The notes beneath the pieces are model-generated. The model was given only the letters and a program-made list of their open reading frames with translations, ran no database searches and had not been told where the DNA came from. Of a stretch of 64,000 nucleotides of DNA, positions 1 through 64,000 are shown piece by piece. The translations under genes were made by a program, and so were the position numbers. The DNA comes from Vicinamibacterales bacterium (GTDB lineage Bacteria; Acidobacteriota; Vicinamibacteria; Vicinamibacterales; JAMQPK01). The stretch's first letter is position 1; each line of letters opens with the position of its first letter. The stretch spans positions 68,113 through 132,112 of the forward strand of contig CAWGDY010000013.1 in assembly GCA_963821395.1 (NCBI GenBank). The letters run 5' to 3'.

Positions 1-1
1 C

Positions 2-262
2 GACTCGGCGACATACGGCAAATGGCACTCCGTCGAGCTGACCGCCGACAACGGCCGTATGCTGTTCGTGCCTCGCGGCTGCGCGCATGGCTTTCAAACG
101 CTGGAGGACACGTCGGAGGTGACGTATCTCATTTCGGAGTCCTATCACCCGGAGTCGGCTCGAGGCGTCCGGTGGAACGACCCGGCGTTTGGGATCGACT
201 GGCCGTTACCGGTGTCGGTGATGTCGAACGCAGACCGCTCTTACGCTGATTTCGCCCTGTGA
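2..262 (+). CDS. NDP-4-keto-6-deoxyhexose 3,5-epimerase-like cupin (RmlC type), C-terminal part; gene starts upstream of the window
   Basis: Open frame from the window edge: DSATYGKWHSVELTADNGRMLFVPRGCAHGFQTLEDTSEVTYLISESYHPESARGVRWNDPAFGIDWP, the typical RmlC cupin core. The stop overlaps the next start (GTGA). Confidence 0.85.
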   Translation, partial: DSATYGKWHSVELTADNGRMLFVPRGCAHGFQTLEDTSEVTYLISESYHPESARGVRWNDPAFGIDWPLPVSVMSNADRSYADFAL

Positions 263-1173
263 AAACCGTGCTCGTGACGGGTGGCGCCGGGTTCATCGGA
301 AGGCACTGTCTGACTAGACTTGTCGAGGGCGGCTACGACGTACATGCGGTTTCGAGGGCTGCAGACCACCCGGCGGCGGCCGGCGTCGAGTGGCACGTCG
401 CAGATCTCCTGGAAAACGGGTCTGCCCACAGGCTCATTCGGACGGTTCGGCCGACGCATCTGCTCCATCTTGCATGGTGCACCGAGCACGGCGCCTTTTG
501 GACCTCTCCCAGGAACCTGGAATGGGTCGGGGCCAGCCTGTCTCTGGTGAGAGAGTTCTGCGAGGCGGGGGCTGCGGAGCGACTGGTGGCTGCCGGCACG
601 TGCGCCGAGTACGCCTGGCAATCGGGCACCTGCATCGAGAATCAGACCAGCTGTGTTCCGTCCACGCTTTACGGCACCAGCAAACACGGCCTCCACGTCA
701 TTCTCGAACGCTACATGGCGCAAACCAGCGTCAGCTGCGCGTGGGGCCGTCTGTTTCTGCTTTACGGCCCCGATGAGCATCCGAAGCGATTGATCTCGTC
801 AGTCACGCGTTCCCTTTTGGCCGACGAACCTGCGCTCTGCACGCATGGAAACCAGATTCGCGACCTCCTGTACGTGGCTGATGCAGCCGAGGCGTTCGTG
901 ACGCTTCTCGACAGCGACGCACCGGGCGCCTTCAACATTGGTTCCGGTCGGCCGGTCAGACTTGCCGATGCCATCCACCAGCTCGCGTCGCAGCTGGGTC
1001 GGCCTGAACTGGTGCGACTCGGCGCGCTGCCACCGCGCGACGAGCCCGAGATACTGACCGCCGACATCACGCGGCTGCGTTCGCTCGGCTGGTCGCCACG
1101 CCATTCTCTGAAGGATGGCTTGAAGCTCACGATCGACTGGTGGATCGACCAGCGGCGCCTCGAACCCCGATGA
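259..1173 (+). CDS. NAD-dependent sugar epimerase/reductase (extended SDR)
   Basis: N-terminal Rossmann motif VLVTGGAGFIGRH, YGTSK catalytic region, 304 aa. Start and stop both overlap the neighbouring genes. Confidence 0.85.
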   Translation: MKTVLVTGGAGFIGRHCLTRLVEGGYDVHAVSRAADHPAAAGVEWHVADLLENGSAHRLIRTVRPTHLLHLAWCTEHGAFWTSPRNLEWVGASLSLVREFCEAGAAERLVAAGTCAEYAWQSGTCIENQTSCVPSTLYGTSKHGLHVILERYMAQTSVSCAWGRLFLLYGPDEHPKRLISSVTRSLLADEPALCTHGNQIRDLLYVADAAEAFVTLLDSDAPGAFNIGSGRPVRLADAIHQLASQLGRPELVRLGALPPRDEPEILTADITRLRSLGWSPRHSLKDGLKLTIDWWIDQRRLEPR

Positions 1174-2339
1174 GCGGGTCACGGCCGTGTCCGGTCTGTT
1201 CGGCGGACGAGCCAGTGGTGTTTCTTTCGCGGCTGCAGGTACCTGCCCACCAGCACCAGTTGTGCGATTCCATCGAGGCTGCCAGAGGCGTCGTCAAGGG
1301 GGATCTGCGACTGGCCTGCTGCAAAGCATGCGGCTTCGTGTTCAACGAAACGTTCGACGGCTCCAGGCTTCAGTACGGCGATCTCTACGACAACAGCCAG
1401 GAACATTCCACGGCATTCAAGGAATACACGCGAGATCTCGTCAGGTACCTGATTGAAGAACGGGGGATCGTGAACTCCAGGATCGTCGAGGTCGGCTGCG
1501 GCCAGGGCAACTTTCTGCGCGCGCTGGTCGCCGCCGATCCGGGCAACTCCGGCTACGGATTCGACCCGAGCTATCAAGGACCCGAAGGAGACAGCGGAGA
1601 GCGGATCGCGTTTCAGAAACGCTTCTACGATCGCGACTGTGCGCAGATCGAGGCTGATGTGGTGATATGCCGGCATGTCATCGAGCACGTTCCCGATCCG
1701 CTCGCGTTGCTTCGCTCGATTCGCGCCGCGCTGCGGCACTCTCCCGGAGCCCGGGTCTTCTTTGAGACGCCGTGCCTCGAGTGGATCCTGCGCAATCACG
1801 TGATCTGGGACCTCTTCTACGAGCATTGTTCCTACTTCACGGTGGGCTCATTGGCGGAAGCGTTTCGGCGCTCGGGCTTCCACGCAGACAAGCTGGTGCA
1901 CGTCTTCTCGGGACAGTATCTCTGGCTCGAGGCGTCAGTCGGCGATTCGGATCTCTTACACGATCCGGAACACGGCGTGCGGGTCCTTCAACTTGCCCTG
2001 GTGTATGGCGAACACGAAGCGCGCCTGTGTGAAGCCTGGAAGGCCCGGATCGACAATCTGCGGCGTCTGGGTTCGGTCGCCGTCTGGGGAGCGGGCGCGA
2101 AAGGCGTGACGTTTACGAACCTCGTCGATCCCGTTGGAGAGAGCCTAGATTGCATCGTCGATCTGAATCCCCGCAAGCAGGGGCGTTTCCTGCCCGGCAC
2201 AGGGCACCCGATCGTCAGCCCTCGAGATCTCAATGCGCGGAGCATCCGGCACGCGCTACTCATGAACCCGAACTATCGAGACGAGAACGTTCAGCTGATT
2301 CGCGAAGCCGGTCTCGATGTGAACCTTGTAGATGGGTGA
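1170..2339 (+). CDS. NDP-hexose C-methyltransferase-like class I SAM methyltransferase with N-terminal Zn ribbon
   Basis: CPVC...CKAC zinc ribbon, SAM motif VEVGCGQGNFL, and a C-terminal VAVWGAGAKG nucleotide-fold domain as in TylC3-type sugar C-methyltransferases. ATGA overlap with the upstream stop supports the start at 1170. Confidence 0.75.
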   Translation: MSGSRPCPVCSADEPVVFLSRLQVPAHQHQLCDSIEAARGVVKGDLRLACCKACGFVFNETFDGSRLQYGDLYDNSQEHSTAFKEYTRDLVRYLIEERGIVNSRIVEVGCGQGNFLRALVAADPGNSGYGFDPSYQGPEGDSGERIAFQKRFYDRDCAQIEADVVICRHVIEHVPDPLALLRSIRAALRHSPGARVFFETPCLEWILRNHVIWDLFYEHCSYFTVGSLAEAFRRSGFHADKLVHVFSGQYLWLEASVGDSDLLHDPEHGVRVLQLALVYGEHEARLCEAWKARIDNLRRLGSVAVWGAGAKGVTFTNLVDPVGESLDCIVDLNPRKQGRFLPGTGHPIVSPRDLNARSIRHALLMNPNYRDENVQLIREAGLDVNLVDG

Positions 2340-2341
2340 CC

Positions 2342-3109
2342 ATGCGACTGACGATTGACACAGAGACGCGGTTGTTGACGTGCGAGGACGCTCAGCAGAG
2401 TCGCGATCTGCCACTGTATTCGAAAGAGGCGTTTGAAATCATTTCGCGTGAGTGGCTCCGCATGGCGTGGGAGCGGAAGTATACGTACACCTTCACGTGG
2501 CTGGGCCGTCCGATCATTCAGTTGCCGGAAGATCTCCTCCGCGTGCAGGAGGTGATTTACGCGCTCAAGCCAGATGTCATCGTGGAGACAGGCGTTGCGC
2601 ACGGGGGTTCGCTGATCTTCTATGCGAGCCTGTGCCGTCTCATCGGCAAGGGCCGGATCATCGGCGTCGATGTGCATATCAAACCGACGAACCGGGATGC
2701 CATCGAACGGCACGAACTGTCAGGCTCGATCACGCTTATCGAGGGGGATTCGACGTCGCCGGCCGTCATCGATCGCGTCAGAAGCCTGGTACGTCCGCAC
2801 GAGACAGTCCTGGTGCTCCTCGATTCGGCACACAATCGCGAGCATGTCCTGAATGAGCTGTCCGCGTATTCGCCGCTCGTCACGGCAGGTTCGTACATCG
2901 TGGCGACCGACGGAGTGATGAAGGATCTCGCGGATGTTCCCAGGGGGAAGGCCGAGTGGACCCGGGACAACCCGACGGAGGCGGCCGCCGAGTTCGCCCG
3001 TCATCATCCTGAGTTCCGGATTGAGCCTCCCGCCTGGGTGTTCAACGAAAGCGACCTCAACCATCCGATCACGCACTGGCCCGGGGCGTGGCTTCATCGA
3101 ATCGCCTAG
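2342..3109 (+). CDS. CmcI (cephalosporin hydroxylase) family methyltransferase, rhamnosyl O-methyltransferase-like
   Basis: WLGRPIIQLPEDLLRVQEVIYALKPDVIVETGVAHGGSLIFYA matches the CmcI family signature. The ORF-track start at 2150 is an R/S-rich extension, so the ATG at 2342 was chosen. Confidence 0.8.
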   Translation: MRLTIDTETRLLTCEDAQQSRDLPLYSKEAFEIISREWLRMAWERKYTYTFTWLGRPIIQLPEDLLRVQEVIYALKPDVIVETGVAHGGSLIFYASLCRLIGKGRIIGVDVHIKPTNRDAIERHELSGSITLIEGDSTSPAVIDRVRSLVRPHETVLVLLDSAHNREHVLNELSAYSPLVTAGSYIVATDGVMKDLADVPRGKAEWTRDNPTEAAAEFARHHPEFRIEPPAWVFNESDLNHPITHWPGAWLHRIA

Positions 3110-3152
3110 TGACTCAGCTGCGGTAGTCCATCGTCCGGTTTGGTTCTTCCGA

Positions 3153-4400
3153 ATGCCATTCGTCTCCGTCGTGGTACCAACTCGCAATAGGCCGGAATTC
3201 GTCCGTTCGGCTCTGAAGAGTCTACGGAACCAGACTTTCGAGGATTTCGAGGTCATCGTCGTCGACAATCACACGGGGAAACCCTGCCGGGCTGTCTTCG
3301 AGGAGATCGCGGACGCCCGTTTTCGTTACATTGTTCCTTCGCATCCTCTCCCAATGCATGACAACTGGGAGCTCGGCGTCCGCCATACCGTCGGGACGTA
3401 TGTCGCGGTCCTGATCGACAAAACAGTGCTCCGTTCACAAACCTTGGAGCTTCTGAACGGCATCGCGCTGCGGCTGTCCGCGGACCTCGTCAGCTGGTGG
3501 GCAGACGCCTACACGTCGAACGATCCTGGAAGCGGCGGCAATTCACAGGGCGTATGCCATCCGTGGCCCCGGCCAGTTCGAGCGCCCCAGGTGTTCGATT
3601 CTCGTGACGAGCTCGCGCGGCGATTCCGTATGGACGTGCGTCGCGGCAACGAGGGCGAGAACTATTTCCTGGGCAAGATCTGTTTCGGGGCGTACCGGCG
3701 CGATCTGATCGACAGGATCGTGTCTTCCGTAGGTCGTCTCTTTTTTCCCCTGGCACCTGACTACACATCCATGTTGTCTGCTCTGGCTCTTTCGAGGAGG
3801 CCCGTGAATGCCGGACGTCCCGGCCTCGTGCAGAGCATCAGCCACGTTTCCAATGGATGGAGTATGGCGCACAGTCCAGAGCACGCGCGCACTTTCATTG
3901 AGGAGACCGATCCGAGTGGCGCCATCATCGAGGCGCTGCCGATCCCTGGACTCTACACTTCAGTCCACAATCTCGTCGGCTACGATTATCAAGCCATGCG
4001 ACGGCGGCTCGATGATGCATTTCCCGGAGTCCGCCTCGATATGGCCAACTTGGTTGTACGTGCCGCTGAGGACTTGGAGGATGTCGGATGGACCGACGCC
4101 GCGCTGAGACTCGAACAACGGACTCTGTTGCGCAACTACGCGGATGCGTTGGTGCCGTCCGAAGAGCTCCAGCGTTCTCTTCGCCGACACATAAGGGCTC
4201 ACGGGTGGAGACGTTTGAAGATGACGGTGCGCCGCGGCATCGTTGGCCTACCTCTGGGAAATGCCGTTCTCCATCTTGGGTACGGGGCCTTGTCGAACAT
4301 CGTCAGAAGGCCCGGCGGCACGTCTGGTCCGAAGCAATTCACGTCGGTCCTTGCAGCCGCCGAAGACCCGCTCCTCGATCTTGACGCGAGCGTCAAATGA
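3153..4400 (+). CDS. Family 2 glycosyltransferase with C-terminal extension
   Basis: MPFVSVVVPTRNRPEFVRSALKSLRNQTFEDFEVIVVDN is a classic GT2 N-terminus. The upstream ORF extension was rejected. Confidence 0.85.
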   Translation: MPFVSVVVPTRNRPEFVRSALKSLRNQTFEDFEVIVVDNHTGKPCRAVFEEIADARFRYIVPSHPLPMHDNWELGVRHTVGTYVAVLIDKTVLRSQTLELLNGIALRLSADLVSWWADAYTSNDPGSGGNSQGVCHPWPRPVRAPQVFDSRDELARRFRMDVRRGNEGENYFLGKICFGAYRRDLIDRIVSSVGRLFFPLAPDYTSMLSALALSRRPVNAGRPGLVQSISHVSNGWSMAHSPEHARTFIEETDPSGAIIEALPIPGLYTSVHNLVGYDYQAMRRRLDDAFPGVRLDMANLVVRAAEDLEDVGWTDAALRLEQRTLLRNYADALVPSEELQRSLRRHIRAHGWRRLKMTVRRGIVGLPLGNAVLHLGYGALSNIVRRPGGTSGPKQFTSVLAAAEDPLLDLDASVK

Positions 4401-5224
4401 TCCAGACGTCGCTGTCGGCGCCCCGTGATGTCACGGCGCGGAACATCAGGTTCTGGGAGGAGTTGTGTGGCAGCACCTTGGCTCGCTCGCTCAACATCAC
4501 CGACGCCTCGGCGCCTTCACTCGCCAGGTTCGATCGCGCCTATCTCCATTTCTACCCGTATCTCCTCCGTCACATCGAGCCGTTGGCGTTACGAAACAGA
4601 CGCGTAGTCGAGGTCGGACTCGGCTATGGCACGGTCGGGCAGCGGTTACTCGAGGCGGGCGCAACCTATACAGGGATTGATGTCGCTTCTGGTCCGATCG
4701 CGATGATCAACCATCGCGCGCGGCTGATCGGGCTGCCGGTGTGCGGGATCCGCGGAAGCGCGAGCGACCTGCCTGTGTCCAATGAGAGCGTCGACTGTCT
4801 GATTTCTATCGGCTGCTTCCATCACACCGGATCAGTCGAACAATGCATCCGCGAAACGCACCGAGCGCTCAAGCCCGGTGGCGTCGCCATCGTCATGCTC
4901 TACAACCGGTTTTCGTACCGCCAGTGGCTCCGCTGGCCTCTCAACACAGCATGGGCGTTGTGGCAGGCCGGACCTGAGACTGCGATTGCAGGTGGAACTG
5001 TTGATCAGCGTCACAGGTATGATGCCAATGTGAACGGCGATGCAGCTCCTGAGACAGTGTTCCTGGGGATCCGGCAGGTCAAGCGGATCTTTGCGGCGTT
5101 TCAGTCGGTAGAAGTAACAAGGGAAAACAATTCGAATCTGCTTCGGATTATCCCGCGACGGGCGCTGCTGACAACTCTCGGCAGAACTGCGGGTTTAGAT
5201 CTGTACGTCCGGGCGGTCAAGTGA
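4397..5224 (+). CDS. Class I SAM-dependent methyltransferase (type 11)
   Basis: VVEVGLGYGTVGQRLLEAGATYTGIDV motif I, LKPGGVAIV motif. ATGA overlap with the GT2 stop. Confidence 0.8.
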   Translation: MIQTSLSAPRDVTARNIRFWEELCGSTLARSLNITDASAPSLARFDRAYLHFYPYLLRHIEPLALRNRRVVEVGLGYGTVGQRLLEAGATYTGIDVASGPIAMINHRARLIGLPVCGIRGSASDLPVSNESVDCLISIGCFHHTGSVEQCIRETHRALKPGGVAIVMLYNRFSYRQWLRWPLNTAWALWQAGPETAIAGGTVDQRHRYDANVNGDAAPETVFLGIRQVKRIFAAFQSVEVTRENNSNLLRIIPRRALLTTLGRTAGLDLYVRAVK

Positions 5225-6498
5225 TGAGCGCCACAAATCATCGTGCTCAAGAGCGGGGCGGCATTGTCCTCCTTTATCATCGTCCCCTGGGCCGAGGCGC
5301 GGCAACGATCGAGGAGCACGTCGGGTCGTTCGCCAGGTATTCGCGGTACCGAGTATGGAGCATTAACACGGCACTTGGATTTCCTGCGGCGCTGAGTGGA
5401 GTGCCGTGCGACACGATTGTCCTTCATTATTCGCTTTTCGGTATCTGGCCATATGTTCTGGATGATTTCGTCCACTGGGTATCCGCATCAGCCGCCTACA
5501 AGGTAGCCTTCTTCCAAGACGAGCACCGGTTCTGCGCCAAGCGATTCGAGTTTCTGAACGAGCATCGCGTCGATGCCGTTTACTCCTGCCTCGAACTCGG
5601 AGATGCACACAAGGTGTACGGGGCCCGCACCAAGGTCAGACACCTGCACAACACCATTCCAGGTTACGTTAGTGATGACCTCATTGCGCAGGCCGAGCGA
5701 CTGACGATTCCGGACGATCAACGACCATTCGACATCGGTTACCGCGGGCGACAACTCGCTTACTACATGGGTCGAGGTGGGCAGGAGAAGTACATCATCG
5801 GACTGGAAGTTCTGAACCGGGCCGGCGCGGCAGGCCTGAAGGTGGACATCGATTCATCGGAGAGTGCTCGACTCTACGGAGATGCCTGGTATCGGTTCAT
5901 GGCGAACGCCCGTGGAACACTGGGGGTCGAATCTGGCGTGTCTATTTTCGATATCGACGATGTGGTGAGACCGGCGTGCGATCAATATCTCGCCGAACAT
6001 CGGAGTGCAAGCTTCGAAGAAGTGAATGCAGCAGTATTGGCGCCCTGGGAGAACAACATTCCCTACCGAACCATCAGCCCACGCCACTTCGATGCGGCGG
6101 CCTTTCGCGTGTGCCAGATTCTGTTCGAGGGACGCTATTCGGGCATCATGCGTCCCATGGAGCATTACATTCCGCTGAAGAAAGATTTCTCGAACTGGAA
6201 TGAAGTAGTTGCGCTCTTTTCAGATGCGTCTTTGCGATACAGGTTGACCGAACGCGCCTATGTCGACCTGATCGCTTCGGGACGTTACACCTATCAACGG
6301 TTTATCGAGGCGTTCGATGAGAATCTGCGGCTTGCGGGTCGGACGCCGGCGATCCGGATGAGGCGCGATCCTGTGCAGGACATCCTGCACGGCTCGTGGA
6401 CTGGACATTGCCGGGCGGTCGCTATCTGGGCTTTGCGTCGCCCGTTTCCTGGACGGACTGCGGCAGTAAAGTTGGTGCAACGCTTGGCCGGGCGCTGA
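5221..6498 (+). CDS. Hypothetical protein, possibly a CgeB-type glycosyltransferase-like protein
   Basis: Intact 425 aa ORF coupled (GTGATG) to the upstream gene. The C-terminal half (ISPRHFDAAAFRVCQILFEGRYSGIMRPMEHYIPLKKDFSN) resembles CgeB/GT1-like domains. The family call is weak. Confidence 0.45.
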   Translation: MMSATNHRAQERGGIVLLYHRPLGRGAATIEEHVGSFARYSRYRVWSINTALGFPAALSGVPCDTIVLHYSLFGIWPYVLDDFVHWVSASAAYKVAFFQDEHRFCAKRFEFLNEHRVDAVYSCLELGDAHKVYGARTKVRHLHNTIPGYVSDDLIAQAERLTIPDDQRPFDIGYRGRQLAYYMGRGGQEKYIIGLEVLNRAGAAGLKVDIDSSESARLYGDAWYRFMANARGTLGVESGVSIFDIDDVVRPACDQYLAEHRSASFEEVNAAVLAPWENNIPYRTISPRHFDAAAFRVCQILFEGRYSGIMRPMEHYIPLKKDFSNWNEVVALFSDASLRYRLTERAYVDLIASGRYTYQRFIEAFDENLRLAGRTPAIRMRRDPVQDILHGSWTGHCRAVAIWALRRPFPGRTAAVKLVQRLAGR

Positions 6499-6555
6499 AA
6501 AGGTGTATGGCCCCCTGGCCTACTCGCCTGGGGTGTCGCTTCGTCGAATCGTCCA

Positions 6556-8091
6556 GTGACTCAGGTCAATAGAAACCTCCTCGCGAATGTTGCGGGCGCC
6601 GCCTGGTTGGCGCTGCTCGGCATCGCATTCGTGCCCGTCTACATCAAGCACCTCGGTATCGAGGCGTACGGCCTCATCGGGGCGTTCACCGCAATTCAAT
6701 CGTTCTCCGTATTGGTCGATGCGGGCCTTAGCACAACACTCAACCGCGAACTGGCGCGTCTCTCAATCGATCGCCACAACGCCAAAACAATGCGCGATTT
6801 GGTCCGGACGCTCGAAATCGTGTACTGGACCCTCGCCGTGTTGGCTGCTGCCGTCTCCGTACTCATCGCACCTGCCGCGGCTCGGCAGTGGGTACAACCC
6901 GAGCGTCTGTCGCCAGGTGAAGTCTCGCGCGCCTTGATGTTAATGGGGGTCAACTTCGCCTTCATCTGGCCTTCCACCGTGTACCAGGGCGGACTGGTAG
7001 GTTTGCAGTTGCAGGTTCGACTCAATATTCTGACGTCAATTCTCGGCACTCTCCGGATACTGGGTGCCGCCGCGGTTCTCCTCCTGGTGAGTCCAACGCT
7101 CGACGCTTTCTTTATCTGGCAAATTGTTGTGAGTCTGCTTCACACCGCGGGTCTCGCGTGTCTGTTGTGGAGCGGTCTCCCGCGCGGCGTACGCGCGGCG
7201 AGGTTCAGCCTGGCCAGGCTGACCGCCGTTCGCAGGTTTGCCACCGGCGTCGTCGGCATCACCTTGCTGGCGCTGTTGCTCCAGCAGACGGACAAGTTGA
7301 TCCTCAGTAACCTGTTAAGTCTCACTTCATTCGGTTACTACACGTTCGCTGCTGTCGTGGCGGGATCGCTTGCCCGCATCGTCGGACCCATCCATACGAC
7401 ATTCTTCCCACGCTTCACGGAACTCGTCAGTCATGGCCGCAGCTCAGAGCTCACAAGGATTTACCATCGGGCTTGCCAGGTCGTTTCCGTCGCTGTCTTG
7501 CCTGTCGCAGTAGTTCTGGCGACCTTTGCACCGGAAATCGTACGGCTTTGGACCAGGAACCCTGACCTCGTCGCCAATACCCCACGCCTGGTTACAATCC
7601 TCGTCATTGGCAATGCCCTTCACGCCCTTCTCTATCTTCCCTACGCGCTTCAGTTGGCGCACGGCTGGACCCGACTGGCATTTCTCTCGAACCTGACTGG
7701 AGTCGCGGTGCTCGTGCCGGGAATCTTCGTCGCGACCGCTCATTGGGAGGCGCTGGGCGCAGCGCTGATCTGGGTCGCGCTGACAGCTGCTTACGTGTTC
7801 GTGCACATTCCGATGATGCATCGCAGGCTGCTCCCCGGCGAAGCTGGCGTCTGGTACGTCGACGATGTGGGGAAGCCGCTGGGTGCCTGCCTGATCACCA
7901 CGTGGATCGGATGGTGGCTCGTTCGCGGTCTCCGGGATGGTGCCCCGCTCTTCGCAGCATTGGCGGGAGTCTCCTTGGCATCGTTTGCGGCAGCCGGTCT
8001 GTCCGTTCCCTGGATGCGCGTGTCGGCGTCCACCACGGGGTTGCGCCTTTACTCACGGTGTGCTGCGTGGCTGCGGCTCTCGCCGCAATGA
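6556..8091 (+). CDS. wzx: Polysaccharide/O-unit flippase (Wzx, MOP superfamily)
   Basis: 511 aa with many hydrophobic segments. The N-terminus NLLANVAGAAWLALLGIAFVPVYIKHLGIEAYGLIG is typical of Wzx-type flippases. Confidence 0.8.
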   Translation: MTQVNRNLLANVAGAAWLALLGIAFVPVYIKHLGIEAYGLIGAFTAIQSFSVLVDAGLSTTLNRELARLSIDRHNAKTMRDLVRTLEIVYWTLAVLAAAVSVLIAPAAARQWVQPERLSPGEVSRALMLMGVNFAFIWPSTVYQGGLVGLQLQVRLNILTSILGTLRILGAAAVLLLVSPTLDAFFIWQIVVSLLHTAGLACLLWSGLPRGVRAARFSLARLTAVRRFATGVVGITLLALLLQQTDKLILSNLLSLTSFGYYTFAAVVAGSLARIVGPIHTTFFPRFTELVSHGRSSELTRIYHRACQVVSVAVLPVAVVLATFAPEIVRLWTRNPDLVANTPRLVTILVIGNALHALLYLPYALQLAHGWTRLAFLSNLTGVAVLVPGIFVATAHWEALGAALIWVALTAAYVFVHIPMMHRRLLPGEAGVWYVDDVGKPLGACLITTWIGWWLVRGLRDGAPLFAALAGVSLASFAAAGLSVPWMRVSASTTGLRLYSRCAAWLRLSPQ

Positions 8092-8177
8092 ATCGGCGCC
8101 CACGTTCCATCCTGCCGCTCAGCCTCCCGCCGCGTAGCCGAAGAGCCGGTCCCGCCGCCGCCACAAGTCCAGCCGGT

Positions 8178-9170
<993 letters not shown>

Positions 9171-9206
9171 TCGAGGTGGAATTTTACCCCAGAATCTCCG
9201 CGGTGA

Positions 9207-10051
9207 TCAGGCGCCCGGGCGCGACAGGTACCGCCGCAGGGCGTCCTGCCAGGTCGGGATCGGAACAATCCGGCCTAGTTTTTCGTTCGACAACGCAGCA
9301 AACTGCGGCCGTGGTGCGGGCAGCGGGACGTCGGCCACCGACATCGCAACCAGGCGGGCTTCGCCGTCCTTGCCCATGATGCACGCGATTTCGCGTCCCA
9401 CGTCGAGCCACGTGCCGTAACCCGTTCCGACGCAGTGGTAGAGTCCCGGATCGCCACGCTCGACCAGCGCCTTCGTCGACGCCGCCACATCGACGACATA
9501 GCTCGGCGAGACGCTCCGATCCCGGAACACCTTCGCCTCCTCGCCCCGAGCGATCGCATGGGCGATACGATCGACCGAGCTCTTCGCGTTGGCGCCGCCA
9601 AACAGACTCTCGACGCGCAGAACGAAGGCACGGGGCGCCTCGAGGGCAAACCACTCGCCGAGCAGCTTGGATTGTGCGTACACGCTCTTGCGGATTGGGC
9701 TGGTCCTCCTCACGATAGGGCGCGCTCGCGGCACCGTCGAACACGAAGTCGGAGCTGTAGTGTACGAGGGTCGCCCCGACCTCTGCCGCCGCTCGCGCCA
9801 GGACGCGCACGCGCAAAGGCGTTGACCGTCAACGCCTGCTCGGGCTCCTCCTCGGCCCGATCGACGTTGTTGTACGACGCGCAATTGACGATGAGATCGG
9901 GCCTGTCGGCGGTGACGCGCGTCATGACCGCCTCGAAGTAGGCGACGTCGAGCTCGTCGTGTGAGTATGCGAAGACCTGGGCCGTCTCCTTGTACGCGTT
10001 GATGATGGCGCCGGCGAGTTGTCCGCGCGATCCGGTGATGAGCACTCGCAT
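9207..10051 (-). pseudogene. rfbD: dTDP-4-dehydrorhamnose reductase-like SDR with two frameshifts (near 9812 and 9695)
   Basis: MRVLITGSRGQLAGA...DLIVNCASYNNVDRAEEEPEQALTVNAFA, then VRVLARAAAEVGATLVHYSSDFVFDG, then SVYAQSKLLGEWF...LYHCVGTG, in three different frames. The start overlaps the smpB stop (TAATG). Confidence 0.8.
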
Positions 10052-10530
10052 TAGCGTCTTCTGTCTTTCACCGCTGCCCGTGTCTCTCTGTCCACCTCGC
10101 GCTGCTTGATCGCGTCGCGCTTGTCGTGCGCCTGCTTGCCTTTGGCCAGCGCGAGCGCCACCTTGACGCGCCCGTTCTTGAAATACAGGCGCAGCGGCAC
10201 GAGCGTCATGCCCCGCTCGATTGTTTTTCCGATGAGCTTCCGGATTTCGTGGCTGTGCAGCAGCAGCTTTCGCGCGCGCAGCGGAGGATGGTCGGCGTAT
10301 CCGCGGTGCGAGTAGGGCTGGATGTGCACGTTGTGGACGAACACCTCGCCGTCCTTCACCTGCGCGTAGCTGTCGCGGAGATTCACGCGTCCTTCACGGA
10401 TGGATTTCACTTCGGTGCCGAGCAGCGCCACGCCAGCCTCGAACGTCTCGATGACGTGGTAGTCATGAAACGCCTTACGGTTCTCGGCGATGTTTTTCTG
10501 CGCTGCCTCGCGCGCCGTTTTTTCAGCCAT
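10051..10530 (-). CDS. smpB: SsrA-binding protein SmpB
   Basis: IAENRKAFHDYHVIETFEAGVALLGTEVKSIREGRVNLRDSYA...LLLHSHEIRKL...TLVPLRLYFKNGRVKVALALAKGK, full-length SmpB signature. Confidence 0.95.
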   Translation of the reverse strand: MAEKTAREAAQKNIAENRKAFHDYHVIETFEAGVALLGTEVKSIREGRVNLRDSYAQVKDGEVFVHNVHIQPYSHRGYADHPPLRARKLLLHSHEIRKLIGKTIERGMTLVPLRLYFKNGRVKVALALAKGKQAHDKRDAIKQREVDRETRAAVKDRRR

Positions 10531-10539
10531 GGGTCATGG

Positions 10540-10562
10540 CAGGGCGGAAGCCCTGCGCTACC
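10540..10562. repeat. REP-like hairpin + tail, copy R1
   Basis: CAGGGC-GGAA-GCCCTG-CGCTACC, just upstream of the smpB start. Confidence 0.6.
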
Positions 10563-10680
10563 GTTGACAATTCTGCGCCGGCGCACCCTGTGACGGATTG
10601 AAAGAAATGCGTACGCGGAGCATCACCGTCGTGAATCATACCGGATATTGTTCGGTCCGGTGCTTGCACCGGAAAGCGGC

Positions 10681-10875
10681 ATGAGCGACCGGAAGACAAC
10701 CGCAGAAATGGGTGGCGTGTTTCTTCGCGAAGCAGCCGTGCTGACCGCAGTCTTCATTCCGCTCGATCTGGTGATGATGGGCGAATCGTTGACAGTGGGT
10801 TGGTGGACGGCCATACTCGGGATTGCAGGTGGATTGCTCGCGGCAGGCATGTCGCTCGAGAGGATGAGAAAATGA
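10681..10875 (+). CDS. Small membrane protein (hypothetical)
   Basis: MSDRKTTAEMGGVFLREAAVLTAVFIPLDLVMMGESLTVGWWTAILGIAGGLLAAGM has two hydrophobic helices. The stop overlaps the next start (ATGA). Confidence 0.35.
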   Translation: MSDRKTTAEMGGVFLREAAVLTAVFIPLDLVMMGESLTVGWWTAILGIAGGLLAAGMSLERMRK

Positions 10876-11024
10876 TCGAACACTTGAATCGGCTGGTCAC
10901 CGATCAGGCTCTTCTGGCGATACTGCCTGTTGTCTCGTTGGGCGCCATCGTGGCGATCGTCGGGTTTTACGATATCTGGAGGGAGCGGCGCAACGATCAA
11001 GATCATCGCGCGATCCCGAAATAG
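10872..11024 (+). CDS. Small membrane protein (hypothetical)
   Basis: MIEHLNRLVTDQALLAILPVVSLGAIVAIVGFYDIWRERRNDQDHRAIPK has one TM helix and is translationally coupled to the previous ORF. Confidence 0.3.
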   Translation: MIEHLNRLVTDQALLAILPVVSLGAIVAIVGFYDIWRERRNDQDHRAIPK

Positions 11025-11909
11025 TCACCCACGCCCGTCGTCACGCTTCGCCAGTCTGGCCGCTAACAGCACCGCCTGCACCATGCTCTCGGGATCCGCA
11101 ATCCCCTTCCCCGCGATGTCGAATGCCGTCCCGTGATCGACCGACGTACGGATGATCGGCAGACCGAGCGTGACGTTCACCGCCTGGCCGAACGCCACCA
11201 TCTTGATCGGGATCAGGCCCTGATCGTGGTAGCACGCAATCACGGCGTCGAACTCGCCTCGCATCGCACGCAGAAAGATCGTATCGCCGGGGAACGGGCC
11301 GGCGACGTCGATGCCCGCCCTCGCGCTGCGGGCAACCGCGGGTTCGAGCACATGCGATTCTTCGATCCCGAGGACACCGTGCTCGCCCGCGTGCGGGTTG
11401 AGGCCCGCCAGTGCGATACGCGGGCGCGCGATGCCAAAGCGCGGCAGCTCGCGCCAGGTGAGGTCGATGATGTCCATCACCGATTCGATCGTCAGCGCCG
11501 ACGGAACCCGCGCGAGCGGAATGTGAATGGTCGCCAGCACCACGCGCAGCTTCTCCGACCAGAACATCATCGCCACGCGCTTTGTGTGGGTGAGGTCGGC
11601 CAGCATCTCCGTATGCCCGCGCCAGGGCAGGCCGGCCAGCGCCAGCGCCTCCTTGTTGATAGGCGCGGTGGCGATCCCGGCAATGCCGCCCGCCTCTGCG
11701 TCGCGCACCGCGCGCACGATGGTCTCGTACGCCGCATATCCAGCCTCAGCCGAAAGCACGCCTGGCGGAAACTCGTGTTCGGGACCATAGAAAAGCGGGA
11801 CACACGCCGCGACGACGCGCGGGTCGCTCATGGCCTTGCGAGCGATCTCGGGACCGATGCCGGCCGGATCGCCGGCGGTTATTCCGATTCGCGGCAACGA
11901 CATTTTCAA
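11025..11909 (-). CDS. pdxA: 4-hydroxythreonine-4-phosphate dehydrogenase
   Basis: IGITAGDPAGIGPEI, GHTEMLA, LAGLNPHAGEHG and SVDHGTAFDIAGKGIADPESM motifs. Confidence 0.9.
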   Translation of the reverse strand: MKMSLPRIGITAGDPAGIGPEIARKAMSDPRVVAACVPLFYGPEHEFPPGVLSAEAGYAAYETIVRAVRDAEAGGIAGIATAPINKEALALAGLPWRGHTEMLADLTHTKRVAMMFWSEKLRVVLATIHIPLARVPSALTIESVMDIIDLTWRELPRFGIARPRIALAGLNPHAGEHGVLGIEESHVLEPAVARSARAGIDVAGPFPGDTIFLRAMRGEFDAVIACYHDQGLIPIKMVAFGQAVNVTLGLPIIRTSVDHGTAFDIAGKGIADPESMVQAVLLAARLAKRDDGRG

Positions 11910-12206
11910 CAGGAGATTAAGAGATCAGGAGGATCTTCGGAAGAGTCATACGAGTCCGTACTGGCGGCAGCGGCCGGCAGCGCCGGGACGGCAAACAATG
12001 AAGGCGGCGTGATGGCGAAGTGGACAAACCACGAAGCCGGCCACCTCCGCGAAGGCCATCCCTGGCCTGAGCGCCATGACAGTGAACAACAGACGCTGGC
12101 GCCGTGGTTTGCCACGCCGACTTCCCTTGTTTGCCGCGCCGGTGCTGCCGGTCGATGGCGCCGGGCGGAAGAGTCTCGGAGTCGGTAGAGTCGAGGACGC
12201 CTCAAT

Positions 12207-12995
12207 TCATGCGCCGCAGGATCCGCAGCCGCCGTCGCCGCACGATCCGCAGCCGCCCGTGCCGCACCCGGTCGGGTTGCCGCACCCGCCCTCGTCGCCG
12301 CAGCCGCCCCCCTTCACACCCTTCGCGTTCGGCAGCTCGTAGCGGAGACAGCACTTCAACCGGCCGCAGAGGCCGGAGAGCCGCGACGGGTTCAGGCTGA
12401 GGTCCTGCTGCTTGGCCATCTTGATCGACACCGGCTCGAAGGCGTTCAGCCAGGTGGTGCAGCAGAGCGGCCGGCCGCAGGATCCGTAGCCGCCCAGCAT
12501 CTTCGCTTCGTCGCGCGCGCCGATCTGGCGCATCTCGATTCGCGTGTGGAACTCGGACGCCAGCTCGCGCACCAGCTCGCGGAAGTCGATGCGGCCTTCG
12601 GCCGTGAAATAGAAAATCAGCCGCGACCCGTCGAACAACTGCTCGACGCGCGTGAGCTTCATCTCCAGGCCGCGCTCGCGGATTTTCAGGAGCGCAACCC
12701 GGTGCGCTTCCTGCTCGCGCTGCTGCCGCTTGAGCCGCACCATCACGTCGTCGGCCGTCGCCTTCCGGACGACGCGGTTGGGCGAGTCCTCGGGCAGCTG
12801 ACGCCGCTCCATGACCGTCGATGGCGTGGGAACCACGGCGCCAACGGCACTGCCGTCGCCCGACTGCACCACGACCTTCTCGCCGGCCGTGAGGGGCGCG
12901 TCGGCAAACGCCAGATCGTTCAGAAGAAATGTCTGGGGCCGCCCGATGGGCGAAAACTTGACCGAAACGTAGCGGACTGGCGCGTTAATGGACAT
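12207..12995 (-). CDS. PSP1-domain protein (RicT/YaaT family) with Cys/Gly-rich C-terminal tail
   Basis: LKLTRVEQLFDGSRLIFYFTAEGRIDFRELVRELASEFHTRIEMRQIGARDEAKMLGGYGSCGRPLCCTTWL...GLCGRLKCCLRYE is the PSP1 core. The start at MSINAP overlaps the holB stop by 11 nt. The tail is GGGCGDEGGCGNPTGCGTGGCGSCGDGGCGSCGA. Confidence 0.85.
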   Translation of the reverse strand: MSINAPVRYVSVKFSPIGRPQTFLLNDLAFADAPLTAGEKVVVQSGDGSAVGAVVPTPSTVMERRQLPEDSPNRVVRKATADDVMVRLKRQQREQEAHRVALLKIRERGLEMKLTRVEQLFDGSRLIFYFTAEGRIDFRELVRELASEFHTRIEMRQIGARDEAKMLGGYGSCGRPLCCTTWLNAFEPVSIKMAKQQDLSLNPSRLSGLCGRLKCCLRYELPNAKGVKGGGCGDEGGCGNPTGCGTGGCGSCGDGGCGSCGA

Positions 12996-14052
12996 TAATA
13001 GCCAACCAGTCAGCGACGACCTTGGGACCGACGTTGGCGTCGAGCGCGTCCTGCGCGCGGGCGACGGCCGTAAACGCGCGGTCGACGCGATCGACACCGA
13101 GCGAGCGCGACAACGCTTCCAGCGCGGGGCGGCGATCGAGGTTGGCCAGCAGGCGCTCATCGGCACCGCTCGTCAGCAAGCCGATATCACGCAGCACCGA
13201 CGTCATCGCCTGCAGTCTCGCGGTCAGGTGCTCGCGCTCGACTGCGGGTGTCGGCCCCCCCTTCAAGAGATCCTTGCCCCGCTCCAGACGGGTGCGCGGA
13301 TCGCGCGCAGCCACCTCGAGCAGGCGCTCGGCGTCGGAGCGGGCCTCCGCAAACTCGCCGGAATCGAGATCCAGGGCGCGGCCGACGCTGCCATCGGACA
13401 CAGCGGAGGCCGTCAGCGCATCGGCATGCGAGTACTTGTGCGAGCGCTCGAGCACCGCTGCGACTTCGGCCACCTGCAACCGGCCGAAGCGCAGGTGCGC
13501 GCACCGCGAGCGCACGGTTGGCAGCAGCACGTCAGGACGCGAGGTGACGAGGATGAACACCGACGCGGGCAGCGGCTCTTCGAGGGTTTTCAGGAGCGCG
13601 TTCTGAGCGCCTTCCATCAGCGCGTCGGCCTGATCGATGATGGTGACCCGCCGGCGTCCTTCGAACGGACGAAACACGGCGCTCTCGATCGCCGCCCTCA
13701 CCTGGTCAATCTTGATCGAGCCGTTCTCGCCGGGCTCGATGATTTCCACGTCGGGAAACGCCCTGCGCGCGATGCGGCGGCAGGCGGGGCACGTGCCGCA
13801 CGCGTCAAGCGGAATGGCAGGGCTGTCGCCTTCGCCAAGGCTATGGCGACCCGCCGAAGCGCTTCGCGGAGGTGGGAAGCCCTGCGCCACCGATGTGCAG
13901 TTCAGCGCTTGCGCAATCGACACGGCTGTCAGCCGTTTGCCGACGCCTTCGGGTCCCGACAACAACAGGCTTGGCGTCAGCGACCCGCGGGCGATGGCGC
14001 GCGCGAGCAGGCTCAGCAAGCGCCGATGCCCCGTAACCTCCCGGAAGGCCAT
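12985..14052 (-). CDS. holB: DNA polymerase III delta-prime subunit, carrying an in-frame repeat-derived insertion
   Basis: MAFREVTGHRRLLSLLARAIARGSLTPSLLLSGPEGVGKRLTA (AAA+ Walker region), CGTCPACRRI zinc module, ALLKTLEEP, VRSRC. An alternative start lies at 14088. Confidence 0.85.
   Translation of the reverse strand: MAFREVTGHRRLLSLLARAIARGSLTPSLLLSGPEGVGKRLTAVSIAQALNCTSVAQGFPPPRSASAGRHSLGEGDSPAIPLDACGTCPACRRIARRAFPDVEIIEPGENGSIKIDQVRAAIESAVFRPFEGRRRVTIIDQADALMEGAQNALLKTLEEPLPASVFILVTSRPDVLLPTVRSRCAHLRFGRLQVAEVAAVLERSHKYSHADALTASAVSDGSVGRALDLDSGEFAEARSDAERLLEVAARDPRTRLERGKDLLKGGPTPAVEREHLTARLQAMTSVLRDIGLLTSGADERLLANLDRRPALEALSRSLGVDRVDRAFTAVARAQDALDANVGPKVVADWLAINVH
13826..13890. repeat. 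Composite REP-like element, copy R2, inside holB coding sequence (in frame)
   Basis: TCGCCTTCGCCAAGGCTATGGCGACCCGCCGAAGCGCTTCGCGGAGGTGGGAAGCCCTGCGCCAC shares the CGCCAAGGCTAYGG...GGAAGCC core with R4 and R6. Confidence 0.7.
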
Positions 14053-14223
14053 GGTTTCGCCGAATCGTATCATTACCGTAACGGTCATAACAGATCTCGA
14101 CGGCCCGTGTGCCGCCGCAGAACACCCGCAGGCGCGAAGAGCGCGCGAACATGAGCAAAAGTGGGGTGATTTGCACCAGTGAAAAATTTACCCACTGGCA
14201 TCCGATTTGGAGAGGTAGCCTGC

Positions 14224-14667
14224 GTGACCCCGCAGCGGACTCGACGGACAGTTCTGGTGGTCGAGGACGCCATCGCCGTCCGAAACATGCTCGAGGATTT
14301 CTTGAGCCTGTACGGATATGACGTGCTCGTGGCCTCGCATCCGGATACCGCATTCAAACGGTTGAAGCAGTCGTCCGCCTCGCTCGACGCGATGATTCTC
14401 GACATCGGCCTCGACGACAACCGCTCGGGCATCGAAGTGCTCGAGCTGATGCGTCTCGACGATCGTTTCGTCAGTCTCCCGGTCGTCGTGCTGACTGGCC
14501 TCAGCCTCACGAAGGAGGAGGAGGACTGCATTCGACGCAATCAGGCACACCTGCTGCACAAGAAGGAAGGCTACGAACGGGTCTTCAACCGTCTGGCCGA
14601 GATCGTCGCCCCCCTCGCCGGCCGAGCCAGGCTTCCGACAGCGCGCCCCCGAACTCTGGGCGCCTGA
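14224..14667 (+). CDS. Single-domain response regulator (receiver only)
   Basis: RTVLVVEDAIAVRNMLEDFLSLYGYDVLVAS...LDAMILDIGLDD...LPVVVLTG is a receiver fold, with no output domain. The GTG at 14224 follows a GGAGAGG SD by 8 nt; the ORF-track start is 14179. Confidence 0.75.
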   Translation: MTPQRTRRTVLVVEDAIAVRNMLEDFLSLYGYDVLVASHPDTAFKRLKQSSASLDAMILDIGLDDNRSGIEVLELMRLDDRFVSLPVVVLTGLSLTKEEEDCIRRNQAHLLHKKEGYERVFNRLAEIVAPLAGRARLPTARPRTLGA

Positions 14668-14673
14668 CACACC

Positions 14674-14770
14674 ATTCGTAGATTGGTAGATTGGAAGATT
14701 GATTCAAAGAATGCTCTAATCTGACCGTCTGCCAATCAATCTGCGAATCTCCCAATCTGCGAATCTCGCA
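14674..14770. repeat. Microsatellite-armed imperfect palindrome A (unit TAGATTGG / CCAATCTG)
   Basis: ATTCGTAGATTGG TAGATTGG AAGATTG ... CCAATCA ATCTGCGAATCT CCCAATCTGCGAAT. 14674-14686 pairs 12/13 with 14752-14764. It is AT-richer than its surroundings and lies between the response regulator stop and the adaptor gene. Confidence 0.8.
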
Positions 14771-14870
14771 ATGCGGGCGTCAGTCGTTCCTGTCCTTCTG
14801 CTCTCTAGCCGCGCTTCCCTCATGCCGGCGCGCGAGCCAGCGCGAAACCGAAGCAGAGCCTGCCGTTCCA

Positions 14871-15890
14871 GTGATCGTCGAACGCGTACGTCTTGGCAAC
14901 ATCCGCGGCACGGTCAGTGCGACCGGTATGGTCTCCACCCTTCCGGGCGCGTCCTTTGCGGTTGTGTCACCTCAACCCGCACGTATCGCCGAAATCACCA
15001 AGAACGTCGGCGACCCTGTCAAAAGCGGCGAGGTGCTCGTGCGCTTCGAGTTCCCCTCGCTTCGCGCGCAGACCGTCGTCGACGCCGCGGGTGTGAAAGC
15101 AGCGGAGCTTCGCGTGCAGCAGGCGAGGCTGGCACAGACCCGACTGAAAGCGCTGATGGCCCAGGGCGCCGCATCGCGCAGCGAGATGGACGACGCGGAG
15201 CGGGAGCTCGCCACCGCCGAGGGCGAGCTACTGACGGCGAAGGCGGCCGCGACGGCGACCGAGACGCAAAGTCAGAACACGGCAGTCCGGGCGCCCTTCG
15301 ACGGCACGGTTACCGAACGGTTGCACGACGTGGGCGACGCCGTGCGGCCCGAAGATGGCGATGCGATTCTCCGGCTGATCGATCCGAAACAGGTGCAGGT
15401 GACCGCGAACGTCTCGGTCGCCGATGCGGGGCGCTTCGTGGTCGGCGCCAGCGCCAGGGCCGTCGCTGAAGGAGCGGCGGCAGTAGGTGGCGTACCGGTG
15501 TCCCAATCACGCGCCACGGCGACGCCGGTGCTGCTCAGAGTGCTGACGCGCCCCACGCCGGAGGTCGGCGCCAGGAGTATCGAAATCACCCTGGCATTCG
15601 AAACGCCGACCGACCTGCAGCCCGGCATACAGGTCGGCGTCGAAATCGACGCCGAGCAGCGATCGAACGTCCCGCTCGTCCCGGCCATTGCCGTCCTGAA
15701 GGACGATCCCAAACAGCCGGTCGTGGTCGTGGCGTCGGGCGATGTCGCCGAGCGCCGCCCCGTGGTGATTGGCCTTGTCGATGCGGAAAATATCGAGATA
15801 CTATCGGGGCTCAAATCCGGCGAGTTGATCGTGACCCAGGGGCACACCGCCCTGAGGGACGGCACGCGCATCAGCGTGAGCGCGCCATAA
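14871..15890 (+). CDS. Efflux RND periplasmic adaptor (HlyD/MFP family); N-terminal signal apparently in another frame
   Basis: GTVSATGMVSTLPGASFAVVSPQPARIAEITKNVGDPVKSGEVLVRFE (lipoyl-like hairpin), coiled-coil AELRVQQARLAQTRL, beta-barrel C-terminus. A signal-like MRASVVPVLLLSS starts at 14771 in a different frame, suggesting an indel near 14800-14870. Confidence 0.7.
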   Translation: MIVERVRLGNIRGTVSATGMVSTLPGASFAVVSPQPARIAEITKNVGDPVKSGEVLVRFEFPSLRAQTVVDAAGVKAAELRVQQARLAQTRLKALMAQGAASRSEMDDAERELATAEGELLTAKAAATATETQSQNTAVRAPFDGTVTERLHDVGDAVRPEDGDAILRLIDPKQVQVTANVSVADAGRFVVGASARAVAEGAAAVGGVPVSQSRATATPVLLRVLTRPTPEVGARSIEITLAFETPTDLQPGIQVGVEIDAEQRSNVPLVPAIAVLKDDPKQPVVVVASGDVAERRPVVIGLVDAENIEILSGLKSGELIVTQGHTALRDGTRISVSAP

Positions 15891-15957
15891 CTTGCCAGCT
15901 GTAGCCCGCCCAAGCGGGCGAAGGCTGGACGAACGAAGGAGGATCGACGTGAAACGC

Positions 15958-17007
15958 ATGCTTTTCGCTGTGGCCCTGTGCACAGCTCTCGGGATCGTCA
16001 CGTTCTACGCTCAGGCGGGCGGGCAGAAACCGGCCTCGGCCGACCCGTACGCGAACAACGCCGACGCGGGCAAGACCAAGTTCCCGCTGGCGGCGCCGGC
16101 AGGCACGAACAGCGGAGCCAAGGAGAAACCGCTGCCCGGTGCGGTCAATACCGGGTCGATCGATCCGGCGACCTGGAAATACGGCCCGAACACCGCAGCG
16201 CCAGCGGGCTCGAAGCTGTGGAACCCGGTCAAGGCGAAGCTGAAGGCGGGCGGCCGCGTGACCGGCGGCACCGTGTTCAGTTCCACCGATCCGCTCACCT
16301 ATTGCGCGATGGCGAATGCCGGATACGACTTCATCTGGACCGAGCAGCAGCACAACGATCGCGACTGGGGACAGGCCGCGCGCATGTGGCGCACCTGCCC
16401 GCACGCCAAGGCGGTGCCCGGCGCGCGCGTCGCGTACGCCGACGAGCGCGAGATTCAGCACGCAACAGATGCGGGCGCGCTGGTCATCGTCGTCCCGACG
16501 ATCGATACGGTGCCGGAAGCGATCGCCGCGCGCGACTGGACGTACTTCCCGCCGCTCGGCAGGCGCAGCCAGGGAGGCGGACAGGGGTTCGATGCGTCCA
16601 TGTGGGGTGGCGTGCCGGGCGGCTACCGGCAGACCGTCAACGACAACATCGTGCTCGTCCTGATGATTGAAACGCTCGAAGGCGTCAAGAACGCGCACGA
16701 GATCGCCAAGATCCCGGGCGTCGACGCGGTCTTCGCCGCGAGCGGCGACCTGGGCAACTTCTCGGGCTACGCCCAGGGCACGCCCGACTACGAACGTCTG
16801 ATCAACGTGGTGCACGACGCGGCGCTCGCCGCCGGCAAGCGGCTCTGCGGTCCCTGGGCCTGGCGCGATCGTCCCGACTTCACCTGCTTCCAGAACGCAA
16901 GTGAGACGGCCGCCATCGCAAACGGCGTCACCGCCGAGCTGGGGAAAGACAAGGACACGCAGGGCAAGGTCGAGGTGGGGCCGTACGCGGCGCACCCGGG
17001 GAAGTAA
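15958..17007 (+). CDS. HpcH/HpaI-family aldolase with Sec signal peptide and a low-complexity linker of about 80 aa
   Basis: MLFAVALCTALGIVTFYAQAGGQ signal, then a P/A/G/N-rich linker. The aldolase core is LKAGGRVTGGTVFSSTDPLTYCAMANAGYDFIWTEQQH...VLVLMIETLEGVKNAHEIAKIPGVDAVFAASGDL. Confidence 0.75.
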   Translation: MLFAVALCTALGIVTFYAQAGGQKPASADPYANNADAGKTKFPLAAPAGTNSGAKEKPLPGAVNTGSIDPATWKYGPNTAAPAGSKLWNPVKAKLKAGGRVTGGTVFSSTDPLTYCAMANAGYDFIWTEQQHNDRDWGQAARMWRTCPHAKAVPGARVAYADEREIQHATDAGALVIVVPTIDTVPEAIAARDWTYFPPLGRRSQGGGQGFDASMWGGVPGGYRQTVNDNIVLVLMIETLEGVKNAHEIAKIPGVDAVFAASGDLGNFSGYAQGTPDYERLINVVHDAALAAGKRLCGPWAWRDRPDFTCFQNASETAAIANGVTAELGKDKDTQGKVEVGPYAAHPGK

Positions 17008-17010
17008 GAC

Positions 17011-17095
17011 CTTCTGTCATGGCAGATGGCAGATGGCAGATGGCGAAAAGTATCTCTGCCATTTGCCATCTGCCATTTGTCCTAGCAGGCATCAG
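17011..17095. repeat. Microsatellite-armed palindrome B (heptamer GGCAGAT / GCCATYT)
   Basis: CTTCTGTCATGGCAGATGGCAGATGGCAGATGGCG-aaaagtatctc-TGCCATTTGCCATCTGCCATTTG...CAGGCATCAG. It sits directly after the aldolase stop. Confidence 0.85.
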
Positions 17096-17120
17096 CCGGA
17101 CCTCGGGCCGGACACTACGT
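17095..17120. repeat. REP-like element, copy R3 (variant)
   Basis: GCCGGACCTCGGGCCGGACACTACGT, adjacent to palindrome B. Confidence 0.55.
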
Positions 17121-17123
17121 TTC

Positions 17124-19186
17124 TCACCGCAGATCCCAGGACTCATCGAAGAAGCCCGCAAACGCGATCGAGAATCCGTCGCTGGCGGGCTGCATCTGCA
17201 GCACGGCGATGTCGCCGAGCGTCGGCATGCTGTAGTCGGACGTGTAGGCGTTCTCGGCAATCGTCAGACCGCTGTTGAGCACGACGTACCGGGACGCAGC
17301 AATGGGATTCGGGTAGACCAGCACCGGCAGATGGCTGGCCGCCGCAAGACTCGCGACCGCCAACGCGGATCGTCACCCGGCTCCAATCCACCGGCAGGCG
17401 CGCCGACAATCGGCCAATCCAGCGATTGCTGCCAGGATCGCCAAAGAGCACGACGTTGTAGCTGGCGAAATCGGCCTCGGTCACGTCCGTGTCATTCTTC
17501 ACGCGCGGGTGCGCGCGGTAGAAGCGCGCGTACGCCTGATCGAATCGCTCGAACCGCTTCATCGCGGTTGTGCGCAGCCTCGTTCCACGGCGTGCCGGTG
17601 GGACGCACGAGCAGGAATGGATCGAGGAACGCATCGTCAATCGGGCCCTGAAGCCCATGCGTCTTGTGCAGACCCGCCCGCTTTCCGGCGGGCGCCGACT
17701 GCCAGCCCGAGCGCGGTCTTCTCGAAGGCGAGCTCGCGACCCGGCTTCACGCGCATCGCCTGACCGTCGATCCGACATCTCTGAGGCCCTTTGCCGTTTC
17801 ACGCAGCACGATCCGCGACACGTTCGTCGTCTTGATTCGATATGACGTTCCACCCGACAGCCGCTCGCATCGATTTCGGCGCGCTCGTAGTGCTTCTGAG
17901 CCCGTCAATCGTCACCCAGAAGCTCTTGTTGTAGCGGGTCGTGTAGGTGAGAAATCGAATGTGATCGGGCGACTGAAGATCCGCGGTCGGTCCACTCCTT
18001 CAGAGAACGCGTCGAGCCGCTGGCGGACTTTCGGGCTCGTGCTGTGCCCGGTATTCTCGGAAATCAGGAAGATGCGGGCGTGCCCTTCGCGACGTAGCTT
18101 GTCGGCTCGCCTTCGAAGGGAAGCCTTCCCTGGCCAGCTGTTCGCGGATTCTGATGGACGATTCGAGCTGGCCGCGCGTGGGCTCGCCTTCGGGCGGGCG
18201 AGGAATCGACGCCACCTGCGTGTCGCTGTCGCCGTCGTGCCGGCAATCGGCATGTTGAACGCATTCAGCGCCCATTCGGTCATGTTTTCCCAGATGCGGA
18301 GCGTCGGCGCTGGTACGGCGGAAATTCGTCCATCATCACGTAGCGACGCGGCCACGTGCCTGCACCGATTTCTGCGGCCACCCACCGGTCGGGATGGTGC
18401 AGCGCGAGGTGCCACGCGCCCGCTCCGCCAAGCGAGAATCCCGCGCAGCACGATGCCGCGAGTCGTCGATCTTGAAACGCCGCTTCACGGCGTCGTGACT
18501 TCGAACACATCGACCTCGCCTGCCCAATGGTTGGCGTTGTTGCCGCGGGCAAAGACCTCGAGCTGAAACTGGCCGGCATTCCACGCGCCGGTGTTGCGGG
18601 GATTTGGCGCCGGCTCAGACACGATCCGGCGGCGTGCGTAAACAGCCGTTCGCCGTCTGGGCGTTCGCGGGGACGGCGTCGTAGCAGATCCAGTTGCTCT
18701 TCGATCAGCCGCTGCGATCGGCCGTGCAGGACCATGTCGAGGCGCGTCGCCCGGGTTCCGTCATAGCTGGATGGAATCGTGAGCAGCAGCGGCTGAACGG
18801 ATCCGTCCAGCGGAGAATAGAAGCCGAGCGCGATCTTTGCCTTTTGCCGCAGTCCATGGCGACTGCCCGTTGCTGCAGCTGCTTTGCCCGTTCGATGCCG
18901 CGGTCTACCATCTTCAGCGCAAACGTCACATCGTCCTGGACGGTGACGTCCTGCGGGAATTCGAGAATCCAGTGCCGGCCTTCGCGTGAATCTCGACGTC
19001 GGCAACAAGATCGTCTTCTCCACGCGTTTCCTTGAGCGATCGCGCGAGCGGATCGAGCTCACTGAGTTTCACGCCGATGGTCCGACGATCCTGGTCGGTC
19101 AGCTGATAGGCAGGGGGAGCCTGTCGAGCGGCCACGACGATCGACGCCAGAAGTGCGATAGAAATGCCTGCGGATTTGGTTCGCAT
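17124..19186 (-). pseudogene. Secreted alpha/beta hydrolase (esterase/peptidase-like), broken by at least 6 frameshifts
   Basis: The start MRTKSAGISIALLASIVVAARQ is a signal peptide. Fragments lie in different frames: [109 protein letters not shown] (GxSxG nucleophile elbow); FASYNVVLFGDPGSNRWI; SRYVVLNSGLTIAENAYTSDYS. Confidence 0.65.
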
Positions 19187-19199
19187 GCGTCTCCCGTGG

Positions 19200-19285
19200 C
19201 TTCTGTCATGGCAGATGGCAAAAAGGTATCTTTGCCATTTGCCATTTGCCATTTGCCATCTGCCATCTGCCATGACAGGCATCAG
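19200..19285. repeat. Microsatellite-armed palindrome C, same family and orientation as B
   Basis: CTTCTGTCATGGCAGATGGCA-aaaaggtatct-TTGCCATTTGCCATTTGCCATTTGCCATCTGCCATCTGCCATGACAGGCATCAG. It shares both termini with B but has different unit counts per arm (2 left, 5 right). Confidence 0.85.
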
Positions 19286-21433
19286 TACAAGACGTACGCC
19301 GTAATCGAGTTCGTCCCGGGCAGGGCGATGTACTGCTTTCCGCCGACCATGAACGTCATCGGCGACCCTTGTGTCGTCTGCGAGATGTTGACGTTCCAGA
19401 GCGGCTTGCCCGTCTTCGCGTCGACGACCAGCAGTCCTCCGCCGCCGCCGAGAAAGATCAGTCCGCCCGCCGTCGACAGCACGCCCGACCGTCCCGCAGG
19501 AGCGGGCAGATCCCACACCTTCTTGCCGGTGAACGGATCGATCGCGCGGATGAACACGCCCGTCCGTAGTCCTTCAGTCAGCGCCGCCAGTTGCTCGCGC
19601 GCCTTGTCGCTGGGCGTGCCGCGGCCGAACCACCGGTTGTCGGCCGTGCGCCAGCGGATCGTCGTGCGACGTGTAGATGGCGCAACTGTCGCTGACACGC
19701 GCGTAGAAGAGCTTCGTCATCGGGTTGTACGACGTGCGCCTGGAAGTTCGCGCCGCCACCGCCCGCCGGGCACGCGGCCACGCCCTCTTTGGTCGCATAT
19801 CGACGCCGGATCGACAATCGGCTTGCCGTCGCTCGTGAACCCTTTGTGCCAGGTCACCTTCGTCGAGAGGTTCGCCGTCAGCAGGACTTCGCCGTTCGTG
19901 CGATCGAGAACGTAGAACATGCCGTTGCGGTCGCCGTGCATCAGCAGCTTGCGCGGCTTGCCCCTCCACATCTCGTCGACGAGCAGCATCGGCTGCACGG
20001 CGTCCCAGTCGTGCGTGTCGTGGGGTGAGAACTGGTAGTACCACTTCAGCTCGCCGGTCTTCGCGCTCAGCGCGACGACGCTCGAGGTGTAGAGGTTGTC
20101 GCCAATGCGCTCTTCTCCCGCGATGTCGGGACACGGATTGCCGATCGCCCAGTAGATCAAGTCGAGCTGCGGATCGTACGAGCCGGGCATCCAGGTCGCG
20201 CCGCAGCCGTGCTCGAGCGCCTGGCCGACCCAGGTCTCCGAGCCTTTTTCACCGCGCTTCGGAATCGAATACCACCGCCACACGCGTTCGCCGGTCGACG
20301 CGCGATAGGCATCGAGAAAGCCGCGCGCGCCTTCCTCGCCGCCCGCGACGCCCACGACGAGCAGATCGCCGACGGGCAAGCGGTGGCGACGTGGAACTGT
20401 AAGAGTCGGCGTGCGATCCCATTTCCGCGTCCCACAGCTTCTCTCCCGTGAACCGGTTGAACGCCAGAAGATGCGCGTGGTCGGTCACCATGAACGCCCT
20501 GTCGCCGCCGATCGTGACGCCGCGATTGGTGCCGATGCCGCCTTCGCTGAGAATGCCTTCGTGCGGGGCTGCGCTGTAGGTCCAGATCTGGCGGCCGGTC
20601 GTCGCGTCGAGCGCGAAGATTTCGTTCCACCCGTGACGTACATGATGCCGTCCTGCACGACGGGCGTCGACTGCACCGCTCGAGGATTGCCGGCAATCGG
20701 AAAAATCCAGGCGGCGCCCAGCCGTTGCACGTTGGATGCGTTGATCGAGCTCGAGCGGGCTGTAGCGATTGCTGGTCAGACTGCCGTCGTAGTGCGTCCA
20801 ATCCGCTTTGGGTGCAATCGGTTTCTCCCGGTAGACGTCGCCGTCTTTCGAGAGCGGCACGTACCTGCCGTTCTCCAGGAGCACGGCCGACACCTCTGAC
20901 TGCGCGAACAGCATGCCGGTCCGCGAGCGCCCGTCTGCCATCTTGATGGTGACCGTCTCGGCTCGAGTGACGGCCGTCGATCCGCGCGCAGGCTCGCTCG
21001 CGGCAGGCCCTGGCGACGAGCCAGCGCCGCGCGCCGGACCGCCTTCGCGGGCGGGACCGGCACCGCGCGCCGAAGCCGCAGCGCCCTCGAGACCCGCACC
21101 TCCTCCACGCCGGCCCGTGAAGCCGCCGGTCGCCATCGCGGGATTTGTCCCCGCCAGCTCGCGAACGCCCGCCAGCACCTGGCGAAGTTCGGCATCATCC
21201 AGCCGAAGAGGCGGCGTGTGCCGTCCACCAATCGCCGCCGTCATTTCCGCGTCGGTGTGATATCTCACGTACGTCAGAATCGGCGGCGCGCTCGCACCGG
21301 TCATGGCGGCTCCATGACAGCTGCCGCAGCGGCTCTGATAGGTGGCGACCGCCGGAGAAGGAGTCTGGGCCGACGCCGTGGACGCGACGAGCACCACTAC
21401 AACGCCGCCGATTCCCTGGACCATGCGCTTCAT
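19282..21433 (-). pseudogene. PQQ-dependent dehydrogenase (beta-propeller) fused to an N-terminal cytochrome c domain; at least 6 frameshifts
   Basis: Signal peptide plus CGSCH haem motif, then a G/A/R/P linker. Propeller segments lie in alternating frames: NVQRLGAAWIFPIAGNPRAVQSTPVVQDGIMYVTG; WNEIFALDATTGRQIWTY; PVGDLLVVGVAGGEEGARGFLDAYRASTGERVWRWY...HDTHDWD; AIDPFTGKKVWDLP...LLVVDAKTGKPLWNVN. Confidence 0.75.
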
Positions 21434-21450
21434 CTCTTGTCCTCGTGAAG

Positions 21451-21527
21451 GTCCGGCTGACCACCTCCGCCAAGGCTACGGTGGTCCGCCGTAGCTTCAG
21501 CGAAGGCGGAAGCCGGACACTACGTAC
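21451..21527. repeat. Composite REP-like nested palindrome, copy R4
   Basis: GTCCGGCTGACCACCTCCGCCAAGGCTACGGTGGTCCGCCGTAGCTTCAGCGAAGGCGGAAGCCGGACACTACGTAC, between the PQQ-dehydrogenase start and the amidohydrolase stop. Confidence 0.75.
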
Positions 21528-21530
21528 TCC

Positions 21531-22445
21531 TCAGGCTGGAATTTTCAGCAGCCTTGTGCTGTTTTCCCACGTGATCTTCCTGAACACGTTCGGTGAAGCC
21601 AGTTTCTTCAGCGCGGTCAGCGTGGCGCGCGCGACGCACCGGCCCGTGGTTCCGCCACGGCCGTCGGGGCACGGGCAATCGCTGCCAAACATCAGCTTGT
21701 TCTGATGCCGTTCGAGAAACCTGGCGGCAAACTCGGGATCGCGTGTGAGGAAGTTGTTGGCCGAGTTCGCCGACATGTCGGCATACAGGTTTGCGTAATC
21801 GCCGAGAAACTTATCGGTCACACCGCCTGGTTTGATCGGCCCCTTCGGATAGGACGTGTCCTCGGCATAGTCGGCACTGACGTTCGCCCAGAACGCATCG
21901 GCATGACCGATGAACGTCGTCCTGGGAAACGCCTTGAGCATGGCGTCGAATTTTTTCAGCCCGGTGTTGAACACACCCTGGCTTCCAGGCTGGGTGACTT
22001 CCTGGAAGTGAATCGTGATGGGAACATTCAGCTCGGCGGCAAGCGCATAGAGGCGCTGCATCTCGGGCCCCGCGGCCTCGACCTGCGACTTGATTTCTCC
22101 GAAGCCGATCGCGCCGTTCTGCACGGCCTTCCGCAACTGGTCAATCGCGTCGGGTTGCCTGACGTCGATGCTCGCGAATCGCACGAACCGGCCGGGATAG
22201 GCAGACACCACGGCTTTCGCACGATCCTCGGCGTTCACGTTCGTCAGCAGCACGGCCTTCGTGACGCCAGCCCCATCGAGGTGTATCGCGTTTCCATCCG
22301 CGGTCTGCCTGAGATGCAAGTGGATATCCAGCACGGGCCCGCCCCACTCGTTTGCAGCGGGAGTCTGGGCAGAGAGCCGCGAGGCCGCGGCGACGGCAAG
22401 CGCCGATTGCAGGAATTCCCGCCTGTTTTTCAGATGGCTTTTCAT
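21531..22445 (-). CDS. Amidohydrolase-2 family metal hydrolase (TIM barrel) with Tat signal
   Basis: MKSHLKNRREFLQSALAVAAASRLSAQ is a twin-arginine signal. Also VLDIHLHL metal motif, FIGHADAFW and MFGSDCPC. Confidence 0.75.
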   Translation of the reverse strand: MKSHLKNRREFLQSALAVAAASRLSAQTPAANEWGGPVLDIHLHLRQTADGNAIHLDGAGVTKAVLLTNVNAEDRAKAVVSAYPGRFVRFASIDVRQPDAIDQLRKAVQNGAIGFGEIKSQVEAAGPEMQRLYALAAELNVPITIHFQEVTQPGSQGVFNTGLKKFDAMLKAFPRTTFIGHADAFWANVSADYAEDTSYPKGPIKPGGVTDKFLGDYANLYADMSANSANNFLTRDPEFAARFLERHQNKLMFGSDCPCPDGRGGTTGRCVARATLTALKKLASPNVFRKITWENSTRLLKIPA

Positions 22446-22462
22446 CGTTGCGCTCCTTCGCT

Positions 22463-22511
22463 CCGGCTAAAGCCGGGCCCTACCTTAGCCCGGCTGAAGC
22501 CGGGCCCTACC
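22463..22511. repeat. Two tandem REP-like hairpins, copy R5
   Basis: CCGGC-TAAA-GCCGG-GCCCTACC, then TTAG, then CCCGGC-TGAA-GCCGGG-CCCTACC. Confidence 0.75.
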
Positions 22512-22513
22512 GA

Positions 22514-23728
22514 TCAATCGGAAACCGGTTTCGTGGGATCGACCCACAGCCAGCACGTCGCACCCAGCAGGAAGAGACCTCCGGTCAGATACAGCGGCGC
22601 ACTCCAGTTCGAGAATCGTTGAACCACGAACGCCACGAGAATGGGACTGAAAATCGCGCCAACCTGGCCCGACGTGTTCATGGCCGCGCTCACCGAACCC
22701 GCCCGCCGGCCGCCGATGTCGAGACACGTGGCCCAGGCCGAACCGAGAAGAAAATTCGACGAGGCGCCTCCAAGCGCAATCAGCAACGCCGACGCAACCG
22801 GCGATGACGTGAACGTGCCGGAAATCGTGAAAAGGCCCGCCGCGGCCAGCGCACCACCGCCGGCGATGATGCGGCCGAGCCGGAGACCGAGTCGCTTCAC
22901 CGCACGATCGGTCGTAACGCCACCGAAAAAATCGGCAGCGACGCTGAACATCAGCGGACAGCCCGCGAGGATGCTGCCCGTGACCCCCGTCAGGCCTCTC
23001 GAAGCGAGGTAGGTCGGCAGCCAGGTGACGTAGAACGCATTGCCGAACGTCTGCGTGAAGTACATCAGGCAGAGGCAGACCACCGTGCGATTGGCCAGCA
23101 ACCTCTTCCACTGGGTGGCCTCCAGCACGTGACCGGTGTCGGCCGCTGCGCCATCTTCGATGTAGGCGCGCTCCGCCGCGCTGACATCGGGATGCTCGGC
23201 CGGCCCGTCGCGAAACCAGCGAAACCAAACGACTGCCCAGATGAAACCGACCGATCCGAACAGGACGAACAGCGTCCGCCAGTCCATGATCCCGAGCAGC
23301 GCGGTCGCCAGCAGCGGAGTGAGTCCGCCCATGAGGTGCGCGCCCATGAAGAAAATGCCTTGCACGGTACCGCGCTCGCGCCGCGGAAACCAGCGCGAGA
23401 ACGTGCGCGCGACGTTCGGCCACGCGCCGGCTTCTCCCGCACCGAAGAGAAAACGCACGGCCAAGAGCGACGGATAGCTGAACGCGAAGCCCGTCAGCAC
23501 GGTAAACGACGACCACCAGCAGACGATGCGCGTCAGCACGCGCCGCGTGCCCACCCGGTCGCCCCACCAGCCCGTCGGGATCTCGAAGAGCGCGTAGGAC
23601 AGATAGAACGCGCTGAAGACGTAGCCCATCTGCGTCGAATCGAGATTGAGATCGCGCGCGATGTGCGGCCGCGCCACGCCGATAGCAACTCGATCGAGAT
23701 AGGTAATGGCCGCCAGCGTCACCGTCAT
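22514..23728 (-). CDS. MFS transporter, anion:cation symporter (hexuronate/galactonate-like) family
   Basis: ITYLDRVAIGVARPHIARDLNLDSTQMGYVFSAFYLSYALFEIPTGWWGDRVGTRRVL and FLFGAGEAGAWPN are typical ACS-family MFS motifs. The 625 aa ORF-track version carries a spurious N-terminal extension. An alternative GTG start lies at 23737. Confidence 0.8.
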   Translation of the reverse strand: MTVTLAAITYLDRVAIGVARPHIARDLNLDSTQMGYVFSAFYLSYALFEIPTGWWGDRVGTRRVLTRIVCWWSSFTVLTGFAFSYPSLLAVRFLFGAGEAGAWPNVARTFSRWFPRRERGTVQGIFFMGAHLMGGLTPLLATALLGIMDWRTLFVLFGSVGFIWAVVWFRWFRDGPAEHPDVSAAERAYIEDGAAADTGHVLEATQWKRLLANRTVVCLCLMYFTQTFGNAFYVTWLPTYLASRGLTGVTGSILAGCPLMFSVAADFFGGVTTDRAVKRLGLRLGRIIAGGGALAAAGLFTISGTFTSSPVASALLIALGGASSNFLLGSAWATCLDIGGRRAGSVSAAMNTSGQVGAIFSPILVAFVVQRFSNWSAPLYLTGGLFLLGATCWLWVDPTKPVSD

Positions 23729-23827
23729 GGCGAGCACTTTCCGCCGGACGCGGGTATCACCCGGATCCGCCGCGGTGGAGGCGATAGGCAGGGCCACTAA
23801 GGGGATTAATGATAACTTCTCCCGAGC

Positions 23828-24814
23828 ATGCCGGGTACGATTCCGAAAATCCTCGTCACCGACACGGAATATGGCAAAGCGGAACCTCGCTTCACGAAGG
23901 CGCGGGGGTTCGAATGCCTCAGCACGCCCGGAAACGAAGAAGATCTGGCGGCAGCCGTCAGGAAGTTTCAGGCCCGATACGTCATCGTGGGCGGCCGCAG
24001 GTTCGCGGGAGCCCTTTACGAGGCATTGCCCCGTGGTGGCGTCATCGCGCGCTTCGGCGTCGGCTACGACGGCCTCGATTTGAAGCGAGCGACGGAGGCC
24101 GGCCTGCTGTGCACCAACACACCGGGCGTGCTGGACCAGTCGGTGGCCGAACACACCATGCTGCTCGTCGCGGCGGCGGCCAAAGGGCTCGTCCCGGCGG
24201 CGGCAGCCATGGTGACCAGCGTCTGGAATCCGGCCACGGGGATAGAACTGCGGGGAAAGCGGCTGGCGATCGTGGGGTGTGGCGAGATCGGACGCGCGGC
24301 CGCGCGTATCGCCGCGCTCGGCTACCTCATGCAGGTCGTCGGCTGCACCAGCCCTCGCTCGGCTCCGCCGGCCACCCTCGAGCACTTTCACGCCGTGACG
24401 AACGACTTTTCAGCCGCTGTTCGCGGCGCCGACTTCGTCAGCATCCATATCCCGGCCAACGCCGATAACGCGGGGTTCATCAATCGCGAGCGTCTGGCGT
24501 CGTTCGACAAACGGGCCTGGCTCGTCAACACGGCCCGCGGGGCGGTTGTCGACGAAGCCGCTCTCTTCGACGCGCTGGCTGGCGGCCGCCTGGCCGGAGC
24601 CGCGCTCGACGTGTTCGAACGCGAGCCCTACGTTCCGGCGGCGGGCAGCGGCGACCTGCGTTCGTTGCCGAATGTCATCCTGACGCCGCACGTCGGCAGC
24701 AACACCGTCGAAGCCAACGATCGCATGGCCGAGCGCGCGCTGCAGAACATCGCGTTTGCCGAAGCGCGCGAGTTCACCCGGATGGATCTGCTCAATCGAA
24801 GCGTCCTGCCGTAA
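23828..24814 (+). CDS. D-isomer-specific 2-hydroxyacid dehydrogenase (NAD-binding)
   Basis: LRGKRLAIVGCGEIGRAAARIA dinucleotide fold, NTARGAVVDEAAL, and LTPHVGS catalytic His region. Confidence 0.85.
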   Translation: MPGTIPKILVTDTEYGKAEPRFTKARGFECLSTPGNEEDLAAAVRKFQARYVIVGGRRFAGALYEALPRGGVIARFGVGYDGLDLKRATEAGLLCTNTPGVLDQSVAEHTMLLVAAAAKGLVPAAAAMVTSVWNPATGIELRGKRLAIVGCGEIGRAAARIAALGYLMQVVGCTSPRSAPPATLEHFHAVTNDFSAAVRGADFVSIHIPANADNAGFINRERLASFDKRAWLVNTARGAVVDEAALFDALAGGRLAGAALDVFEREPYVPAAGSGDLRSLPNVILTPHVGSNTVEANDRMAERALQNIAFAEAREFTRMDLLNRSVLP

Positions 24815-25847
24815 CCGCCATCTCGATCATCGTCTCGCTGTGCACGAACGCCCCGCGCTCGTCTTCGAGCGTGGCCACGACCTTCTTCGATCGGGTGTCG
24901 ATGACGTCACCCGTGGAGGGGTAAGCGAACCGGCCATCGATCCCGAACGTGATCCAGCGAGGCTGCGCGCGAACCTCGATCGTGGTGGTGGGAACGGGCG
25001 GATAGGTCGTCGCATCGAACACGTGAATGCGGTTGTCGACGCCGTCGGCCACCCACAGTTCGCGTTCATCCGGCGTAAGGGCGATGCCGTGGCTGGGGCA
25101 TTCGAACTTGCCTGCCGCCTCCATCTGGTAGCCCTCGATGACCACGCGATCGAGAATCAGTCCGGTCTGCAGATCCGCCACCTCGAAGCCGACCAGGCCG
25201 TCGACGTTCGCAAACGCCCGCGAGGCCTTGCCGTCGATCGTGAACGGGCACACGAAGCTCGAGAACGGCCCGATTTCCCTGATCGGCTTGTGCGTCTTCG
25301 TCTCGACGACGGTCAGGACGGATGATTCCCATGCTGCAAGAAATGCGTGCGCACCGTCACGTGAGAAAAGGGTCTGCCGCGGATACCCGGGAACGTCGAT
25401 CGTCGTGACCAGATCGCCCCGTTCGGCATCGACGACGTACCACTTCGGGGTTCCGAACGAGGGTGCGTAGATCGTCGCGCCGTCGGGAGACAGCGCAATG
25501 CGATCGCAGCAGCGGCCATCGTAGGTTTTTTCCCAGACGATCTTCCCGCTGGCCAGATCGAATGCCGCGAGGCGCTTCACCGTGCCGACATACAAACGCC
25601 CGGTTCGCGCGTTGGCCGCCACGCCACGCACGTTTTCGGGCTGCTGCCCCGCCGGCACGGGCCACGTGGGAATGCGCTTGAGGAACTTGTGGCCGGCATC
25701 GATATCGAACACGAGGATGCCGACGCCCTGGTATTCCACCTGGCTGGTCGAACCGGGTACGACGACGAACAGCAGCCGTCGAGCCGGCTGGGCCGCCAGT
25801 GGCCCGGTGACGAGGAAGACGATGAGAAGGAGGATCAGCCGCCGCAA
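24792..25847 (-). CDS. Secreted YVTN/YncE-like beta-propeller protein
   Basis: Signal MRRLILLLIVFLVTGPLAAQ. Repeated blade-like strings: RLYVGT, IALSPDGATIYAP, TLFSRDGAHAFLA, IALTPDERELWVA, ITFGIDGRFAYPS. Confidence 0.65.
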   Translation of the reverse strand: MRRLILLLIVFLVTGPLAAQPARRLLFVVVPGSTSQVEYQGVGILVFDIDAGHKFLKRIPTWPVPAGQQPENVRGVAANARTGRLYVGTVKRLAAFDLASGKIVWEKTYDGRCCDRIALSPDGATIYAPSFGTPKWYVVDAERGDLVTTIDVPGYPRQTLFSRDGAHAFLAAWESSVLTVVETKTHKPIREIGPFSSFVCPFTIDGKASRAFANVDGLVGFEVADLQTGLILDRVVIEGYQMEAAGKFECPSHGIALTPDERELWVADGVDNRIHVFDATTYPPVPTTTIEVRAQPRWITFGIDGRFAYPSTGDVIDTRSKKVVATLEDERGAFVHSETMIEMAVTAGRFD

Positions 25848-26656
25848 GTGGGTTGCAGCGTTTCGAGCGACGTGATGTTAATCCGGCTCAGCGTCGGGCG
25901 CCGAATCAGAAACCCGCGGACTTCCACCTTCTGGCCGATCGCGCGTTCGGGCGAGTAGGCCGCCGAGACCATCAGGTCGAATGTCTCCGAGCCCAGCGGC
26001 ATGTTCGCGGCGGCGCTCTTTTCCTCGGCGCTCGGCTGCGGGTTTCCCGAGCGGGCCGGCTCGGTTGTATTCGTCAGCAGCCATGCCCGGTCCGATTGCG
26101 TCAGACAACCCACGACGCGAACGAGCGAAAAGTTCGGCACCGGCTCGGGTCCGGTTTTCGACACGACCTGAACGTTCGCGAGCTGCGCGGCCTGAAGCTC
26201 TTCGGACCCGGCGGGAAATTCGTTCATCTTCAACAGGTAGCTCACGATGTCGACGTAGGCCTCGTCGCTGAGGCTCCCTGCCGCGCCGCGCGGCATCGTC
26301 GTCCTGGTTTTGTCGAAGAGCAGATGCAGGCTCGCCTCGCGGAACTTCTCCATGAAGCGGCTTCCTCGGAGCAGCCCGCTGTAACCGCTCAGGTCCTCTC
26401 TGTGACAGTTCGCACAGTGCGTGGCGTACTGATGCTGACCCCGCGCCGCCTGATCCTCGGAATACACGCCGTCCCACACGGTCTTCGCGGTCGATTCCGT
26501 CGACTGCGCAGCCGCGCCGATGGTCGCCGCAAGGACAACTCGCGATGAGTACGATGTCCGGCTTCCGCCTTCGCCAAGGCTATGGCGGGTCGCGCCAAAG
26601 CTCGCCTGTTTCCCGCGAGCGACGGCGGAAGCCGGACCGTGATCGCGCTGCATCAT
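25835..26656 (-). CDS. Monohaem cytochrome c with a C-terminal beta-rich domain (paralog 1); the 5' end runs through a REP-like element
   Basis: CANCH haem motif, TTMPRGAAGSLSDEAYVDIVSYLL, C-terminal VVGCLTQ...LQPTCGG. The first roughly 35 codons (ASFGATRHSLGEGGSRTSYS) are encoded by repeat R6, so the true start is uncertain. Confidence 0.65.
   Translation of the reverse strand: MMQRDHGPASAVARGKQASFGATRHSLGEGGSRTSYSSRVVLAATIGAAAQSTESTAKTVWDGVYSEDQAARGQHQYATHCANCHREDLSGYSGLLRGSRFMEKFREASLHLLFDKTRTTMPRGAAGSLSDEAYVDIVSYLLKMNEFPAGSEELQAAQLANVQVVSKTGPEPVPNFSLVRVVGCLTQSDRAWLLTNTTEPARSGNPQPSAEEKSAAANMPLGSETFDLMVSAAYSPERAIGQKVEVRGFLIRRPTLSRINITSLETLQPTCGG
26548..26637. repeat. Composite REP-like nested palindrome, copy R6
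   Basis: AGTACGATGTCCGGCTTCCGCCTTCGCCAAGGCTATGGCGGGTCGCGCCAAAGCTCGCC...GACGGCGGAAGCCGGAC. The termini GTCCGGCTTCCGCC and GGCGGAAGCCGGAC are inverted. It lies in the 5' end of the cytochrome c paralog 1 ORF. Confidence 0.75.
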
Positions 26657-27409
26657 TGGCAGCTTGGCGCGATCGAGTCGATCGAGCTGATTGTCATCCG
26701 CTGTTCACCCGGCAATCTGATCAGGAGGCCCCTGACGTACATTTTTTCGCCCTTGTGCGATTGCGGGTCGTACGCCATCGCATCGAGCAGGCGGAATTCC
26801 TGCGTGCCGAGTGGCGTCGCGGCTGCGGCGCTCTTGTCCGGCGCGGGCGATCCTGTCGGCCGCAGACCCACGGGTTCGCTGGCCTTCGACAGCAGCCATG
26901 TGTTCTCGGGCCCCGGCACGAGACACCCCACGACCTCGACGTACGAGAAGTCGCCCACGGGCGGTGGGGGCTTCGGCCGGCCCGGCAACACGTTGATGCT
27001 CGAGAGCCCCTCGGCCGTCAGATCCTGTGTCCCTGCCGGAAATCCGTTCTCCCTGAGCACGTGCGCGACGATGTCGAGATACACCGTGTCGCCCATGCTC
27101 GCCGGCGCGCCGCGCGGCATGGTGGTCGCAATCTTGGTGTAGAACGTTTTCAAATCCTTGCCGGCGAAGATTCTGGCGAACCGATCGCCTCGCAGCGCTG
27201 GACCGTTTGCACCGCCGAGATCCGGACGATGACAGCCGCTGCAGGCGTTGTCGTAGGCGGCCGCGCCGCGATCGGCCTGTTCCTCGGTGTACACGCCGTC
27301 CGCAACAGTTTTGACCTGCTCCTGTGCGCGAACGGTCCAGTCGACGATGCCTGTCGCGAGAACGACTGTGATGGCCAGGCACGAAAGCGCGAACGTTGTC
27401 GGGGCGCAT
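26653..27409 (-). pseudogene. Monohaem cytochrome c with a C-terminal beta-rich domain (paralog 2); one frameshift in the signal peptide
   Basis: CSGCH motif, TTMPRGAPASMGDTVYLDIVAHVL, VVGCLVP...IAPSCQ. The ATG at 27409 gives MRPDNVRAF. Dropping one C restores VLAITVVLATGIVDWTVRAQEQ, in frame with the main ORF. Confidence 0.7.
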
Positions 27410-28749
27410 TCAGCGTTTCGAGGGAATCTTGGGCGTCGTGCCGCTTTCGGTGATGAGCTTCGTCAGCAGATCGACGGCCAGGTCGACCGGCAGACCGTCG
27501 GCCAACGCGATCGGCGTCCGCCCCGCCGCGTTCATCTCGTCGAGCTTCGCGCCACGATCGGCCAGGAACTGCATCACTTCGACGACCTCGGGCTGCGTTC
27601 GCCCGTTCATGCCGACCGCGACGTGCATGATCGAGTTCTGCGTGGGCGTCGTGACCACATCGACATCCGGATCGAGCTCGTAGGCGTATGTGAAGGTCTT
27701 CAGCCGTGCGCCTCCGGCAGCGGCCATCAAGACACTCGACCCGTCCTGCGCCCTCAGCTTCGGATCGGCGCCGCCAGCCACGAGCGCGCGCATGATCTCT
27801 TCGTAATCGCCGCGCGCGGCCATCATCAGCGGCGTCTGCTCGCCGGCGGCGGTTCGGAAGCCGCCGCCACCACCGCCCCCGCCCGCGGGCAGCTGCGACC
27901 GCGGCGTGCGGACGTTCGGATCGGCGCCTTTCTCGAGCAGCTTCTTGACGAGCGCGAGATCGCCGACCTGAGCGGCCAGATGGAGCGGCGTGTTGCCCGA
28001 GCGATCGCGGCTGTTGACGTCGGCGCCGGCGTCGAGCAGCGCAATCGCCGCCGCGGTGTGACGGTACGCCATCGCCACCATCAGCGGGTTGCTTCCCGAC
28101 GGCAGCGTGTAGTTCGGATCGGCACCGGCCTTCAGGAGGACCGCGATCGTCTCGACGTCGTTCTTCGTCGTCGCAAAGACCAGCGGCGTGAACCCGTTCT
28201 TCGAAACGGCTTTCGGGTTGGCTCCGATCTCGACGAGCACTCTCGACGACGTCGGCGTGCCCTTCGGCGGCCGCCCACATGAGCGCGGTCTGGCCGCGGC
28301 GAGGGTCGGCGACGTTCACGTCGGCGCCATGCAGCACGAGCTGGCGCACGGCATCGACGCTGCCCGCACCGGCCGCGATCATCAGGGCGGTCTCGCCGTT
28401 CCATCGCGTGGTGTTCGCATTGGCGCCGGCGGCCATCAGCCGCTGGACGAGCGCCGCGTCGCCGTTCGCGGCGGCGAGCGTCAGCGGCGTCTCGCCGTAC
28501 TCGTCGACGGTATTCGACCTGGCGCCGGCCGCGAGGAGCGCTTCGGCCATCGACCGCTCGCCGAGGTGGACGGCCCACGCCAGCGCGGTCGCGCCATCGG
28601 GCTGTGCCGCGTTGACGTCGGCTTTGGCGCGGAGCAGCGACGGGAAGCGCTTTCGCATCGCGCCGCTTCACCGCGTCGAGCACGCGGAGATCTTTTGCTG
28701 GGCGGATACTGCGCGACTGGACGAGAGTCAGGACCAACGCGACGATCAC
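27410..28749 (-). pseudogene. Ankyrin-repeat protein with N-terminal membrane/signal segment; two frameshifts
   Basis: MIVALVLTLVQSRSIRPAKDLRVLDAVKRRD, then GATALAWAVHLGERSMAEALLAAGA...GETPLTLAAANGDAALVQRLMAAGANAN...GQTALMWAAAEGH, then GFTPLVFATTKNDVETIAVLLKAGADPN...GNTPLHLAAQVGDLALVKKLLEKGADPN. These repeated ankyrin consensus strings lie in three frames. Confidence 0.75.
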
Positions 28750-28750
28750 G

Positions 28751-28777
28751 GCCGGCTAACAGCCGGACACTACGTAC
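28751..28777. repeat. REP-like hairpin + tail, copy R7
   Basis: GCCGGC-TAAC-AGCCGGAC-ACTACGTAC, immediately upstream of the ankyrin gene start. Confidence 0.7.
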
Positions 28778-28779
28778 GG

Positions 28780-28925
28780 CAGCCCGACGCACCTATCGCA
28801 CCCAACGCACCCCTCGCACTCCTCGCTAAAGCCCTGTGCCACTGCCGCCCGGCAGGGCCGAACCCGCGAACCCCACGAACCTCACGAACCCGACGAACCC
28901 ACGAACCTACGAACCCACGAACCAT
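28780..28925. repeat. Tandem octamer arrays D (YCGCACCY x4, central hairpin, then CACGAACC-like x7)
   Basis: GACGCACC TATCGCACC CAACGCACC CCTCGCAC...GCCCTG-tgccactgccgcccgg-CAGGGC...GCGAACC CCACGAACC TCACGAACC CGACGAACC CACGAACC TACGAACC CACGAACC. It fills the gap between the DUF1552 stop and the ankyrin start. Confidence 0.8.
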
Positions 28926-30297
28926 TTAGAGATCCGTCAGCCGTCCCGTGCTGTCTCCGAAGCCGGCGACGGCGGCACGCCCGGCGAGATCGAACATGTT
29001 GAGGAACAGGTTGTTCAGCGGCGTTTCCTTCGGGTACACGATGTGGCGATTGCCCTTCACCTGGCCGTTCGCGTTGCCGGCCAGCACGATCGGCAGATCG
29101 TCGTGCGTGTGAATGTTCGACTCGCTCAGGCTGCTGCCGAACACCACGAGCGAGTGATCGAGCAGCGTGCCGTCGCCGTCGGGGGTCTCCTGCAGCTTCT
29201 GCAGCAGATAGCCGAACATCGCCGTGTGCAGCTCGTCGATCTTGATCAGCTTCTCGACGCGCTCCGGGTCCTGCTGGTGGTGCGAGATCGAGTGGTGGCC
29301 GTCGGAGATACCGATTTCGCGATAGGCGCGGTTGCTGCCGTCGCGGCCCATGGTGAACGACGTGACGCGCGTCATGTCGGTCTGCCAGGCGATGACCTGC
29401 AGATCCATCATGAGCTTGCAGTACTGCTCGTAGTCGTCCGGAATCGCGCTCGGCCGCTCCATGTGCGGCAGCTTCATCGGTGATGTTCTGTTCCTCGGCG
29501 CGCTGAATGCGGCGCTCGATGTCGCGGACCGCCTCGAGGTACTCGTCGAGCTTCCGCTTGTCGCCTGCGCCGAGCGACCCTCGAGGCGCGTCAGGCTGGA
29601 CGTGACGTAATCGAGCACGCTCTTCTGGCTTTCGAGCCGCGCCATCCGGTCGGCCGCCGAGGTGCTTTCGCCGTCGCCGAACAGGCGCTCGAACACCGCG
29701 CGCGGGTTGATCTCGCCGGGCAGCGGGCTGGTCTCGCCCCGCCACGACATCGACATGTACGCGCACGTGTAACCCGAGTCGCAGTTGCCGGCGAGCGGCG
29801 GCTGTTCGAGCGCGAGCTCGAGCGACGCCAGCTGCGTCTGCTTGCCGAACTCCTGCGCGGCGATTTGGTCGGCCGAGATGCCGAGCTTGAAGTCGGCGCC
29901 GCCGGTCTTGTACGGGTGCACGCCGGTCAGCCACGTGGCGGTCGCGCGCGCGTGGTCGCCGGGACCGTCACCGAGCGCGCGTCCCGTCACCTGCGCCAGA
30001 CCGCTCAGCACGACGACGTTCTCGCGGAACGGCTCGAGCGACTTCATCGTCGGGCTGAACTCGAAGTTGGCGCCGGCCTGCCGCGGCGTCCACATGAATT
30101 GCTTCGGGCTCTTGTCGTTGCACCCGATGATGCCGTTCGGCGTATAGACGTACCCGAGCCGCACGGGCGCCTTCCTGCGCGGTCTGCGCGAGCGCGGTCA
30201 GCGGCGCGAACATCGAATCGAGCACGGGCAGGGCCATCGCGGCGCCTACGCCTCTCAGGAACGTCCGCCGCGGCAGGGTCTTGTTGGTGATGATCAT
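28926..30297 (-). pseudogene. DUF1552-family protein with Tat signal; three frameshifts (near 30170, 29585, 29478)
   Basis: MIITNKTLPRRTFLRGVGAAMALPVLDSM is a Tat signal. Also RLGYVYTPNGI, SLELALE and KRKLDEYLEAVRDIERRIQRAE (in another frame), then DGHHSISHH and LLDHSLVVFGSSLSESNIHTHDDLPIVLAG. This arrangement is typical of DUF1552. Confidence 0.75.
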
Positions 30298-30299
30298 GA

Positions 30300-32716
30300 C
30301 TAGCTCCTAATTATGTTTCGCGCTTCGCCCCGCGCCGTTTGCCGCATCGTGAATGGTGTGCTCTTCACGATCGAGACAATCAGCGACGACATCCGATAGT
30401 TGTCGGCAGCCGCCTGCCGCGCGATCGCCCGCACGGTTGGATTGTCGTAGTACTCGACGCCGCGCCCCAGCGCATACGTCATCAACTTCTCGGTGACGGT
30501 CCGCACGAAGTCCTCGCGGTACTTCGTCACCATCAACTGCGTGAGCCCGGCGGGGCCGTTGAACTCGGTACCGTCCGGCAGCCGGCCGCTCGCGTCGATG
30601 TGCCCGCCGGCATCCTCGTCACGCCATTTTCCGACGCCGTCGTAGTTCTCGAGCGCGAACCCGATCGGATCCATGCGCGCGTGGCACGCCGCACACACGG
30701 CGTTCGGCACGGTGCTGCTCCATCTGCGCGCGCAGCGACAGCGCCTTGCCGTCCTTCTTCGCCACCAGCTCCGGCACGTCGGCCGGCGGCGGTGGCGGCG
30801 GCGTTCCCAGCAGGTTCTCGAGCATCCACTTGCCGCGCAGCACGACCGAGGTGCGATTGGGATACGACGTCACGGTCAGGATGCTGCCCTTGCCCGAGCA
30901 GGCCGCGCCGGTTCGGATCGGTCAGCGTCACGCGGCGGAACTGCGAGCCGTAGACGCTGCGGGATGCCGTAGTGCTCTGCGAGGCGCTCGTTGACGAACG
31001 TGTGGTCGGCCGTCAGCAGGTCGAGCAGACTGCGATCTTCGCGGACGATGCTGCCGACGAAGAGCTCCGTTTCTTTCATGAACGCCGTCGCGCAGCGCCT
31101 CGTCGAACGGGAAGATGACCGGGTCGGGCGTCGACCGTCTCGACGTTGCGCAGATGCAGCCACTGCCCGGCAAAGTTCGAGATGAGCGCCTCGGAGCGCT
31201 CGTCGGCGAGCATGCGCTGCACCTGCTGCTGCAGCACGACAGGATTCTTCAGCCGGCCCTTCTCGGCCAGATCGAGCAGCTGATCGTCCGGCATGCTGCT
31301 CCAGAGGAAGAACGACAGGCGCGACGCAAGCTCGAGATCGCGAAACCGGATAGGCCTTGCCCGGCATCGCGCGCCGGATCTCGTTCGATGCGGAAGAGGA
31401 AGTCGGGCGAGACGAGCAAGCGCTTCGAGCGCGCGCTGAATGCCGGTGTCGAAGTCCCCGCCTTCGCTGAAGCTTCGGCGGGCAAGCCCGGCCCTTCTCG
31501 TAAAACGCGAGCAGCGGCTGCACGTCGGCCGGCGTCACCGGGCGCCGAAACGCGCGGCGCGCGAGCGTGGTCGAGAATCGTCCGCGCGCAGGCGGCTTCT
31601 TCCTTCGCGGTCCTCGGCTCGCACGTGAAAATCTTCGAGCGGCTGGCGGTCACGCCGCGTCCAGACGTCTCATACGGGCCGCCGATCACCAATTGCCTGA
31701 CGTCGGGTGTTCCGCCGGGCACATCGAATCGTTTGACGCGCGCGCCGTCCAGCCGGAGATCGACCGGATACGGCACCTGCGGAACGCCGCTCCGCGCCGG
31801 CGCCGCCGCCACGGCCCGGACCTTCGCTCTCGACCTTGAGATTTTCGCGCGGCGACGTGACGCCCACCCAATGAAGTCCCGCTTTCACGGGGACGCGCAC
31901 CTGATACGGATCGATCTCCGGATCGTTCTCGCCGATCGGCGGACCCGGGATGCGAATCTTGAAGACGTATTCGCCATCCACGGGGAAGTAGTGCTGTATC
32001 GAGATGCCGGCGCGCGAGTCGAACGGCAGATCGTCGCTGATGCGCTCGTTGCGCGTGCCCTTGATCGGATCGCGCTTGGCGTCGTAGATGTCTTCGACCG
32101 GCTTCAGCGAGATGTCGCCGACGGCGAGCCGGCTGATGCGCCGCGCCGCGGTCATGTAGCGCTCGAGCAGCGCCGGCGACGTCGACAGCACGGCCGCGAT
32201 GTTGTCGAATCCGTAGCCGGAATCGTCGACCGGCAGCCATGCGCCCGGCTTGACGTCGACCGCCAGCAGGTCGCGGATGACGTTGCTGTATTCGGCGCGG
32301 TTCAGGCGGTGGACGGGCGCGCGACCCGGATTGGGCCGTGCGACGGCCGCCCGGTCCAGCGTGCGTTCGAGGAAAGCCGCAAATGCCGCAGACGCCTCGG
32401 GTGCGGGCCGCGTTCGCACGGTCGGCGGCGGCATTTCGCCCGACCGCACCTTTCGAAGGACCTTCTCCCACACGCCGGCATCGGCGCTCACGCTGGTCAC
32501 GTCGACCTGCTGCAGCGAGAGACCGCCCGTCTTCAGCTTGTCGCTGTGACAGTTGACGCACGACCGGTTCACCAGCGCCGCGTGCGAGGACACGTCGGTT
32601 GCCGCGGGTTTCTGCACCTGCGACGAAGCCTGCCGGGTGTACATGGGTGCCCACAGGAGCATGCTGCCGGCCGCGAGCCACACCATTCGCATCGTTGTCA
32701 CGTTCTGTCTCTCCAT
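30300..32716 (-). pseudogene. DUF1592/DUF1588/DUF1587/DUF1585-type protein with N-terminal CxxCH (PSCyt-like) motif; at least 5 frameshifts
   Basis: The signal is followed by SCVNCHSDKLKTGGLSLQ, MPPP, and RLNRAEYSNVIRDLL. Later segments ([29 protein letters not shown]) lie in shifted frames. The C-terminus [25 protein letters not shown] is the DUF1585-type end. Confidence 0.75.
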
Positions 32717-32797
32717 TATCGGGTTTTTTGCGTCGAATTCGCCTCTGATCTTTGACCTCACCCCTTGGGGGGAGCAGGGTGGATTTGCCCTGCACGC

Positions 32798-32803
32798 TAT
32801 AAT
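32798..32803 (+). promoter_or_regulatory. Candidate -10 box (TATAAT) 11 nt upstream of the sulfatase-like gene ATG
   Basis: A perfect TATAAT in a GC-rich divergent intergenic region, with no SD between it and the ATG at 32815. This suggests a leaderless or near-leaderless transcript. No convincing -35 was found. Confidence 0.3.
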
Positions 32804-32814
32804 TTGCGCCGAGA

Positions 32815-34893
32815 ATGCCCGATTCACGCTGGCGCCGCGCACTCGCTCTGCTGTTTCCCGCGCTGCTCCCGTCCCTGCAACTGTTTCTATTCGGCCCGCA
32901 TACCCTGTATGCCGGAAACCCCGAAGAGTTCAGCGCGCCGTTCTCGAGCATCATCGTGCACCTCGCGCCGATGATCCTCGGGGTCACCGGCGTGCTCATC
33001 CTTATTGGCCTGGCGCTGCCCGAGCGGTTCTATCGCCACTACCTCGTCGGATTGGTGGGTGTTGGTCTTGTCCTCTGGATACAGGGCAACCTGATCGTGG
33101 GCGATTACGGGGTACTGAACGGTGAGGAGGTCGACTGGAGCGGCCAGGCATGGCGCAATCGGTACGAGCCACTGCTGTGGATTGGACTTCCGCTCGTGTT
33201 CACGATCTTCGCGAGCCGGCTGTTAACCGTGTCGGTGTTCGTGAGCCGCACCCTCGTGGTGCTGCAGGCCGTGCTCATGGCGGTGACCGCCGCCAAGGCC
33301 GACCCCGAGGTGCGCGCGAAGTGGGAGGGTCCTCCCGACGCGATCTTCGAAGCCTCGTCGACGCAGAACGTCTTCCATTTCGTGCTCGACGGTTTTCAGT
33401 CCGATGTCTTCCTCGACATCATCGAAGCGGAACGCGCCGAGATGGACCGAAGCTTCTCGGGATTCACGTTCTTCGCCAATCACGCCGGAGCGTTCCCGAC
33501 GACGATCGTCAGCATCCCGACCATGCTGACGGGACAGGCGTACCGGAACCAGGAGCCGATTCGCCGGTTCATGAACCAGGCGTTCAAGAAGGGATCGATC
33601 TTCAACGTCATGCGCTCGCAGGGCTATCAGGTGGACGCGATCTCGGGTCTGATCTTCGACAAGGCATCCGCCACCAACTACTACCGTCTGCCGACGCCAT
33701 ATGTCACCTACGATGCGTATGTGAGGTTCACGGCGTGGCAGCTCGCCGACCTCTCGCTCTTCCGGCATTCACTGCATCTGCTGAAACCGACCATTTACAA
33801 CAACCAGTCGTGGCGGCTGCAGAACGCCTTCGGGCAGGACAACGCCGACACCGCTGGACGCCGTCATTTCCCCGTGAACGCCGAAGCGTTCATGAGGGAT
33901 TTCACGCCGCGACTGCACGTGGCCCACGATCGGCCGCTCTACAAATATGTGCACGTGGGCATTCCTCACTGGCCGATGACGCTCGACGCAGACTGCCGCT
34001 ACATCGGCATCAATCGCGCGTCGCGCGAACTCTACACCGGCCAGGCCCGGTGTGCGGTCAGGCTGGTCGCCGAGTTTCTCGACCGGTTGCGCGAGCTTGA
34101 CATCTACGACAGCAGCATGGTGCTCATCACGTCGGACCACGGTATTGCGATCACGCCGGATGGGTTCACCGGCGAGCGCGACACAGTTGGCGGCCCGCTG
34201 TCGAACCTGTCGGGCAGTGCGCTCGCGCTGCTCGTCGTAAAGCCGCCGCACAGCACCGGCCCGATCCGTATCTCGCAGGCGCCGACGATGATCAGCGACA
34301 TTCCTGCAACCATCGTCGACACGATGGGCCTGAAGAATCCGTTTCCCGGCACGCCCGCGATGAAAGTGGACGAACATGCGCCGCGCCCGCGCACCTTCGC
34401 GGTGTATCCGTGGAGCAGCGCGGATTGGGCCGCCGACCACTTTCCCTACATGGATGTGTTCACGATTAACGGCCCGGTCATCGATGGGGCCGCATGGCAG
34501 ACGGAGGATCCAGCCTACCCGCCGGATGTCGCCGTCGGCGATCGCTCGCGGGGGTTCTATCCTCCCGAACGCGGCGGCACCGGCGTCACGTTCCGATGGA
34601 TTGGCCCAACCGCCTATTTGCACGCGCCGCCTGATGCTAAAGGGTTCGAACTGGCCGTGCGATCGGCGGCAACAACCCCGCAGACGCTCACCGTGGAGAT
34701 TCGCGGCAAGGTGGTGGACACGCGCACGCTGAGCGATAACGAGTGGAACACACTCACCTATCAGATCGGTCCCAAACCCAAAGAGGCGAAACCCGACGCC
34801 GAGTGGGTCGTCCTGAAAGTCGAGCCAATGTGGCGCCCCCGCACTGACCGTCGCCGACTCGGCGTCATGACGCGCGATTTGAAATGGCGCTGA
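32815..34893 (+). CDS. Membrane-anchored sulfatase/alkaline-phosphatase superfamily enzyme (LTA synthase / phosphoglycerol or phosphoethanolamine transferase-like)
   Basis: About 170 aa of N-terminal TM helices, then NVFHFVLDGFQSDVF (metal/nucleophile region), PTTIVSIPTMLTG, HVGIPHWP and MVLITSDHG. Confidence 0.7.
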   Translation: MPDSRWRRALALLFPALLPSLQLFLFGPHTLYAGNPEEFSAPFSSIIVHLAPMILGVTGVLILIGLALPERFYRHYLVGLVGVGLVLWIQGNLIVGDYGVLNGEEVDWSGQAWRNRYEPLLWIGLPLVFTIFASRLLTVSVFVSRTLVVLQAVLMAVTAAKADPEVRAKWEGPPDAIFEASSTQNVFHFVLDGFQSDVFLDIIEAERAEMDRSFSGFTFFANHAGAFPTTIVSIPTMLTGQAYRNQEPIRRFMNQAFKKGSIFNVMRSQGYQVDAISGLIFDKASATNYYRLPTPYVTYDAYVRFTAWQLADLSLFRHSLHLLKPTIYNNQSWRLQNAFGQDNADTAGRRHFPVNAEAFMRDFTPRLHVAHDRPLYKYVHVGIPHWPMTLDADCRYIGINRASRELYTGQARCAVRLVAEFLDRLRELDIYDSSMVLITSDHGIAITPDGFTGERDTVGGPLSNLSGSALALLVVKPPHSTGPIRISQAPTMISDIPATIVDTMGLKNPFPGTPAMKVDEHAPRPRTFAVYPWSSADWAADHFPYMDVFTINGPVIDGAAWQTEDPAYPPDVAVGDRSRGFYPPERGGTGVTFRWIGPTAYLHAPPDAKGFELAVRSAATTPQTLTVEIRGKVVDTRTLSDNEWNTLTYQIGPKPKEAKPDAEWVVLKVEPMWRPRTDRRRLGVMTRDLKWR

Positions 34894-34953
34894 TTCTTTT
34901 CGTTGTTTCAGATCTTTTGATCTTCTGACCTTCTGATCTTCTGTGTCCGTGAC
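34894..34953. repeat. Tandem octamer array E (CTGATCTT-like)
   Basis: CAGATCTT TTGATCTT CTGACCTT CTGATCTT CTGTGTCC. It occupies the entire 60-nt spacer between the convergent sulfatase-like gene and the RidA gene. Confidence 0.75.
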
Positions 34954-35421
34954 TCAGATCGCCGCGATGCAGTCGATCTCGACGAGCGAATCGCCAGGAA
35001 TACCACCGGCCGCGGCGATCGTCGTCCGCACGGGCGGCTCGAGGCCGAAACGCCCCTGGAACGCGCCGTTCATTCCCGCGTAGTCCTTCAGGTCGTTCAG
35101 GTACACGTTCACCTTCAGCACCTTGTCCATCGACGAGCCGACTGACAGGAGACGCTTCTCGATTTCGTCGAGCACGTGCTTGGTGTGCTCGCCGATGTCT
35201 CCCTTGAAGTGCGCCCCGATGCCGGCGATGAACACCATGTTGCCGAACGTGACGATGCCGCTGAAGAGGGGCGGCTTCTCGGGTGGCTTGCCATTGGGCC
35301 AGATCACGCGCTTCACGGGCTTTTGCCCGGCAGTCGTCTGCGCGCCGGCAGCCGCGGGAAGCGCAACGGCGGCGGCAACGGCCGTGGTTTGGGTGAGGAA
35401 CTTGCGGCGGTTCGATGTCAT
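34954..35421 (-). CDS. RidA/YjgF/L-PSP family protein with Tat signal
   Basis: MTSNRRKFLTQTTAVAAAVALPAAAGAQ is a Tat signal. The core is VFIAGIGAH...HVLDEIEKRLLSVGSSMDKVLKVNVYLNDLKDYAGMNGAF...PVRTTI...LVEIDCIA. Confidence 0.8.
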   Translation of the reverse strand: MTSNRRKFLTQTTAVAAAVALPAAAGAQTTAGQKPVKRVIWPNGKPPEKPPLFSGIVTFGNMVFIAGIGAHFKGDIGEHTKHVLDEIEKRLLSVGSSMDKVLKVNVYLNDLKDYAGMNGAFQGRFGLEPPVRTTIAAAGGIPGDSLVEIDCIAAI

Positions 35422-35434
35422 AGGGATCCTCCTG

Positions 35435-35473
35435 GCGCGGCTAAAGCCGCGCCCTACGCTAAGCCGCGCTACG
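35435..35473. repeat. REP-like hairpin + tail, copy R8
   Basis: GCGCGGC-TAAA-GCCGCGC-CCTACG, followed by CTAAGCCGCGCTACG. It lies between an AGGAGG SD-proximal region and the RidA start. Confidence 0.7.
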
Positions 35474-35518
35474 TGTTGTCGCCGTTACCGTGTTGTCGCC
35501 CTACGGTGTTGTCGCCGT
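35469..35518. repeat. 16-17 nt tandem repeat x3 (core GTGTTGTCGCC)
   Basis: The core occurs at 35473-35483, 35490-35500 and 35506-35516, each preceded by TAC(N). The third copy encodes the C-terminus and stop of the amidohydrolase (LTATTP*). Confidence 0.8.
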
Positions 35519-36721
35519 GAGACCGTTCAAATCGTAAACAACCTTGCCGTCGCGCAACGTGAGCTCGCACGTGATTCGTTGTGTGCCATCGAGGCGCACG
35601 CCAGGACCGTCAACGTACCCGAAGTGGCCTTTCTCCACGCGCCACACGGCCACGTCCGCATTCGCGCCGGGCGAGAGGTGTCCGAGCGCTTCCTGGCGGA
35701 TCGTACGAGCGGCATTCCACGTCGTCCGGCGGATCACCTCGTCCAGCGAAAGGCCGAGCGAGAGAAATTTGCTCATCACGTTGGGCATGTCCTTCATCCC
35801 GCCGCTCAGGCTCGCCATGTGAATGTCGGTCGAAATCGTATCGGGCAGAAATCCTTCCTTGATCGCAGGCACCGCGATGCGCCACGCAAAGCTGGTGGCT
35901 CCGTGGCCGACGTCGAAGAGGACACCCCGCTTCCTGGCTTCCCAGAGCGCCGGATTCACCTTGCCTGACGGATCCTGTTCTCCGCGAATCCCGGAGTACA
36001 CGTGCGTGTAGATGTCGTTCGGCCGCAGCTTCACCATCACCAGTTCCGACAGCGGCCGCTCGTTCCGACGCGCGCCGAAGTCCACCATCACCGGCAGATT
36101 GGCGAGCGTGCCCGCCTCGACCGCCCGCTCGACCGGCGCCCATTCGGGTCCTGAATAGTGCGCCGTCTTGATGCCGACGACGAGCCCGGGGTAGCGGCGC
36201 GCCATGTCCGCTGTCGGCTGCGCCGCCATGTCGTTCAGATCCTGCTCGAACTTCCCGCCGCGCATCCCGTGGCCGACGATGTTCAGAAACGCGAGGACAC
36301 GAGTCGACGCGCGATCGATGATGCGCTGCTTGAAGTCTTCGAAGTTGCGCCACCCGGAGCTGCCCGTGTCGACAACCGTCGTCACGCCCGAGCGGGGCGC
36401 CACGAGGTCGGGATAGACGCTGTTGTCGCCGGCATACGAACGCGCCTCGCCGGTACCGGCATAGACGTGCGTGTGAATGTCCACGATCCCTGGACTGACG
36501 AAGAGCCCACTGACGTCGACCGTTTTGACGGCATCAGCGGGATCGATCTTCGGCGCGATCGCGGCGACCTTCCCTGCCGATATAGCAATGTCTCGAACTG
36601 CACTCACGCCATTGCGGGGATCTATCAGATGACCGCCCTGCAGCAGTACGTCGTACTTCTGCGCTGCGGTGGGCGCGTCAACAACAAGGACGAGCAGCAG
36701 CGCCAGCGATATCCGATTCAC
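35501..36721 (-). CDS. Amidohydrolase (dihydroorotase/deacetylase-like metallo-hydrolase) with Sec signal
   Basis: MNRISLALLLVLVVDAPTAAQ signal. YDVLLQGGHLIDP...VDVSGLFVSPGIVDIHTHVY (HxH metal motif) and FDVGHG. Confidence 0.8.
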   Translation of the reverse strand: MNRISLALLLVLVVDAPTAAQKYDVLLQGGHLIDPRNGVSAVRDIAISAGKVAAIAPKIDPADAVKTVDVSGLFVSPGIVDIHTHVYAGTGEARSYAGDNSVYPDLVAPRSGVTTVVDTGSSGWRNFEDFKQRIIDRASTRVLAFLNIVGHGMRGGKFEQDLNDMAAQPTADMARRYPGLVVGIKTAHYSGPEWAPVERAVEAGTLANLPVMVDFGARRNERPLSELVMVKLRPNDIYTHVYSGIRGEQDPSGKVNPALWEARKRGVLFDVGHGATSFAWRIAVPAIKEGFLPDTISTDIHMASLSGGMKDMPNVMSKFLSLGLSLDEVIRRTTWNAARTIRQEALGHLSPGANADVAVWRVEKGHFGYVDGPGVRLDGTQRITCELTLRDGKVVYDLNGLTATTP

Positions 36722-37599
36722 CTGGCGATCGCCTTCTTGATGGCGTCGACCGTCACCTTCGAGCGGAATTCGACAATCTTTCTCGCAAGCTCGATATTTT
36801 TCGAGCGATTCGAGACATCCGCGCCGTTGATCGTCGCCTTACCGATTTTTACGCGTTCGTCGAAGCGAACCGCACTTGCGTCGTCGATGAACATGTTGAG
36901 CGTGATGATCGGATCATCATGCAGGTCGTCACCCCTCGGTTTGCTCACCAGTCCCTCGCCGGCCATGTACTTCTCAACACCGGCATAGTCGTAGTATTCA
37001 GGAATGTGGGCAACTGACCCGCGACCCCATTCAGCGCCGAGCTTATCGGCAACAGCCTTCTGGCCAGCCTGGTTGCCGCCGCTATCGCCGATGAAAATGA
37101 TGCTCTTGAACCCATGCGCCTGCAGACTCCGTGCGATGTCTTCAAGAATGGCGCGGTAGGTACCTTCCCTCATTGTGATCGTGCCGGGGCTCCCCATATG
37201 GCCGCTCTTGGTCGTGTAGTCGCCTTCTGGCACGAACTTCACGATCGGCGCGCAAAGTGCGTCGCCCAGCTTACGTGCAATCGCGTCGCAATTCGCGTGA
37301 AGCACGTAGTTATGCTTGCCCAGCGCGAGCCACGGGCCGTTCGGTTCGATGCCGCCAGTCGGGACAATCACCGTTCGCTTTCCTGCGCTCAACGCGTCTC
37401 GCACATCCATCCACGTCATCTCTTCGATCCAGACCGTGTCCGGAGTGCGGATCGGATTCGGCGTGTCGACGCAGTTGTACACGTTGTCGCGGCAGTCGGC
37501 GCCGCCCCTCGAGCGTGGGTCGGGAGTGCGCTGCCCTTGACCGGAAGCGACGAGCGTTGGCAACGCAAGCGCGATCAACAGCGAGACGACGTTTTTCAT
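36718..37599 (-). CDS. Creatininase-family (creatinine amidohydrolase-like) protein with Sec signal and divergent metal motif
   Basis: MKNVVSLLIALALPTLVASGQ signal. VIVPTGGIEPNGPWLALG...SPGTITMREGTYRAILEDIARSLQAHGFKSIIFIGDSGGN follows the creatininase layout, but the usual E-x-H-G-x-H-L-P string reads IEPNGPWLA. An AAGGAG SD precedes the ATG at 37599. Confidence 0.65.
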   Translation of the reverse strand: MKNVVSLLIALALPTLVASGQGQRTPDPRSRGGADCRDNVYNCVDTPNPIRTPDTVWIEEMTWMDVRDALSAGKRTVIVPTGGIEPNGPWLALGKHNYVLHANCDAIARKLGDALCAPIVKFVPEGDYTTKSGHMGSPGTITMREGTYRAILEDIARSLQAHGFKSIIFIGDSGGNQAGQKAVADKLGAEWGRGSVAHIPEYYDYAGVEKYMAGEGLVSKPRGDDLHDDPIITLNMFIDDASAVRFDERVKIGKATINGADVSNRSKNIELARKIVEFRSKVTVDAIKKAIAR

Positions 37600-37612
37600 C
37601 GCATCTCCTTGG

Positions 37613-37639
37613 GTCCGGCTAAAGCCGGACACTACGTAC
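37613..37639. repeat. REP-like hairpin + tail, copy R9
   Basis: GTCCGGC-TAAA-GCCGGAC-ACTACGTAC, 14 nt upstream of the creatininase-like start on the coding strand. Confidence 0.75.
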
Positions 37640-37724
37640 TTCACGGAGATCTCTATCCGTTCTTCCTTCTTCCTTTTTCCTTCCTTTTTCCTTACCTGCA
37701 ACGAGTTTCCTTACCTGCGACGAG
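37640..37724. repeat. Polypyrimidine (plus strand) tract F plus an 18-nt tandem duplication spanning the SelA-like stop codon
   Basis: TTCTTCCTTCTTCCTTTTTCCTTCCTTTTTCC, followed by TTCCTTACCTGCAACGAG (37688-37705) and TTCCTTACCTGCGACGAG (37707-37724). The second copy encodes the last residues and stop of the SelA-like gene. Confidence 0.8.
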
Positions 37725-39306
37725 CCGTCCACTTCGCGCCCAGATACTCGCCCATGTCGAGATCCCCCGACATCTCACTCCCTGAAACCTTCCCCGTGAA
37801 CGTGAACGACAGCGCGTCTCCGGTCTGACCGCCGTAGTTGCTGCGAAGGCTGACGTCGCTTCCGTTGATCGTCCCGCTCAGATCGCGGGCCACGAAGTCG
37901 CCCTGATGCGTGCCGTCAACCTCGTTACCCTTCTGCCTCAGGTGCAACGTGTGCGTGGACGAACCGGCTGCGTACTCGATGCGGACGTCCCAGCGGCCGG
38001 TCAAATCGGCTGCCGGCGCTCGCGTCTCGGCGGCGGGCTCGCGAAGCGTCCGCGACGTCAGGACGGCATGAAGCCGATCGGCGATGACGGTTTCATCACC
38101 CGGCGACATCATGTACGGCGTCACGTTGACGCCCGTCTCGACGGGCGGGCCCGGCCGGCGTCCCGGCGTGAGATAGATTCTCGGCTCCGTTTCGAAGAGC
38201 GCACGCGCGACGGTCTCACCGGAAAACCCGAAGCGCTGAGGATCCCACCAGATGCGCAGCGAAGGCGTGCGATTGGACAGCCCGGAGGGTTCGGTCACAT
38301 TGGTCGTCACGCCGGAAACCGCCGACACGCGGCGCGAGATGTGATCGAGCCACGACGTCCAGCTCTTCCACTCGGCATCATGATCGCGCTTGACCCACGC
38401 CTCGACGGCCGCCAGCATCCCCATGGCTTCTTCCTTCCCGACTTTCAGCGCGCGGCCGGGCCCATGATGCGGCGCGCTGTGCACCCACGCCGCACGCACC
38501 AGATCCTTTCGGCCGAGCAGCAGCCCTGCGGTCTGCGGTCCACGCAGGCATTTGCCTCCGCTATAGGTAACCAGCGTGGCGCCGTTCTGCAGGTGGACGT
38601 TCGGGATCGTGAGAATCTCGGCGGCGGCGTCCACGAGAATCGGCACACCCCTCGGATTGGCCACCTGCGCAATCGCCTTCGTGTGGAGCACGCTCTGGTC
38701 TGCGCTCGTGCCGGCCAGCACGTAGATCATCGCGGTGCGCGGACCGAGCGCGGCCTGCAGCTCGTCGACCGAGCTCACTTCGATGATGCGCGTCCCGACC
38801 GCGCGGACGGCCGCGTCGTACACATTGCGCGAGTGCTTCGGGATGATGACCTCGTCTTTGGCGAAGCCGCTGAGGTTCGGGAGGCGGACCTGCAGATCGG
38901 GATTGCCGCCGGTCAAACACGCGGCGGTCGCGTGCGTGATCGCCGCGGAACAGCCCGCCGTCACAAGACCCCATTCGGCGCCGGTCAACGTGGCCAGGCG
39001 AGCGCCGACCGACTCGGCGAGCTCATCGAGGTGCACGTAGTGGCGCGACGCGGCGTCCATCGCGGCGCGGACTTCGGGCAGCATCAGCGAGCCGCTGATG
39101 ATGGTGAACGTACCGCGTGCGTTGATGACAGGCTTGACGCCGATCGATCGGTACACATCGGCGCCCGTGCGCGCCGTGTTCTGTGCAGCCTCGACCGGCG
39201 CCACGACCAGTGGCGTCTCGATTCCGGCGAGCGTCGACAGGCTCAACACCGCCGCGACGTCGCGTCCTCCGCGCAGCAGATCGCGGCGGCTGAAAGGAGC
39301 AGACAT
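37711..39306 (-). CDS. SelA/DgaE-like PLP-dependent enzyme with Tat signal and an extra C-terminal beta-rich domain
   Basis: MSAPFSRRDLLRGGRDVAAVLSLSTLAG is a Tat signal. INARGTFTIISGSLMLPEVRAAM...TAGCSAAI...LVTYSGGKCLRGPQTAGLLLGRKDL carries the Lys of the SGxK PLP site, as in the L-seryl-tRNA(Sec) selenium transferase / D-glucosaminate-6-P ammonia-lyase fold. The last roughly 130 aa form a separate domain. Confidence 0.7.
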   Translation of the reverse strand: MSAPFSRRDLLRGGRDVAAVLSLSTLAGIETPLVVAPVEAAQNTARTGADVYRSIGVKPVINARGTFTIISGSLMLPEVRAAMDAASRHYVHLDELAESVGARLATLTGAEWGLVTAGCSAAITHATAACLTGGNPDLQVRLPNLSGFAKDEVIIPKHSRNVYDAAVRAVGTRIIEVSSVDELQAALGPRTAMIYVLAGTSADQSVLHTKAIAQVANPRGVPILVDAAAEILTIPNVHLQNGATLVTYSGGKCLRGPQTAGLLLGRKDLVRAAWVHSAPHHGPGRALKVGKEEAMGMLAAVEAWVKRDHDAEWKSWTSWLDHISRRVSAVSGVTTNVTEPSGLSNRTPSLRIWWDPQRFGFSGETVARALFETEPRIYLTPGRRPGPPVETGVNVTPYMMSPGDETVIADRLHAVLTSRTLREPAAETRAPAADLTGRWDVRIEYAAGSSTHTLHLRQKGNEVDGTHQGDFVARDLSGTINGSDVSLRSNYGGQTGDALSFTFTGKVSGSEMSGDLDMGEYLGAKWTARRR

Positions 39307-39352
39307 GAATGCCCTCCTTACGAAAAACAGGACGTGATCTCCTGTTATGAAC

Positions 39353-39739
39353 TTACGTACTGACGCTCGGCGGTGCGAACAGTCGCGCGCCTGCATCGGA
39401 CAACATGACCCACAGCCCGTACACGCCGAGGATCGTTCCGAAAGGAATGTTCATCAGATTGAGCGCCGACAGCACGATCGTCAGAATGCGCGCCCATGGC
39501 CGGAATTTGAGCAAGCCGACCCCCGCAACGATGCCGGGCAGTGAGAGGATCAAGATAAACATGCCGAGCGCCGCGCCTGTCAGGCCGAGGACAGGCAGCG
39601 CGAGCCATGCATCGGGATCGGAGGCAGCGCCCGCCGCCCCGATGACGCTGAGAAGTGCCATCAGACCAAGCCCGGTCAAGGTGCCGAGCGCGCCAAAGAC
39701 GATGTACAGGACCGCGAGGACCTTCACGTGGGTATCCAT
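39353..39739 (-). CDS. Integral membrane protein (4 predicted helices), hypothetical
   Basis: MDTHVKVLAVLYIVFGALGTLTGLGLMALLSVIGAAG...ILILSLPGIVAGVGLLKFRPWARILTIVLSALNLMNIPFGTILGVYGLWVM. Confidence 0.5.
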   Translation of the reverse strand: MDTHVKVLAVLYIVFGALGTLTGLGLMALLSVIGAAGAASDPDAWLALPVLGLTGAALGMFILILSLPGIVAGVGLLKFRPWARILTIVLSALNLMNIPFGTILGVYGLWVMLSDAGARLFAPPSVST

Positions 39740-39802
39740 CGTCCAGCCTCCCGTTCCGCTTTCGCGGCTATGATGGCAAAGGACTATACCCTAAGTGCCA
39801 GC

Positions 39803-41353
39803 ATGAATCGTGGCTATCGAGGACGCCGGGCATTTCTCGCGACGACGCTGAAAGCGGCGGGCGGGTTCGCATGGTCTCCCGCCTTCTTGCGGCAGGCGGC
39901 CGCAAGACCGGGCATTCCCTATGGCGTGTCCAGCGGCGACGTCACGCGCGATCGCGCCATCATCTGGAGCCGCACCGATCGTCCGGCGCGGATGCTGGTC
40001 GAGTGGTCGACGACCGAATCCTTTCAGAACGCGCATCGCGTCCGGGGCCCGGCCACCGGCGAGCCGTCGGGGTACACCGCGCGTGTCGATCTCGGCGGGT
40101 TGCCGCCCGATCAGCGCATCTTCTATCGCGTGCAGTTCGAAGATCTCGCCGAGCCGCGCGGTCTCAGTGTGCCTCACAGCGGCAGTTTTCTCTCCGCGCG
40201 GGCAACCGCTCGCGACGTCACGCTGGCATGGTCGGCAGACACCGTCGGTCAGGGCTGGGGTATCAACCCGGAATTCGGCGGCATGCGGATGTACGAAACG
40301 ATCCGCCGCGCGCAGCCCGACGTGTTCATTCACTGCGGCGACACGATCTACGCGGATTCGCCGGTCCCCGACCAGATTCCGCTCCCGGACGGAACCGTGT
40401 GGAAGAACCTGACGACGCCGGAGAAGTCGAAGGTCGCGGAGACGCTGGACGAGTTCCGCGGCAACTACGTGTACAACCTGCTCGACGACAACGTCCGCCG
40501 GTTCAACGCCGAGATCTCACAGGTGTGGCTGTGGGACGACCACGAGGTGAAGAACAACTGGTACCCGGGCATGAGCCTCGCCGACGACGATCGATACACC
40601 GAGAAGGACGTCCACGTGCTCGCGAGGAACGCGAGGCGCGCGTTCCTCGAGTACTCACCGATCCGACTCACGTCGGGCCCCATCCCGCCGATCTACCGCT
40701 CGATCCCGTACGGCCCGCTCGTCGACGTGTTCGCGCTCGACCTGCGCACGTACCGGGCACCGAACTCCGCCAACAACCAGCCCGTGCCTGGGGCCGGGAC
40801 CGTTCACGCGGGCGCGCACCAGATTGTCTGGCTCAAGCACGCGCTGCGTTCGTCGAGCGCGGTCTGGAAGGTCATTGCGTGCGATCTTCCGATCGGCCTC
40901 GTTGTTCGAGACGGTGACACGCGGTTCGAAGCCATCGCCAACGCCGATGCCGGCGGCCCGCTCGGCCGCGAGCACGAGATCGCCGACCTGCTTCGATTCA
41001 TGCGGCAGCAGCGGATTCCGAACGTCGTGTGGATCACCGGAGACGTCCACTATGCCTCCGCGCACCATTACGACCCCGAGCGCGCGCGATTCAAGGATTT
41101 CGATCCGTTCTGGGAATTCGTGGCGGGACCGCTGAACGCAGGCACGTTCGGCCCTAACGAACTCGACGGCACGTTCGGGCCGGAGCTCCGCTTCTCGGCG
41201 GTGCCGGCCGGCAGCCGGCCGAACCGCCCGCCCAGCGACGGCCTGCAGTTCTTCGGCCTCCTCAGAATTTCAGGGAAGTCGCGCGTGATGACAGTGGAGT
41301 TGAGGAATCTTGCGGGCGAGCTGATTTATACGATTGATCTCGATCCCCGGTAG
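39803..41353 (+). CDS. phoD: Alkaline phosphatase D (PhoD) with Tat signal
   Basis: MNRGYRGRRAFLATTLKAAGG is a Tat signal. GVSSGDVTRDRAIIWSR, FIHCGDTIYAD, WDDHEVKNNW and VVWITGDVHY are PhoD metallophosphatase motifs. Confidence 0.9.
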   Translation: MNRGYRGRRAFLATTLKAAGGFAWSPAFLRQAAARPGIPYGVSSGDVTRDRAIIWSRTDRPARMLVEWSTTESFQNAHRVRGPATGEPSGYTARVDLGGLPPDQRIFYRVQFEDLAEPRGLSVPHSGSFLSARATARDVTLAWSADTVGQGWGINPEFGGMRMYETIRRAQPDVFIHCGDTIYADSPVPDQIPLPDGTVWKNLTTPEKSKVAETLDEFRGNYVYNLLDDNVRRFNAEISQVWLWDDHEVKNNWYPGMSLADDDRYTEKDVHVLARNARRAFLEYSPIRLTSGPIPPIYRSIPYGPLVDVFALDLRTYRAPNSANNQPVPGAGTVHAGAHQIVWLKHALRSSSAVWKVIACDLPIGLVVRDGDTRFEAIANADAGGPLGREHEIADLLRFMRQQRIPNVVWITGDVHYASAHHYDPERARFKDFDPFWEFVAGPLNAGTFGPNELDGTFGPELRFSAVPAGSRPNRPPSDGLQFFGLLRISGKSRVMTVELRNLAGELIYTIDLDPR

Positions 41354-41364
41354 CGGAAAAGAAC

Positions 41365-41431
41365 GACGCAGAGCCGCCGAGGCGCAGAGTTTTTGGACAT
41401 TCTTTACTCTGCGACTTTGCGTCTCTGCGTC
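41365..41431. repeat. Repeat-armed hairpin G (unit GCGCAGAG / CTCTGCG) between convergent phoD and glnN
   Basis: GACGCAGAG CCGCCGAG GCGCAGAG-tttttggacattcttta-CTCTGCG ACTTTGCGT CTCTGCGTC. Outer and inner arms are complementary, so this is a likely bidirectional terminator. Confidence 0.75.
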
Positions 41432-41439
41432 GAACACAC

Positions 41440-43611
41440 CTACTTGATGAACAACATCTCGCGATAGGTCGCCAGCGGCCACATCGAGTGCGGCACCAAC
41501 GATTCGAGCTCATCGCCGGCCTCGCGCACCGCGGCCATCGCCGGAATCACGGTGTCGCGGTAGTGCTTGGCGTGTTTCTCGGCCAATCCGTCCCCCTCGT
41601 GCGCCAGGGTTTTCTCGAGCTTGTCGGTGCCGGCCTTCAGCTTGTCGGCCAGCTTCGTTACCTTGTCGAGCAGTTTCTTCCCCTCGACCGACTTGCCGCC
41701 GGCCTGCTTGACGGCGAACACGCTCTGCGCCACCTGCTTCTGGTATTCGAGCGCCGCCGGCAGCACGTACCGGTTGGCCATCAACACCATCAACTGCCCT
41801 TCGACGTTCACGGTCTTGTTGTAGGTCTCGACCATGATGTCGTAGCGCGCGTGCAGCTCGCGCTCGTTGAGGACCTTGTACTTCTCGAACGCCGCCACGA
41901 CCTCTTTCGCGGTGAGCTGGGGCAGCGCATCCACCGTGTTCTTCAGGTTCAGCAGCCCGCGCTTGCCCGCTTCCTTCTCCCACTCTTTCGAGTAGTTGTT
42001 GCCGTTGAAGATGATGCGCTTGTTTTCCTTGATGATCTTCGGCAGCAGCTCGCCCGCGGCCAGCTCGACCGACTTGCCGCCCTTGGTCAGCTTCTCGAGC
42101 TCGGTCGCGATGTAGTCGAGCGATTCGGTCACCGCCACGTTGAGCGCGATGTTCGGGTAGGCGATGCTCTGGCCCGACGAGACGGCACGGAACTCGAACT
42201 TGTTGCCCGTGAACGCGAACGGGCTCGTGCGATTGCGATCGCCTGAGTCGCGCGGCAGCTTCGGCAGCACCATCACGCCGGTGTCGAGCTCGCCACCGCT
42301 CTTCGAGCTCTTCGCCCCGCCCTTTTCGATCTGCTCGAAGATGTCGGTGAGCATGTCGCCGAGGAACACCGAGATGATCGCCGGCGGCGCTTCGTTCGCG
42401 CCCAGCCGGTGGTCGTTGCCCGCGCTGGCGATGCTCGCCCGCAGCAGACCCTGCCACTTGTTCACCGCGCGCAACACCGCCGTGCAGAACACCAGGAACT
42501 GGACGTTGTCGTGCGGGCTCTTGCCCGGGCCCAGGAGGTTGTTGCCCAGGTTGTCGCTCATCGACCAGTTGAGGTGCTTGCCCGATCCGTTGACGCCGGC
42601 AAACGGCTTCTCGTGCAGCAGGCACGCCAGGCCGAACTTCGGCGCCATCCGCTTCATCGTTTCCATCGTCATCATTTGATGATCGGTGGCCAGGTTGGCG
42701 TTCTCGAAGATCGGCGCGATCTCGTACTGGCTCGGCGCGACCTCGTTGTGCCGGGTCTTCACCGGCACGCCCACCTTGTACAGCTCGGTCTCGACCTCCG
42801 ACATGAAGTCCATCGCCCGCTCGGCGATCGAGCCGAAGTACTGATCTTCGAGCTCCTGTCCCTTGGGCGGCTTTGCGCCGAACAACGTGCGGCCGGCGTT
42901 AATCAGGTCGGGACGCGAAAGATAGAAGTTGAGATCGATGAGGAAGTACTCCTGCTCGGGACCGCACGTCGTCACGACGCGATTGGCCTTCGAGCCGAAG
43001 AGCTTCAGCACGCGCACGGCCTGTTTCGAAAGCGCTTCCATCGAGCGCAGCAGCGGCGTCTTCTTGTCGAGCGCCTCTCCCGTCCAGCTGACGAACGCCG
43101 TCGGGATGACGAGGGTGGTCGCCGATCCGCTCTTCAGCAGCCAGGGCGGGCTGGTCGGGTCCCATGCGGTGTAGCCGCGCGCCTCGAAGGTAGAGCGCAT
43201 GCCGCCCGACGGAAAGCTCGACGCATCGGGCTCGCCCTTGACGAGCTCTTTACCCGAGAACTCGTACACCGCTTTGCCGTCGGTCACGGGCGCGAGAAAC
43301 GAGTCGTGCTTCTCGGCGGTGATGCCGGTGAGCGGCTGGAACCAGTGCGTGTAGTGCGTCGCGCCGTGCTCGGTGGCCCAGTCCTTCAACGCGGCGGCCA
43401 CCGCGTCGGCCACCGACGCATCAAGAGCCTCCCCGTGCGTCACCGTGCGTCGCAGCGCGTCGTAAACGGGCTTCGGCAGCCGCTTCTGCTGCTCGGCGTC
43501 GTTGAACACGAGACTGCCGAACGTACCTTTGCCGTTCGGCATTTCCTTCCGTTTCGTCTCAGACCAGTCGCGTATGGCGCTGATCGCTTCACCCAATACC
43601 GCTGAGCCCAT
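41440..43611 (-). CDS. glnN: Glutamine synthetase type III
   Basis: Intact 723 aa [61 protein letters not shown] and GSGKHLNWS are characteristic of GSIII. A GAAGGAGGA SD lies upstream. Confidence 0.92.
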
Positions 43612-44112
43612 GCTGTCGTCCTCCTTCGTCGCGGGGCCGCCGGCCGCCGCTTCCTGCCGCTTTGTATGATGACGTCGTCGTCGTTCGTGTGTCCTTCGAA
43701 CGCAGGTGGCCGTGCATTCTAGCAGCCGGCGAGACTTCCTGAATCACAATTGCGGGGAAGGACACGATTTCCAATTGACATACTTATCAAGATCAGCGCC
43801 AACCAACGCTCACCACGTCCCGACCACCCAATCTCGACGTTTTTGTTAAGAATTCCCGCCGCCGATGGCGCTTGACCGGGCGGCGCGCTCGCATGTCCGA
43901 GGCGACGACAGCGTAGGTCTTAAGGGAAATGAGCGACATTCGTGTCGCTTCCTCATTTCCCGTAAACGATGGAGAACTCGCGTCGTGCGAAAGGTTGCGA
44001 CGCATGGCGGATTTTGTGGAGAGTGAGCGTCCGGACCCACAAACTTGTTGGGTTGACGAGATTTGGTCACAAGCTTGTCTGCCGAGCTCCATCCTGCACT
44101 TTGGACCCGCCG

Positions 44113-45189
44113 TCAGAACCCGCCTCGCTCCTTGTTCCTGTAGATCTCTTTGGCCGCCTGATGGAGTTTCTTCCAGCGCTTTTTCTCGGCGGCTGCCGCG
44201 GCCTTGTCGCGCTTGCGCTCTTCGAAGGCGACCTCACGTCCGAGGTGGCGGTAGTGCTCGAGACGCTCGGGGTCGAGATCGCCGCGCGCGACGGCTGCCA
44301 TCACCTCGCATCCCGGTTCGGTCTGGTGCGCGCAGTCGCCGAAACGGCACCCGGCCGCCAGCGCGGCGATGTCCTCGAAGGTTTCCCCGACCGCCGACTC
44401 GTCCACCCACGGCTGCAGCTCGCGCATGCCCGGCGTGTCGATGAGAAGCGCCCCGCCCGGCAGCTCCACCAGGTGGCGCGCCGTCGTGGTGTGACGCCCC
44501 CTCCCGTCGGCTTCGCGGATACTCGCTGTCTTCAGGCGATCCTCCCCGAGCAGCCGGTTGACGAGCGTGGACTTGCCGACACCGGAGGAGCCGATCAGGG
44601 CAACCGTCTGGCCTGGTGTGAGATACGCGGTCAGCGCGTCGAGACCGTCGCCCTGCCTGGCGCTGACGGCCAGCACATCGACAAACGGCAGGCGGCGGGA
44701 AATGTCTGCAGCGTCGGAGACCGGGTCGGCGCTCAAGTCGGTCTTGTTGAGCACGACGACCGGCACCGCCCCGGCGTCGCGCACCACGGTGAGATAGCGC
44801 TCGATGCGCCGGGGATTGAGATCCTCGGCCAGCGCCGTGACCAGGAAGATGGTGTCGACGTTGGCGGCCACCACCTGCTCTTCGACCGCACGACCGGCGG
44901 CTTTCCTGGAGATGGTGCTGCGGCGGTCGAGACGACGAATGATGATGGCGCGCTCGGTCGCCGCCGGGGCCGTCAGGCAGACCCAGTCGCCCACCGCGGG
45001 AAAGTCTGCCGTCATCCGGGTGTCGTGACGGAATCGGCCGCTCACCTCGGCCCATCCGTCGAAGTCACCGGCGACCCGATAGGCGCCTCGCTGTTCTTCC
45101 ACCACGCGGGCGACAGAGGGTCTCGTCGACTCTTCCGCGAGCTGCTGCGCGAAGAAATCACTCCACCCCATGCGCTCGAGCGGAAGCAT
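44113..45189 (-). CDS. rsgA: Ribosome small-subunit-dependent GTPase A with a basic C-terminal tail
   Basis: VVLNKTDL, GQTVALIGSSGVGKSTLVNRLLG, GRHTTT, DTPGMRE, and the zinc site CRFGDCAH..EPGC. The tail is KRDKAAAAAEKKRWKKLHQAAKEIYRNKERGGF. Confidence 0.9.
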   Translation of the reverse strand: MLPLERMGWSDFFAQQLAEESTRPSVARVVEEQRGAYRVAGDFDGWAEVSGRFRHDTRMTADFPAVGDWVCLTAPAATERAIIIRRLDRRSTISRKAAGRAVEEQVVAANVDTIFLVTALAEDLNPRRIERYLTVVRDAGAVPVVVLNKTDLSADPVSDAADISRRLPFVDVLAVSARQGDGLDALTAYLTPGQTVALIGSSGVGKSTLVNRLLGEDRLKTASIREADGRGRHTTTARHLVELPGGALLIDTPGMRELQPWVDESAVGETFEDIAALAAGCRFGDCAHQTEPGCEVMAAVARGDLDPERLEHYRHLGREVAFEERKRDKAAAAAEKKRWKKLHQAAKEIYRNKERGGF

Positions 45190-45226
45190 GCCGGAATCCT
45201 AGCACTCTCGTGAATAATCGTTGATT

Positions 45227-46216
45227 ATGCGCATCGCCTTCTTCAGCACGCACCGCTTCGATCGGCAGTTCTTCGATGCCGCCAATCGAGTGACACACCA
45301 TGACATCGACTACCTGGAGCCGCGGCTCGTGTCGGCAACGGCGTCGCTGGCCGCCGGGGCGCCGGCCGTGTGCGCGTTCGTGAACGACACGCTCGACGAA
45401 GTCACGCTGCGGCACCTGGCGTCCGGCGGAACGAAGATGATTGCGCTGCGATCGGCCGGCTTCAACAACGTCGATCTCGCCGCGGCGCGGACGCTCGGCC
45501 TGACCGTGGCCCGCGTGCCGGCGTACTCACCACATTCGGTGGCCGAACACGCCGTGGCGCTCATCCTCACGTTGAACCGGAAAATCCACCGGGCCTACAT
45601 ACGTGTCCGCGACGGAAATTTCTCCCTCGATGGATTGCTGGGATTCGACATGCACACGCGGACCGCCGGCGTGGTCGGAACCGGCAAGATCGGCGCGATC
45701 GTCGCGAAGATTTTGAGCGGGTTCGGCTGCCGGATTCTCGCGTACGACGTCGCGCAGAATCCCGAGTGTGTCGCGCTTGGCGCACGATACGTCACGCTCG
45801 ACGAGCTGTGGGCGCAGTCCGACATCGTCACGCTGCATGCGCCGCTGACGTCGACGACGAGGCACATGATCGATGCGGCGGCGATTGCGAAGATGAAACC
45901 CGGCGTGATGATCATCAACACGAGCCGCGGAGCACTGGTCGACACCGCGGCCTTGATCGAAGGGCTGAAGAGCAGGCACGTCGGCTTTGTCGGGCTCGAT
46001 GTCTACGAGGAAGAAGAGCACCTCTTCTTCAAGGACCTGTCATCCCACGTCATTACAGACGACGTGTTCGCGCGCCTGCTGACCTTTCCAAACGTCCTGG
46101 TGACGGCACACCAGGCGTTCTTCACGAGCGAGGCGCTTACCGTGATCAGCGAGACCACCCTGCGGAACGTGACGGCCTTCGAGCGCGGCGAGCGGAGCGG
46201 CAACGAGCTGTTCTGA
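45227..46216 (+). CDS. ldhA: D-lactate dehydrogenase (2-hydroxyacid dehydrogenase family)
   Basis: MRIAFFSTHRFDRQFFD...RSAGFNNVDL...VARVPAYSPHSVAEHAVALILTLNRKIHRAY..R..NFSLDGLLGFD..TAGVVGTGKIG matches the LdhA pattern closely. Confidence 0.88.
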   Translation: MRIAFFSTHRFDRQFFDAANRVTHHDIDYLEPRLVSATASLAAGAPAVCAFVNDTLDEVTLRHLASGGTKMIALRSAGFNNVDLAAARTLGLTVARVPAYSPHSVAEHAVALILTLNRKIHRAYIRVRDGNFSLDGLLGFDMHTRTAGVVGTGKIGAIVAKILSGFGCRILAYDVAQNPECVALGARYVTLDELWAQSDIVTLHAPLTSTTRHMIDAAAIAKMKPGVMIINTSRGALVDTAALIEGLKSRHVGFVGLDVYEEEEHLFFKDLSSHVITDDVFARLLTFPNVLVTAHQAFFTSEALTVISETTLRNVTAFERGERSGNELF

Positions 46217-46237
46217 GCTGGCCTGTCAACGTATCAA

Positions 46238-46264
46238 GGCGGAACTGAAGTTCCGCCCTACATC
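46238..46264. repeat. REP-like hairpin + tail, copy R10
   Basis: GGCGGAAC-TGAA-GTTCCGCC-CTACATC, just after the ldhA stop. Confidence 0.65.
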
Positions 46265-46446
46265 AGATGGGCTAACCACTGGACGACCTCGAACGCCGCG
46301 GTCAACACGAGCCCGGCGGCCATCACAAGAATCGCGAGCGCAAACATGGCGGCGATGGCGCCCCCCATGAACGCCACGATCGTGTTCATCAGCTTGAGGA
46401 GCGTCAGGTGATCCCGGTCATCGGCAACAGCCAGGTGCGCGTTCAT
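46258..46446 (-). CDS. Small membrane protein (hypothetical)
   Basis: 62 aa with two hydrophobic helices (IVAFMGGAIAAMFALAILVMAAGLVLTAAF). The 3' end overlaps REP-like hairpin R10. Confidence 0.35.
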   Translation of the reverse strand: MNAHLAVADDRDHLTLLKLMNTIVAFMGGAIAAMFALAILVMAAGLVLTAAFEVVQWLAHLM

Positions 46447-46580
46447 GTAAGTGCCTCCGCACCAGCATGAGCAAGGGGCGTACCCGCGGAATCTGCCCGA
46501 TTGCGCCTGATCGCGCGCACGTTCGGCCGGCCGGTGGGAATTTTTCCCCGAGGTGGTGAATTTTCGCGTAGCGTTCGGCG

Positions 46581-47615
46581 TCAGCGCGCTTCGAGGTACT
46601 TCTTGGTGGCGGTGAGCCCCGACTCGAGCCCGCTGCGCACGCCCTCGCGGACTTTCCCTCTGATGATCCGGCCGACGAACCCGCTCAAGCCGTCCGAACG
46701 GCTGCGATTGACCATCACCAGCCAGAAGCCGGTACCGCGAGACGCCTGGGGTACGAGCACCCGCAGCTCGAGCGCGGTCCAGAAATAGTGACTCGAATAG
46801 AGCTGCTTGGACGCCACGACCGTCGCGTCTTTCTCTTCTTGAATCGCGACGTGATTGAGTCTGATAGTGGGCTTGAGACCAAATTCGGCCTCCTGCCAGT
46901 AGATGAATGACGTGATGGGCCGGGCTGAGGGCTTCGGGTAGTCGAGGAGGTATTGACGCATGTCCGGCACGTACGCGGCGAGCTCGGGCATCCCCTTCAA
47001 CAGCTCGCGGAACTCGTTGGCGACAAATGTCGGATTGGCTCCGTCCCGGTACACGGCGAGGCGCGCGTTGCCGCCCTGGCGGTAGGCGTTGACGTAGTCG
47101 AGCGCCATCTGCCGAACGAGCCGTTCCAGCTGCGCTTTCGTATCCGGCGCCGACCAGTTCACTTCTTTCTTCAAGCGGGCGAGAGCCTCCGCGCTCGCTT
47201 TCAACTCGCAGTCGCCCACCTTACACAATCGGAGATCCTGCACATCATCGTCGGGCAGCACGAGCGCGGCGAAATCCTCGAGCCGGGCCGGATCGCTCAC
47301 TTTCTTGGTGACGCGGAAGCCGCCGCCCGACTCGAAGCGCTCGATGTCGTGCATCGCCGCCACGTAGCGCGCGATCGGCGCCGCGATCCAGATTGCGCCG
47401 AACACACCGACCTCTTTGGCTGGATCGCCCTCGAGCTGCCTCGCGAACGGCGCCCCGCTCTGAAGCGCGCGCCGCTCCTCCACGGTCAGCTTTACGACAC
47501 TGGTGAGGTATTCCTCCAGGCGCGGGGGGAACGCCGCCTGCCCCTCGAGGCGCGCGGGGCGCACGAGGCAACACATCACGAGCCCGACAACCAACATCTT
47601 CAGCGCGGAGGACAT
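46581..47615 (-). CDS. Secreted hypothetical protein
   Basis: Intact 344 aa ORF with signal MSSALKMLVVGLVMCCLVRPARLEGQ and balanced composition. No family recognised. Confidence 0.6.
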   Translation of the reverse strand: MSSALKMLVVGLVMCCLVRPARLEGQAAFPPRLEEYLTSVVKLTVEERRALQSGAPFARQLEGDPAKEVGVFGAIWIAAPIARYVAAMHDIERFESGGGFRVTKKVSDPARLEDFAALVLPDDDVQDLRLCKVGDCELKASAEALARLKKEVNWSAPDTKAQLERLVRQMALDYVNAYRQGGNARLAVYRDGANPTFVANEFRELLKGMPELAAYVPDMRQYLLDYPKPSARPITSFIYWQEAEFGLKPTIRLNHVAIQEEKDATVVASKQLYSSHYFWTALELRVLVPQASRGTGFWLVMVNRSRSDGLSGFVGRIIRGKVREGVRSGLESGLTATKKYLEAR

Positions 47616-47661
47616 GGGCTTTCCTCCTCGCGAGTGTAGCGCAGGCGTGACACAATGGTGA

Positions 47662-48492
47662 ATGGCTCAGAACCTTTCCGACTACGAACTGCGCCAGTCT
47701 CCAGACCAGCCGCCACCGCTGCAATCGTTCAAATCGAAGCGGCTGTGGATTGTGGCGGCCCTGCTGCTCGTTGCCGCCGGCCTCGCCTACTACGTGTTCA
47801 ACCGATCGCCAACCGTTCCGGACACCGAGACGACCACGCCGAAACCGGCGGCGGCCGACACGGTAGCCGCCCGCAACCCGAGCGCGGTGACGCTTCCGCC
47901 CATCGAGCAGAGCGACGGCCTGGTGCGCAAGCTCGTCTCCGAACTGTCGAAGAACCCGACGGTGGCGACGTGGCTCGCGACCGACGACCTCATCCGCAAC
48001 TTCACCGTCGTCGTGTCCAACATTACCGCGGAGGAATCGCCTGGCGTGCACGTCAGTCAGATGCGCCCGAAGGCCCGCTTCCAGATCATCGAACGGAACG
48101 GACAGATGACGATCGACCCGCGCAGCTACCAGCGATACACGCCGATCGCCTCGGCGGTGGGCGCCCTCGACCCGGAAGGCTGTGCGCGCCTGTACGCGAC
48201 GCTGAAGCCGCTGATGGAAAAAGCGCATCGCGATCTCGGATACAACAACTCGTTCGACGCGACGTTCGAGAGCGCCATCGTCAAGCTGCTCTCGACGCCG
48301 ACGCTGAAGGATCCGGTGCGCGTCGTGCCGCACGGCATCGGGTATGCGTTTGAGGATTCGCGGCTGGAGGCGCTGTCGCCGGCGCAGAAGCATCTTCTGC
48401 GCTTCGGACCGGCCAACGCTCAAGTCGTGCAGCAGGCGCTGCGGAACATCGCCGTCGCGGTGGGCATACCCAGGGAGCGGCTACCTAAATAG
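47662..48492 (+). CDS. DUF3014-like membrane-anchored protein
   Basis: N-terminal TM (LWIVAALLLVAAGLAYYVF). SDGLVRKLVSELSKNP...DDLIRNFTVVVSNI...RYTPIASAVGALDPEGCARLYATLKPLMEKAHRDLGY resembles DUF3014. The family call is from memory. Confidence 0.6.
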   Translation: MAQNLSDYELRQSPDQPPPLQSFKSKRLWIVAALLLVAAGLAYYVFNRSPTVPDTETTTPKPAAADTVAARNPSAVTLPPIEQSDGLVRKLVSELSKNPTVATWLATDDLIRNFTVVVSNITAEESPGVHVSQMRPKARFQIIERNGQMTIDPRSYQRYTPIASAVGALDPEGCARLYATLKPLMEKAHRDLGYNNSFDATFESAIVKLLSTPTLKDPVRVVPHGIGYAFEDSRLEALSPAQKHLLRFGPANAQVVQQALRNIAVAVGIPRERLPK

Positions 48493-48590
48493 TCGTTAGG
48501 CGCAAGTCGTCAGTCTTAAGTCGCTAGTCTGTCGTCAGTCTTCAGTCGTCAGTTTCTGACTGAAAACTGAGAACTGTTAACTGAGAACTG
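48493..48590. repeat. Microsatellite-like segment H (CAGTCKT units, then GAGAACTGTTAACT units)
   Basis: AGTCGTCAGTCTTA AGTCGCTAGTCTG TCGTCAGTCTTC AGTCGTCAGTTTC TGACTGAAAACTGAGAACTGTTAACTGAGAACTGTTA. The centre CAGTTTCTGACTGAAAACTG is palindromic. It fills the spacer between the convergent DUF3014-like gene and bcp. Confidence 0.75.
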
Positions 48591-49058
48591 TTACAGCTCC
48601 TTGACGGCCTGGAGCACGTCCTCGGCGTGGCCATCGACCTTCACGTTGTCCCACCGGCGCGCGACCTTGCCGTCGGCGTCGATGAGATAGGTCGTGCGGA
48701 CGTTGCCCATGAACTTGCGGCCGTACAGGGATTTCTGCTGCCAGACGCCGTACTTCTCCGCGACGGCGTGATCGGTGTCGGCCAGTAGAGGGAAATTGAC
48801 GTCGTACTTGCTCGCGAAGCGCGCCTTGCTCGCTTCGTCGAGAATGCTGACGCCAAAGACCGCCGCCTTCGCCGTCTTGAAGCGGGGCAGATGGTCTCGA
48901 AAGTCGCACGTCTCCTTGGTACAGCCGGGCGTGTCGTCTTTCGGATAGAAGTACAGCACGACCGGCCGGCCGGCGTAATCGGCGAGCTTGTGCGCCTTGC
49001 CGTCCTGGTCGTTCAGCGTGAATGCCGGCGCTTTCTTTCCGGGCTCGACTAATGACAT
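48591..49058 (-). CDS. bcp: Thiol peroxidase Bcp (peroxiredoxin)
   Basis: KAPAFTLNDQDGKAHKLADYAGRPVVLYFYPKDDTPGCTKETC...FGVSILD...FPLLADTDHAVAEKYGVW. Confidence 0.9.
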   Translation of the reverse strand: MSLVEPGKKAPAFTLNDQDGKAHKLADYAGRPVVLYFYPKDDTPGCTKETCDFRDHLPRFKTAKAAVFGVSILDEASKARFASKYDVNFPLLADTDHAVAEKYGVWQQKSLYGRKFMGNVRTTYLIDADGKVARRWDNVKVDGHAEDVLQAVKEL

Positions 49059-49079
49059 ACCTGCGGATCCCCGGAACGG

Positions 49080-49757
49080 CTAGTCGTGCAGGACAACGCT
49101 GAGGAGCGCCGAGTGGATTTTGAGGCCGCCGTTGTATTCGATGAATCCCAGTTTCCTGAATTTGTTCATGAAGAAATTTACGCGCGACCGGGTCGTGCCG
49201 ACCATTTCCGCGAGCGTCTCCTGCGAAAGGTGAGGCAGCACACCCTGCGGCCTGTCCTCCATGCCGTAGCGAGCCAGCAGCATCAGCGTCCGGGCCAGCC
49301 GTTTCTCGCTGGAGTTGAACAACTGGTCGACGAGATCCTCTTCGATGCGGATGTTGCGCGACAGCATGAACGTGATGAACAGTTGCGAGAACCCCGCCTG
49401 CTCGTGGAGCAACTGTGTCATCTGCTTCTTCGGCACGACGAGGACGGTCGTGGACGACACGGCGGTCGCGGTCGCCATGCGCACGCGCTGCCCGGCGAGC
49501 GCACCTTCCCCGAGGAAATCGCCGCGCCCGAGCATGGCGACAATGGCTTCCTTTCCCGCACGCGACAAGATCGAGAGCCTGACGGTCCCCTTCTGGATGT
49601 ACATGACGTTGTCGGAGGGATCGCCTTGCGAGAACATCACGGCACGCGGACGGTATTCGACGACCTTCTTGGACACACTCGAGGAGGTAAGAAACCGCTC
49701 GGCATCGAATGCGGCCGGGTTCGCGCTCGCGGCGAGCTTCTTCGAGGGCCGTGGCAT
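49080..49757 (-). CDS. Crp/Fnr family transcriptional regulator
   Basis: cNMP-binding fold (MFSQGDPSDNVMYIQKGTVRLS...GDFLGEGAL) and a C-terminal HTH (SQETLAEMVGTTRSRVNFFMNKFRKLGFI). Confidence 0.88.
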   Translation of the reverse strand: MPRPSKKLAASANPAAFDAERFLTSSSVSKKVVEYRPRAVMFSQGDPSDNVMYIQKGTVRLSILSRAGKEAIVAMLGRGDFLGEGALAGQRVRMATATAVSSTTVLVVPKKQMTQLLHEQAGFSQLFITFMLSRNIRIEEDLVDQLFNSSEKRLARTLMLLARYGMEDRPQGVLPHLSQETLAEMVGTTRSRVNFFMNKFRKLGFIEYNGGLKIHSALLSVVLHD

Positions 49758-49793
49758 CGACCGAAATGTTACCGCAGATCCAGGGTGCCGCAG

Positions 49794-50000
49794 CTATAAA
49801 TGCCTGATTTTTGAACGCAGATCGTCGAACTGAAGTTGAATTTCCGCAAGGCGCGTCAACTGGGCATCCAGCTGAACATAAATGTGCTCGATCTCGCGTT
49901 GCACAACCGCTGGCAGCCGCAGCTGACGTCGTGTCGTACCGGGCTTGGGCGCTGGCTTGACGCCAGACTGTGAAGGACGGGCACGCATCCCCCGTGACAT
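49794..50000 (-). CDS. Small helical protein upstream of crp-family gene (hypothetical)
   Basis: 68 aa with a basic N-terminus followed by the amphipathic helix LPAVVQREIEHIYVQLDAQLTRLAEIQLQFDDLRSKIRHL. The stop lies 36 nt before the regulator start. Confidence 0.4.
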   Translation of the reverse strand: MSRGMRARPSQSGVKPAPKPGTTRRQLRLPAVVQREIEHIYVQLDAQLTRLAEIQLQFDDLRSKIRHL

Positions 50001-50083
50001 GCCCGGACTATAAACGGCCCGCCATGATCTGGTCTGTGCTGTTCGGCACAGCTAGGGGCTCGGGTTTCAGGTACTGTCGGAAC

Positions 50084-50776
50084 ATGTTCATGAACAATCG
50101 CGCCATTGCGTCCTGCACCGGTATGGTCCTGCTGCTCGCGTCGACGATCGCTGCGCAGCAACCCTTCAGCTACCGCGAGTTCCAGTTGGGCAGCGATGTC
50201 GCCTCGGTCGGAAAGCTGACGGGCTCCATGGCCACGGCGGCAAAGATCCTTCACTCACGTCCCGCCGCCATCGTGGAGCTGGAATGGCGACCGCGATACT
50301 CCTCCCGCGGCGAATCGCCCCAGACGGATCCGGTCGACACGATGCTGTTCAGGTTTTACGACGACCAGCTGTACACGATCATCGTCGATTACGACCGTCG
50401 CCGCACCGAAGGCATGGCGACAGCGGACATGATCGCCGCGGTCAGCGAGACCTACGGACCGACCTCCCGGCTGGCATCCAGGCCGATCGGCACGCAGACA
50501 AGCGGGTACGGCCTCTTCGAAACGCCAATCGCCATCTGGGGAGACGCGGAGTACTCCGTGACGCTGCTACGCGGCGCGCAGCCTGATGCGTTCCGGCTCG
50601 TGGTCACGTCCATACCTCTCGACAATCTCGCTCGGAAGGCCAGCGCCACCGCCGTCCAGATGGACGCCGCCGAGGCGCCGCAGCGCGAGGTCGCGCGGCA
50701 GAAGAAGGAAGCCGAGGACTCGGTCGCGGCGCGGGAAAAGGCCAAGGCCGAAAACAAGGCGGGATTCCGGCCCTAG
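50084..50776 (+). CDS. Secreted hypothetical protein
   Basis: MFMNNRAIASCTGMVLLLASTIAAQQ signal, with a charged K/E/A C-terminal tail. No family recognised. Confidence 0.55.
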   Translation: MFMNNRAIASCTGMVLLLASTIAAQQPFSYREFQLGSDVASVGKLTGSMATAAKILHSRPAAIVELEWRPRYSSRGESPQTDPVDTMLFRFYDDQLYTIIVDYDRRRTEGMATADMIAAVSETYGPTSRLASRPIGTQTSGYGLFETPIAIWGDAEYSVTLLRGAQPDAFRLVVTSIPLDNLARKASATAVQMDAAEAPQREVARQKKEAEDSVAAREKAKAENKAGFRP

Positions 50777-50835
50777 ATTACGCCGCACCAAACAAAACAC
50801 ACCGGATCCGGGCCTTAACCGAGTAACATTCGTCG

Positions 50836-50997
50836 ATGTTGACTATCACCCGTCTCCACGAGCTCATCGCGGCGCTCGATCGCCGCCGGCCGCAGCCAGA
50901 GCGATCCGGCGAGCGAGAGATTGCCTCCGAGTCTGCGGAGCTCAGGGAACGAGCCGTCGCGAGAATCGCGCAGCTCGAACAGCGTCAAGAATCGTAA
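50836..50997 (+). CDS. Small (53 aa) helical ORF immediately upstream of csp paralog 1
   Basis: Below the ORF-track cutoff, so translated by hand: MLTITRLHELIAALDRRRPQPERSGEREIASESAELRERAVARIAQLEQRQES. It ends 19 nt before the csp ATG. Confidence 0.35.
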   Translation: MLTITRLHELIAALDRRRPQPERSGEREIASESAELRERAVARIAQLEQRQES

Positions 50998-51016
50998 CGA
51001 AAGGCTCGGCACATCG

Positions 51017-51214
51017 ATGAACGGCACAATCAAACGACTGGTCACGGAAAAAGGCTTCGGATTCATCGCAGCACCTGACGGCACTGAGTATTTCTTTCAC
51101 CAATCGGCCTGCACGGACACCCCGTTCGAGCAGCTGCGCGAGCGTCAGGCTGTGACATTCGACGTGGGGCAGGGCACGAAGGGGCCGAGAGGCGAAAACG
51201 TCAAACCCGCGTAG
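51017..51214 (+). CDS. Cold-shock domain protein (CspA family), paralog 1
   Basis: MNGTIKRLVTEKGFGFIAAPDGTEYFFHQSAC...FDVGQGTKGPRGENV carries RNP1-like KGFGFI and RNP2-like FFH motifs. Confidence 0.9.
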   Translation: MNGTIKRLVTEKGFGFIAAPDGTEYFFHQSACTDTPFEQLRERQAVTFDVGQGTKGPRGENVKPA

Positions 51215-51241
51215 TGGGCCGACCCTCGAGCCTTCAAACGA

Positions 51242-51562
51242 TCAGGGCTCGACGGACATCGCCCCGTATACCTCTTCGACGGGCACGTCATGCGCGGCGG
51301 CCAGGTGGCGAGCGAGGATCTCCTCGCATTTAGCTATTTCTCCGTCAACGGACTGCGACGACAGGCCTGACGCGTAGCGCCGGGCGATCGCGCGTATCTT
51401 CAAGCCATCCCGCTGCAGATGTTCCCGGTCCAACTGACGGCCCAGATACAGGTGCCGACGTGGCTCTTCGGCCAGCACGCACTGGCGTGACGGCTGCGTC
51501 GCCCACATCATGAGCGCCATGTACACGAACGCCGCTGCTGAGAGAGTCGTCAGTTCACTCAC
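51242..51562 (-). CDS. Hypothetical protein with N-terminal TM helix
   Basis: 106 aa, LSAAAFVYMALMMWA followed by a soluble helical part. The start overlaps the upstream ORF stop (ATGA). Confidence 0.35.
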   Translation of the reverse strand: MSELTTLSAAAFVYMALMMWATQPSRQCVLAEEPRRHLYLGRQLDREHLQRDGLKIRAIARRYASGLSSQSVDGEIAKCEEILARHLAAAHDVPVEEVYGAMSVEP

Positions 51563-51747
51563 ATTTCACGATCCCGCCGATACTCCGCGAGCCACCGCCC
51601 GCTGACCCATCCCAACCCTTCCTCGCGGCCCATCCAGCGCGACAACCACATCGTGACGACGACCGCCGTGACGACCATGCCGACGATGAACCAGAGCACG
51701 TATTGACAATACGCGGCAAGGCGCAGCACCGCTGTCCTGAACAGCAC
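51559..51747 (-). CDS. Small membrane protein (hypothetical)
   Basis: 62 aa with one TM (YVLWFIVGMVVTAVVVTMWL). Coupled to the 51242-51562 ORF. Confidence 0.3.
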   Translation of the reverse strand: MLFRTAVLRLAAYCQYVLWFIVGMVVTAVVVTMWLSRWMGREEGLGWVSGRWLAEYRRDREM

Positions 51748-51781
51748 AGCCGGCAGTGCGGCGATCCGCTAATGTCGGAGC

Positions 51782-51943
51782 ATGTCATCAGAACCATTCG
51801 TCGACGACGGTTTCGCAGAGCGCTGGGCGGCATGGCAGGCGCGCGGCGCGGCACACGACCGTGCGACCAGACGAAAATTGCTCGTCTTCGCTGCCATCGT
51901 TGTGCTCTCGTCGGCAGTGCTGGTGAGCGTGAAACTCTTTTAG
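51782..51943 (+). CDS. Small (53 aa) tail-anchored membrane ORF
   Basis: Hand translation: MSSEPFVDDGFAERWAAWQARGAAHDRATRRKLLVFAAIVVLSSAVLVSVKLF. GC3 is about 68%. It is divergent from the 51747 ORF with a 34-nt gap. Confidence 0.3.
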   Translation: MSSEPFVDDGFAERWAAWQARGAAHDRATRRKLLVFAAIVVLSSAVLVSVKLF

Positions 51944-52027
51944 TCCGCACGTTGTCGCGAATCTCTTCTGAGCAGGTTTGTTCCATATTGAACAGCCTGG
52001 CGCCACATGCGCGGGTATGGTGGTGGA

Positions 52028-52286
52028 ATGACCGGTCACATACCGCCGGTGCTCTACTCCGCCGATCTCAAAGAGTGCGCGGCCATTTCAGAGATCTCAG
52101 AAAGCGAGATCGCGGAGCTCTTCGTATGTCGACATCCTCGCCTGCTCGACTCAGGTCAACGTACTCGAGGCTATCGAAAACTTGAAGTGGGTGCTCGGGG
52201 CGCGACGGGCCTGCATCCAGGAGGTGCTTCGCGGCGACGGGCACGCGCCCGGCGAACACCACAAGCTCATTTCGCGGCGCGCATGA
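52028..52286 (+). pseudogene. Small hypothetical protein upstream of csp paralog 2, apparently frameshifted near 52125
   Basis: MTGHIPPVLYSADLKECAAISEISESEIAELF in one frame continues plausibly as VDILACSTQVNVLEAIENLKWVLGARRACIQEVLRGDGHAPGEHHKLISRRA in the next. The unshifted continuation is R-rich and looks like junk. Confidence 0.3.
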
Positions 52287-52338
52287 CAGTTGACGTTTCA
52301 CCCGGCTAATAAACGACACACGACAAGGAATTCCGCAA

Positions 52339-52542
52339 ATGGCAACGACTGGCACCATCAAACGTCTTGTAAGCGACAAGGGTTTCGGATTCATCGCCGC
52401 GGGCGACGGGACCGAATATTTCTTCCATCAGTCGGCGTGCACGCAGATCGCGTTCGACCAGCTCCGCGAGGGTCAGTCGGTGACGTTCGATATCGGCCAT
52501 GGAGCGAAGGGGCCGAGAGGCGAGAACGTCAAGCTCGCGTGA
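52339..52542 (+). CDS. Cold-shock domain protein (CspA family), paralog 2
   Basis: MATTGTIKRLVSDKGFGFIAAGDGTEYFFHQSACTQIAFDQLREGQSVTFDIGHGAKGPRGENV. Many residues are identical to paralog 1. Confidence 0.9.
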   Translation: MATTGTIKRLVSDKGFGFIAAGDGTEYFFHQSACTQIAFDQLREGQSVTFDIGHGAKGPRGENVKLA

Positions 52543-52562
52543 GACCGAGAGCCCGTGGACGT

Positions 52563-52847
52563 GTGGGGAGGCTGCGCCTGGTAAATCGAAGCGTTCTGAA
52601 ACTGAACGACATCGTGGTGTCGCAAGTCGAAGATGGACACCACTTGTTGGTCGTGACCGCGAAGCCGGACGAAGAGATGTCGCTGGTGTATCGAGGCGAC
52701 GGCTGGAATGTTCAGTATGCCGTGGCCAGGGGTGCGCGGCTGGCGGCTGGAAAGGGCGGCGACCTCTGGTACACGTCGGACCAGGCCACGACGCTCGAGT
52801 ACCTCGAAACCTTTCGCGCGGAACGCGCCCTCACGGCCGTCCACTAG
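52563..52847 (+). CDS. Hypothetical 94 aa protein downstream of csp paralog 2
   Basis: GTG start 18 nt after the csp stop. Balanced composition (LKLNDIVVSQVEDGHHLLVVTAKPDEEMSLVYRGDGWNVQYAV...LWYTSDQATTLEYLETFRAE). Confidence 0.4.
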   Translation: MGRLRLVNRSVLKLNDIVVSQVEDGHHLLVVTAKPDEEMSLVYRGDGWNVQYAVARGARLAAGKGGDLWYTSDQATTLEYLETFRAERALTAVH

Positions 52848-53058
52848 GCACGGCGGCGAGCTCGGGCGAGACCGCAGCGCTTCCCCGCAAGTTCTCAAAT
52901 CGCTTCTGCTCAATCGCCTGATAGATCTTCGTGTCGGCGACGACATACGCGACGTATCCCAGAGCGAGCAAGCCGGCCGCCAGAAACACGCTGGCGGCAC
53001 GGGGTGCATGACGACGCATCCGGCTCATACCTCTGCCAAATGCGGCGTTTTTTGTCAT
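52831..53058 (-). CDS. Small membrane-anchored protein (hypothetical)
   Basis: 75 aa: basic N-terminus, TM VFLAAGLLALGYVAYVV, then ADTKIYQAIEQKRFENL. It resembles the N-terminal anchor of sortase-type proteins, but no catalytic domain follows. Confidence 0.3.
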   Translation of the reverse strand: MTKNAAFGRGMSRMRRHAPRAASVFLAAGLLALGYVAYVVADTKIYQAIEQKRFENLRGSAAVSPELAAVPSGRP

Positions 53059-53085
53059 GTGTGTTATCTCTTTTTGAAACGTTCG

Positions 53086-53880
53086 TCATGGTTCGGCCTG
53101 CAGCGTGACGGCCTTGTCCAGCCGGAACGTGAGAACCGTCTCTGCCGGGACGCGAACATCGCGTCCCCTGGTGAGGACCTGGACGCCCGCGCCTCCGGCT
53201 GCGCCCACCAGGACGCCGATCGCCGCACCCTCGCCGCCGCCGGCAATCGCCCCGATGATCGTGCCAAGCACAGCGCCGGCACCCACCGTTTCGGCCGTGC
53301 GCCTGTTCTTGCCGACGCCGGTGCCGCTCTCGATCGCCATGTCGGTCGTGCTGACCAGGTATCGCCGCCCGTCGATCGTGATCGAGTGCACGTCGAGCAC
53401 CATCTCGGGACTGCCGGTCTTGCCGCCGGACGACACCTGCCGGATGACGAGCTGGACGCTCGACCCCACCGGAACAATCACGCGGCCGGCGTTGGTGACG
53501 TCCTCTTCGACAATCGCCGAGAAGTGCTGATCCGCCCCTCCTTTTTGGGAGTCGATCATTTCCACTGTTCTGACGATTAGATTGGTTCCAGCCGGCGCGT
53601 CGAGCCTGCGACCGTTGACAGCGCGCGGGTTCGCTCGTTCAGCCGACAGGAATTCCAGTGCTTCGACCTGACTCGTCGTGTAGCGGCGCGTCACGCCGTC
53701 TGCGTGCCGGAACGTGATGGTTCGTGACTCGATGCCGACGACAGTGCCTTCGACCCGCGTGCCATCTCTCATGACCAGTGTGTCCGCTGACGAGAGTGCC
53801 GCCAGCGACACCATGCACATAACCATCGCCGTTGCGATGACGATTCTTTTCACGTTGTACCTTTCCTTCTGTATTGACAC
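53086..53880 (-). CDS. Secreted protein with C-terminal glycine-zipper segment
   Basis: Signal VKRIVIATAMVMCMVSLAALSSA, then a beta-rich body. The glycine zipper is GAGAVLGTIIGAIAGGGEGAAIGVLVGAAGGAG. Confidence 0.6.
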   Translation of the reverse strand: MSIQKERYNVKRIVIATAMVMCMVSLAALSSADTLVMRDGTRVEGTVVGIESRTITFRHADGVTRRYTTSQVEALEFLSAERANPRAVNGRRLDAPAGTNLIVRTVEMIDSQKGGADQHFSAIVEEDVTNAGRVIVPVGSSVQLVIRQVSSGGKTGSPEMVLDVHSITIDGRRYLVSTTDMAIESGTGVGKNRRTAETVGAGAVLGTIIGAIAGGGEGAAIGVLVGAAGGAGVQVLTRGRDVRVPAETVLTFRLDKAVTLQAEP

Positions 53881-54049
53881 GCTGAAGTGACCGACGCGGA
53901 GTTCTTTGCGGGACGACTGCCGACTGGAACGATCGTAGGTCAGGGGTGCGAGAGCGGTCTGTGCTTGATTGCACAGCAGGGCGTGTGCACAAGAGCACAG
54001 ACGTCACTCATAGAGGGCTCTACGATCGACGGCGGGATGGAACATCTTC

Positions 54050-54205
54050 ATGCTTTCAACACTCCTCATCGTCCTCCTCGTCGTGTGGGCGCTCGGAATG
54101 GTCTCGTCCTACACGCTTGGGGGGTTTATCCATGTTCTCCTGGTCATCGCGATTATGGTCGTGTTGATTCGCGTCATCGGGGGCCGGGATCCGCTTCGAG
54201 GGTGA
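54050..54205 (+). CDS. lmo0937-family small membrane protein (51 aa)
   Basis: Hand translation: MLSTLLIVLLVVWALGMVSSYTLGGFIHVLLVIAIMVVLIRVIGGRDPLRG. This is the two-helix pattern typical of that small stress-associated family. Confidence 0.6.
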   Translation: MLSTLLIVLLVVWALGMVSSYTLGGFIHVLLVIAIMVVLIRVIGGRDPLRG

Positions 54206-54223
54206 CCTTGAAAGGGCATTGTC

Positions 54224-54568
54224 ATGGCCGCTGATCGCATTCCCGCGGAACAAGCGGAGTCTGCCAGGAATGAGGCGGAACGCTTCAGGCAACTGGCGGA
54301 AGAAGCGCGGGAGATCCGCGACCAGCATCGTGAGGCGCTCGAAACCGTGCGGCAGGAGCGGGAGCACCTGCGCGAAGCGCGTGAGGCGGCCCGATCAGCC
54401 TCGGAGGACGCAAGGCACGCCGCCGATGCGGCTCGTCATGCCGCGGTAGACGCTGTGCACGCAACCGCCGAGACGCTCAAGGCGACGCTGGAGAGCATGA
54501 AGAGCGTCGAGGAGATGCGGCGCGATCTCCGCGATATGCGGGACGCGAGCAAGATCAACTCCAACTAG
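54224..54568 (+). CDS. Coiled-coil E/R/A-rich protein (hypothetical)
   Basis: 114 aa and highly charged: AERFRQLAEEAREIRDQHREALETVRQEREHLREAREAARSASEDARHAADAARHAA. Confidence 0.5.
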   Translation: MAADRIPAEQAESARNEAERFRQLAEEAREIRDQHREALETVRQEREHLREAREAARSASEDARHAADAARHAAVDAVHATAETLKATLESMKSVEEMRRDLRDMRDASKINSN

Positions 54569-54611
54569 AAGCCCGCCCCGGCAGACACCACGGACGCGGG
54601 TTCCCGCCAGT

Positions 54612-54734
54612 CTAATGTTGCGGGTTCTTGTCGCACACCCAGCGAAGTTCGCTCTCCGCTTCCCGTCTGAATTGCATTCGTCCGATGCACTCGACGTGGG
54701 TGCAGGGTTTCGAATCGCCTCTTGCAGGTGCCAT
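54612..54734 (-). CDS. Small (40 aa) Cys-containing ORF just downstream of the histidine kinase
   Basis: Hand translation: MAPARGDSKPCTHVECIGRMQFRREAESELRWVCDKNPQH. A perfect AGGAGG lies 6 nt upstream of the ATG and overlaps the kinase stop. Confidence 0.4.
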   Translation of the reverse strand: MAPARGDSKPCTHVECIGRMQFRREAESELRWVCDKNPQH

Positions 54735-54743
54735 GAGATCCTC

Positions 54744-55841
54744 CTAGTGACTGACGGTGACGACGGATGAACCCTGCATGCGCGGCAGGTCGAGCGTGAA
54801 GACGCATCCACGATCGGCAAGGCTGCGCGCGTAGATCCGGCCGTGGTTCGCGTCGGCGCCCCATCGGCTGAACGCGAGGCCCAGGCCCAGGCCGGTTCGA
54901 TCGGTCCCACGCTGCTCGAACGGGCGGAACAGATCATCGACCTTTCCAGCCACGAGGCCGCCGCATTCATCCTGAACTTCGATGAGCACGCGCTGGGCGC
55001 CGGCCCCGACCCGCAGCGTCACGGTGGTCCCAGGCCGCGTGAACTTCAAGGCGTTCTGCAGGAGGTTTGTCACGACCGCTCCGAGCACCTGGCGGTCTCC
55101 CTCGATCGTGACTCCGCTGTCGATCGGCAGGATGGCAAGCGTGATGCCTCGCAACTCGGCCTCCATGCGTGTCTGCGGCGCAAGTTCTTCGATGAATGGG
55201 GCAACAAGGAATCGCTCCCGATTCTGGACGCCGTGCGTCAGACGGATCTCTGCGAGCGACCGGCCGACGAGCGCGCGCAACCCGAGAAGGCTTCGATTGA
55301 GCACGCTCCCCGTACTTCCCGCGACTCCCACATTCCCCGACTTGAGCACCTCGAATGCCATGATCGCGGTATTCACCAGGTTCCGCAATTCATGCGCCAG
55401 GTATCCAAGGCGTTCGCTCCCGCGCGCGATCTCCTCATCCCTGATGGACTGATTTCGCTCGCGCCCATACTCGGAGACGGCGCCCGCGATGGCGTCGTCG
55501 AGACAGTAGTTCAGCATGCGAAAGTCATCCGTCGGGATGGGCGCGTTCATCTCCACCGCGAGCTCCGTGATGGACTGACAGACGTCGCCATAGTCGTGCA
55601 CGACCTGCGAGACCGTGAACCCCTGGGCCAGCAGGTCATGCCCGTGTTGAACCGCGCTGTTGGCAATTTCGGGATTGGACCTGATACCCCGGCGGAGTGC
55701 CTTGACGAGCTGCTCCAAAAACACGGGGACCCCGTGATCCGCGTCCGCGTCGGCCGACAATGCAATCGACCTCGTGGCCACCTTCGCGCGACAGCGTGTG
55801 ATGATCTCGTCGCGGTGTGTGGCAATGAATTCGTGCAGCAT
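54744..55841 (-). CDS. Cytoplasmic sensor histidine kinase (RsbRD-N-like sensory domain + HisKA + HATPase_c)
   Basis: MLHEFIATHRDEIITRCRAKV (RsbRD_N-like), H box LGYLAHELRNLVN, N box VVTNLLQNALKFT, G1 EVQDECGGL, G2 GTDRTGLGLGLA. No TM segments. Confidence 0.85.
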   Translation of the reverse strand: MLHEFIATHRDEIITRCRAKVATRSIALSADADADHGVPVFLEQLVKALRRGIRSNPEIANSAVQHGHDLLAQGFTVSQVVHDYGDVCQSITELAVEMNAPIPTDDFRMLNYCLDDAIAGAVSEYGRERNQSIRDEEIARGSERLGYLAHELRNLVNTAIMAFEVLKSGNVGVAGSTGSVLNRSLLGLRALVGRSLAEIRLTHGVQNRERFLVAPFIEELAPQTRMEAELRGITLAILPIDSGVTIEGDRQVLGAVVTNLLQNALKFTRPGTTVTLRVGAGAQRVLIEVQDECGGLVAGKVDDLFRPFEQRGTDRTGLGLGLAFSRWGADANHGRIYARSLADRGCVFTLDLPRMQGSSVVTVSH

Positions 55842-56052
55842 CTGCTCCTCCCTGTTGCAACTGCCTCCAACTGTGCGTGTCCGTTGTCCTCCGTGGACCG
55901 ACTGCATCCTGGGCGGGTCTCCATCGCGTGCTGGGGGGAAATTCGCTGGCCGTCAGCGTGACAGGAATCCTGCTCCGGGGCTGTTCAAATCCGGACACTG
56001 TTCAGTTCGAGACAGCGTCGGGCGCACCTCGCAGCCTACACTTCCAGATCGC

Positions 56053-56862
56053 TTGACCTGTACGATTTCGTACGTCCTGCTGGCGGCCATCCTCACGGTG
56101 GCCACGTCGGTCCCTGTCCACGCCGGTGGGGCCACACTGGCCGACGCGCAGCGCGCGTTTTTCAACGCGCGCTACCCGGCGGCCGCTGACCTGGCTCTCG
56201 ACCTGCAAGGGTCTGACGTCGACGCGCTGGCAGCGTATGAGGTCCGCACCTCTGCGCTGCACTTCCAGCTGAGAGACGCGCTCGGCCCTGACGCCGACAA
56301 AGGGAAAGCCTTCAAGCTGTGCGTGGCCTGCCCGGAACTGCTGAAAGTGTTTCTCCACGACACCGCAAAGGGCCAGGCGCTTGCTCGTGCGCGACTGCAA
56401 CAAGACCCTGGCGACGCCGATGCGCTGTTTTTTCTTGGGAAACTGAACCTGAACTATGTCTGGCTGCACCTGGAGACCCTCGGCCGCAAGACCGGCTGGA
56501 GCGAGTACTGGGAAGCAAGAAGGTCGCTCGACGCGGCGCTCAAGAACAATCCACGCCACATGCGCGCTCGCGTGGCAAGAGCCTGGATCGACTACATCGT
56601 CGACACCAAGATGGCGAGGGGCACGCGCTGGGTGCTCGGGGGCGGCAGCAAGAAACGGGCATTTCTCGGCGCGCGCGAAGCCGCGGCCGCCGAATCGGAG
56701 TTCTTCGTCCGCGTCGAAGCCGAATTCGCGCTGTGGGAAATGCTGGTGCGCGACCGGCAACTGCGCGAGGCCACGACGATTGCACGAGGGCTGGCGCGCG
56801 AATTCCCTGACAATCCCAAGCTCGCGAGATTCCTCGAGACGGCGCCAAGCATCGATCCCTGA
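56053..56862 (+). CDS. Secreted helical-repeat protein (hypothetical)
   Basis: A TTG start gives LTCTISYVLLAAILTVATSVPVHAGG as the signal. The body is alpha-helical and TPR-like (ADALFFLGKLNLNYVWL...). The upstream part of the ORF-track entry overlaps the kinase gene. Confidence 0.5.
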   Translation: MTCTISYVLLAAILTVATSVPVHAGGATLADAQRAFFNARYPAAADLALDLQGSDVDALAAYEVRTSALHFQLRDALGPDADKGKAFKLCVACPELLKVFLHDTAKGQALARARLQQDPGDADALFFLGKLNLNYVWLHLETLGRKTGWSEYWEARRSLDAALKNNPRHMRARVARAWIDYIVDTKMARGTRWVLGGGSKKRAFLGAREAAAAESEFFVRVEAEFALWEMLVRDRQLREATTIARGLAREFPDNPKLARFLETAPSIDP

Positions 56863-56877
56863 AAGAACAGTCGACCG

Positions 56878-59148
56878 CTACCTGGGCAGGAGTGGCGGGA
56901 TCGTCAGTGCGATTGGCGTCTGCACCTTCATTCCATTCTGCAAGAGCCACTCGGTTTCACCGGGTGCCAGGGTCTGATCCCCGGCTCGCTGAACAGGTAT
57001 TGCGACGCCATCGGCAACGACGTCTGTCGTCGCAAGAGGATCGGGCGGCAGCAGTGAGGCCGTAATGCGTTCTTCCATCCGGGCCGGAAACGCCGGCGCG
57101 GCGCCGAGGATCTTTGCGTTGTACACGGCCAGCATCAATTCCTGAAACACCGGCAGCGCCAATCTCCCCCCGGTCTCTCTCGATCCAAGAGAACGGTTGT
57201 CGTCGAAGCCGATCCGGACCGCGACGGTGATGCCGCCGGGACCAAATGTCGAGCCCACGAAGATCGCGTCTCTGAACTCGTTCGTCGTTCCCGTTTTTCC
57301 CATGACGGCAATCGGGAATCCATGCGAGGCCAGGGCATGAGCCGTGCCCGTGGGAAGCCGCACCACACCGCGCAAGCCTTCCTGAATGAGCGACAGCGCA
57401 GCGCCATCGATTGAAGTGGGCGATGGTCCACGCCGACGAACGGCCACGGCCTCTCCCGAATCCTCCACGACAGCGCGGATCACATACGGCTCGGCAACGA
57501 TGCCCGACGCGATGGTCCGGTACGCATTGGCCAGCTCCAGAAGGCTCACTTCGGACGCACCCAGAGCCGTCGTGGCGTAACGCGCAAGAGGTGTGCGGAC
57601 GCCAAGACTTAGCGCGGTTTGCAGAACGCTGTCGATCCCGATTTGCTGGGCGATCCATATGGCCACCGCATTTCTGGACTCGGCGAGCGCTTGACGCAGC
57701 GGGATAAGGCCTTTGAATGTGCCGTCGTAGTTCGAGATCCATTTCGGCGGACCCGACTCGCCATTCGGCACGCTGATGGGCTCGTCCGGCACCAGCGTCT
57801 CGAGCGTGAAGCCGCCACTCCGGAACGCCGCGAGGTAGAGGAACGGCTTCATCGCCGATCCGGGCTGGCGCAGAGACCGCGTGACGCGGTTGTAGTCGCT
57901 GTAGGTGGCCGAACGACCGTTGAAGAGCCGCCTGCCGCCCGACTCGGCCAGAATGCCTCCATCACGATTTGCCAGCACGACGACCGAGCCCTGGATGATT
58001 CCCAGGGCGTTCGGGTGTCGCTCTTCGTACCGCTCGAGACCGTGCTCCAGCGCTTCGTTCACAATGAGCTGCACGCGACCGTCCGCCGTTGTATGCAACT
58101 GGATTCGTCCCTGAAGAAGATCTTCCACGCTGAGATCAGGGCGAAGAGCTTTGAATTCCTGAAGGACATGTTCGACAACGGCAGGCGCCTGCTGCGCCTC
58201 GCGCCGGTTGCGGGGCACAATCTGAAGGCCGCGTCCCAGGGCTTCGGCGGTTGCCTCCAGCGTGATGAACCCATTGGCGCGCATCAAGGTCAGCGTCTGG
58301 TCTCGCCGGCGTAAGACGATGACCGCGTGCGCGACGCTCGGCGCGTAGTCGCGGGGCGATTTGGCAATGCCGGCGAGCAGCGCGGCTTTGTCGGCGTCCG
58401 CGGGTGTGAAAGTCGAGAGGCGCCGACCGAAATAGTATTCTGCCGCCCTCGCGAACCCGTACTGACCGTTGCCCATGTATACGGCGCTCGCGTAGCGGGC
58501 GAGAATCTCTTCCTTCGCGCGGCGCTTCGACCCGAACTGCCTGCGCATCTCCTGTTCGAGCCACAGCGAGAGCCGAATCTCCTCGCGCTTGCGAGCCACC
58601 ATGTTGACGCTTCGCGCGCCCATGACCGACGACAGCAGTCGGGCCAGGCGCCCGGTGTGGCGAAGCTCATAGCTGTTCTCCAGCGCTGTCGCGCCACGGA
58701 GAAAATTACCGCGCACCACCTGCTGGGTAATCGTCGATCCTCCTTGCGGAAAAAGCGCCGCTCCCTTCACCTCGTCGTACCGTCCCCCCCTTACAAAACG
58801 GCCCACGAGCATGCCGACTCTGACCTTCGCGAACACGCGAGGCAGACTGACGTAGTCGATCCCGTTGTGAGAAAAGAAGCGTTTGTCTTCGGCGGACAGA
58901 ATCGCGTCACGGACGATTGGCGGAATGTCCTCGTAGCGCGCAATCTCGCGGTACTCGCGGGCCAGTTCGATGAGCGGCTTGCCGGCGGCGTCGTAGACGT
59001 GGCCGATCGTCGGAAACTCAAAACGCGTGAAGGGCCCCAGGTCGGGCAGGTTTTGGCGGCTGAAGTAGACGTGCTGGCATTCGGAGAGTGCCAGCACCAT
59101 GGCCACCCCGGACGCGGCGGCGACGATCCTGGCAATCACACGTAACAA
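56878..59148 (-). CDS. Class A penicillin-binding protein (PBP1A-type transglycosylase/transpeptidase)
   Basis: Glycosyltransferase-51 motifs (AILSAEDKRFFSHNGID, GGSTITQQVVRGN, RKREEI). The transpeptidase SxxK is present as GSAMKPF, and KTGTTNEF is the KTG motif. Confidence 0.9.
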   Translation of the reverse strand: MLRVIARIVAAASGVAMVLALSECQHVYFSRQNLPDLGPFTRFEFPTIGHVYDAAGKPLIELAREYREIARYEDIPPIVRDAILSAEDKRFFSHNGIDYVSLPRVFAKVRVGMLVGRFVRGGRYDEVKGAALFPQGGSTITQQVVRGNFLRGATALENSYELRHTGRLARLLSSVMGARSVNMVARKREEIRLSLWLEQEMRRQFGSKRRAKEEILARYASAVYMGNGQYGFARAAEYYFGRRLSTFTPADADKAALLAGIAKSPRDYAPSVAHAVIVLRRRDQTLTLMRANGFITLEATAEALGRGLQIVPRNRREAQQAPAVVEHVLQEFKALRPDLSVEDLLQGRIQLHTTADGRVQLIVNEALEHGLERYEERHPNALGIIQGSVVVLANRDGGILAESGGRRLFNGRSATYSDYNRVTRSLRQPGSAMKPFLYLAAFRSGGFTLETLVPDEPISVPNGESGPPKWISNYDGTFKGLIPLRQALAESRNAVAIWIAQQIGIDSVLQTALSLGVRTPLARYATTALGASEVSLLELANAYRTIASGIVAEPYVIRAVVEDSGEAVAVRRRGPSPTSIDGAALSLIQEGLRGVVRLPTGTAHALASHGFPIAVMGKTGTTNEFRDAIFVGSTFGPGGITVAVRIGFDDNRSLGSRETGGRLALPVFQELMLAVYNAKILGAAPAFPARMEERITASLLPPDPLATTDVVADGVAIPVQRAGDQTLAPGETEWLLQNGMKVQTPIALTIPPLLPR

Positions 59149-59437
59149 GGTGCACCTCGTCGCAACTCTAGTCGGGTGCCTCGGTCACGTCTGTGCTATT
59201 CAGCGCATGGACAGGTGTTCAATCTGAAACAGCCCCCGGGTTGCCGAGTACGGGACACTTGCCCCATGCTTGAATTTCGACCATCCTTTTCGCTCTGGCC
59301 GCGGCCGCAGTTCCTCGGCGAATCGTCCGACGGATTCGCCTCGTGGATCGCCGATCGAGACTTGCCGCCGGGCATCGAGCAGAGACAACAGCAGGCACGA
59401 TCGATCAGGGGCATCATCGAGGACCATCACGATCGCC

Positions 59438-59722
59438 ATGCTCGAACGATTGGACGCAGGAGGCGGGCCGATGCTTGACAGGACACAGACGGTGAAGAAG
59501 GTGCACGAAAGCAGTGGCACGAGCGCCGCGGCCAGCGACCAGGCGTGGGTCGGTTTCATCTGCAAGGGATGCGGCGCGCCGCTGGCGGTGCACCAGTCGA
59601 ACAATGGGTCGAGGCCCGGCGAGCGCTCCATACGCGGCTGGCGCGTCATGTGCACGAGCTGCGGGGTCCCCGACTTCTACGAGCTCGGCTCGGCGATGGT
59701 ACGCATCACGGCCGTTCCCTAG
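59438..59722 (+). CDS. Small zinc-ribbon protein (hypothetical)
   Basis: MLERLDAGGGPMLDRTQTVKKVH...WVGFICKGCGAPLAVHQ...WRVMCTSCGVPDFYELG has two CxxC pairs. Confidence 0.35.
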   Translation: MLERLDAGGGPMLDRTQTVKKVHESSGTSAAASDQAWVGFICKGCGAPLAVHQSNNGSRPGERSIRGWRVMCTSCGVPDFYELGSAMVRITAVP

Positions 59723-59898
59723 CGATCGACGTATTCCACGTAGCCGCCCGCACGCACGATCATGACCTTGAGGATGCGATCCTCGCGCAGCAGCTCGGCG
59801 GCGCCGAGGCGCGCCGCCTCAACCGAGGGATAGTCCGTCGCTGCCTGTGGCAACGCGGTCGCGGAGCCGCGCCTCATGGTCGGAATCAGCCTGAACAT
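59719..59898 (-). CDS. Small (59 aa) hypothetical ORF divergent from groES
   Basis: Hand translation: [59 protein letters not shown]. No family recognised. Confidence 0.25.
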
Positions 59899-59981
59899 GG
59901 ATCCACTCTAGACCGGCTGCGCGTCCCCGGTTGTGCAATCGGGTACAGCGGCCAACCGGCGGACGCGAGAGACTTGAGTCT

Positions 59982-61891
<1,910 letters not shown>

Positions 61892-61932
61892 GCACATCCT
61901 GAATCCCGGAAGGTGGTCGTCGTTCGGGTAGA

Positions 61933-62084
61933 ATGGCGTTATCAGGCCCGTTCTACTCGCCCTCGTCGCCCTTGCCTTCGCGGCACCTGCCCGCGGACAG
62001 TCGGATCAGGCCGATCGCCTGCATGAAGCGGCGAAAGTCTTCCAGGAAATCACGTCGGCGAAGCACCCCGTGGCAGTCATTTGA
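61933..62084 (+). pseudogene. N-terminal fragment of a SYLF/YSC84-like lipid-binding protein (truncated, probably also frameshifted at the start)
   Basis: VIRPVLLALVALAFAAPARGQSDQADRLHEAAKVFQEITSAKHPVAVI then a stop. This is the signal peptide plus the opening helix typical of SYLF-domain proteins; the remaining roughly 150 aa are absent. The only ATG (61933) is in another frame. Confidence 0.4.
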
Positions 62085-62400
62085 CCTATTGGCTTTTACA
62101 TCAATCACTTAACTGGGTCAACATCGCCCAAAGCACACTGCGTGCGAGCAGGCACGAATCAAGCACGGGCTCTGTTCCAGCAGGCAGTTCAACTCGATAG
62201 AGATAGAGATGAGTACGAAACTTCCGGCGAGAAAGAGCAAAACCGGGCAGGCCACGGTGGCTGCTTTCGCGAAGCCCGCGTCTGCCTCAGTCATCATGGA
62301 TTCAATGGTGGCAACCGAAGCGGAACTGGAGGCCCTTCGAGCAGAGACAGAGCACACCGGCGTCGGCTGCCGCTCAACGGAAGCGGCACAATGCGAGGTC

Positions 62401-63234
62401 CTAGAAAGCGCCCTTCCTCTTCGACACGCTGAGCAGCGTCATGATCAGGATCCGCAGATCGAGCCAGACCGAACGACTCCGCACATATTCAAGGTCATAC
62501 GCAAGCTGCTCCCCGATCGTTAGCTGCCCTCGACCGCTGCACTGAGCCAATCCCGTCACGCCCGGCGCCACAGCAAACTTCAGCATCTGCTCCGTCGAGT
62601 AATACGGCAAGAACCATGGCCCTTCAGGTCTCGGACCGACCAGCCTCATCTCGCCTGTCACCACGAGCCAGAGATTCGGCAGCTCATCGAGCGTAGTACG
62701 CCGCAGGAAGCGCCCCACTCGCGTCACGCGCGGATCATCCTCGGCTTTGTAGTAACTGGCGAGAAACGCCGCATGGCTCGGAAATTCGACCTGATACAAC
62801 TCCGGGAACCGTTGACGGGCGTCGACGTACATCGTTCGGAACTTCACGAACGTGATGGTCTCGGGAACCAAATACAGCGCGTCGGGCTGGAACCCACCCT
62901 CAGGAGGAATCAGATCCTGACGCTGCATGATGTCCCGTCCGCGGCGCGCGATGCTCCGTCCCAGGCGACGTTGCCAGAACAGCGCAGGTCCCGGAGAGTC
63001 GAGCTTAATCAGGATGGCTTCAATGAGGATAACTGGTGAGGCGACGAGAAGCATGAAAGCAGCCATCAGGCACTCGACGGCGCGATACATCACGCGCAGC
63101 AGGGTGTGGCCGTGCCACAGATCGGCCGGTGCCGGAATGGCGCGCATCTGATACGGCGGCGTCGCCGCAGAAACGGCGAAGGGGATGTTGTCGCCGCTGG
63201 TGACCCTGTGGGTTCGCAGAGCTTCTGCATCCAT
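62401..63234 (-). CDS. Polyprenyl-phosphate sugar-1-phosphate transferase (bacterial sugar transferase family)
   Basis: VECLMAAFMLLVASPVILIEAILIKLDSPGPALFWQRRLG...KFRTM...DDPRVTRVGRFLRRTTLDELPNLWLVVTGEMRLVGPRP...PGVTGLAQ. The start at MDAEAL lies 13 nt after the upstream GT2 stop. Confidence 0.85.
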   Translation of the reverse strand: MDAEALRTHRVTSGDNIPFAVSAATPPYQMRAIPAPADLWHGHTLLRVMYRAVECLMAAFMLLVASPVILIEAILIKLDSPGPALFWQRRLGRSIARRGRDIMQRQDLIPPEGGFQPDALYLVPETITFVKFRTMYVDARQRFPELYQVEFPSHAAFLASYYKAEDDPRVTRVGRFLRRTTLDELPNLWLVVTGEMRLVGPRPEGPWFLPYYSTEQMLKFAVAPGVTGLAQCSGRGQLTIGEQLAYDLEYVRSRSVWLDLRILIMTLLSVSKRKGAF

Positions 63235-63247
63235 GATCGGTTCCCGG

Positions 63248-64000
63248 TTATTCCGCCTTAGGTGCCGCTGTCGGCTGCCGGCTGGTAAGCAGCACATTCT
63301 GGGCGAGCTGAACCAGTCCGTGCACAGCAAGTGCCACGGCGGCGACAACGGCCCGCGGATCGAACGTTCCCCACGTCATGTTCTTCCTGTAGAACCGATA
63401 CGCGCCGTAGTGAAACATCCAGATGCGTCGCAACGACTTCCGTTTGCCGCGACGATTCTGCTCGTGATGGATGACCCGCGCTTGGGGCACGCAGTAGATC
63501 TTCCAGCCCGCCTTGCCAACGCGGAAGCACCAGTCGGAATCGACCCAATATCCGGGATACCCTTCGTCCCACGGACCGACCGTGTCGAACAACTCGCGCC
63601 TGAACAGCATGCACGCGCTGGAGATCTGCTCGACCGCGTATGGTTCGGCGTCTGCGAGCCGGTCGCTCAGCAGATACCGGCGCGACAGCGGATTGCCCGG
63701 GAACAGCCGCGTCAACACGCTCTGCCGGCCGAAGAGACCGTTGAGCGGTCGAGGAAAGCGGCGCGCGCTCTCCTGCACCGAACCGTCGCTGTTCAGCGTG
63801 CGGGGCGCGACCATCCCGACGTTGGTGCGGCCGGCGAGAAAATCGAGAATGTGTGCGATGGCGTCGCCGACGAGCTCCGTGTCATTGTCGAGTACCAGCA
63901 CGTACTCGCCGCGCGCGAGCGCCATGGCACGGTTGACGCCGCGCGTGTGCCCCACGTTGCGCGGACTACGGACCAGACGTGTTTCGGGAAACTCGCGATC
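63248..64000 (-). CDS. Family 2 glycosyltransferase (N-terminus beyond the window end)
   Basis: RNVGHTRGVNRAMALARGEYVLVLDNDTEL (DxD), PWDEGYPGYWVDSDWCFRVGKAGWKIYCVP. The frame stays open to position 64000. Confidence 0.85.
   Translation of the reverse strand, partial: DREFPETRLVRSPRNVGHTRGVNRAMALARGEYVLVLDNDTELVGDAIAHILDFLAGRTNVGMVAPRTLNSDGSVQESARRFPRPLNGLFGRQSVLTRLFPGNPLSRRYLLSDRLADAEPYAVEQISSACMLFRRELFDTVGPWDEGYPGYWVDSDWCFRVGKAGWKIYCVPQARVIHHEQNRRGKRKSLRRIWMFHYGAYRFYRKNMTWGTFDPRAVVAAVALAVHGLVQLAQNVLLTSRQPTAAPKAE

Follow-up and report, generated by a model that had tools for sequence, protein, structure and literature searches.

What are the short tandem arrays found at gene 3′ ends in this stretch of DNA, and could they act on the transcripts that end there? 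The window, i.e. the whole 64,000-nucleotide stretch analyzed here, comes from a soil acidobacterium of the order Vicinamibacterales. An earlier note on it had singled out eight intergenic segments (A–H) as AT-rich islands made of short repeat units. Both the coordinates and the units given for them were found in the window sequence, and all period-7/8 arrays scoring at least 39 in Tandem Repeats Finder fall within these segments. Six of them (A, B, C, E, F and H) are AT-rich with 40–51% GC; the description fits G poorly, as its 57% GC is only slightly low for the window (63.5%), and fails for D with 66% GC. Two further members were absent from the earlier list, a half-element and a minimal hairpin (Table 1). 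The best reading, to which we give somewhat better than even chances, is that A–H are members of a lineage-wide class of small non-coding palindromic repeat elements of Vicinamibacterales, about 60–290 bp in length. They would be REP/MITE-like, with slippage-prone arms, and serve as predicted 3′-end hairpins.

Table 1. Array elements of the window, their structure, gene context and predicted folding (kcal/mol and z-score; +, plus strand; -, minus strand).
Element	Position	Strand	Structure	Gene context	Folding
A	14674..14764		hairpin; left arm TAGATTGG x3.5, right arm CCAATCTG/CGAATCTC x3.6; AT-rich centre between arms	6 nt past TGA of response-regulator gene (+); HlyD-family gene (+) downstream	-44.3, z -5.5 (+); -40, z -3.2 (-)
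B	17015..17087		hairpin; GGCAGAT x3.7 vs GCCATYT x3.3	3 nt past TAA of HpcH-aldolase gene (+), convergent with fragmented minus-strand ORF; GTAG-REP downstream, ~17093-17120	-50.7, z -6.2 (+); -45.8, z -5.9 (-)
C	19202..19279		B-family hairpin; ends as in B, TTCTGTCATGGCAGATGG...GACAGGCATCAG; arms unequal, ~1.5 vs 6 units	abuts TGA of PQQ-repeat gene fragment (-)	-40.3, z -4.9 (+); -40.9, z -4.8 (-)
D	28783..28923	-	in sense order (GGTTCGTG) x8, short GC hairpin (~28836-28859), (GGTGCGnnn) x4; no inverted arms	starts directly past TAA of DUF1552 gene (-); beyond it GTAG-REP 28752-28778, then ankyrin gene start	no better than shuffles, z ~+0.7 to +1
E	34894..34953		one-strand array TTCTGATC x4.6 (CAGAAGAT read on minus)	entire 60-nt spacer between convergent stop codons of sulfatase (+) and RidA-family (-) genes	no better than shuffles, z -0.3/-1.0
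F	37660..37724	-	purine-rich sense arrays GGAAGAA/GGAAAAA and 19-nt duplication	past it small hairpin 37643-37660, GTAG-REP 37612-37638, creatininase-family gene start	no better than shuffles
G	41355..41432		hairpin 41364-41432, arms (A)CGCAGAG / CTCTGCG(n)	between convergent stop codons of PhoD (+) and glutamine synthetase III (GSIII, -) genes	-41.5, z -6.6 (+); -40.4, z -5.4 (-)
H	48490..48593		left AGTCGTC/AGTCTTC x7, right ACTGAGA/AACTGTT x4.6; only a 13-bp core hairpin, ~48535-48570	fills spacer between convergent stops of DUF3014 (+) and AhpC/TSA (-) genes	weak, z -1.4 (+), -2.3 (-)
Half-element	~11906..11935		CAGGAGAT-family half-element AACAGGAGATTAAGAGATCAGGAGG		
Minimal hairpin	39323..39346	-	AACAGGAGatcacgTCCTGTT followed by T run	shortly past TAA of 128-aa membrane-protein gene	

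A, B, C and G are predicted to form hairpins of -40 to -51 kcal/mol with z-scores of -3.2 to -6.6 on both strands, and D, E and F are, as stated in the earlier note, same-strand arrays that fold no better than shuffled sequences. H folds weakly and has only its 13-bp core hairpin. Several genes between 17.1 and 21.4 kb of the window are fragmented.

A wider sample was scanned for such tandem arrays, with genes called by our own codon-bias heuristic; its 172 related loci, which cluster around a single gene neighbourhood, add up to 2.35 Mb. It contained 311 arrays, and period 7 was the most frequent (161 arrays), followed by 9 (88) and 8 (47). The spacers of the window and the related loci, 300 kb in total, contained 204 arrays with periods of 6–11; three shuffles that preserved dinucleotide composition gave 0, 1 and 0. 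An assembly or sequencing artefact was considered as well, since the fragmented window genes could be assembly indel errors. However, elements of this kind turn up in independent assemblies of different projects, well over a hundred in all, and one of them is identical base for base in seven separately assembled soil metagenomes, so that this explanation is effectively refuted.

All eight window elements begin 0–11 nt past a stop codon, and the wider sample bears out the placement at 3′ ends that the earlier note had claimed. Arrays are present in 41 of 141 convergent spacers (29%), in 66 of 569 co-directional (12%) and in 17 of 284 divergent ones (6%), with the GSIII spacer left out of these counts. 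Convergent and divergent occupancy thus differ with an odds ratio of 6.4 (p = 3e-10). Of 150 unique regions downstream of GSIII, 64 contain arrays, and the median distance between the stop codon and the start of the first array is 10 nt. The statement that none of the segments lies inside a coding sequence needs correction for F, as its 19-nt repeat reaches into the upstream PLP-dependent enzyme gene and overlaps its final codons and stop. A location at gene ends could also be that of selfish or neutral DNA, i.e. hypermutable minisatellite palindromes that accumulate where they are harmless, 3′ spacers being the least constrained non-coding DNA, and that affect neither transcription nor what becomes of the RNA. 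We consider this a serious but less probable alternative. It fits with arrays E, G and H running exactly up to stop codons, and less well with an array density per kb that is 9-fold higher in convergent than in divergent spacers, although relaxed constraint could account for part of this difference.

The arms were proposed to be slippage-prone, and comparisons of close relatives confirm whole-unit changes. Two 99.93% identical contigs (L135 and L136) differ by exactly one 8-nt unit, and a second pair with the same identity (L162 and L164) by six 9-nt units. Unit numbers also differ between B and C and between H and the homologous, orthologous spacer in L054, where the differences consist of unit-level indels. 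The sequence turns over as well: the GSIII gene of the window is 97.5% identical to that of L001, yet the downstream arms are unrelated. Such fast turnover, together with empty orthologous sites (L090 site 2, and the spacer of only about 12 nt that corresponds to D in L010), would be expected of selfish or neutral DNA. In contrast, that reading does not readily explain why a given spacer keeps an element in many species even as the sequence of that element changes. Through this turnover the arms keep their complementarity.

According to the earlier note, each locus carries a different unit, which implies an independent local origin: slippage in place after each stop codon, without copying, so that any recurrence of units would be convergence. 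In agreement with this, the stop codon lies inside the first unit of many arrays (TAGGCAG x4 in L154; TAGGGGC in L116), F duplicates its stop-codon region, and no relatives of A, D and F were detectable in the 2.35-Mb sample. However, at least four unit types of the window (CAGGAGAT, CGCAGAG, GGCAGAT and AGTCGTC) turn up again elsewhere, both at non-orthologous sites and in other genomes. AGTCGTC arrays were found in six places in different genomes, the CGCAGAG family of G also in L090, L120 and at a non-orthologous position (L011:14383), and the half-element matches L054 site 2 at 24/24 and L006 at 24/25 positions. Overall, there are 77 cases in which loci have an identical unit in common, where 10.1 ± 2.3 are expected, a 7.6-fold excess. 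For CAGGAGAT and CGCAGAG the sharing extends to non-periodic detail: the core GGAGGGCYAGGAGAATTCTTTT is present in non-orthologous copies in L054 (twice), L077 (twice), L001 and L006, and the core CTCTGCGCCTCGGCG(GC)TCTGCGTCG is common to G and L011 site 2. Within the window, B and C have identical units and identical ends, which extend past the palindrome, and are therefore two copies (paralogues) of one element. Since units recur at non-orthologous sites, two of them with common non-periodic details, the array elements are dispersed families. A purely local origin is contradicted for at least three families and thus very unlikely as a general explanation. The site orthologous to the minimal hairpin illustrates how its occupants vary, with a full element of about 80 nt of the CAGGAGAT type in L054 and L077, a CGCAGAG-family element in L011 and an empty 16-nt spacer in L090. 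Here, a 6-bp hairpin followed by TTTTT in the window stands against an 80-nt array hairpin followed by TTTT in L054.

In the wider set, 81 of 217 array clusters (about 37%) are dyad hairpins whose inverted repeat measures 18 bp or more. Their 5′ arm contains more G than C in 67 of 79 cases (67:12), the same polarity as in canonical hairpin-plus-T-tract sites of these loci (55 of 62; 55:7), and not one that pure neutrality predicts. Canonical terminators are few, with 70 per 1690 genes, and in the window no excess over shuffled sequences was found; this scarcity provides the context for proposing 3′ hairpins. The segments had been set apart from canonical GC-stem/U-tract terminators, which mostly holds: the majority of array hairpins have no T tract, and the 10 nt after them contain a mean of 2.7 T, equal to the side where no gene ends. 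An exception is G, whose stem on the minus strand is followed by TTCTTTTCC (41363–41355), a terminator-like arrangement for the GSIII gene. G and its CAGGAGAT-type orthologues share a T tract after the stem on the GSIII sense strand, and their stems still pair despite at least 12 GC<->GU changes on that strand, a pattern that argues against neutrality.

Other properties of the hairpins are as expected of selfish or neutral DNA, whose dyad symmetry would be no more than a product of template switching during replication at hairpins already present. With a median stability of -57.5 kcal/mol the stems by far exceed what a terminator requires. This resembles runaway growth and does not favour the suggestion in the earlier note that stem length could tune termination. 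In co-directional spacers the RNA was more stable on the sense strand in 22 and on the antisense strand in 18 cases, i.e. without strand bias, and with 68 sense versus 79 antisense G.U-compatible mismatches RNA-level selection was not detectable. In L055, L036, L043, L154 and L162 a canonical GC hairpin with its T tract has arrays placed symmetrically on both sides, which speaks for a kinship with terminators. Since the 3′ arm there lies beyond the T tract of the central terminator and outside the terminated transcript, the symmetry at these sites is a DNA-level property.

From position and structure, we infer a role of the array hairpins in termination or RNA stabilization. Under the REP/MITE-like reading, an element would start at a stop codon or within about 10 nt of it and consist of a core between arms of tandem 7–9 nt units, G-rich on the 5′ and C-rich on the 3′ side. 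The core would be a nearly palindromic, AT-rich centre or else a GC hairpin followed by a T tract. The one-strand arrays D, E and F would be forms with the 5′ arm only. Whole units are gained and lost by slipped-strand mispairing, so that arm lengths differ among near-identical strains, and complementarity may be kept by pairing selection and/or by palindrome-templated (quasipalindrome) template switching. Family members would be copied into other 3′ spacers and replace one another at a given spacer. Once transcribed, the element would place a very stable 3′ hairpin on the upstream mRNA and may act as a terminator, mostly without a U tract and often bidirectional, or as a barrier to 3′ exonucleases or read-through. 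Long U-tract-less "I-shaped" hairpin terminators exist in high-GC bacteria such as Streptomyces and mycobacteria. Like the array elements, these imperfect inverted repeats are long, separate convergent genes, in many cases lack a U tract and can act in both directions, but their stems are neither periodic nor hypervariable in unit number nor members of dispersed families.

The arrays might instead act as non-B DNA, with G-rich non-template strands forming G4 structures or R-loops that pause RNA polymerase, or with cruciforms absorbing supercoiling between convergent genes. The G-rich 5′ arms, the GGG/GGGG runs in arrays of some relatives (GGGGATA, GGGGCTTA, TAGGGGC), the AT-rich palindrome centres, which favour extrusion, and a precedent in Xanthomonas and Nostoc are in line with this. 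Most units, however, including those of all window elements but D, contain only GG or a single G, so that G4 formation is not general. Positive supercoils accumulate at convergent 3′ ends and disfavour cruciforms there, and we regard non-B structures as a very improbable basis for the arrays.

The elements are an unusual variation on known bacterial intergenic repeats; the earlier conclusion that they are not CRISPR was upheld. Precedents are heptamer simple sequence repeats, inverted GGGAATC pairs of Xanthomonas and paired tandem-repeat sites of Geobacter. Long simple sequence repeats with units of 5–11 nt (Mrazek, Guo & Shah 2007, summarized in PMC4679880 and PMC4692102), to which the heptanucleotide STRR repeats of cyanobacteria belong, resemble our arrays in that 7 nt is the commonest period, almost all lie between genes except where the period is divisible by 3, copy number is variable, phylogenetic distribution is patchy and slippage is the proposed mechanism. 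They differ from the present arrays, of which at least one third are dyad hairpins and which lie at stop codons, have a fixed G-rich 5′ polarity and form dispersed families with non-periodic cores; Acidobacteria are absent from the repeat-rich genomes listed there. The heptamers GGGAATC of Xanthomonas and GGGGAYT of Nostoc likewise form intergenic arrays, many of them paired on opposite strands (70–75 convergent "inverted repeat" pairs per genome) and possibly forming stem-loops or cruciforms; their length varies among related species while the single or inverted-pair type is kept (Rehm et al. 2015, PMC4692102). Xanthomonas, however, has one genome-wide G3 unit, read as a G-quadruplex former, whereas here we find dozens of unit types, most without G3, and one orthologous spacer can hold different families.

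The paired sites of Geobacter metallireducens (TCTCCGTS x3 on opposite strands, MTYCTGA x5) were interpreted as putative binding sites of a global regulator (Aklujkar et al. 2009, PMC2700814). They too are multicopy, intergenic, organized as 3–5 tandem units of 7–9 nt in opposite-strand pairs, and of several families per genome; unlike in our elements, the distance between partners is variable, and 3′-end association, polymorphism and turnover are not reported in that paper. By analogy, each 7–9 nt unit could bind one protomer of an oligomeric protein, either such a global regulator on DNA or CsrA, Hfq or cold-shock proteins on RNA. The regular spacing, GGA or SD-like motifs in some units (CAGGAGAT, GGAAGAA) and the interpretation of similar repeats elsewhere are compatible with binding. 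On the other hand, the units are very diverse without a common motif (the best 4-mers are only 2–3.6 fold enriched), close relatives carry unrelated units at one spacer, and arrays are rarest in divergent, promoter-bearing spacers, which makes binding sites a very unlikely explanation.

MITEs and ERIC-type imperfect palindromes (reviewed in Delihas 2011, PMC3184786) are also small, non-coding, dispersed and hairpin-forming, lie in transcribed intergenic DNA and show filled and empty orthologous sites. The array elements differ in having no terminal inverted repeats separate from the body and in their unusual internal microsatellite structure; no parent insertion sequence was identified, and they showed neither a transposase nor a target-site duplication nor a defined boundary of insertion. 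Similarly, REP/REPIN sequences, GTAG-tagged palindromes mobilized by RAYT transposases (Di Nocera et al. 2013, PMC3733652), are short dispersed intergenic palindromes mainly downstream of genes, with several families per genome. They are probably transcribed, and roles in termination and mRNA stabilization have been proposed, which makes them alike as 3′ hairpins. The array hairpins, in contrast, have no GTAG head, tandem arrays that vary in length make up their arms, and no RAYT was found for them. That they are not classical REPs, as previously stated, is underlined by a separate, genuine GTAG-headed REP family that adjoins B, D and F.

All substantial period-7/8 arrays of the window, as detected by Tandem Repeats Finder, fall within the eight intergenic segments described in the earlier note, and these segments are present as it gave them. 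Based on Pfam hits on the flanking ORFs and on the stop codons, all eight array elements (A–H, with tandem units of 7–9 nt) begin 0–11 nt past a stop codon. Two further members were found in addition to the eight (see the table). The description of the segments as AT-rich islands does not extend to D, since D is 66% GC. Nor does every locus have a different unit, as had been proposed: one element is present twice, as B and as C, with the common ends TTCTGTCATGG...GACAGGCATCAG and unequal arm lengths. RNA folding returned the long repeat-unit hairpins expected for A, B, C and G, and for H, which had been listed as partly of this type, a 13-bp core hairpin only. D, E and F, already called same-strand arrays, are one-strand arrays that folded no better than shuffled sequence and gave no long stem. 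Comparison of the window with Rfam yielded zero matches at the gathering score.

Features of the window, with their gene context and RNA folding results
Feature	Position	Strand	Context or content	Folding energy, plus/minus (kcal/mol)	z
Additional member	about 11906-11935
Promoter-like match	14664-14692		CTGACA-17-TAGATT, on left arm of A
A	14674-14764		downstream of one gene, upstream of next same-strand gene	-44/-40	-5.5/-3.2
B	17015-17087		between convergent genes	-51/-46	-6.2/-5.9
REP copy	17093-17120	minus	12-mer at 17107
Fragmented genes	17124-21433	minus
C	19202-19279		downstream of one gene, upstream of next same-strand gene	-40/-41	-4.9/-4.8
PQQ-dependent dehydrogenase ORFs	19282-19698, 19717-20379, 20249-21433
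REP copy	21505-21527	minus	12-mer at 21512
REP variant	22455-22511		CTCCGGCTAAAGCCGGGCCCTAC x2, head to tail
REP copy	28752-28778	minus	12-mer at 28762
D	28783-28923		downstream of one gene, upstream of next same-strand gene
E	34894-34953		between convergent genes, entire spacer
REP variant	35430-35518		GGCGCGGCTAAAGCCGCGCCCTACG, then 16-nt tandem repeat
REP copy	37612-37638	minus	12-mer at 37624
F	37660-37724		downstream of one gene, upstream of next same-strand gene
19-nt tandem duplication	37687-37724		TTTCCTTACCTGCRACGAG x2
PLP-enzyme stop codon	37711-37713	minus
Additional member	39323-39346		6-bp hairpin + TTTTT
G	41355-41432		between convergent genes, entire spacer	-41.5/-40	-6.6/-5.4
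GSIII gene	41440-43611	minus
H	48490-48593		between convergent genes, entire spacer		-1.4/-2.3

The 19-nt repeat of F takes in the upstream gene's stop codon, as its two copies extend across the PLP-enzyme stop. The upstream TAA copy is out of frame, 19 not being divisible by 3, and the final few residues of the PLP-enzyme protein have probably been changed by the duplication. The promoter-like match on A is the sole sigma-70-like match in 12–32 kb and is probably a chance by-product of the TAGATTGG unit.

The closest relatives of the glutamine synthetase III (GSIII) gene are in MAGs labelled Vicinamibacterales or Acidobacteria. We assembled a sample of 172 related loci (numbered L001 onwards, 2.35 Mb in total) from contigs with GSIII proteins 92–98% identical to that of the window, from 80 GTDB species representatives, and from 80 metagenome contigs among the matches listed, in which near relatives were few. 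Arrays were counted at a period of 6–11 and at least 2.8 copies. This gave 311 arrays in 2.35 Mb: 161 of 7 nt, 88 of 9 nt and 47 of 8 nt, other periods being almost absent. The 300 kb of spacers contained 204 arrays; three shuffles that preserved dinucleotides gave 0, 1 and 0. Of the arrays in the first census, 77 of the 97 with period 7 and 27 of the 28 with period 8 were intergenic. With genes called by our own codon-bias heuristic, in a sample centred on one gene neighbourhood, and after removal of the GSIII spacer and of sequence duplicates, arrays occurred in 41 of 141 convergent spacers (29%, 1.92 per kb), 66 of 569 co-directional spacers (12%, 0.62 per kb) and 17 of 284 divergent spacers (6%, 0.21 per kb). 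The convergent versus divergent comparison (odds ratio 6.4, p=3e-10) bears out the enrichment at gene 3′ ends suggested by the eight segments. Downstream of GSIII, arrays were present in 64 of 150 unique regions, the median gap between the stop codon and the first array being 10 nt, and the first unit of several arrays opens with the stop codon itself. The array phenomenon is real, non-random and lineage-wide.

In one species (MAG MFD09212.bin.1.140), nearly all spacers of a 22-kb stretch (L041:1600-21500) contain 9-nt arrays of one related family, of the CAACCCGAC and GGTTGGTCG types, with up to 20 copies in one array. This locus resembles the single-unit Xanthomonas case, unlike the window with its many families.

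Inverted repeats with at least 18 matched bp made up 81 of the 217 array clusters (37%); their median span was 93 nt, the maximum 287 nt (L058) and the median best folding energy -57.5 kcal/mol. The 5′ arm had more G than C in 67 of 79 informative array hairpins (p=2e-10). This polarity is independent of locus orientation, because a statement of G versus C is invariant under reverse complement. The sense strand of single arrays adjoining a stop codon was also G-rich (68:20). Selection for stops in all frames was rejected as the source of the polarity: stop triplets were confined to the sense strand in 29 arrays and to the antisense strand in 24, and the polarity persists in stop-free units (56:17). 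Canonical terminators, i.e. a GC hairpin followed by a T tract, were scarce, a simple scan finding 70 for the 1690 called genes of the sample (about 4%). Of the 62 that were informative, 55 had a G-rich 5′ arm (55:7), as in array hairpins, and this shared polarity may reflect a general constraint on 3′-end hairpins. In many relatives a G-rich array is followed by a hairpin with a T tract and then by a C-rich array, in dyad symmetry; L055, L036, L043, L154 and L162 are examples of arrays nested around a canonical terminator.

The elements had been described as distinct from canonical GC-stem/U-tract terminators. In A, B, C and G a stable stem-loop does lie directly downstream of a gene, as in intrinsic terminators; the U-rich tract is generally missing. 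The 81 array hairpins were followed by a mean of 2.7 T in 10 nt, and at least 5 T occurred on 14 of 108 sense sides, the same as on non-sense sides. In the window, only G (read on the minus strand, TTCTTTTCC) and the mini hairpin listed as an additional member have a U-rich tract directly 3′ of the stem. Thus, the earlier distinction stands overall and gives way at G. Terminator-like sites in the window (12001-52000) did not exceed shuffles (10 vs 12.5 and 8 vs 13.5).

The largest hairpin, of about 290 nt (L058:11429-11721), sets 20 copies of GGCAGAA/GGCAAAA against 19 of TTCTACC/CTCCTAC. The two arms have each been homogenised, to different variants. All 27 mismatches are C.A or A.C, which makes them wobble-compatible only on the strand opposite to that of the called genes.

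The units had been taken as particular to their loci. Instead, they belong to dispersed families: identical units, with rotation and strand allowed, were common to different loci in 77 cases compared with 10.1 +/- 2.3 expected when letters were permuted within units. The CAGGAGAT element of about 80 nt (consensus AACAGGAGATCAGGAGnTCAGGAGGGCYAGGAGAATTCTTTT..AAAAGA..TTCTCCTnATCTCCTGATCTCCTGTT, then T's) is present at 10 or more sites. Its non-periodic core occurs at the non-orthologous sites L054:12173, L054:15467, L077:12183 and L077:14339, at three sites in L009 and at L057:1760, and a half-copy lies in the window at about 11910. The CGCAGAG family fills the GSIII spacer in the window (G), L090 and L120, and also another spacer in L011, where the right arm agrees with element G at 25 of 27 positions. 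The GGCAGAT family comprises B, C and L077:17941, and AGTCGTC arrays were found in H, L054, L011, L115, L018 and L057. A, D and F had no relatives by BLAST in the 2.35-Mb sample, in which their own genome is represented by 64 kb only; the relatives of G fall under the BLAST threshold yet are clear in alignment.

One spacer, from the stop of a 128-aa membrane protein to the start of the PLP enzyme, was found in five states. It is empty in L090 (16 nt), has a T-rich duplication in L001, the mini hairpin in the window, a full CAGGAGAT element in L054 and L077, and a CGCAGAG element in L011. Therefore, different families use one site, and elements expand, contract and get replaced.

Change by whole units was seen between close relatives. 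L135 and L136 share 99.93% identity across the final 1500 nt of GSIII, and in the 260 nt downstream they are one 8-nt unit and one substitution apart. L162 and L164, with 99.93% flank identity, differ by a 54-nt block, equal to six 9-nt units. H and the orthologous L054 element have drifted apart through unit-level indels. The arms of an orthologous spacer can also be turned over completely. Between the window and L001, identity is 97.5% over the GSIII gene (third codon positions, 94.5%) and 97% in the PhoD protein on the other side of the spacer. The arms of the GSIII–PhoD spacer are CGCAGAG in the window vs CAGGAGAT in L001, L006, L054, L077, L170 and L171. The GSIII spacer of other relatives carries CGATTGn, CACGAAGA, AGTCGTC, GTCTGAAG, GTTAGCC, TGGTCATC, GGTTCAC and GAGGTTA, among many others. 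Over the GSIII gene, L006 and L001 share 99.4% identity; the last codons and downstream hairpin of L006 are, however, like those of L054, which suggests a recombination breakpoint at the GSIII 3′ end.

We compared the elements with known repeat classes. Like long simple sequence repeats (STRR-type), they consist of head-to-tail units within the 5–11 nt range, are longer than chance and mainly intergenic, and are polymorphic in unit number in the L135/L136 and L162/L164 pairs. Heptanucleotides are the commonest long-SSR class in several bacterial groups and mostly intergenic (Mrazek 2007, as summarised in PMC4679880 and PMC4692102). As in MITEs, a short non-coding sequence occurs in multiple dispersed copies (CAGGAGAT, CGCAGAG, B = C); in place of terminal inverted repeats, the whole element is one palindrome. 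Comparison of filled, mini and empty orthologous sites revealed no visible target-site duplication, and no autonomous partner was seen. The earlier note had set aside CRISPR and classical REPs, and we agree on both: CRISPR arrays combine 23–50 nt repeats with unique spacers, the units here being 7–9 nt and contiguous, and the array hairpins are without the GTAG head of REP/REPIN sequences, which are palindromes of 20–40 bp ending in an unpaired GTAG. For the RAYT genes (IS200/IS605-type Y1 transposases) that accompany such REPs, a Pfam scan of 30 window ORFs (64 kb of the genome) gave no transposase domain. Integron attC sites do not fit either. The ends, e.g. AACAGGAG...CTCCTGTT then T, mismatch the RYYYAAC ... 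GTTRRRY cores, and attC cassettes run in arrays of one orientation, the neighbours here being syntenic housekeeping genes that point both ways. The G-quadruplex heptamers of Xanthomonas and Nostoc have one G3-4 unit (GGGAATC / GGGGAYT); here there are dozens of units, and those of the window carry GG at most, save some D copies. Thus, the elements qualify as long SSRs and partly as MITE-like dispersed repeats, and fail as CRISPR, attC, GTAG-REP and G4 sequences.

The nearest described systems are the heptamer SSRs, the Xanthomonas GGGAATC repeats (70–75 convergent pairs per genome, stem-loop-capable; PMC4692102), the multicopy paired tandem-repeat sites on opposite strands of Geobacter metallireducens (PMC2700814), and the GTAG-REPs, palindromes dispersed at 3′ sites for which a role as terminator or stabiliser has been proposed (PMC3733652). 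The present elements differ from these four in joining many families as opposed to one unit, in strict stop-codon placement and fixed arm polarity, in family replacement at one orthologous site, and in their very high density in an acidobacterial order. No description of the array-hairpin class was found in the literature searched.

Taken together, the array elements lie at 3′ ends, form very stable hairpins, vary by whole units and belong to dispersed families, and their arms stay complementary during sequence turnover. We are confident of the structural part of this picture, namely dispersed, slippage-variable palindromic families at 3′ ends. Growth and shrinkage would proceed by slipped-strand mispairing in steps of 7–9 nt, the classical account of heptamer repeats (PMC4679880). 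Selection on pairing, palindrome-templated template switching or a combination of the two may keep the arms complementary. The predicted role is that of 3′-end hairpins, either bidirectional terminators that lack a U tract or barriers to 3′ exonucleases. This role is favoured because the arm polarity matches that of canonical terminators and because arrays nest around them. A purely RNA-level role is disfavoured, since a general T tract is absent, the stems are far stronger than needed and, where a terminator sits in the centre, the 3′ arm comes after its T tract. In addition, the tests of RNA- versus DNA-level selection gave no sense-strand advantage in folding energy (22 sense vs 18 antisense, p=0.44) or in G.U-compatible mismatches (68 vs 79). 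Weighing these points, we therefore lean slightly towards a DNA-level mutational process that builds and spreads the elements, together with a 3′-end hairpin function that is plausible and unproven.

A common unit motif acting as a protein-binding site was rejected, as the 4-mers GTTC, TCAG, GATC and TCGG were enriched just 2–3.6 fold. A far-reaching reading, which we consider improbable, is that the elements constitute an unrecognised Vicinamibacterales class of self-expanding mobile 'terminator palindromes'. These would be copied actively to just past stop codons by a hairpin-targeting enzyme or by hairpin-templated replication switching, and their complementary arms would grow and shrink by 7–9 nt, so that 3′ hairpin strength and read-through would evolve rapidly and vary between strains.

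Vicinamibacteria belong to the most abundant bacteria in soil, and their genetics has barely been studied. If array hairpins mark transcript ends, they would supply missing punctuation for annotating and engineering Vicinamibacteria. They would also offer a natural system with terminator stems that differ between strains by discrete steps in length, and a clear case of co-evolving arms, their primary sequence being replaced before neutral divergence exceeds a few percent. In practice, the elements are likely break and collapse points in metagenome assemblies, can yield spurious ORFs and could be high-resolution strain markers.

Genes on the minus strand at 17124-21433 appear fragmented: between B and C, an alpha/beta-hydrolase-like frame (GFSLGGAG motif) is broken into at least three frames, and past C, at 19282-21433, a PQQ-dependent dehydrogenase is split into three ORFs. 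These are either pseudogenes or assembly indel errors. Separately, the minus strand carries a genuine GTAG-headed REP family (5′-GTAGTGTCCGGCnnnnGCCGGAC-3′) whose 12-mer GTAGTGTCCGGC is present in four exact copies. Three of the four copies are directly distal to B, D and F. L009 has this REP at the orthologous site as well, and L014, L036, L045 and L077 contain copies. Acidobacteria are not listed in a 2013 survey of GTAG REPs (PMC3733652). Of the two REP variants in the window, one is a head-to-tail doublet and the other is followed by a CTACGTGTTGTCGCCGTTA-like repeat of 2.8–3.3 copies.

Follow-up and report, generated by a model that had tools for sequence, protein, structure and literature searches.

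The use of oxidised chitin by Pseudoalteromonas prydzensis ACAM 620 involves the Ong cluster, which encodes the deacetylase OngB, the PLP-dependent deaminase OngC and the RidA protein OngD, the last of which is essential in this pathway; a cytoplasmic location is predicted for all of these enzymes (PMC9537276, PMC12017989). In DgaE, Arg-226 binds the alpha-carboxylate of the substrate, while His-163, strictly conserved in DGLs, serves as the C3 proton donor, and the H163A variant was shown to release the enamine. Outside the cytoplasm, a periplasmic L-amino-acid oxidase (LAAO) with a RidA subunit has been described in Chlamydomonas, and clusters combining Tat-LAAO and RidA are also known. PvdN is a Tat-exported PLP enzyme, and such enzymes can act as tailoring enzymes.

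The operon analysed here, located in a 64,000 nt window of the genome of a soil acidobacterium (Vicinamibacterales), resembles the Ong cluster in its presumed logic, i.e. a single operon in which a metal amidohydrolase would deacylate, a PLP enzyme would deaminate an unphosphorylated substrate to a 2-keto-3-deoxy acid, and RidA would be required. However, OngB is D-aminoacylase-like and OngC belongs to fold type III, whereas the corresponding enzymes of the operon are a COG3964 amidohydrolase and a SelA-like fold-type-I enzyme. The deacetylase and deaminase are therefore non-orthologous between the two systems, and RidA alone is of the same family. In addition, a creatininase-fold member and a beta-barrel tail on the PLP enzyme are present only in the operon described here. 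With the LAAO-RidA systems and PvdN, the operon appears to share the export of a folded, cofactor-bearing enzyme and the placement of RidA outside the cytoplasm beside an imine-forming enzyme, although the enzyme families and reactions are different.

All four open reading frames of the minus-strand cluster proposed in a first-pass annotation were recovered, encoding (in order of transcription) a DgaE/SelA-like fold-type-I PLP enzyme of 531 aa (37711..39306), which consists of a predicted Tat leader, a catalytic core and a C-terminal beta-barrel domain; a creatininase-fold protein of 293 aa (36718..37599) with a non-canonical metal site; an amidohydrolase/deacetylase-family metallohydrolase of COG3964 (35501..36721; 406 aa, GTG start); and a RidA-type protein of 155 aa (34954..35421). 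Shine-Dalgarno sequences (AAGGAGG, AAGGAG or AGGAGG) were located 5-7 nt upstream of each chosen start, and the GTG start of the amidohydrolase gene overlaps the stop codon of the creatininase-like gene as GTGA. The PLP and creatininase-like genes are separated by a 111 nt spacer (37600..37710, minus strand) containing a polypurine tract and a hairpin. The operon may have a fifth member in a minus-strand gene for a 128 aa membrane protein (39353..39739), which lies 46 nt upstream of the PLP gene; it is kept at this position in three close relatives only, and its product had no match in Pfam or NCBIfam. The glnN gene is located 2 kb upstream, and this synteny is kept in close relatives.

Each of the four products carries a predicted export leader, in agreement with the annotation, and these leaders are conserved across two phyla (Acidobacteriota and Actinomycetota). 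The leader of the PLP enzyme (39184..39306, minus strand; residues 1 to ~41) comprises S-R-R-D-L-L-R, a mildly hydrophobic stretch and A-P-V-E-A-A-Q; it was modelled with a pLDDT below 50 (AlphaFold2) and represents an N-terminal extension relative to DgaE, residue 4 of which aligns with residue 50 here. R7 and R8 were invariant in the alignment, and an RR-x-hydrophobic-hydrophobic pattern was found in 75 of the 76 orthologues with a complete N-terminus. The RidA leader (N-R-R-K-F-L), in which the twin arginine is invariant among 40 of 40 orthologues, reached the cut-off of the Tat-signal model TIGR01409 (17.3 bits against 16.7), while the PLP leader had no match to this model. Both leaders combine a twin arginine with a subsequent N-terminal hydrophobic stretch, as expected of putative Tat substrates. 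Hydrophobic, Sec-type leaders were predicted ahead of the conserved core in all 43 amidohydrolase orthologues and in all 24 relatives of the creatininase-like protein. All four proteins are thus predicted from their sequences to be exported, the PLP enzyme and RidA via Tat and the two hydrolases via a Sec-type route. It is extremely improbable that the leaders are start-codon artefacts and the enzymes cytoplasmic: two genes do have longer upstream open reading frame extensions, but the chosen starts are backed by their Shine-Dalgarno sites and by the lengths of homologues (PLP enzyme, 528-541 aa; creatininase-like protein, ~295-320 aa), conservation of the leaders at the protein level extends over both phyla with RR invariant, the leaders end where cytoplasmic homologues begin, and the creatininase-like family has four conserved cysteines.

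DgaE (PDB 7lc0) was the best match of the PLP enzyme in both sequence (E 2e-35, ~28% identity) and fold, and homologues of similar length numbered more than 7900. Foldseek matched the enzyme to 7lc0 and to Cap15 (8t7j) with target TM values of 0.84-0.87 (0.84 for 7lc0), and the modelled structure is consistent with a SelA-like fold of fold type I that includes a PLP lysine. The predicted PLP-binding residue, K252 (codon 38551..38553, minus strand; motif Y-S-G-G-K), was invariant in 32 sequences and aligned with the S-G-A-K lysine of DgaE, while R266 is the kept counterpart of the carboxylate-binding Arg-226. Scores against TIGR01437 (the DgaE family; 163.3 bits, cut-off 385.3) and NF047797 (162.1 bits, cut-off 600) fell far below the cut-offs, and the substrate identity of DgaE can therefore not be transferred. 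In the alignment, G199 and T200 occupy the positions of DgaE His-162 and His-163, and histidine was found at neither of them in any of the 32 orthologues; as the proton donor is missing, the enzyme probably releases the enamine. Within the 6-phosphate-binding cluster of DgaE (Arg-301, 332 and 346), Arg-301 aligns with S349 and the other two positions are outside the reliable alignment. Outside the cytoplasm, the substrate is unlikely to be phosphorylated.

Beyond its leader, the PLP enzyme differs from DgaE by a C-terminal domain (37714..38007, minus strand), the existence of which had been recognised in the annotation, although its size is ~100 aa (residues ~434-531) rather than ~130 aa. This domain was modelled as eight antiparallel beta-strands (residues 437-530, pLDDT mostly 82-94; AlphaFold2). 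A PDB sequence search with it returned no match, whereas a search of protein representatives gave 868 matches, among which were stand-alone copies as well as arrays with five and seven tandem copies, the latter with a weak signal to Calycin_like (PF13944).

The structural similarity to Cap15, which performs oxygen-dependent chemistry and is as close to the PLP enzyme as DgaE, raises the question of whether the latter is a Cap15-like oxidase/decarboxylase or, given the export of PvdN, a PvdN-like tailoring enzyme of a secreted metabolite instead of a catabolic ammonia-lyase. This appears very unlikely, since NRPS, siderophore and nucleoside-antibiotic genes were absent from the loci inspected, catabolic sugar-acid neighbours recur (see below), and the tight linkage to RidA suits an eliminase that releases an enamine.

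The amidohydrolase scored 424.8 bits against NF006689 (COG3964; cut-off 371), and its PDB relatives were 8wzy, 8je0, 2ogj and 2ics. With these proteins (8WZY, 8JE0, Atu3266 [2OGJ] and EF_0837 [2ICS]) it shares the HxH, carbamylated-Lys position, His and Asp ligands, and H83, H85, K185, H240, H273 and D299 were invariant among 44 orthologues. It deviates from them in its predicted Sec-type leader and in the beta-5 His position, which is occupied by Asp214 in all 44 orthologues. We know of no physiological substrates for Atu3266 or the COG3964 family. RidA was assigned to PF01042 (65.1 bits, cut-off 27.3), with a score under the cut-off of TIGR00004 (52.5 bits against 106). Its residues R5, R6, F8, R132 and E148 were invariant among 40 orthologues from two phyla, R132 (in P-V-R-T-T) being the equivalent of the active-site Arg105 of Escherichia coli.

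Comparison of gene neighbourhoods did not bear out the quartet as a co-conserved unit. The conserved unit is the PLP enzyme with RidA, usually together with the amidohydrolase: of 80 species-level loci, 38 contain all three genes together (those of Streptomyces, Nonomuraea and Jiangella among them), the PLP gene is accompanied by the amidohydrolase gene in seven and by the RidA gene in five, and it stands alone in 28. The creatininase-like gene, conversely, was limited to 3 of 81 loci and corresponds to a 1.07 kb indel, which has the 111 nt spacer at its upstream edge and is absent from the closest relative (L004, 95% nucleotide identity), where positions 37728-36655 have no counterpart and the flanks are 92-95% identical.

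The product of this gene matched PF02633 (96.8 bits, cut-off 31.3) over positions 1-133 of the 238 in the profile and aligned with creatininases in Foldseek (TM 0.55-0.65), placing it in this family and fold, while its scores fell under the equivalog cut-offs for creatininase (44.5 against 235), MftE (41.9 against 172) and IolN (41.5 against 245). With family members such as creatininase (1J2T/1Q3K), MftE and IolN it shares the fold and the N-terminal profile half, and it differs from them by a C-terminal half outside the Pfam match, predicted export and four cysteines that are invariant in 14 close relatives (at least 90% conserved when the genome's own paralogues are added). The unusual IEPNGPWLA motif noted in the annotation is indeed present, with E85 and N87 invariant in the family. 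Canonical ligands are the Glu and His of E-x-H, an Asp, the His of G-H-G-G-N and the Glu of H-A-G-x-x-E; upon comparison with a canonical-type paralogue of the same genome (contig C15), four of these five were found to be invariantly replaced, the positions being N87, H96, S173 (adjacent to D172) and I232, and E85 alone is kept.

In two further genomes (L006 and L034), the creatininase-like gene lies between the PLP and RidA genes, exactly where the amidohydrolase gene is missing. Together with the indel, this replacement suggests interchangeable front-end hydrolases preceding a constant deaminating core. The gene may instead be a passenger between the PLP and amidohydrolase genes with no role in the pathway, in keeping with its rarity, its absence from the closest relative and the occurrence of family members elsewhere, which are mostly stand-alone, in unrelated contexts and multi-copy. 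We consider this less likely than not, though by no means remote, as the gene takes the site of the missing amidohydrolase in the PLP-RidA interval of L006 and L034, is translationally coupled to the amidohydrolase gene by the GTGA overlap, and keeps a Shine-Dalgarno site of its own, together with a conserved leader and the family-invariant residues.

Recurrent neighbours of the conserved unit include exported RraA-like aldolases, Tat-signal sugar-acid dehydratases, a KDG-kinase-like gene and a DgoT-like transporter. For example, the three-gene set is accompanied by a Tat-UxuA-like and two exported RraA-like genes in one locus (L011), by a Tat-signal enolase-superfamily dehydratase and an exported RraA-like gene in another (L019), and by Tat-UxuA-like, RraA-like and DgoT-like MFS genes in actinomycete loci, with an additional KdgK-like gene in Nonomuraea. 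No transporter or sugar-acid gene was found beside the operon within the window. The source genome has eda-kdgK and encodes Tat-signal dehydratases, an exported RraA-like protein and more than 40 PQQ dehydrogenases. The proximity of PQQ dehydrogenases and TonB receptors constitutes weak evidence, because both are very numerous in these genomes. The neighbourhoods suggest as substrates N-acylated 2-amino-2-deoxy-aldonic (amino-sugar) acids, which would parallel the cytoplasmic Ong and Dga pathways, or else N-acyl-D-beta-hydroxy amino acids.

Reading export, reaction and substrate from the genes observed, with their leaders, their catalytic residues and their linkage across genomes, we infer that the operon represents an extracytoplasmic deacylation and deamination module, the substrate of which is most likely a 2-amino-2-deoxy-aldonic acid, e.g. 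D-glucosaminate (estimated probability of about 60%). The PLP enzyme (with its cofactor) and RidA would fold in the cytoplasm before passage through Tat, whereas the two hydrolases would leave via Sec. In the periplasm, an N-acyl group would be removed or an amide opened, yielding a free alpha-amino acid with a beta-hydroxyl group; the usual hydrolase would be the COG3964 amidohydrolase, with the creatininase-fold enzyme being an extra here and a substitute in some relatives. The DgaE-like enzyme would then drive PLP-dependent loss of the beta-hydroxyl, probably releasing the enamine, which RidA would hydrolyse (as enamine or imine) to a 2-keto-3-deoxy acid and ammonium. Ammonium and keto acid may be taken up, or the keto acid may be cleaved by exported aldolases. 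The periplasmic hydrolysis and deamination route with an imine-handling partner, as put forward in the annotation, thus fits the leaders, the PLP-RidA linkage, the kept residues and the logic of the Ong pathway, while its lactam substrate is disfavoured by neighbourhoods that favour N-acyl acids. If correct, acyl and amino groups would be removed in the periplasm from amino acids or amino-sugar acids, a process shown so far only inside cells.

The same exported module may, with an appreciably lower probability, act on N-acyl-D-amino acids or free beta-hydroxy D-amino acids (of the D-Ser/D-Thr type) instead of amino-sugar acids; cell-wall or peptide turnover would be their source, and periplasmic deamination for nitrogen scavenging the purpose. 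LPMO_10, GH18 and GH20 were not found in the source genome (94% complete), making self-made oxidised chitin unlikely as a source, and this absence of chitin-degrading genes agrees with D-amino acids, as do the syntenic glnN gene, the precedent of a periplasmic LAAO-RidA complex that scavenges ammonium, and the preference for R-configured acyl esters that a COG3964 member reportedly displayed in the 2013 work of Ornelas. Against this, the partners that recur in the operons of two phyla are enzymes of sugar acids and a DgoT-like transporter rather than genes for amino acids, and the nearest characterised relative uses an amino-sugar acid. Export leaders extend to other genes in the window, as the annotation had also remarked, and were found on an HpcH-type aldolase (15958-17007), a Tat-type hydrolase (21531-22445) and PhoD.

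The window carries four co-directional genes on the minus strand, identified as open reading frames encoding a DgaE/SelA-like pyridoxal phosphate (PLP) enzyme (37711-39306, 531 aa), a creatininase-fold protein (36718-37599, 293 aa), an amidohydrolase (35501-36721, 406 aa, GTG start) and a Rid protein (34954-35421, 155 aa). Three of the four starts are preceded at a distance of 5-7 nt by AAGGAGG, AAGGAG or AGGAGG, while the GTG start of the amidohydrolase gene and the preceding stop codon overlap as GTGA, suggestive of translational coupling to the preceding creatininase-like gene. These Shine-Dalgarno-type sites, the overlap and the lengths of homologues, which match those of the window proteins, bear out the start codons chosen in the first-pass annotation. 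Homologues with organism names assign the source to the Vicinamibacterales (Acidobacteriota). A scan for promoters and terminators returned a score no better than that of shuffled sequence. The highest-scoring models for the PLP enzyme were those of the DgaE family, both below their cut-offs (TIGR01437, 163 versus 385 bits; NF047797, 162 versus 600 bits), and the nearest solved structures were DgaE (7LC0, E 2e-35) and Cap15 (8T7J). The amidohydrolase exceeded the cut-off of the COG3964-type model NF006689 (424.8 versus 371 bits), the Rid protein (RidA) that of PF01042, and the creatininase-like protein that of PF02633, with a match limited to profile positions 1-133 of 238.

Approximately 49 residues of the PLP enzyme precede the point at which its alignment with DgaE starts. 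This leader contains S-R-R-D-L-L-R, in which R7 and R8 are invariant, a stretch of mild hydrophobicity and a site resembling A-x-A. An arginine pair followed by two hydrophobic residues was present in 75 of the 76 PLP orthologues with a complete N-terminus, the pair standing within L/P-R-R-D-V/I/A-F/L in at least ten of them. The Tat-signal model TIGR01409 did not match the PLP leader; the RidA leader (N-R-R-K-F-L) reached the cut-off of this model, and its residues R5, R6 and F8 were invariant among 40 orthologues, including those from Streptomyces. Furthermore, a hydrophobic leader was found before the conserved core in every one of the amidohydrolase orthologues (43) and creatininase-like relatives (24). 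Four cysteines are also retained in the creatininase-like family, without exception in 14 close relatives and at a level of at least 90 % when paralogues from the source genome, G000, were added, which fits an oxidising compartment. The reading frames, starts and conserved leaders confirm the earlier observation of four minus-strand genes with export leaders. Export of the four products is strongly predicted rather than demonstrated, as the PLP leader misses TIGR01409 and the prediction is based on conservation of leader sequences.

The predicted PLP-binding lysine of the SelA-like protein is the invariant K252 (Y-S-G-G-K), aligned with the DgaE lysine; the latter is numbered Lys-217 in PMC9529869 versus chain index K213 in the alignment, for which reason the S-G-x-K motif was used instead. 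R266 is the alignment equivalent of DgaE Arg-226, which has been placed near the alpha-carboxylate (PMC9529869). DgaE residues His-162 and His-163 are aligned with G199 and T200, and histidine was found at these positions in none of 32 orthologues, nor at the His-163 position in the loci checked that carry the PLP gene alone. Since the DgaE H163A variant remains active and yields an enamine instead of an imine (PMC9529869), we infer by analogy that the PLP enzyme described here probably releases an enamine, which would explain the presence of a dedicated RidA. Of the DgaE phosphate-cluster arginines, Arg-301 is aligned with S349 and the remaining two were not placeable in the alignment. R346 (L-S-N-R-T-P; alignment A3) was invariant where RidA and the amidohydrolase are present, with H, N, K or Q at this position in most PLP-alone loci, and may represent a specificity residue.

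In the structure model of the PLP enzyme (pLDDT 80.7), the leader is disordered, the core resembles DgaE, and eight beta-strands lie at 437-530. The corresponding C-terminal tail of ~100 aa is a mobile module, with 868 matches among protein representatives, including stand-alone proteins of ~100-150 aa and tandem arrays of five and seven copies, the latter with sub-threshold Calycin_like matches. The tail profile did not match PDB sequences, and its comparison with the Atlas returned unnamed clusters only, all scoring <0.9.

Regarding the partner proteins, RidA retains the arginine R132 and E148, and the amidohydrolase retains H83, H85, K185, H240, H273 and D299. At the beta-5 His position of 8WZY, 2OGJ and 2ICS, all 44 amidohydrolase orthologues carry an aspartate (Asp214). 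The altered metal-ligand motif previously noted in the creatininase-like protein was substantiated, as E85 is the sole canonical ligand retained, the other ligand positions being occupied by N87, H96, S173 (with D172 adjacent) and I232, all of them invariant. That the replacement residues are so strictly conserved speaks for an altered active site, not for a decayed one. The model of this protein (pLDDT 82.6) aligned with creatininases at TM values of 0.55-0.65. A fourth creatininase-family protein of G000, encoded on contig C15 (37-939), carries a signal peptide and is of the canonical type (E-K-H, G-H-G-G-N and H-A-G-E-N-E).

To assess conservation, one genome per species was scanned. The PLP enzyme had at least 563 relatives in this set, and the gene content of the best 80 loci was examined by tblastn. 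The PLP, amidohydrolase and RidA genes occurred together in 38 of these loci, the PLP and amidohydrolase genes in seven (several on cut contigs), the PLP and RidA genes in five and the PLP gene alone in 28, mostly from Bryobacteraceae and Terriglobia. In Streptomyces, Jiangella and Nonomuraea, the three genes form a unit ordered PLP-RidA-amidohydrolase, and their products keep the leaders. The creatininase-like gene was encountered in only two of the 80 loci (L006 and L034), both without the amidohydrolase gene. Comparison at the DNA level revealed that window positions 37728-36655, encompassing the creatininase-like gene, are missing from the closest relative (L004), the flanks of which are 92-95 % identical, and that locus L005 possesses neither hydrolase gene. 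Across the window and these four loci, zero, one or two hydrolase genes occupy one variable site between constant PLP and constant RidA genes. Approximately 60 nt of the amidohydrolase 3' end is retained in L006 (12514-12580, corresponding to window 35501-35566), suggesting that this gene was lost rather than primarily absent. The locus gene content and the DNA comparison rule out a conserved four-gene unit, and the co-conservation of the quartet that the first-pass annotation set as a check does not hold.

Outside the module, creatininase-like genes mostly stand alone, in unrelated surroundings and frequently as tandem copies. Of a sample of 301 Acidobacteriota genomes, 38 carried the family, at one to six copies each, and G000 encodes two further paralogues with predicted export. 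Tandem gene pairs are frequent (e.g. P0128, P0135 and G168:C28:4594-6435), and some database entries of the family are apparent fused two-copy proteins of ~470 aa.

The neighbourhoods of the module in other genomes point to sugar acids as the probable substrate class. For example, in the Vicinamibacterales locus L011, the three genes are followed by co-directional genes for a Tat-signal UxuA-like protein and two Sec-leader RraA-like aldolase-family proteins; in L019, they are preceded by genes for a Tat-signal sugar-acid dehydratase of the enolase superfamily and an RraA-like protein with predicted export; and in L060, the PLP gene is followed by an exported RraA-like gene. In actinomycete loci, the three genes adjoin a Tat-UxuA-like gene, an RraA-like gene, a GroEL paralogue and a LysR regulator, together with a DgoT-like acid-sugar MFS transporter in Streptomyces (L079; TIGR00893, 285 bits) and a KDG-kinase-like gene in Nonomuraea (L083; NF040938, 208 bits). 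As RraA-like and UxuA-like genes are present in only one or two copies in G000, their linkage is unlikely to be due to chance. PQQ dehydrogenases and TonB receptors were dismissed as informative neighbours owing to their many copies per genome. The GroEL paralogue lies between the module and the Tat-UxuA-like gene in L079 (13705-15345) and L083 (15937-17745).

LPMO_10, GH18 and GH20 were all absent from the G000 assembly (5.69 Mb, 94 % complete), which speaks against a link with chitin, and on this ground self-contained chitin oxidation in the source organism was rejected as unlikely. No transporter or sugar-acid gene was found beside the operon within the window. N-acyl-D-amino acids represent a serious alternative substrate. 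The linked dehydratase-, aldolase-, transporter- and kinase-like genes of the related loci favour sugar acids.

In the oxidised-chitin (Ong) cluster of Pseudoalteromonas prydzensis ACAM 620, N-acetyl-glucosaminate is converted to KDG in the cytoplasm by a deacetylase (OngB), a PLP deaminase (OngC) and an essential RidA (OngD) (PMC9537276, PMC12017989), and Salmonella DgaE performs the corresponding step on the 6-phosphate (PMC9529869). The logic of the window enzymes is alike, although they are non-orthologous and predicted to be exported. LAAO-RidA systems provide a precedent for extracytoplasmic RidA, as does PvdN for a Tat-exported PLP enzyme. The leaders, the PLP-RidA linkage and the catalytic residues are consistent with the previously proposed exported hydrolysis and deamination with an imine-handling partner, the four-gene unit being the part of that proposal that was not upheld. 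In the boldest reading, to which we assign a probability of roughly 0.3, soil Acidobacteriota and actinomycetes may perform ATP-independent extracytoplasmic breakdown of N-acyl amino-sugar acids by means of a constant PLP-lyase and RidA core with swappable hydrolase cassettes, one of them a new subfamily of the creatininase fold whose metal site has been rebuilt, with exported aldolases and dehydratases completing a non-phosphorylative periplasmic route to pyruvate.

New from this window are the creatininase-fold cassette, the evidence that cassettes are swapped, the absence of His-163, and actinomycete loci in which a kinase-like gene and a sugar-acid transporter accompany the module. Deacylase, PLP deaminase and RidA routes such as Ong and Dga are known inside cells only, and the module with predicted export is represented in several hundred species-level genomes at least, and in thousands of metagenome proteins. 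An exported version would shift some of the turnover of amino-sugar acids or D-amino acids, along with ammonium release, to the periplasm or soil solution, with a bearing on nitrogen mineralisation. RidA would gain a clear extracytoplasmic partner, and the short list of PLP enzymes known to be Tat-exported would grow by one. Three unexplored protein features stand out: the calycin-like tail, an amidohydrolase with Asp in place of His, and a creatininase fold lacking the canonical ligands. Carriers include cultured Streptomyces, rendering the module testable.

In G000, an eda gene (KDPG aldolase) is located directly upstream of a KdgK-like kinase gene (C9:37112-38325), making cytoplasmic use of KDG possible. 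Twin-arginine leaders were found on a UxuA-like protein and on two sugar-acid dehydratases of the enolase superfamily (C24:10534-11595, C2:83239-84462 and C43:57356-58417), and a Sec leader on an RraA-like protein (C51:2858-3496), suggesting a wider exported set of sugar-acid enzymes. More than 40 PQQ-dependent dehydrogenase paralogues (e.g. on C42, C14, C29 and C33), three of them in tandem (C42:42728-47436), could act as periplasmic sugar oxidisers; the periplasmic quinoprotein set of this genome is unusually large. Within the window, a 304-aa protein (21531-22445) without an NCBIfam match bears a Tat-type leader (N-R-R-E-F-L), and an HpcH/HpaI-type aldolase (15958-17007) bears a Sec-type leader.
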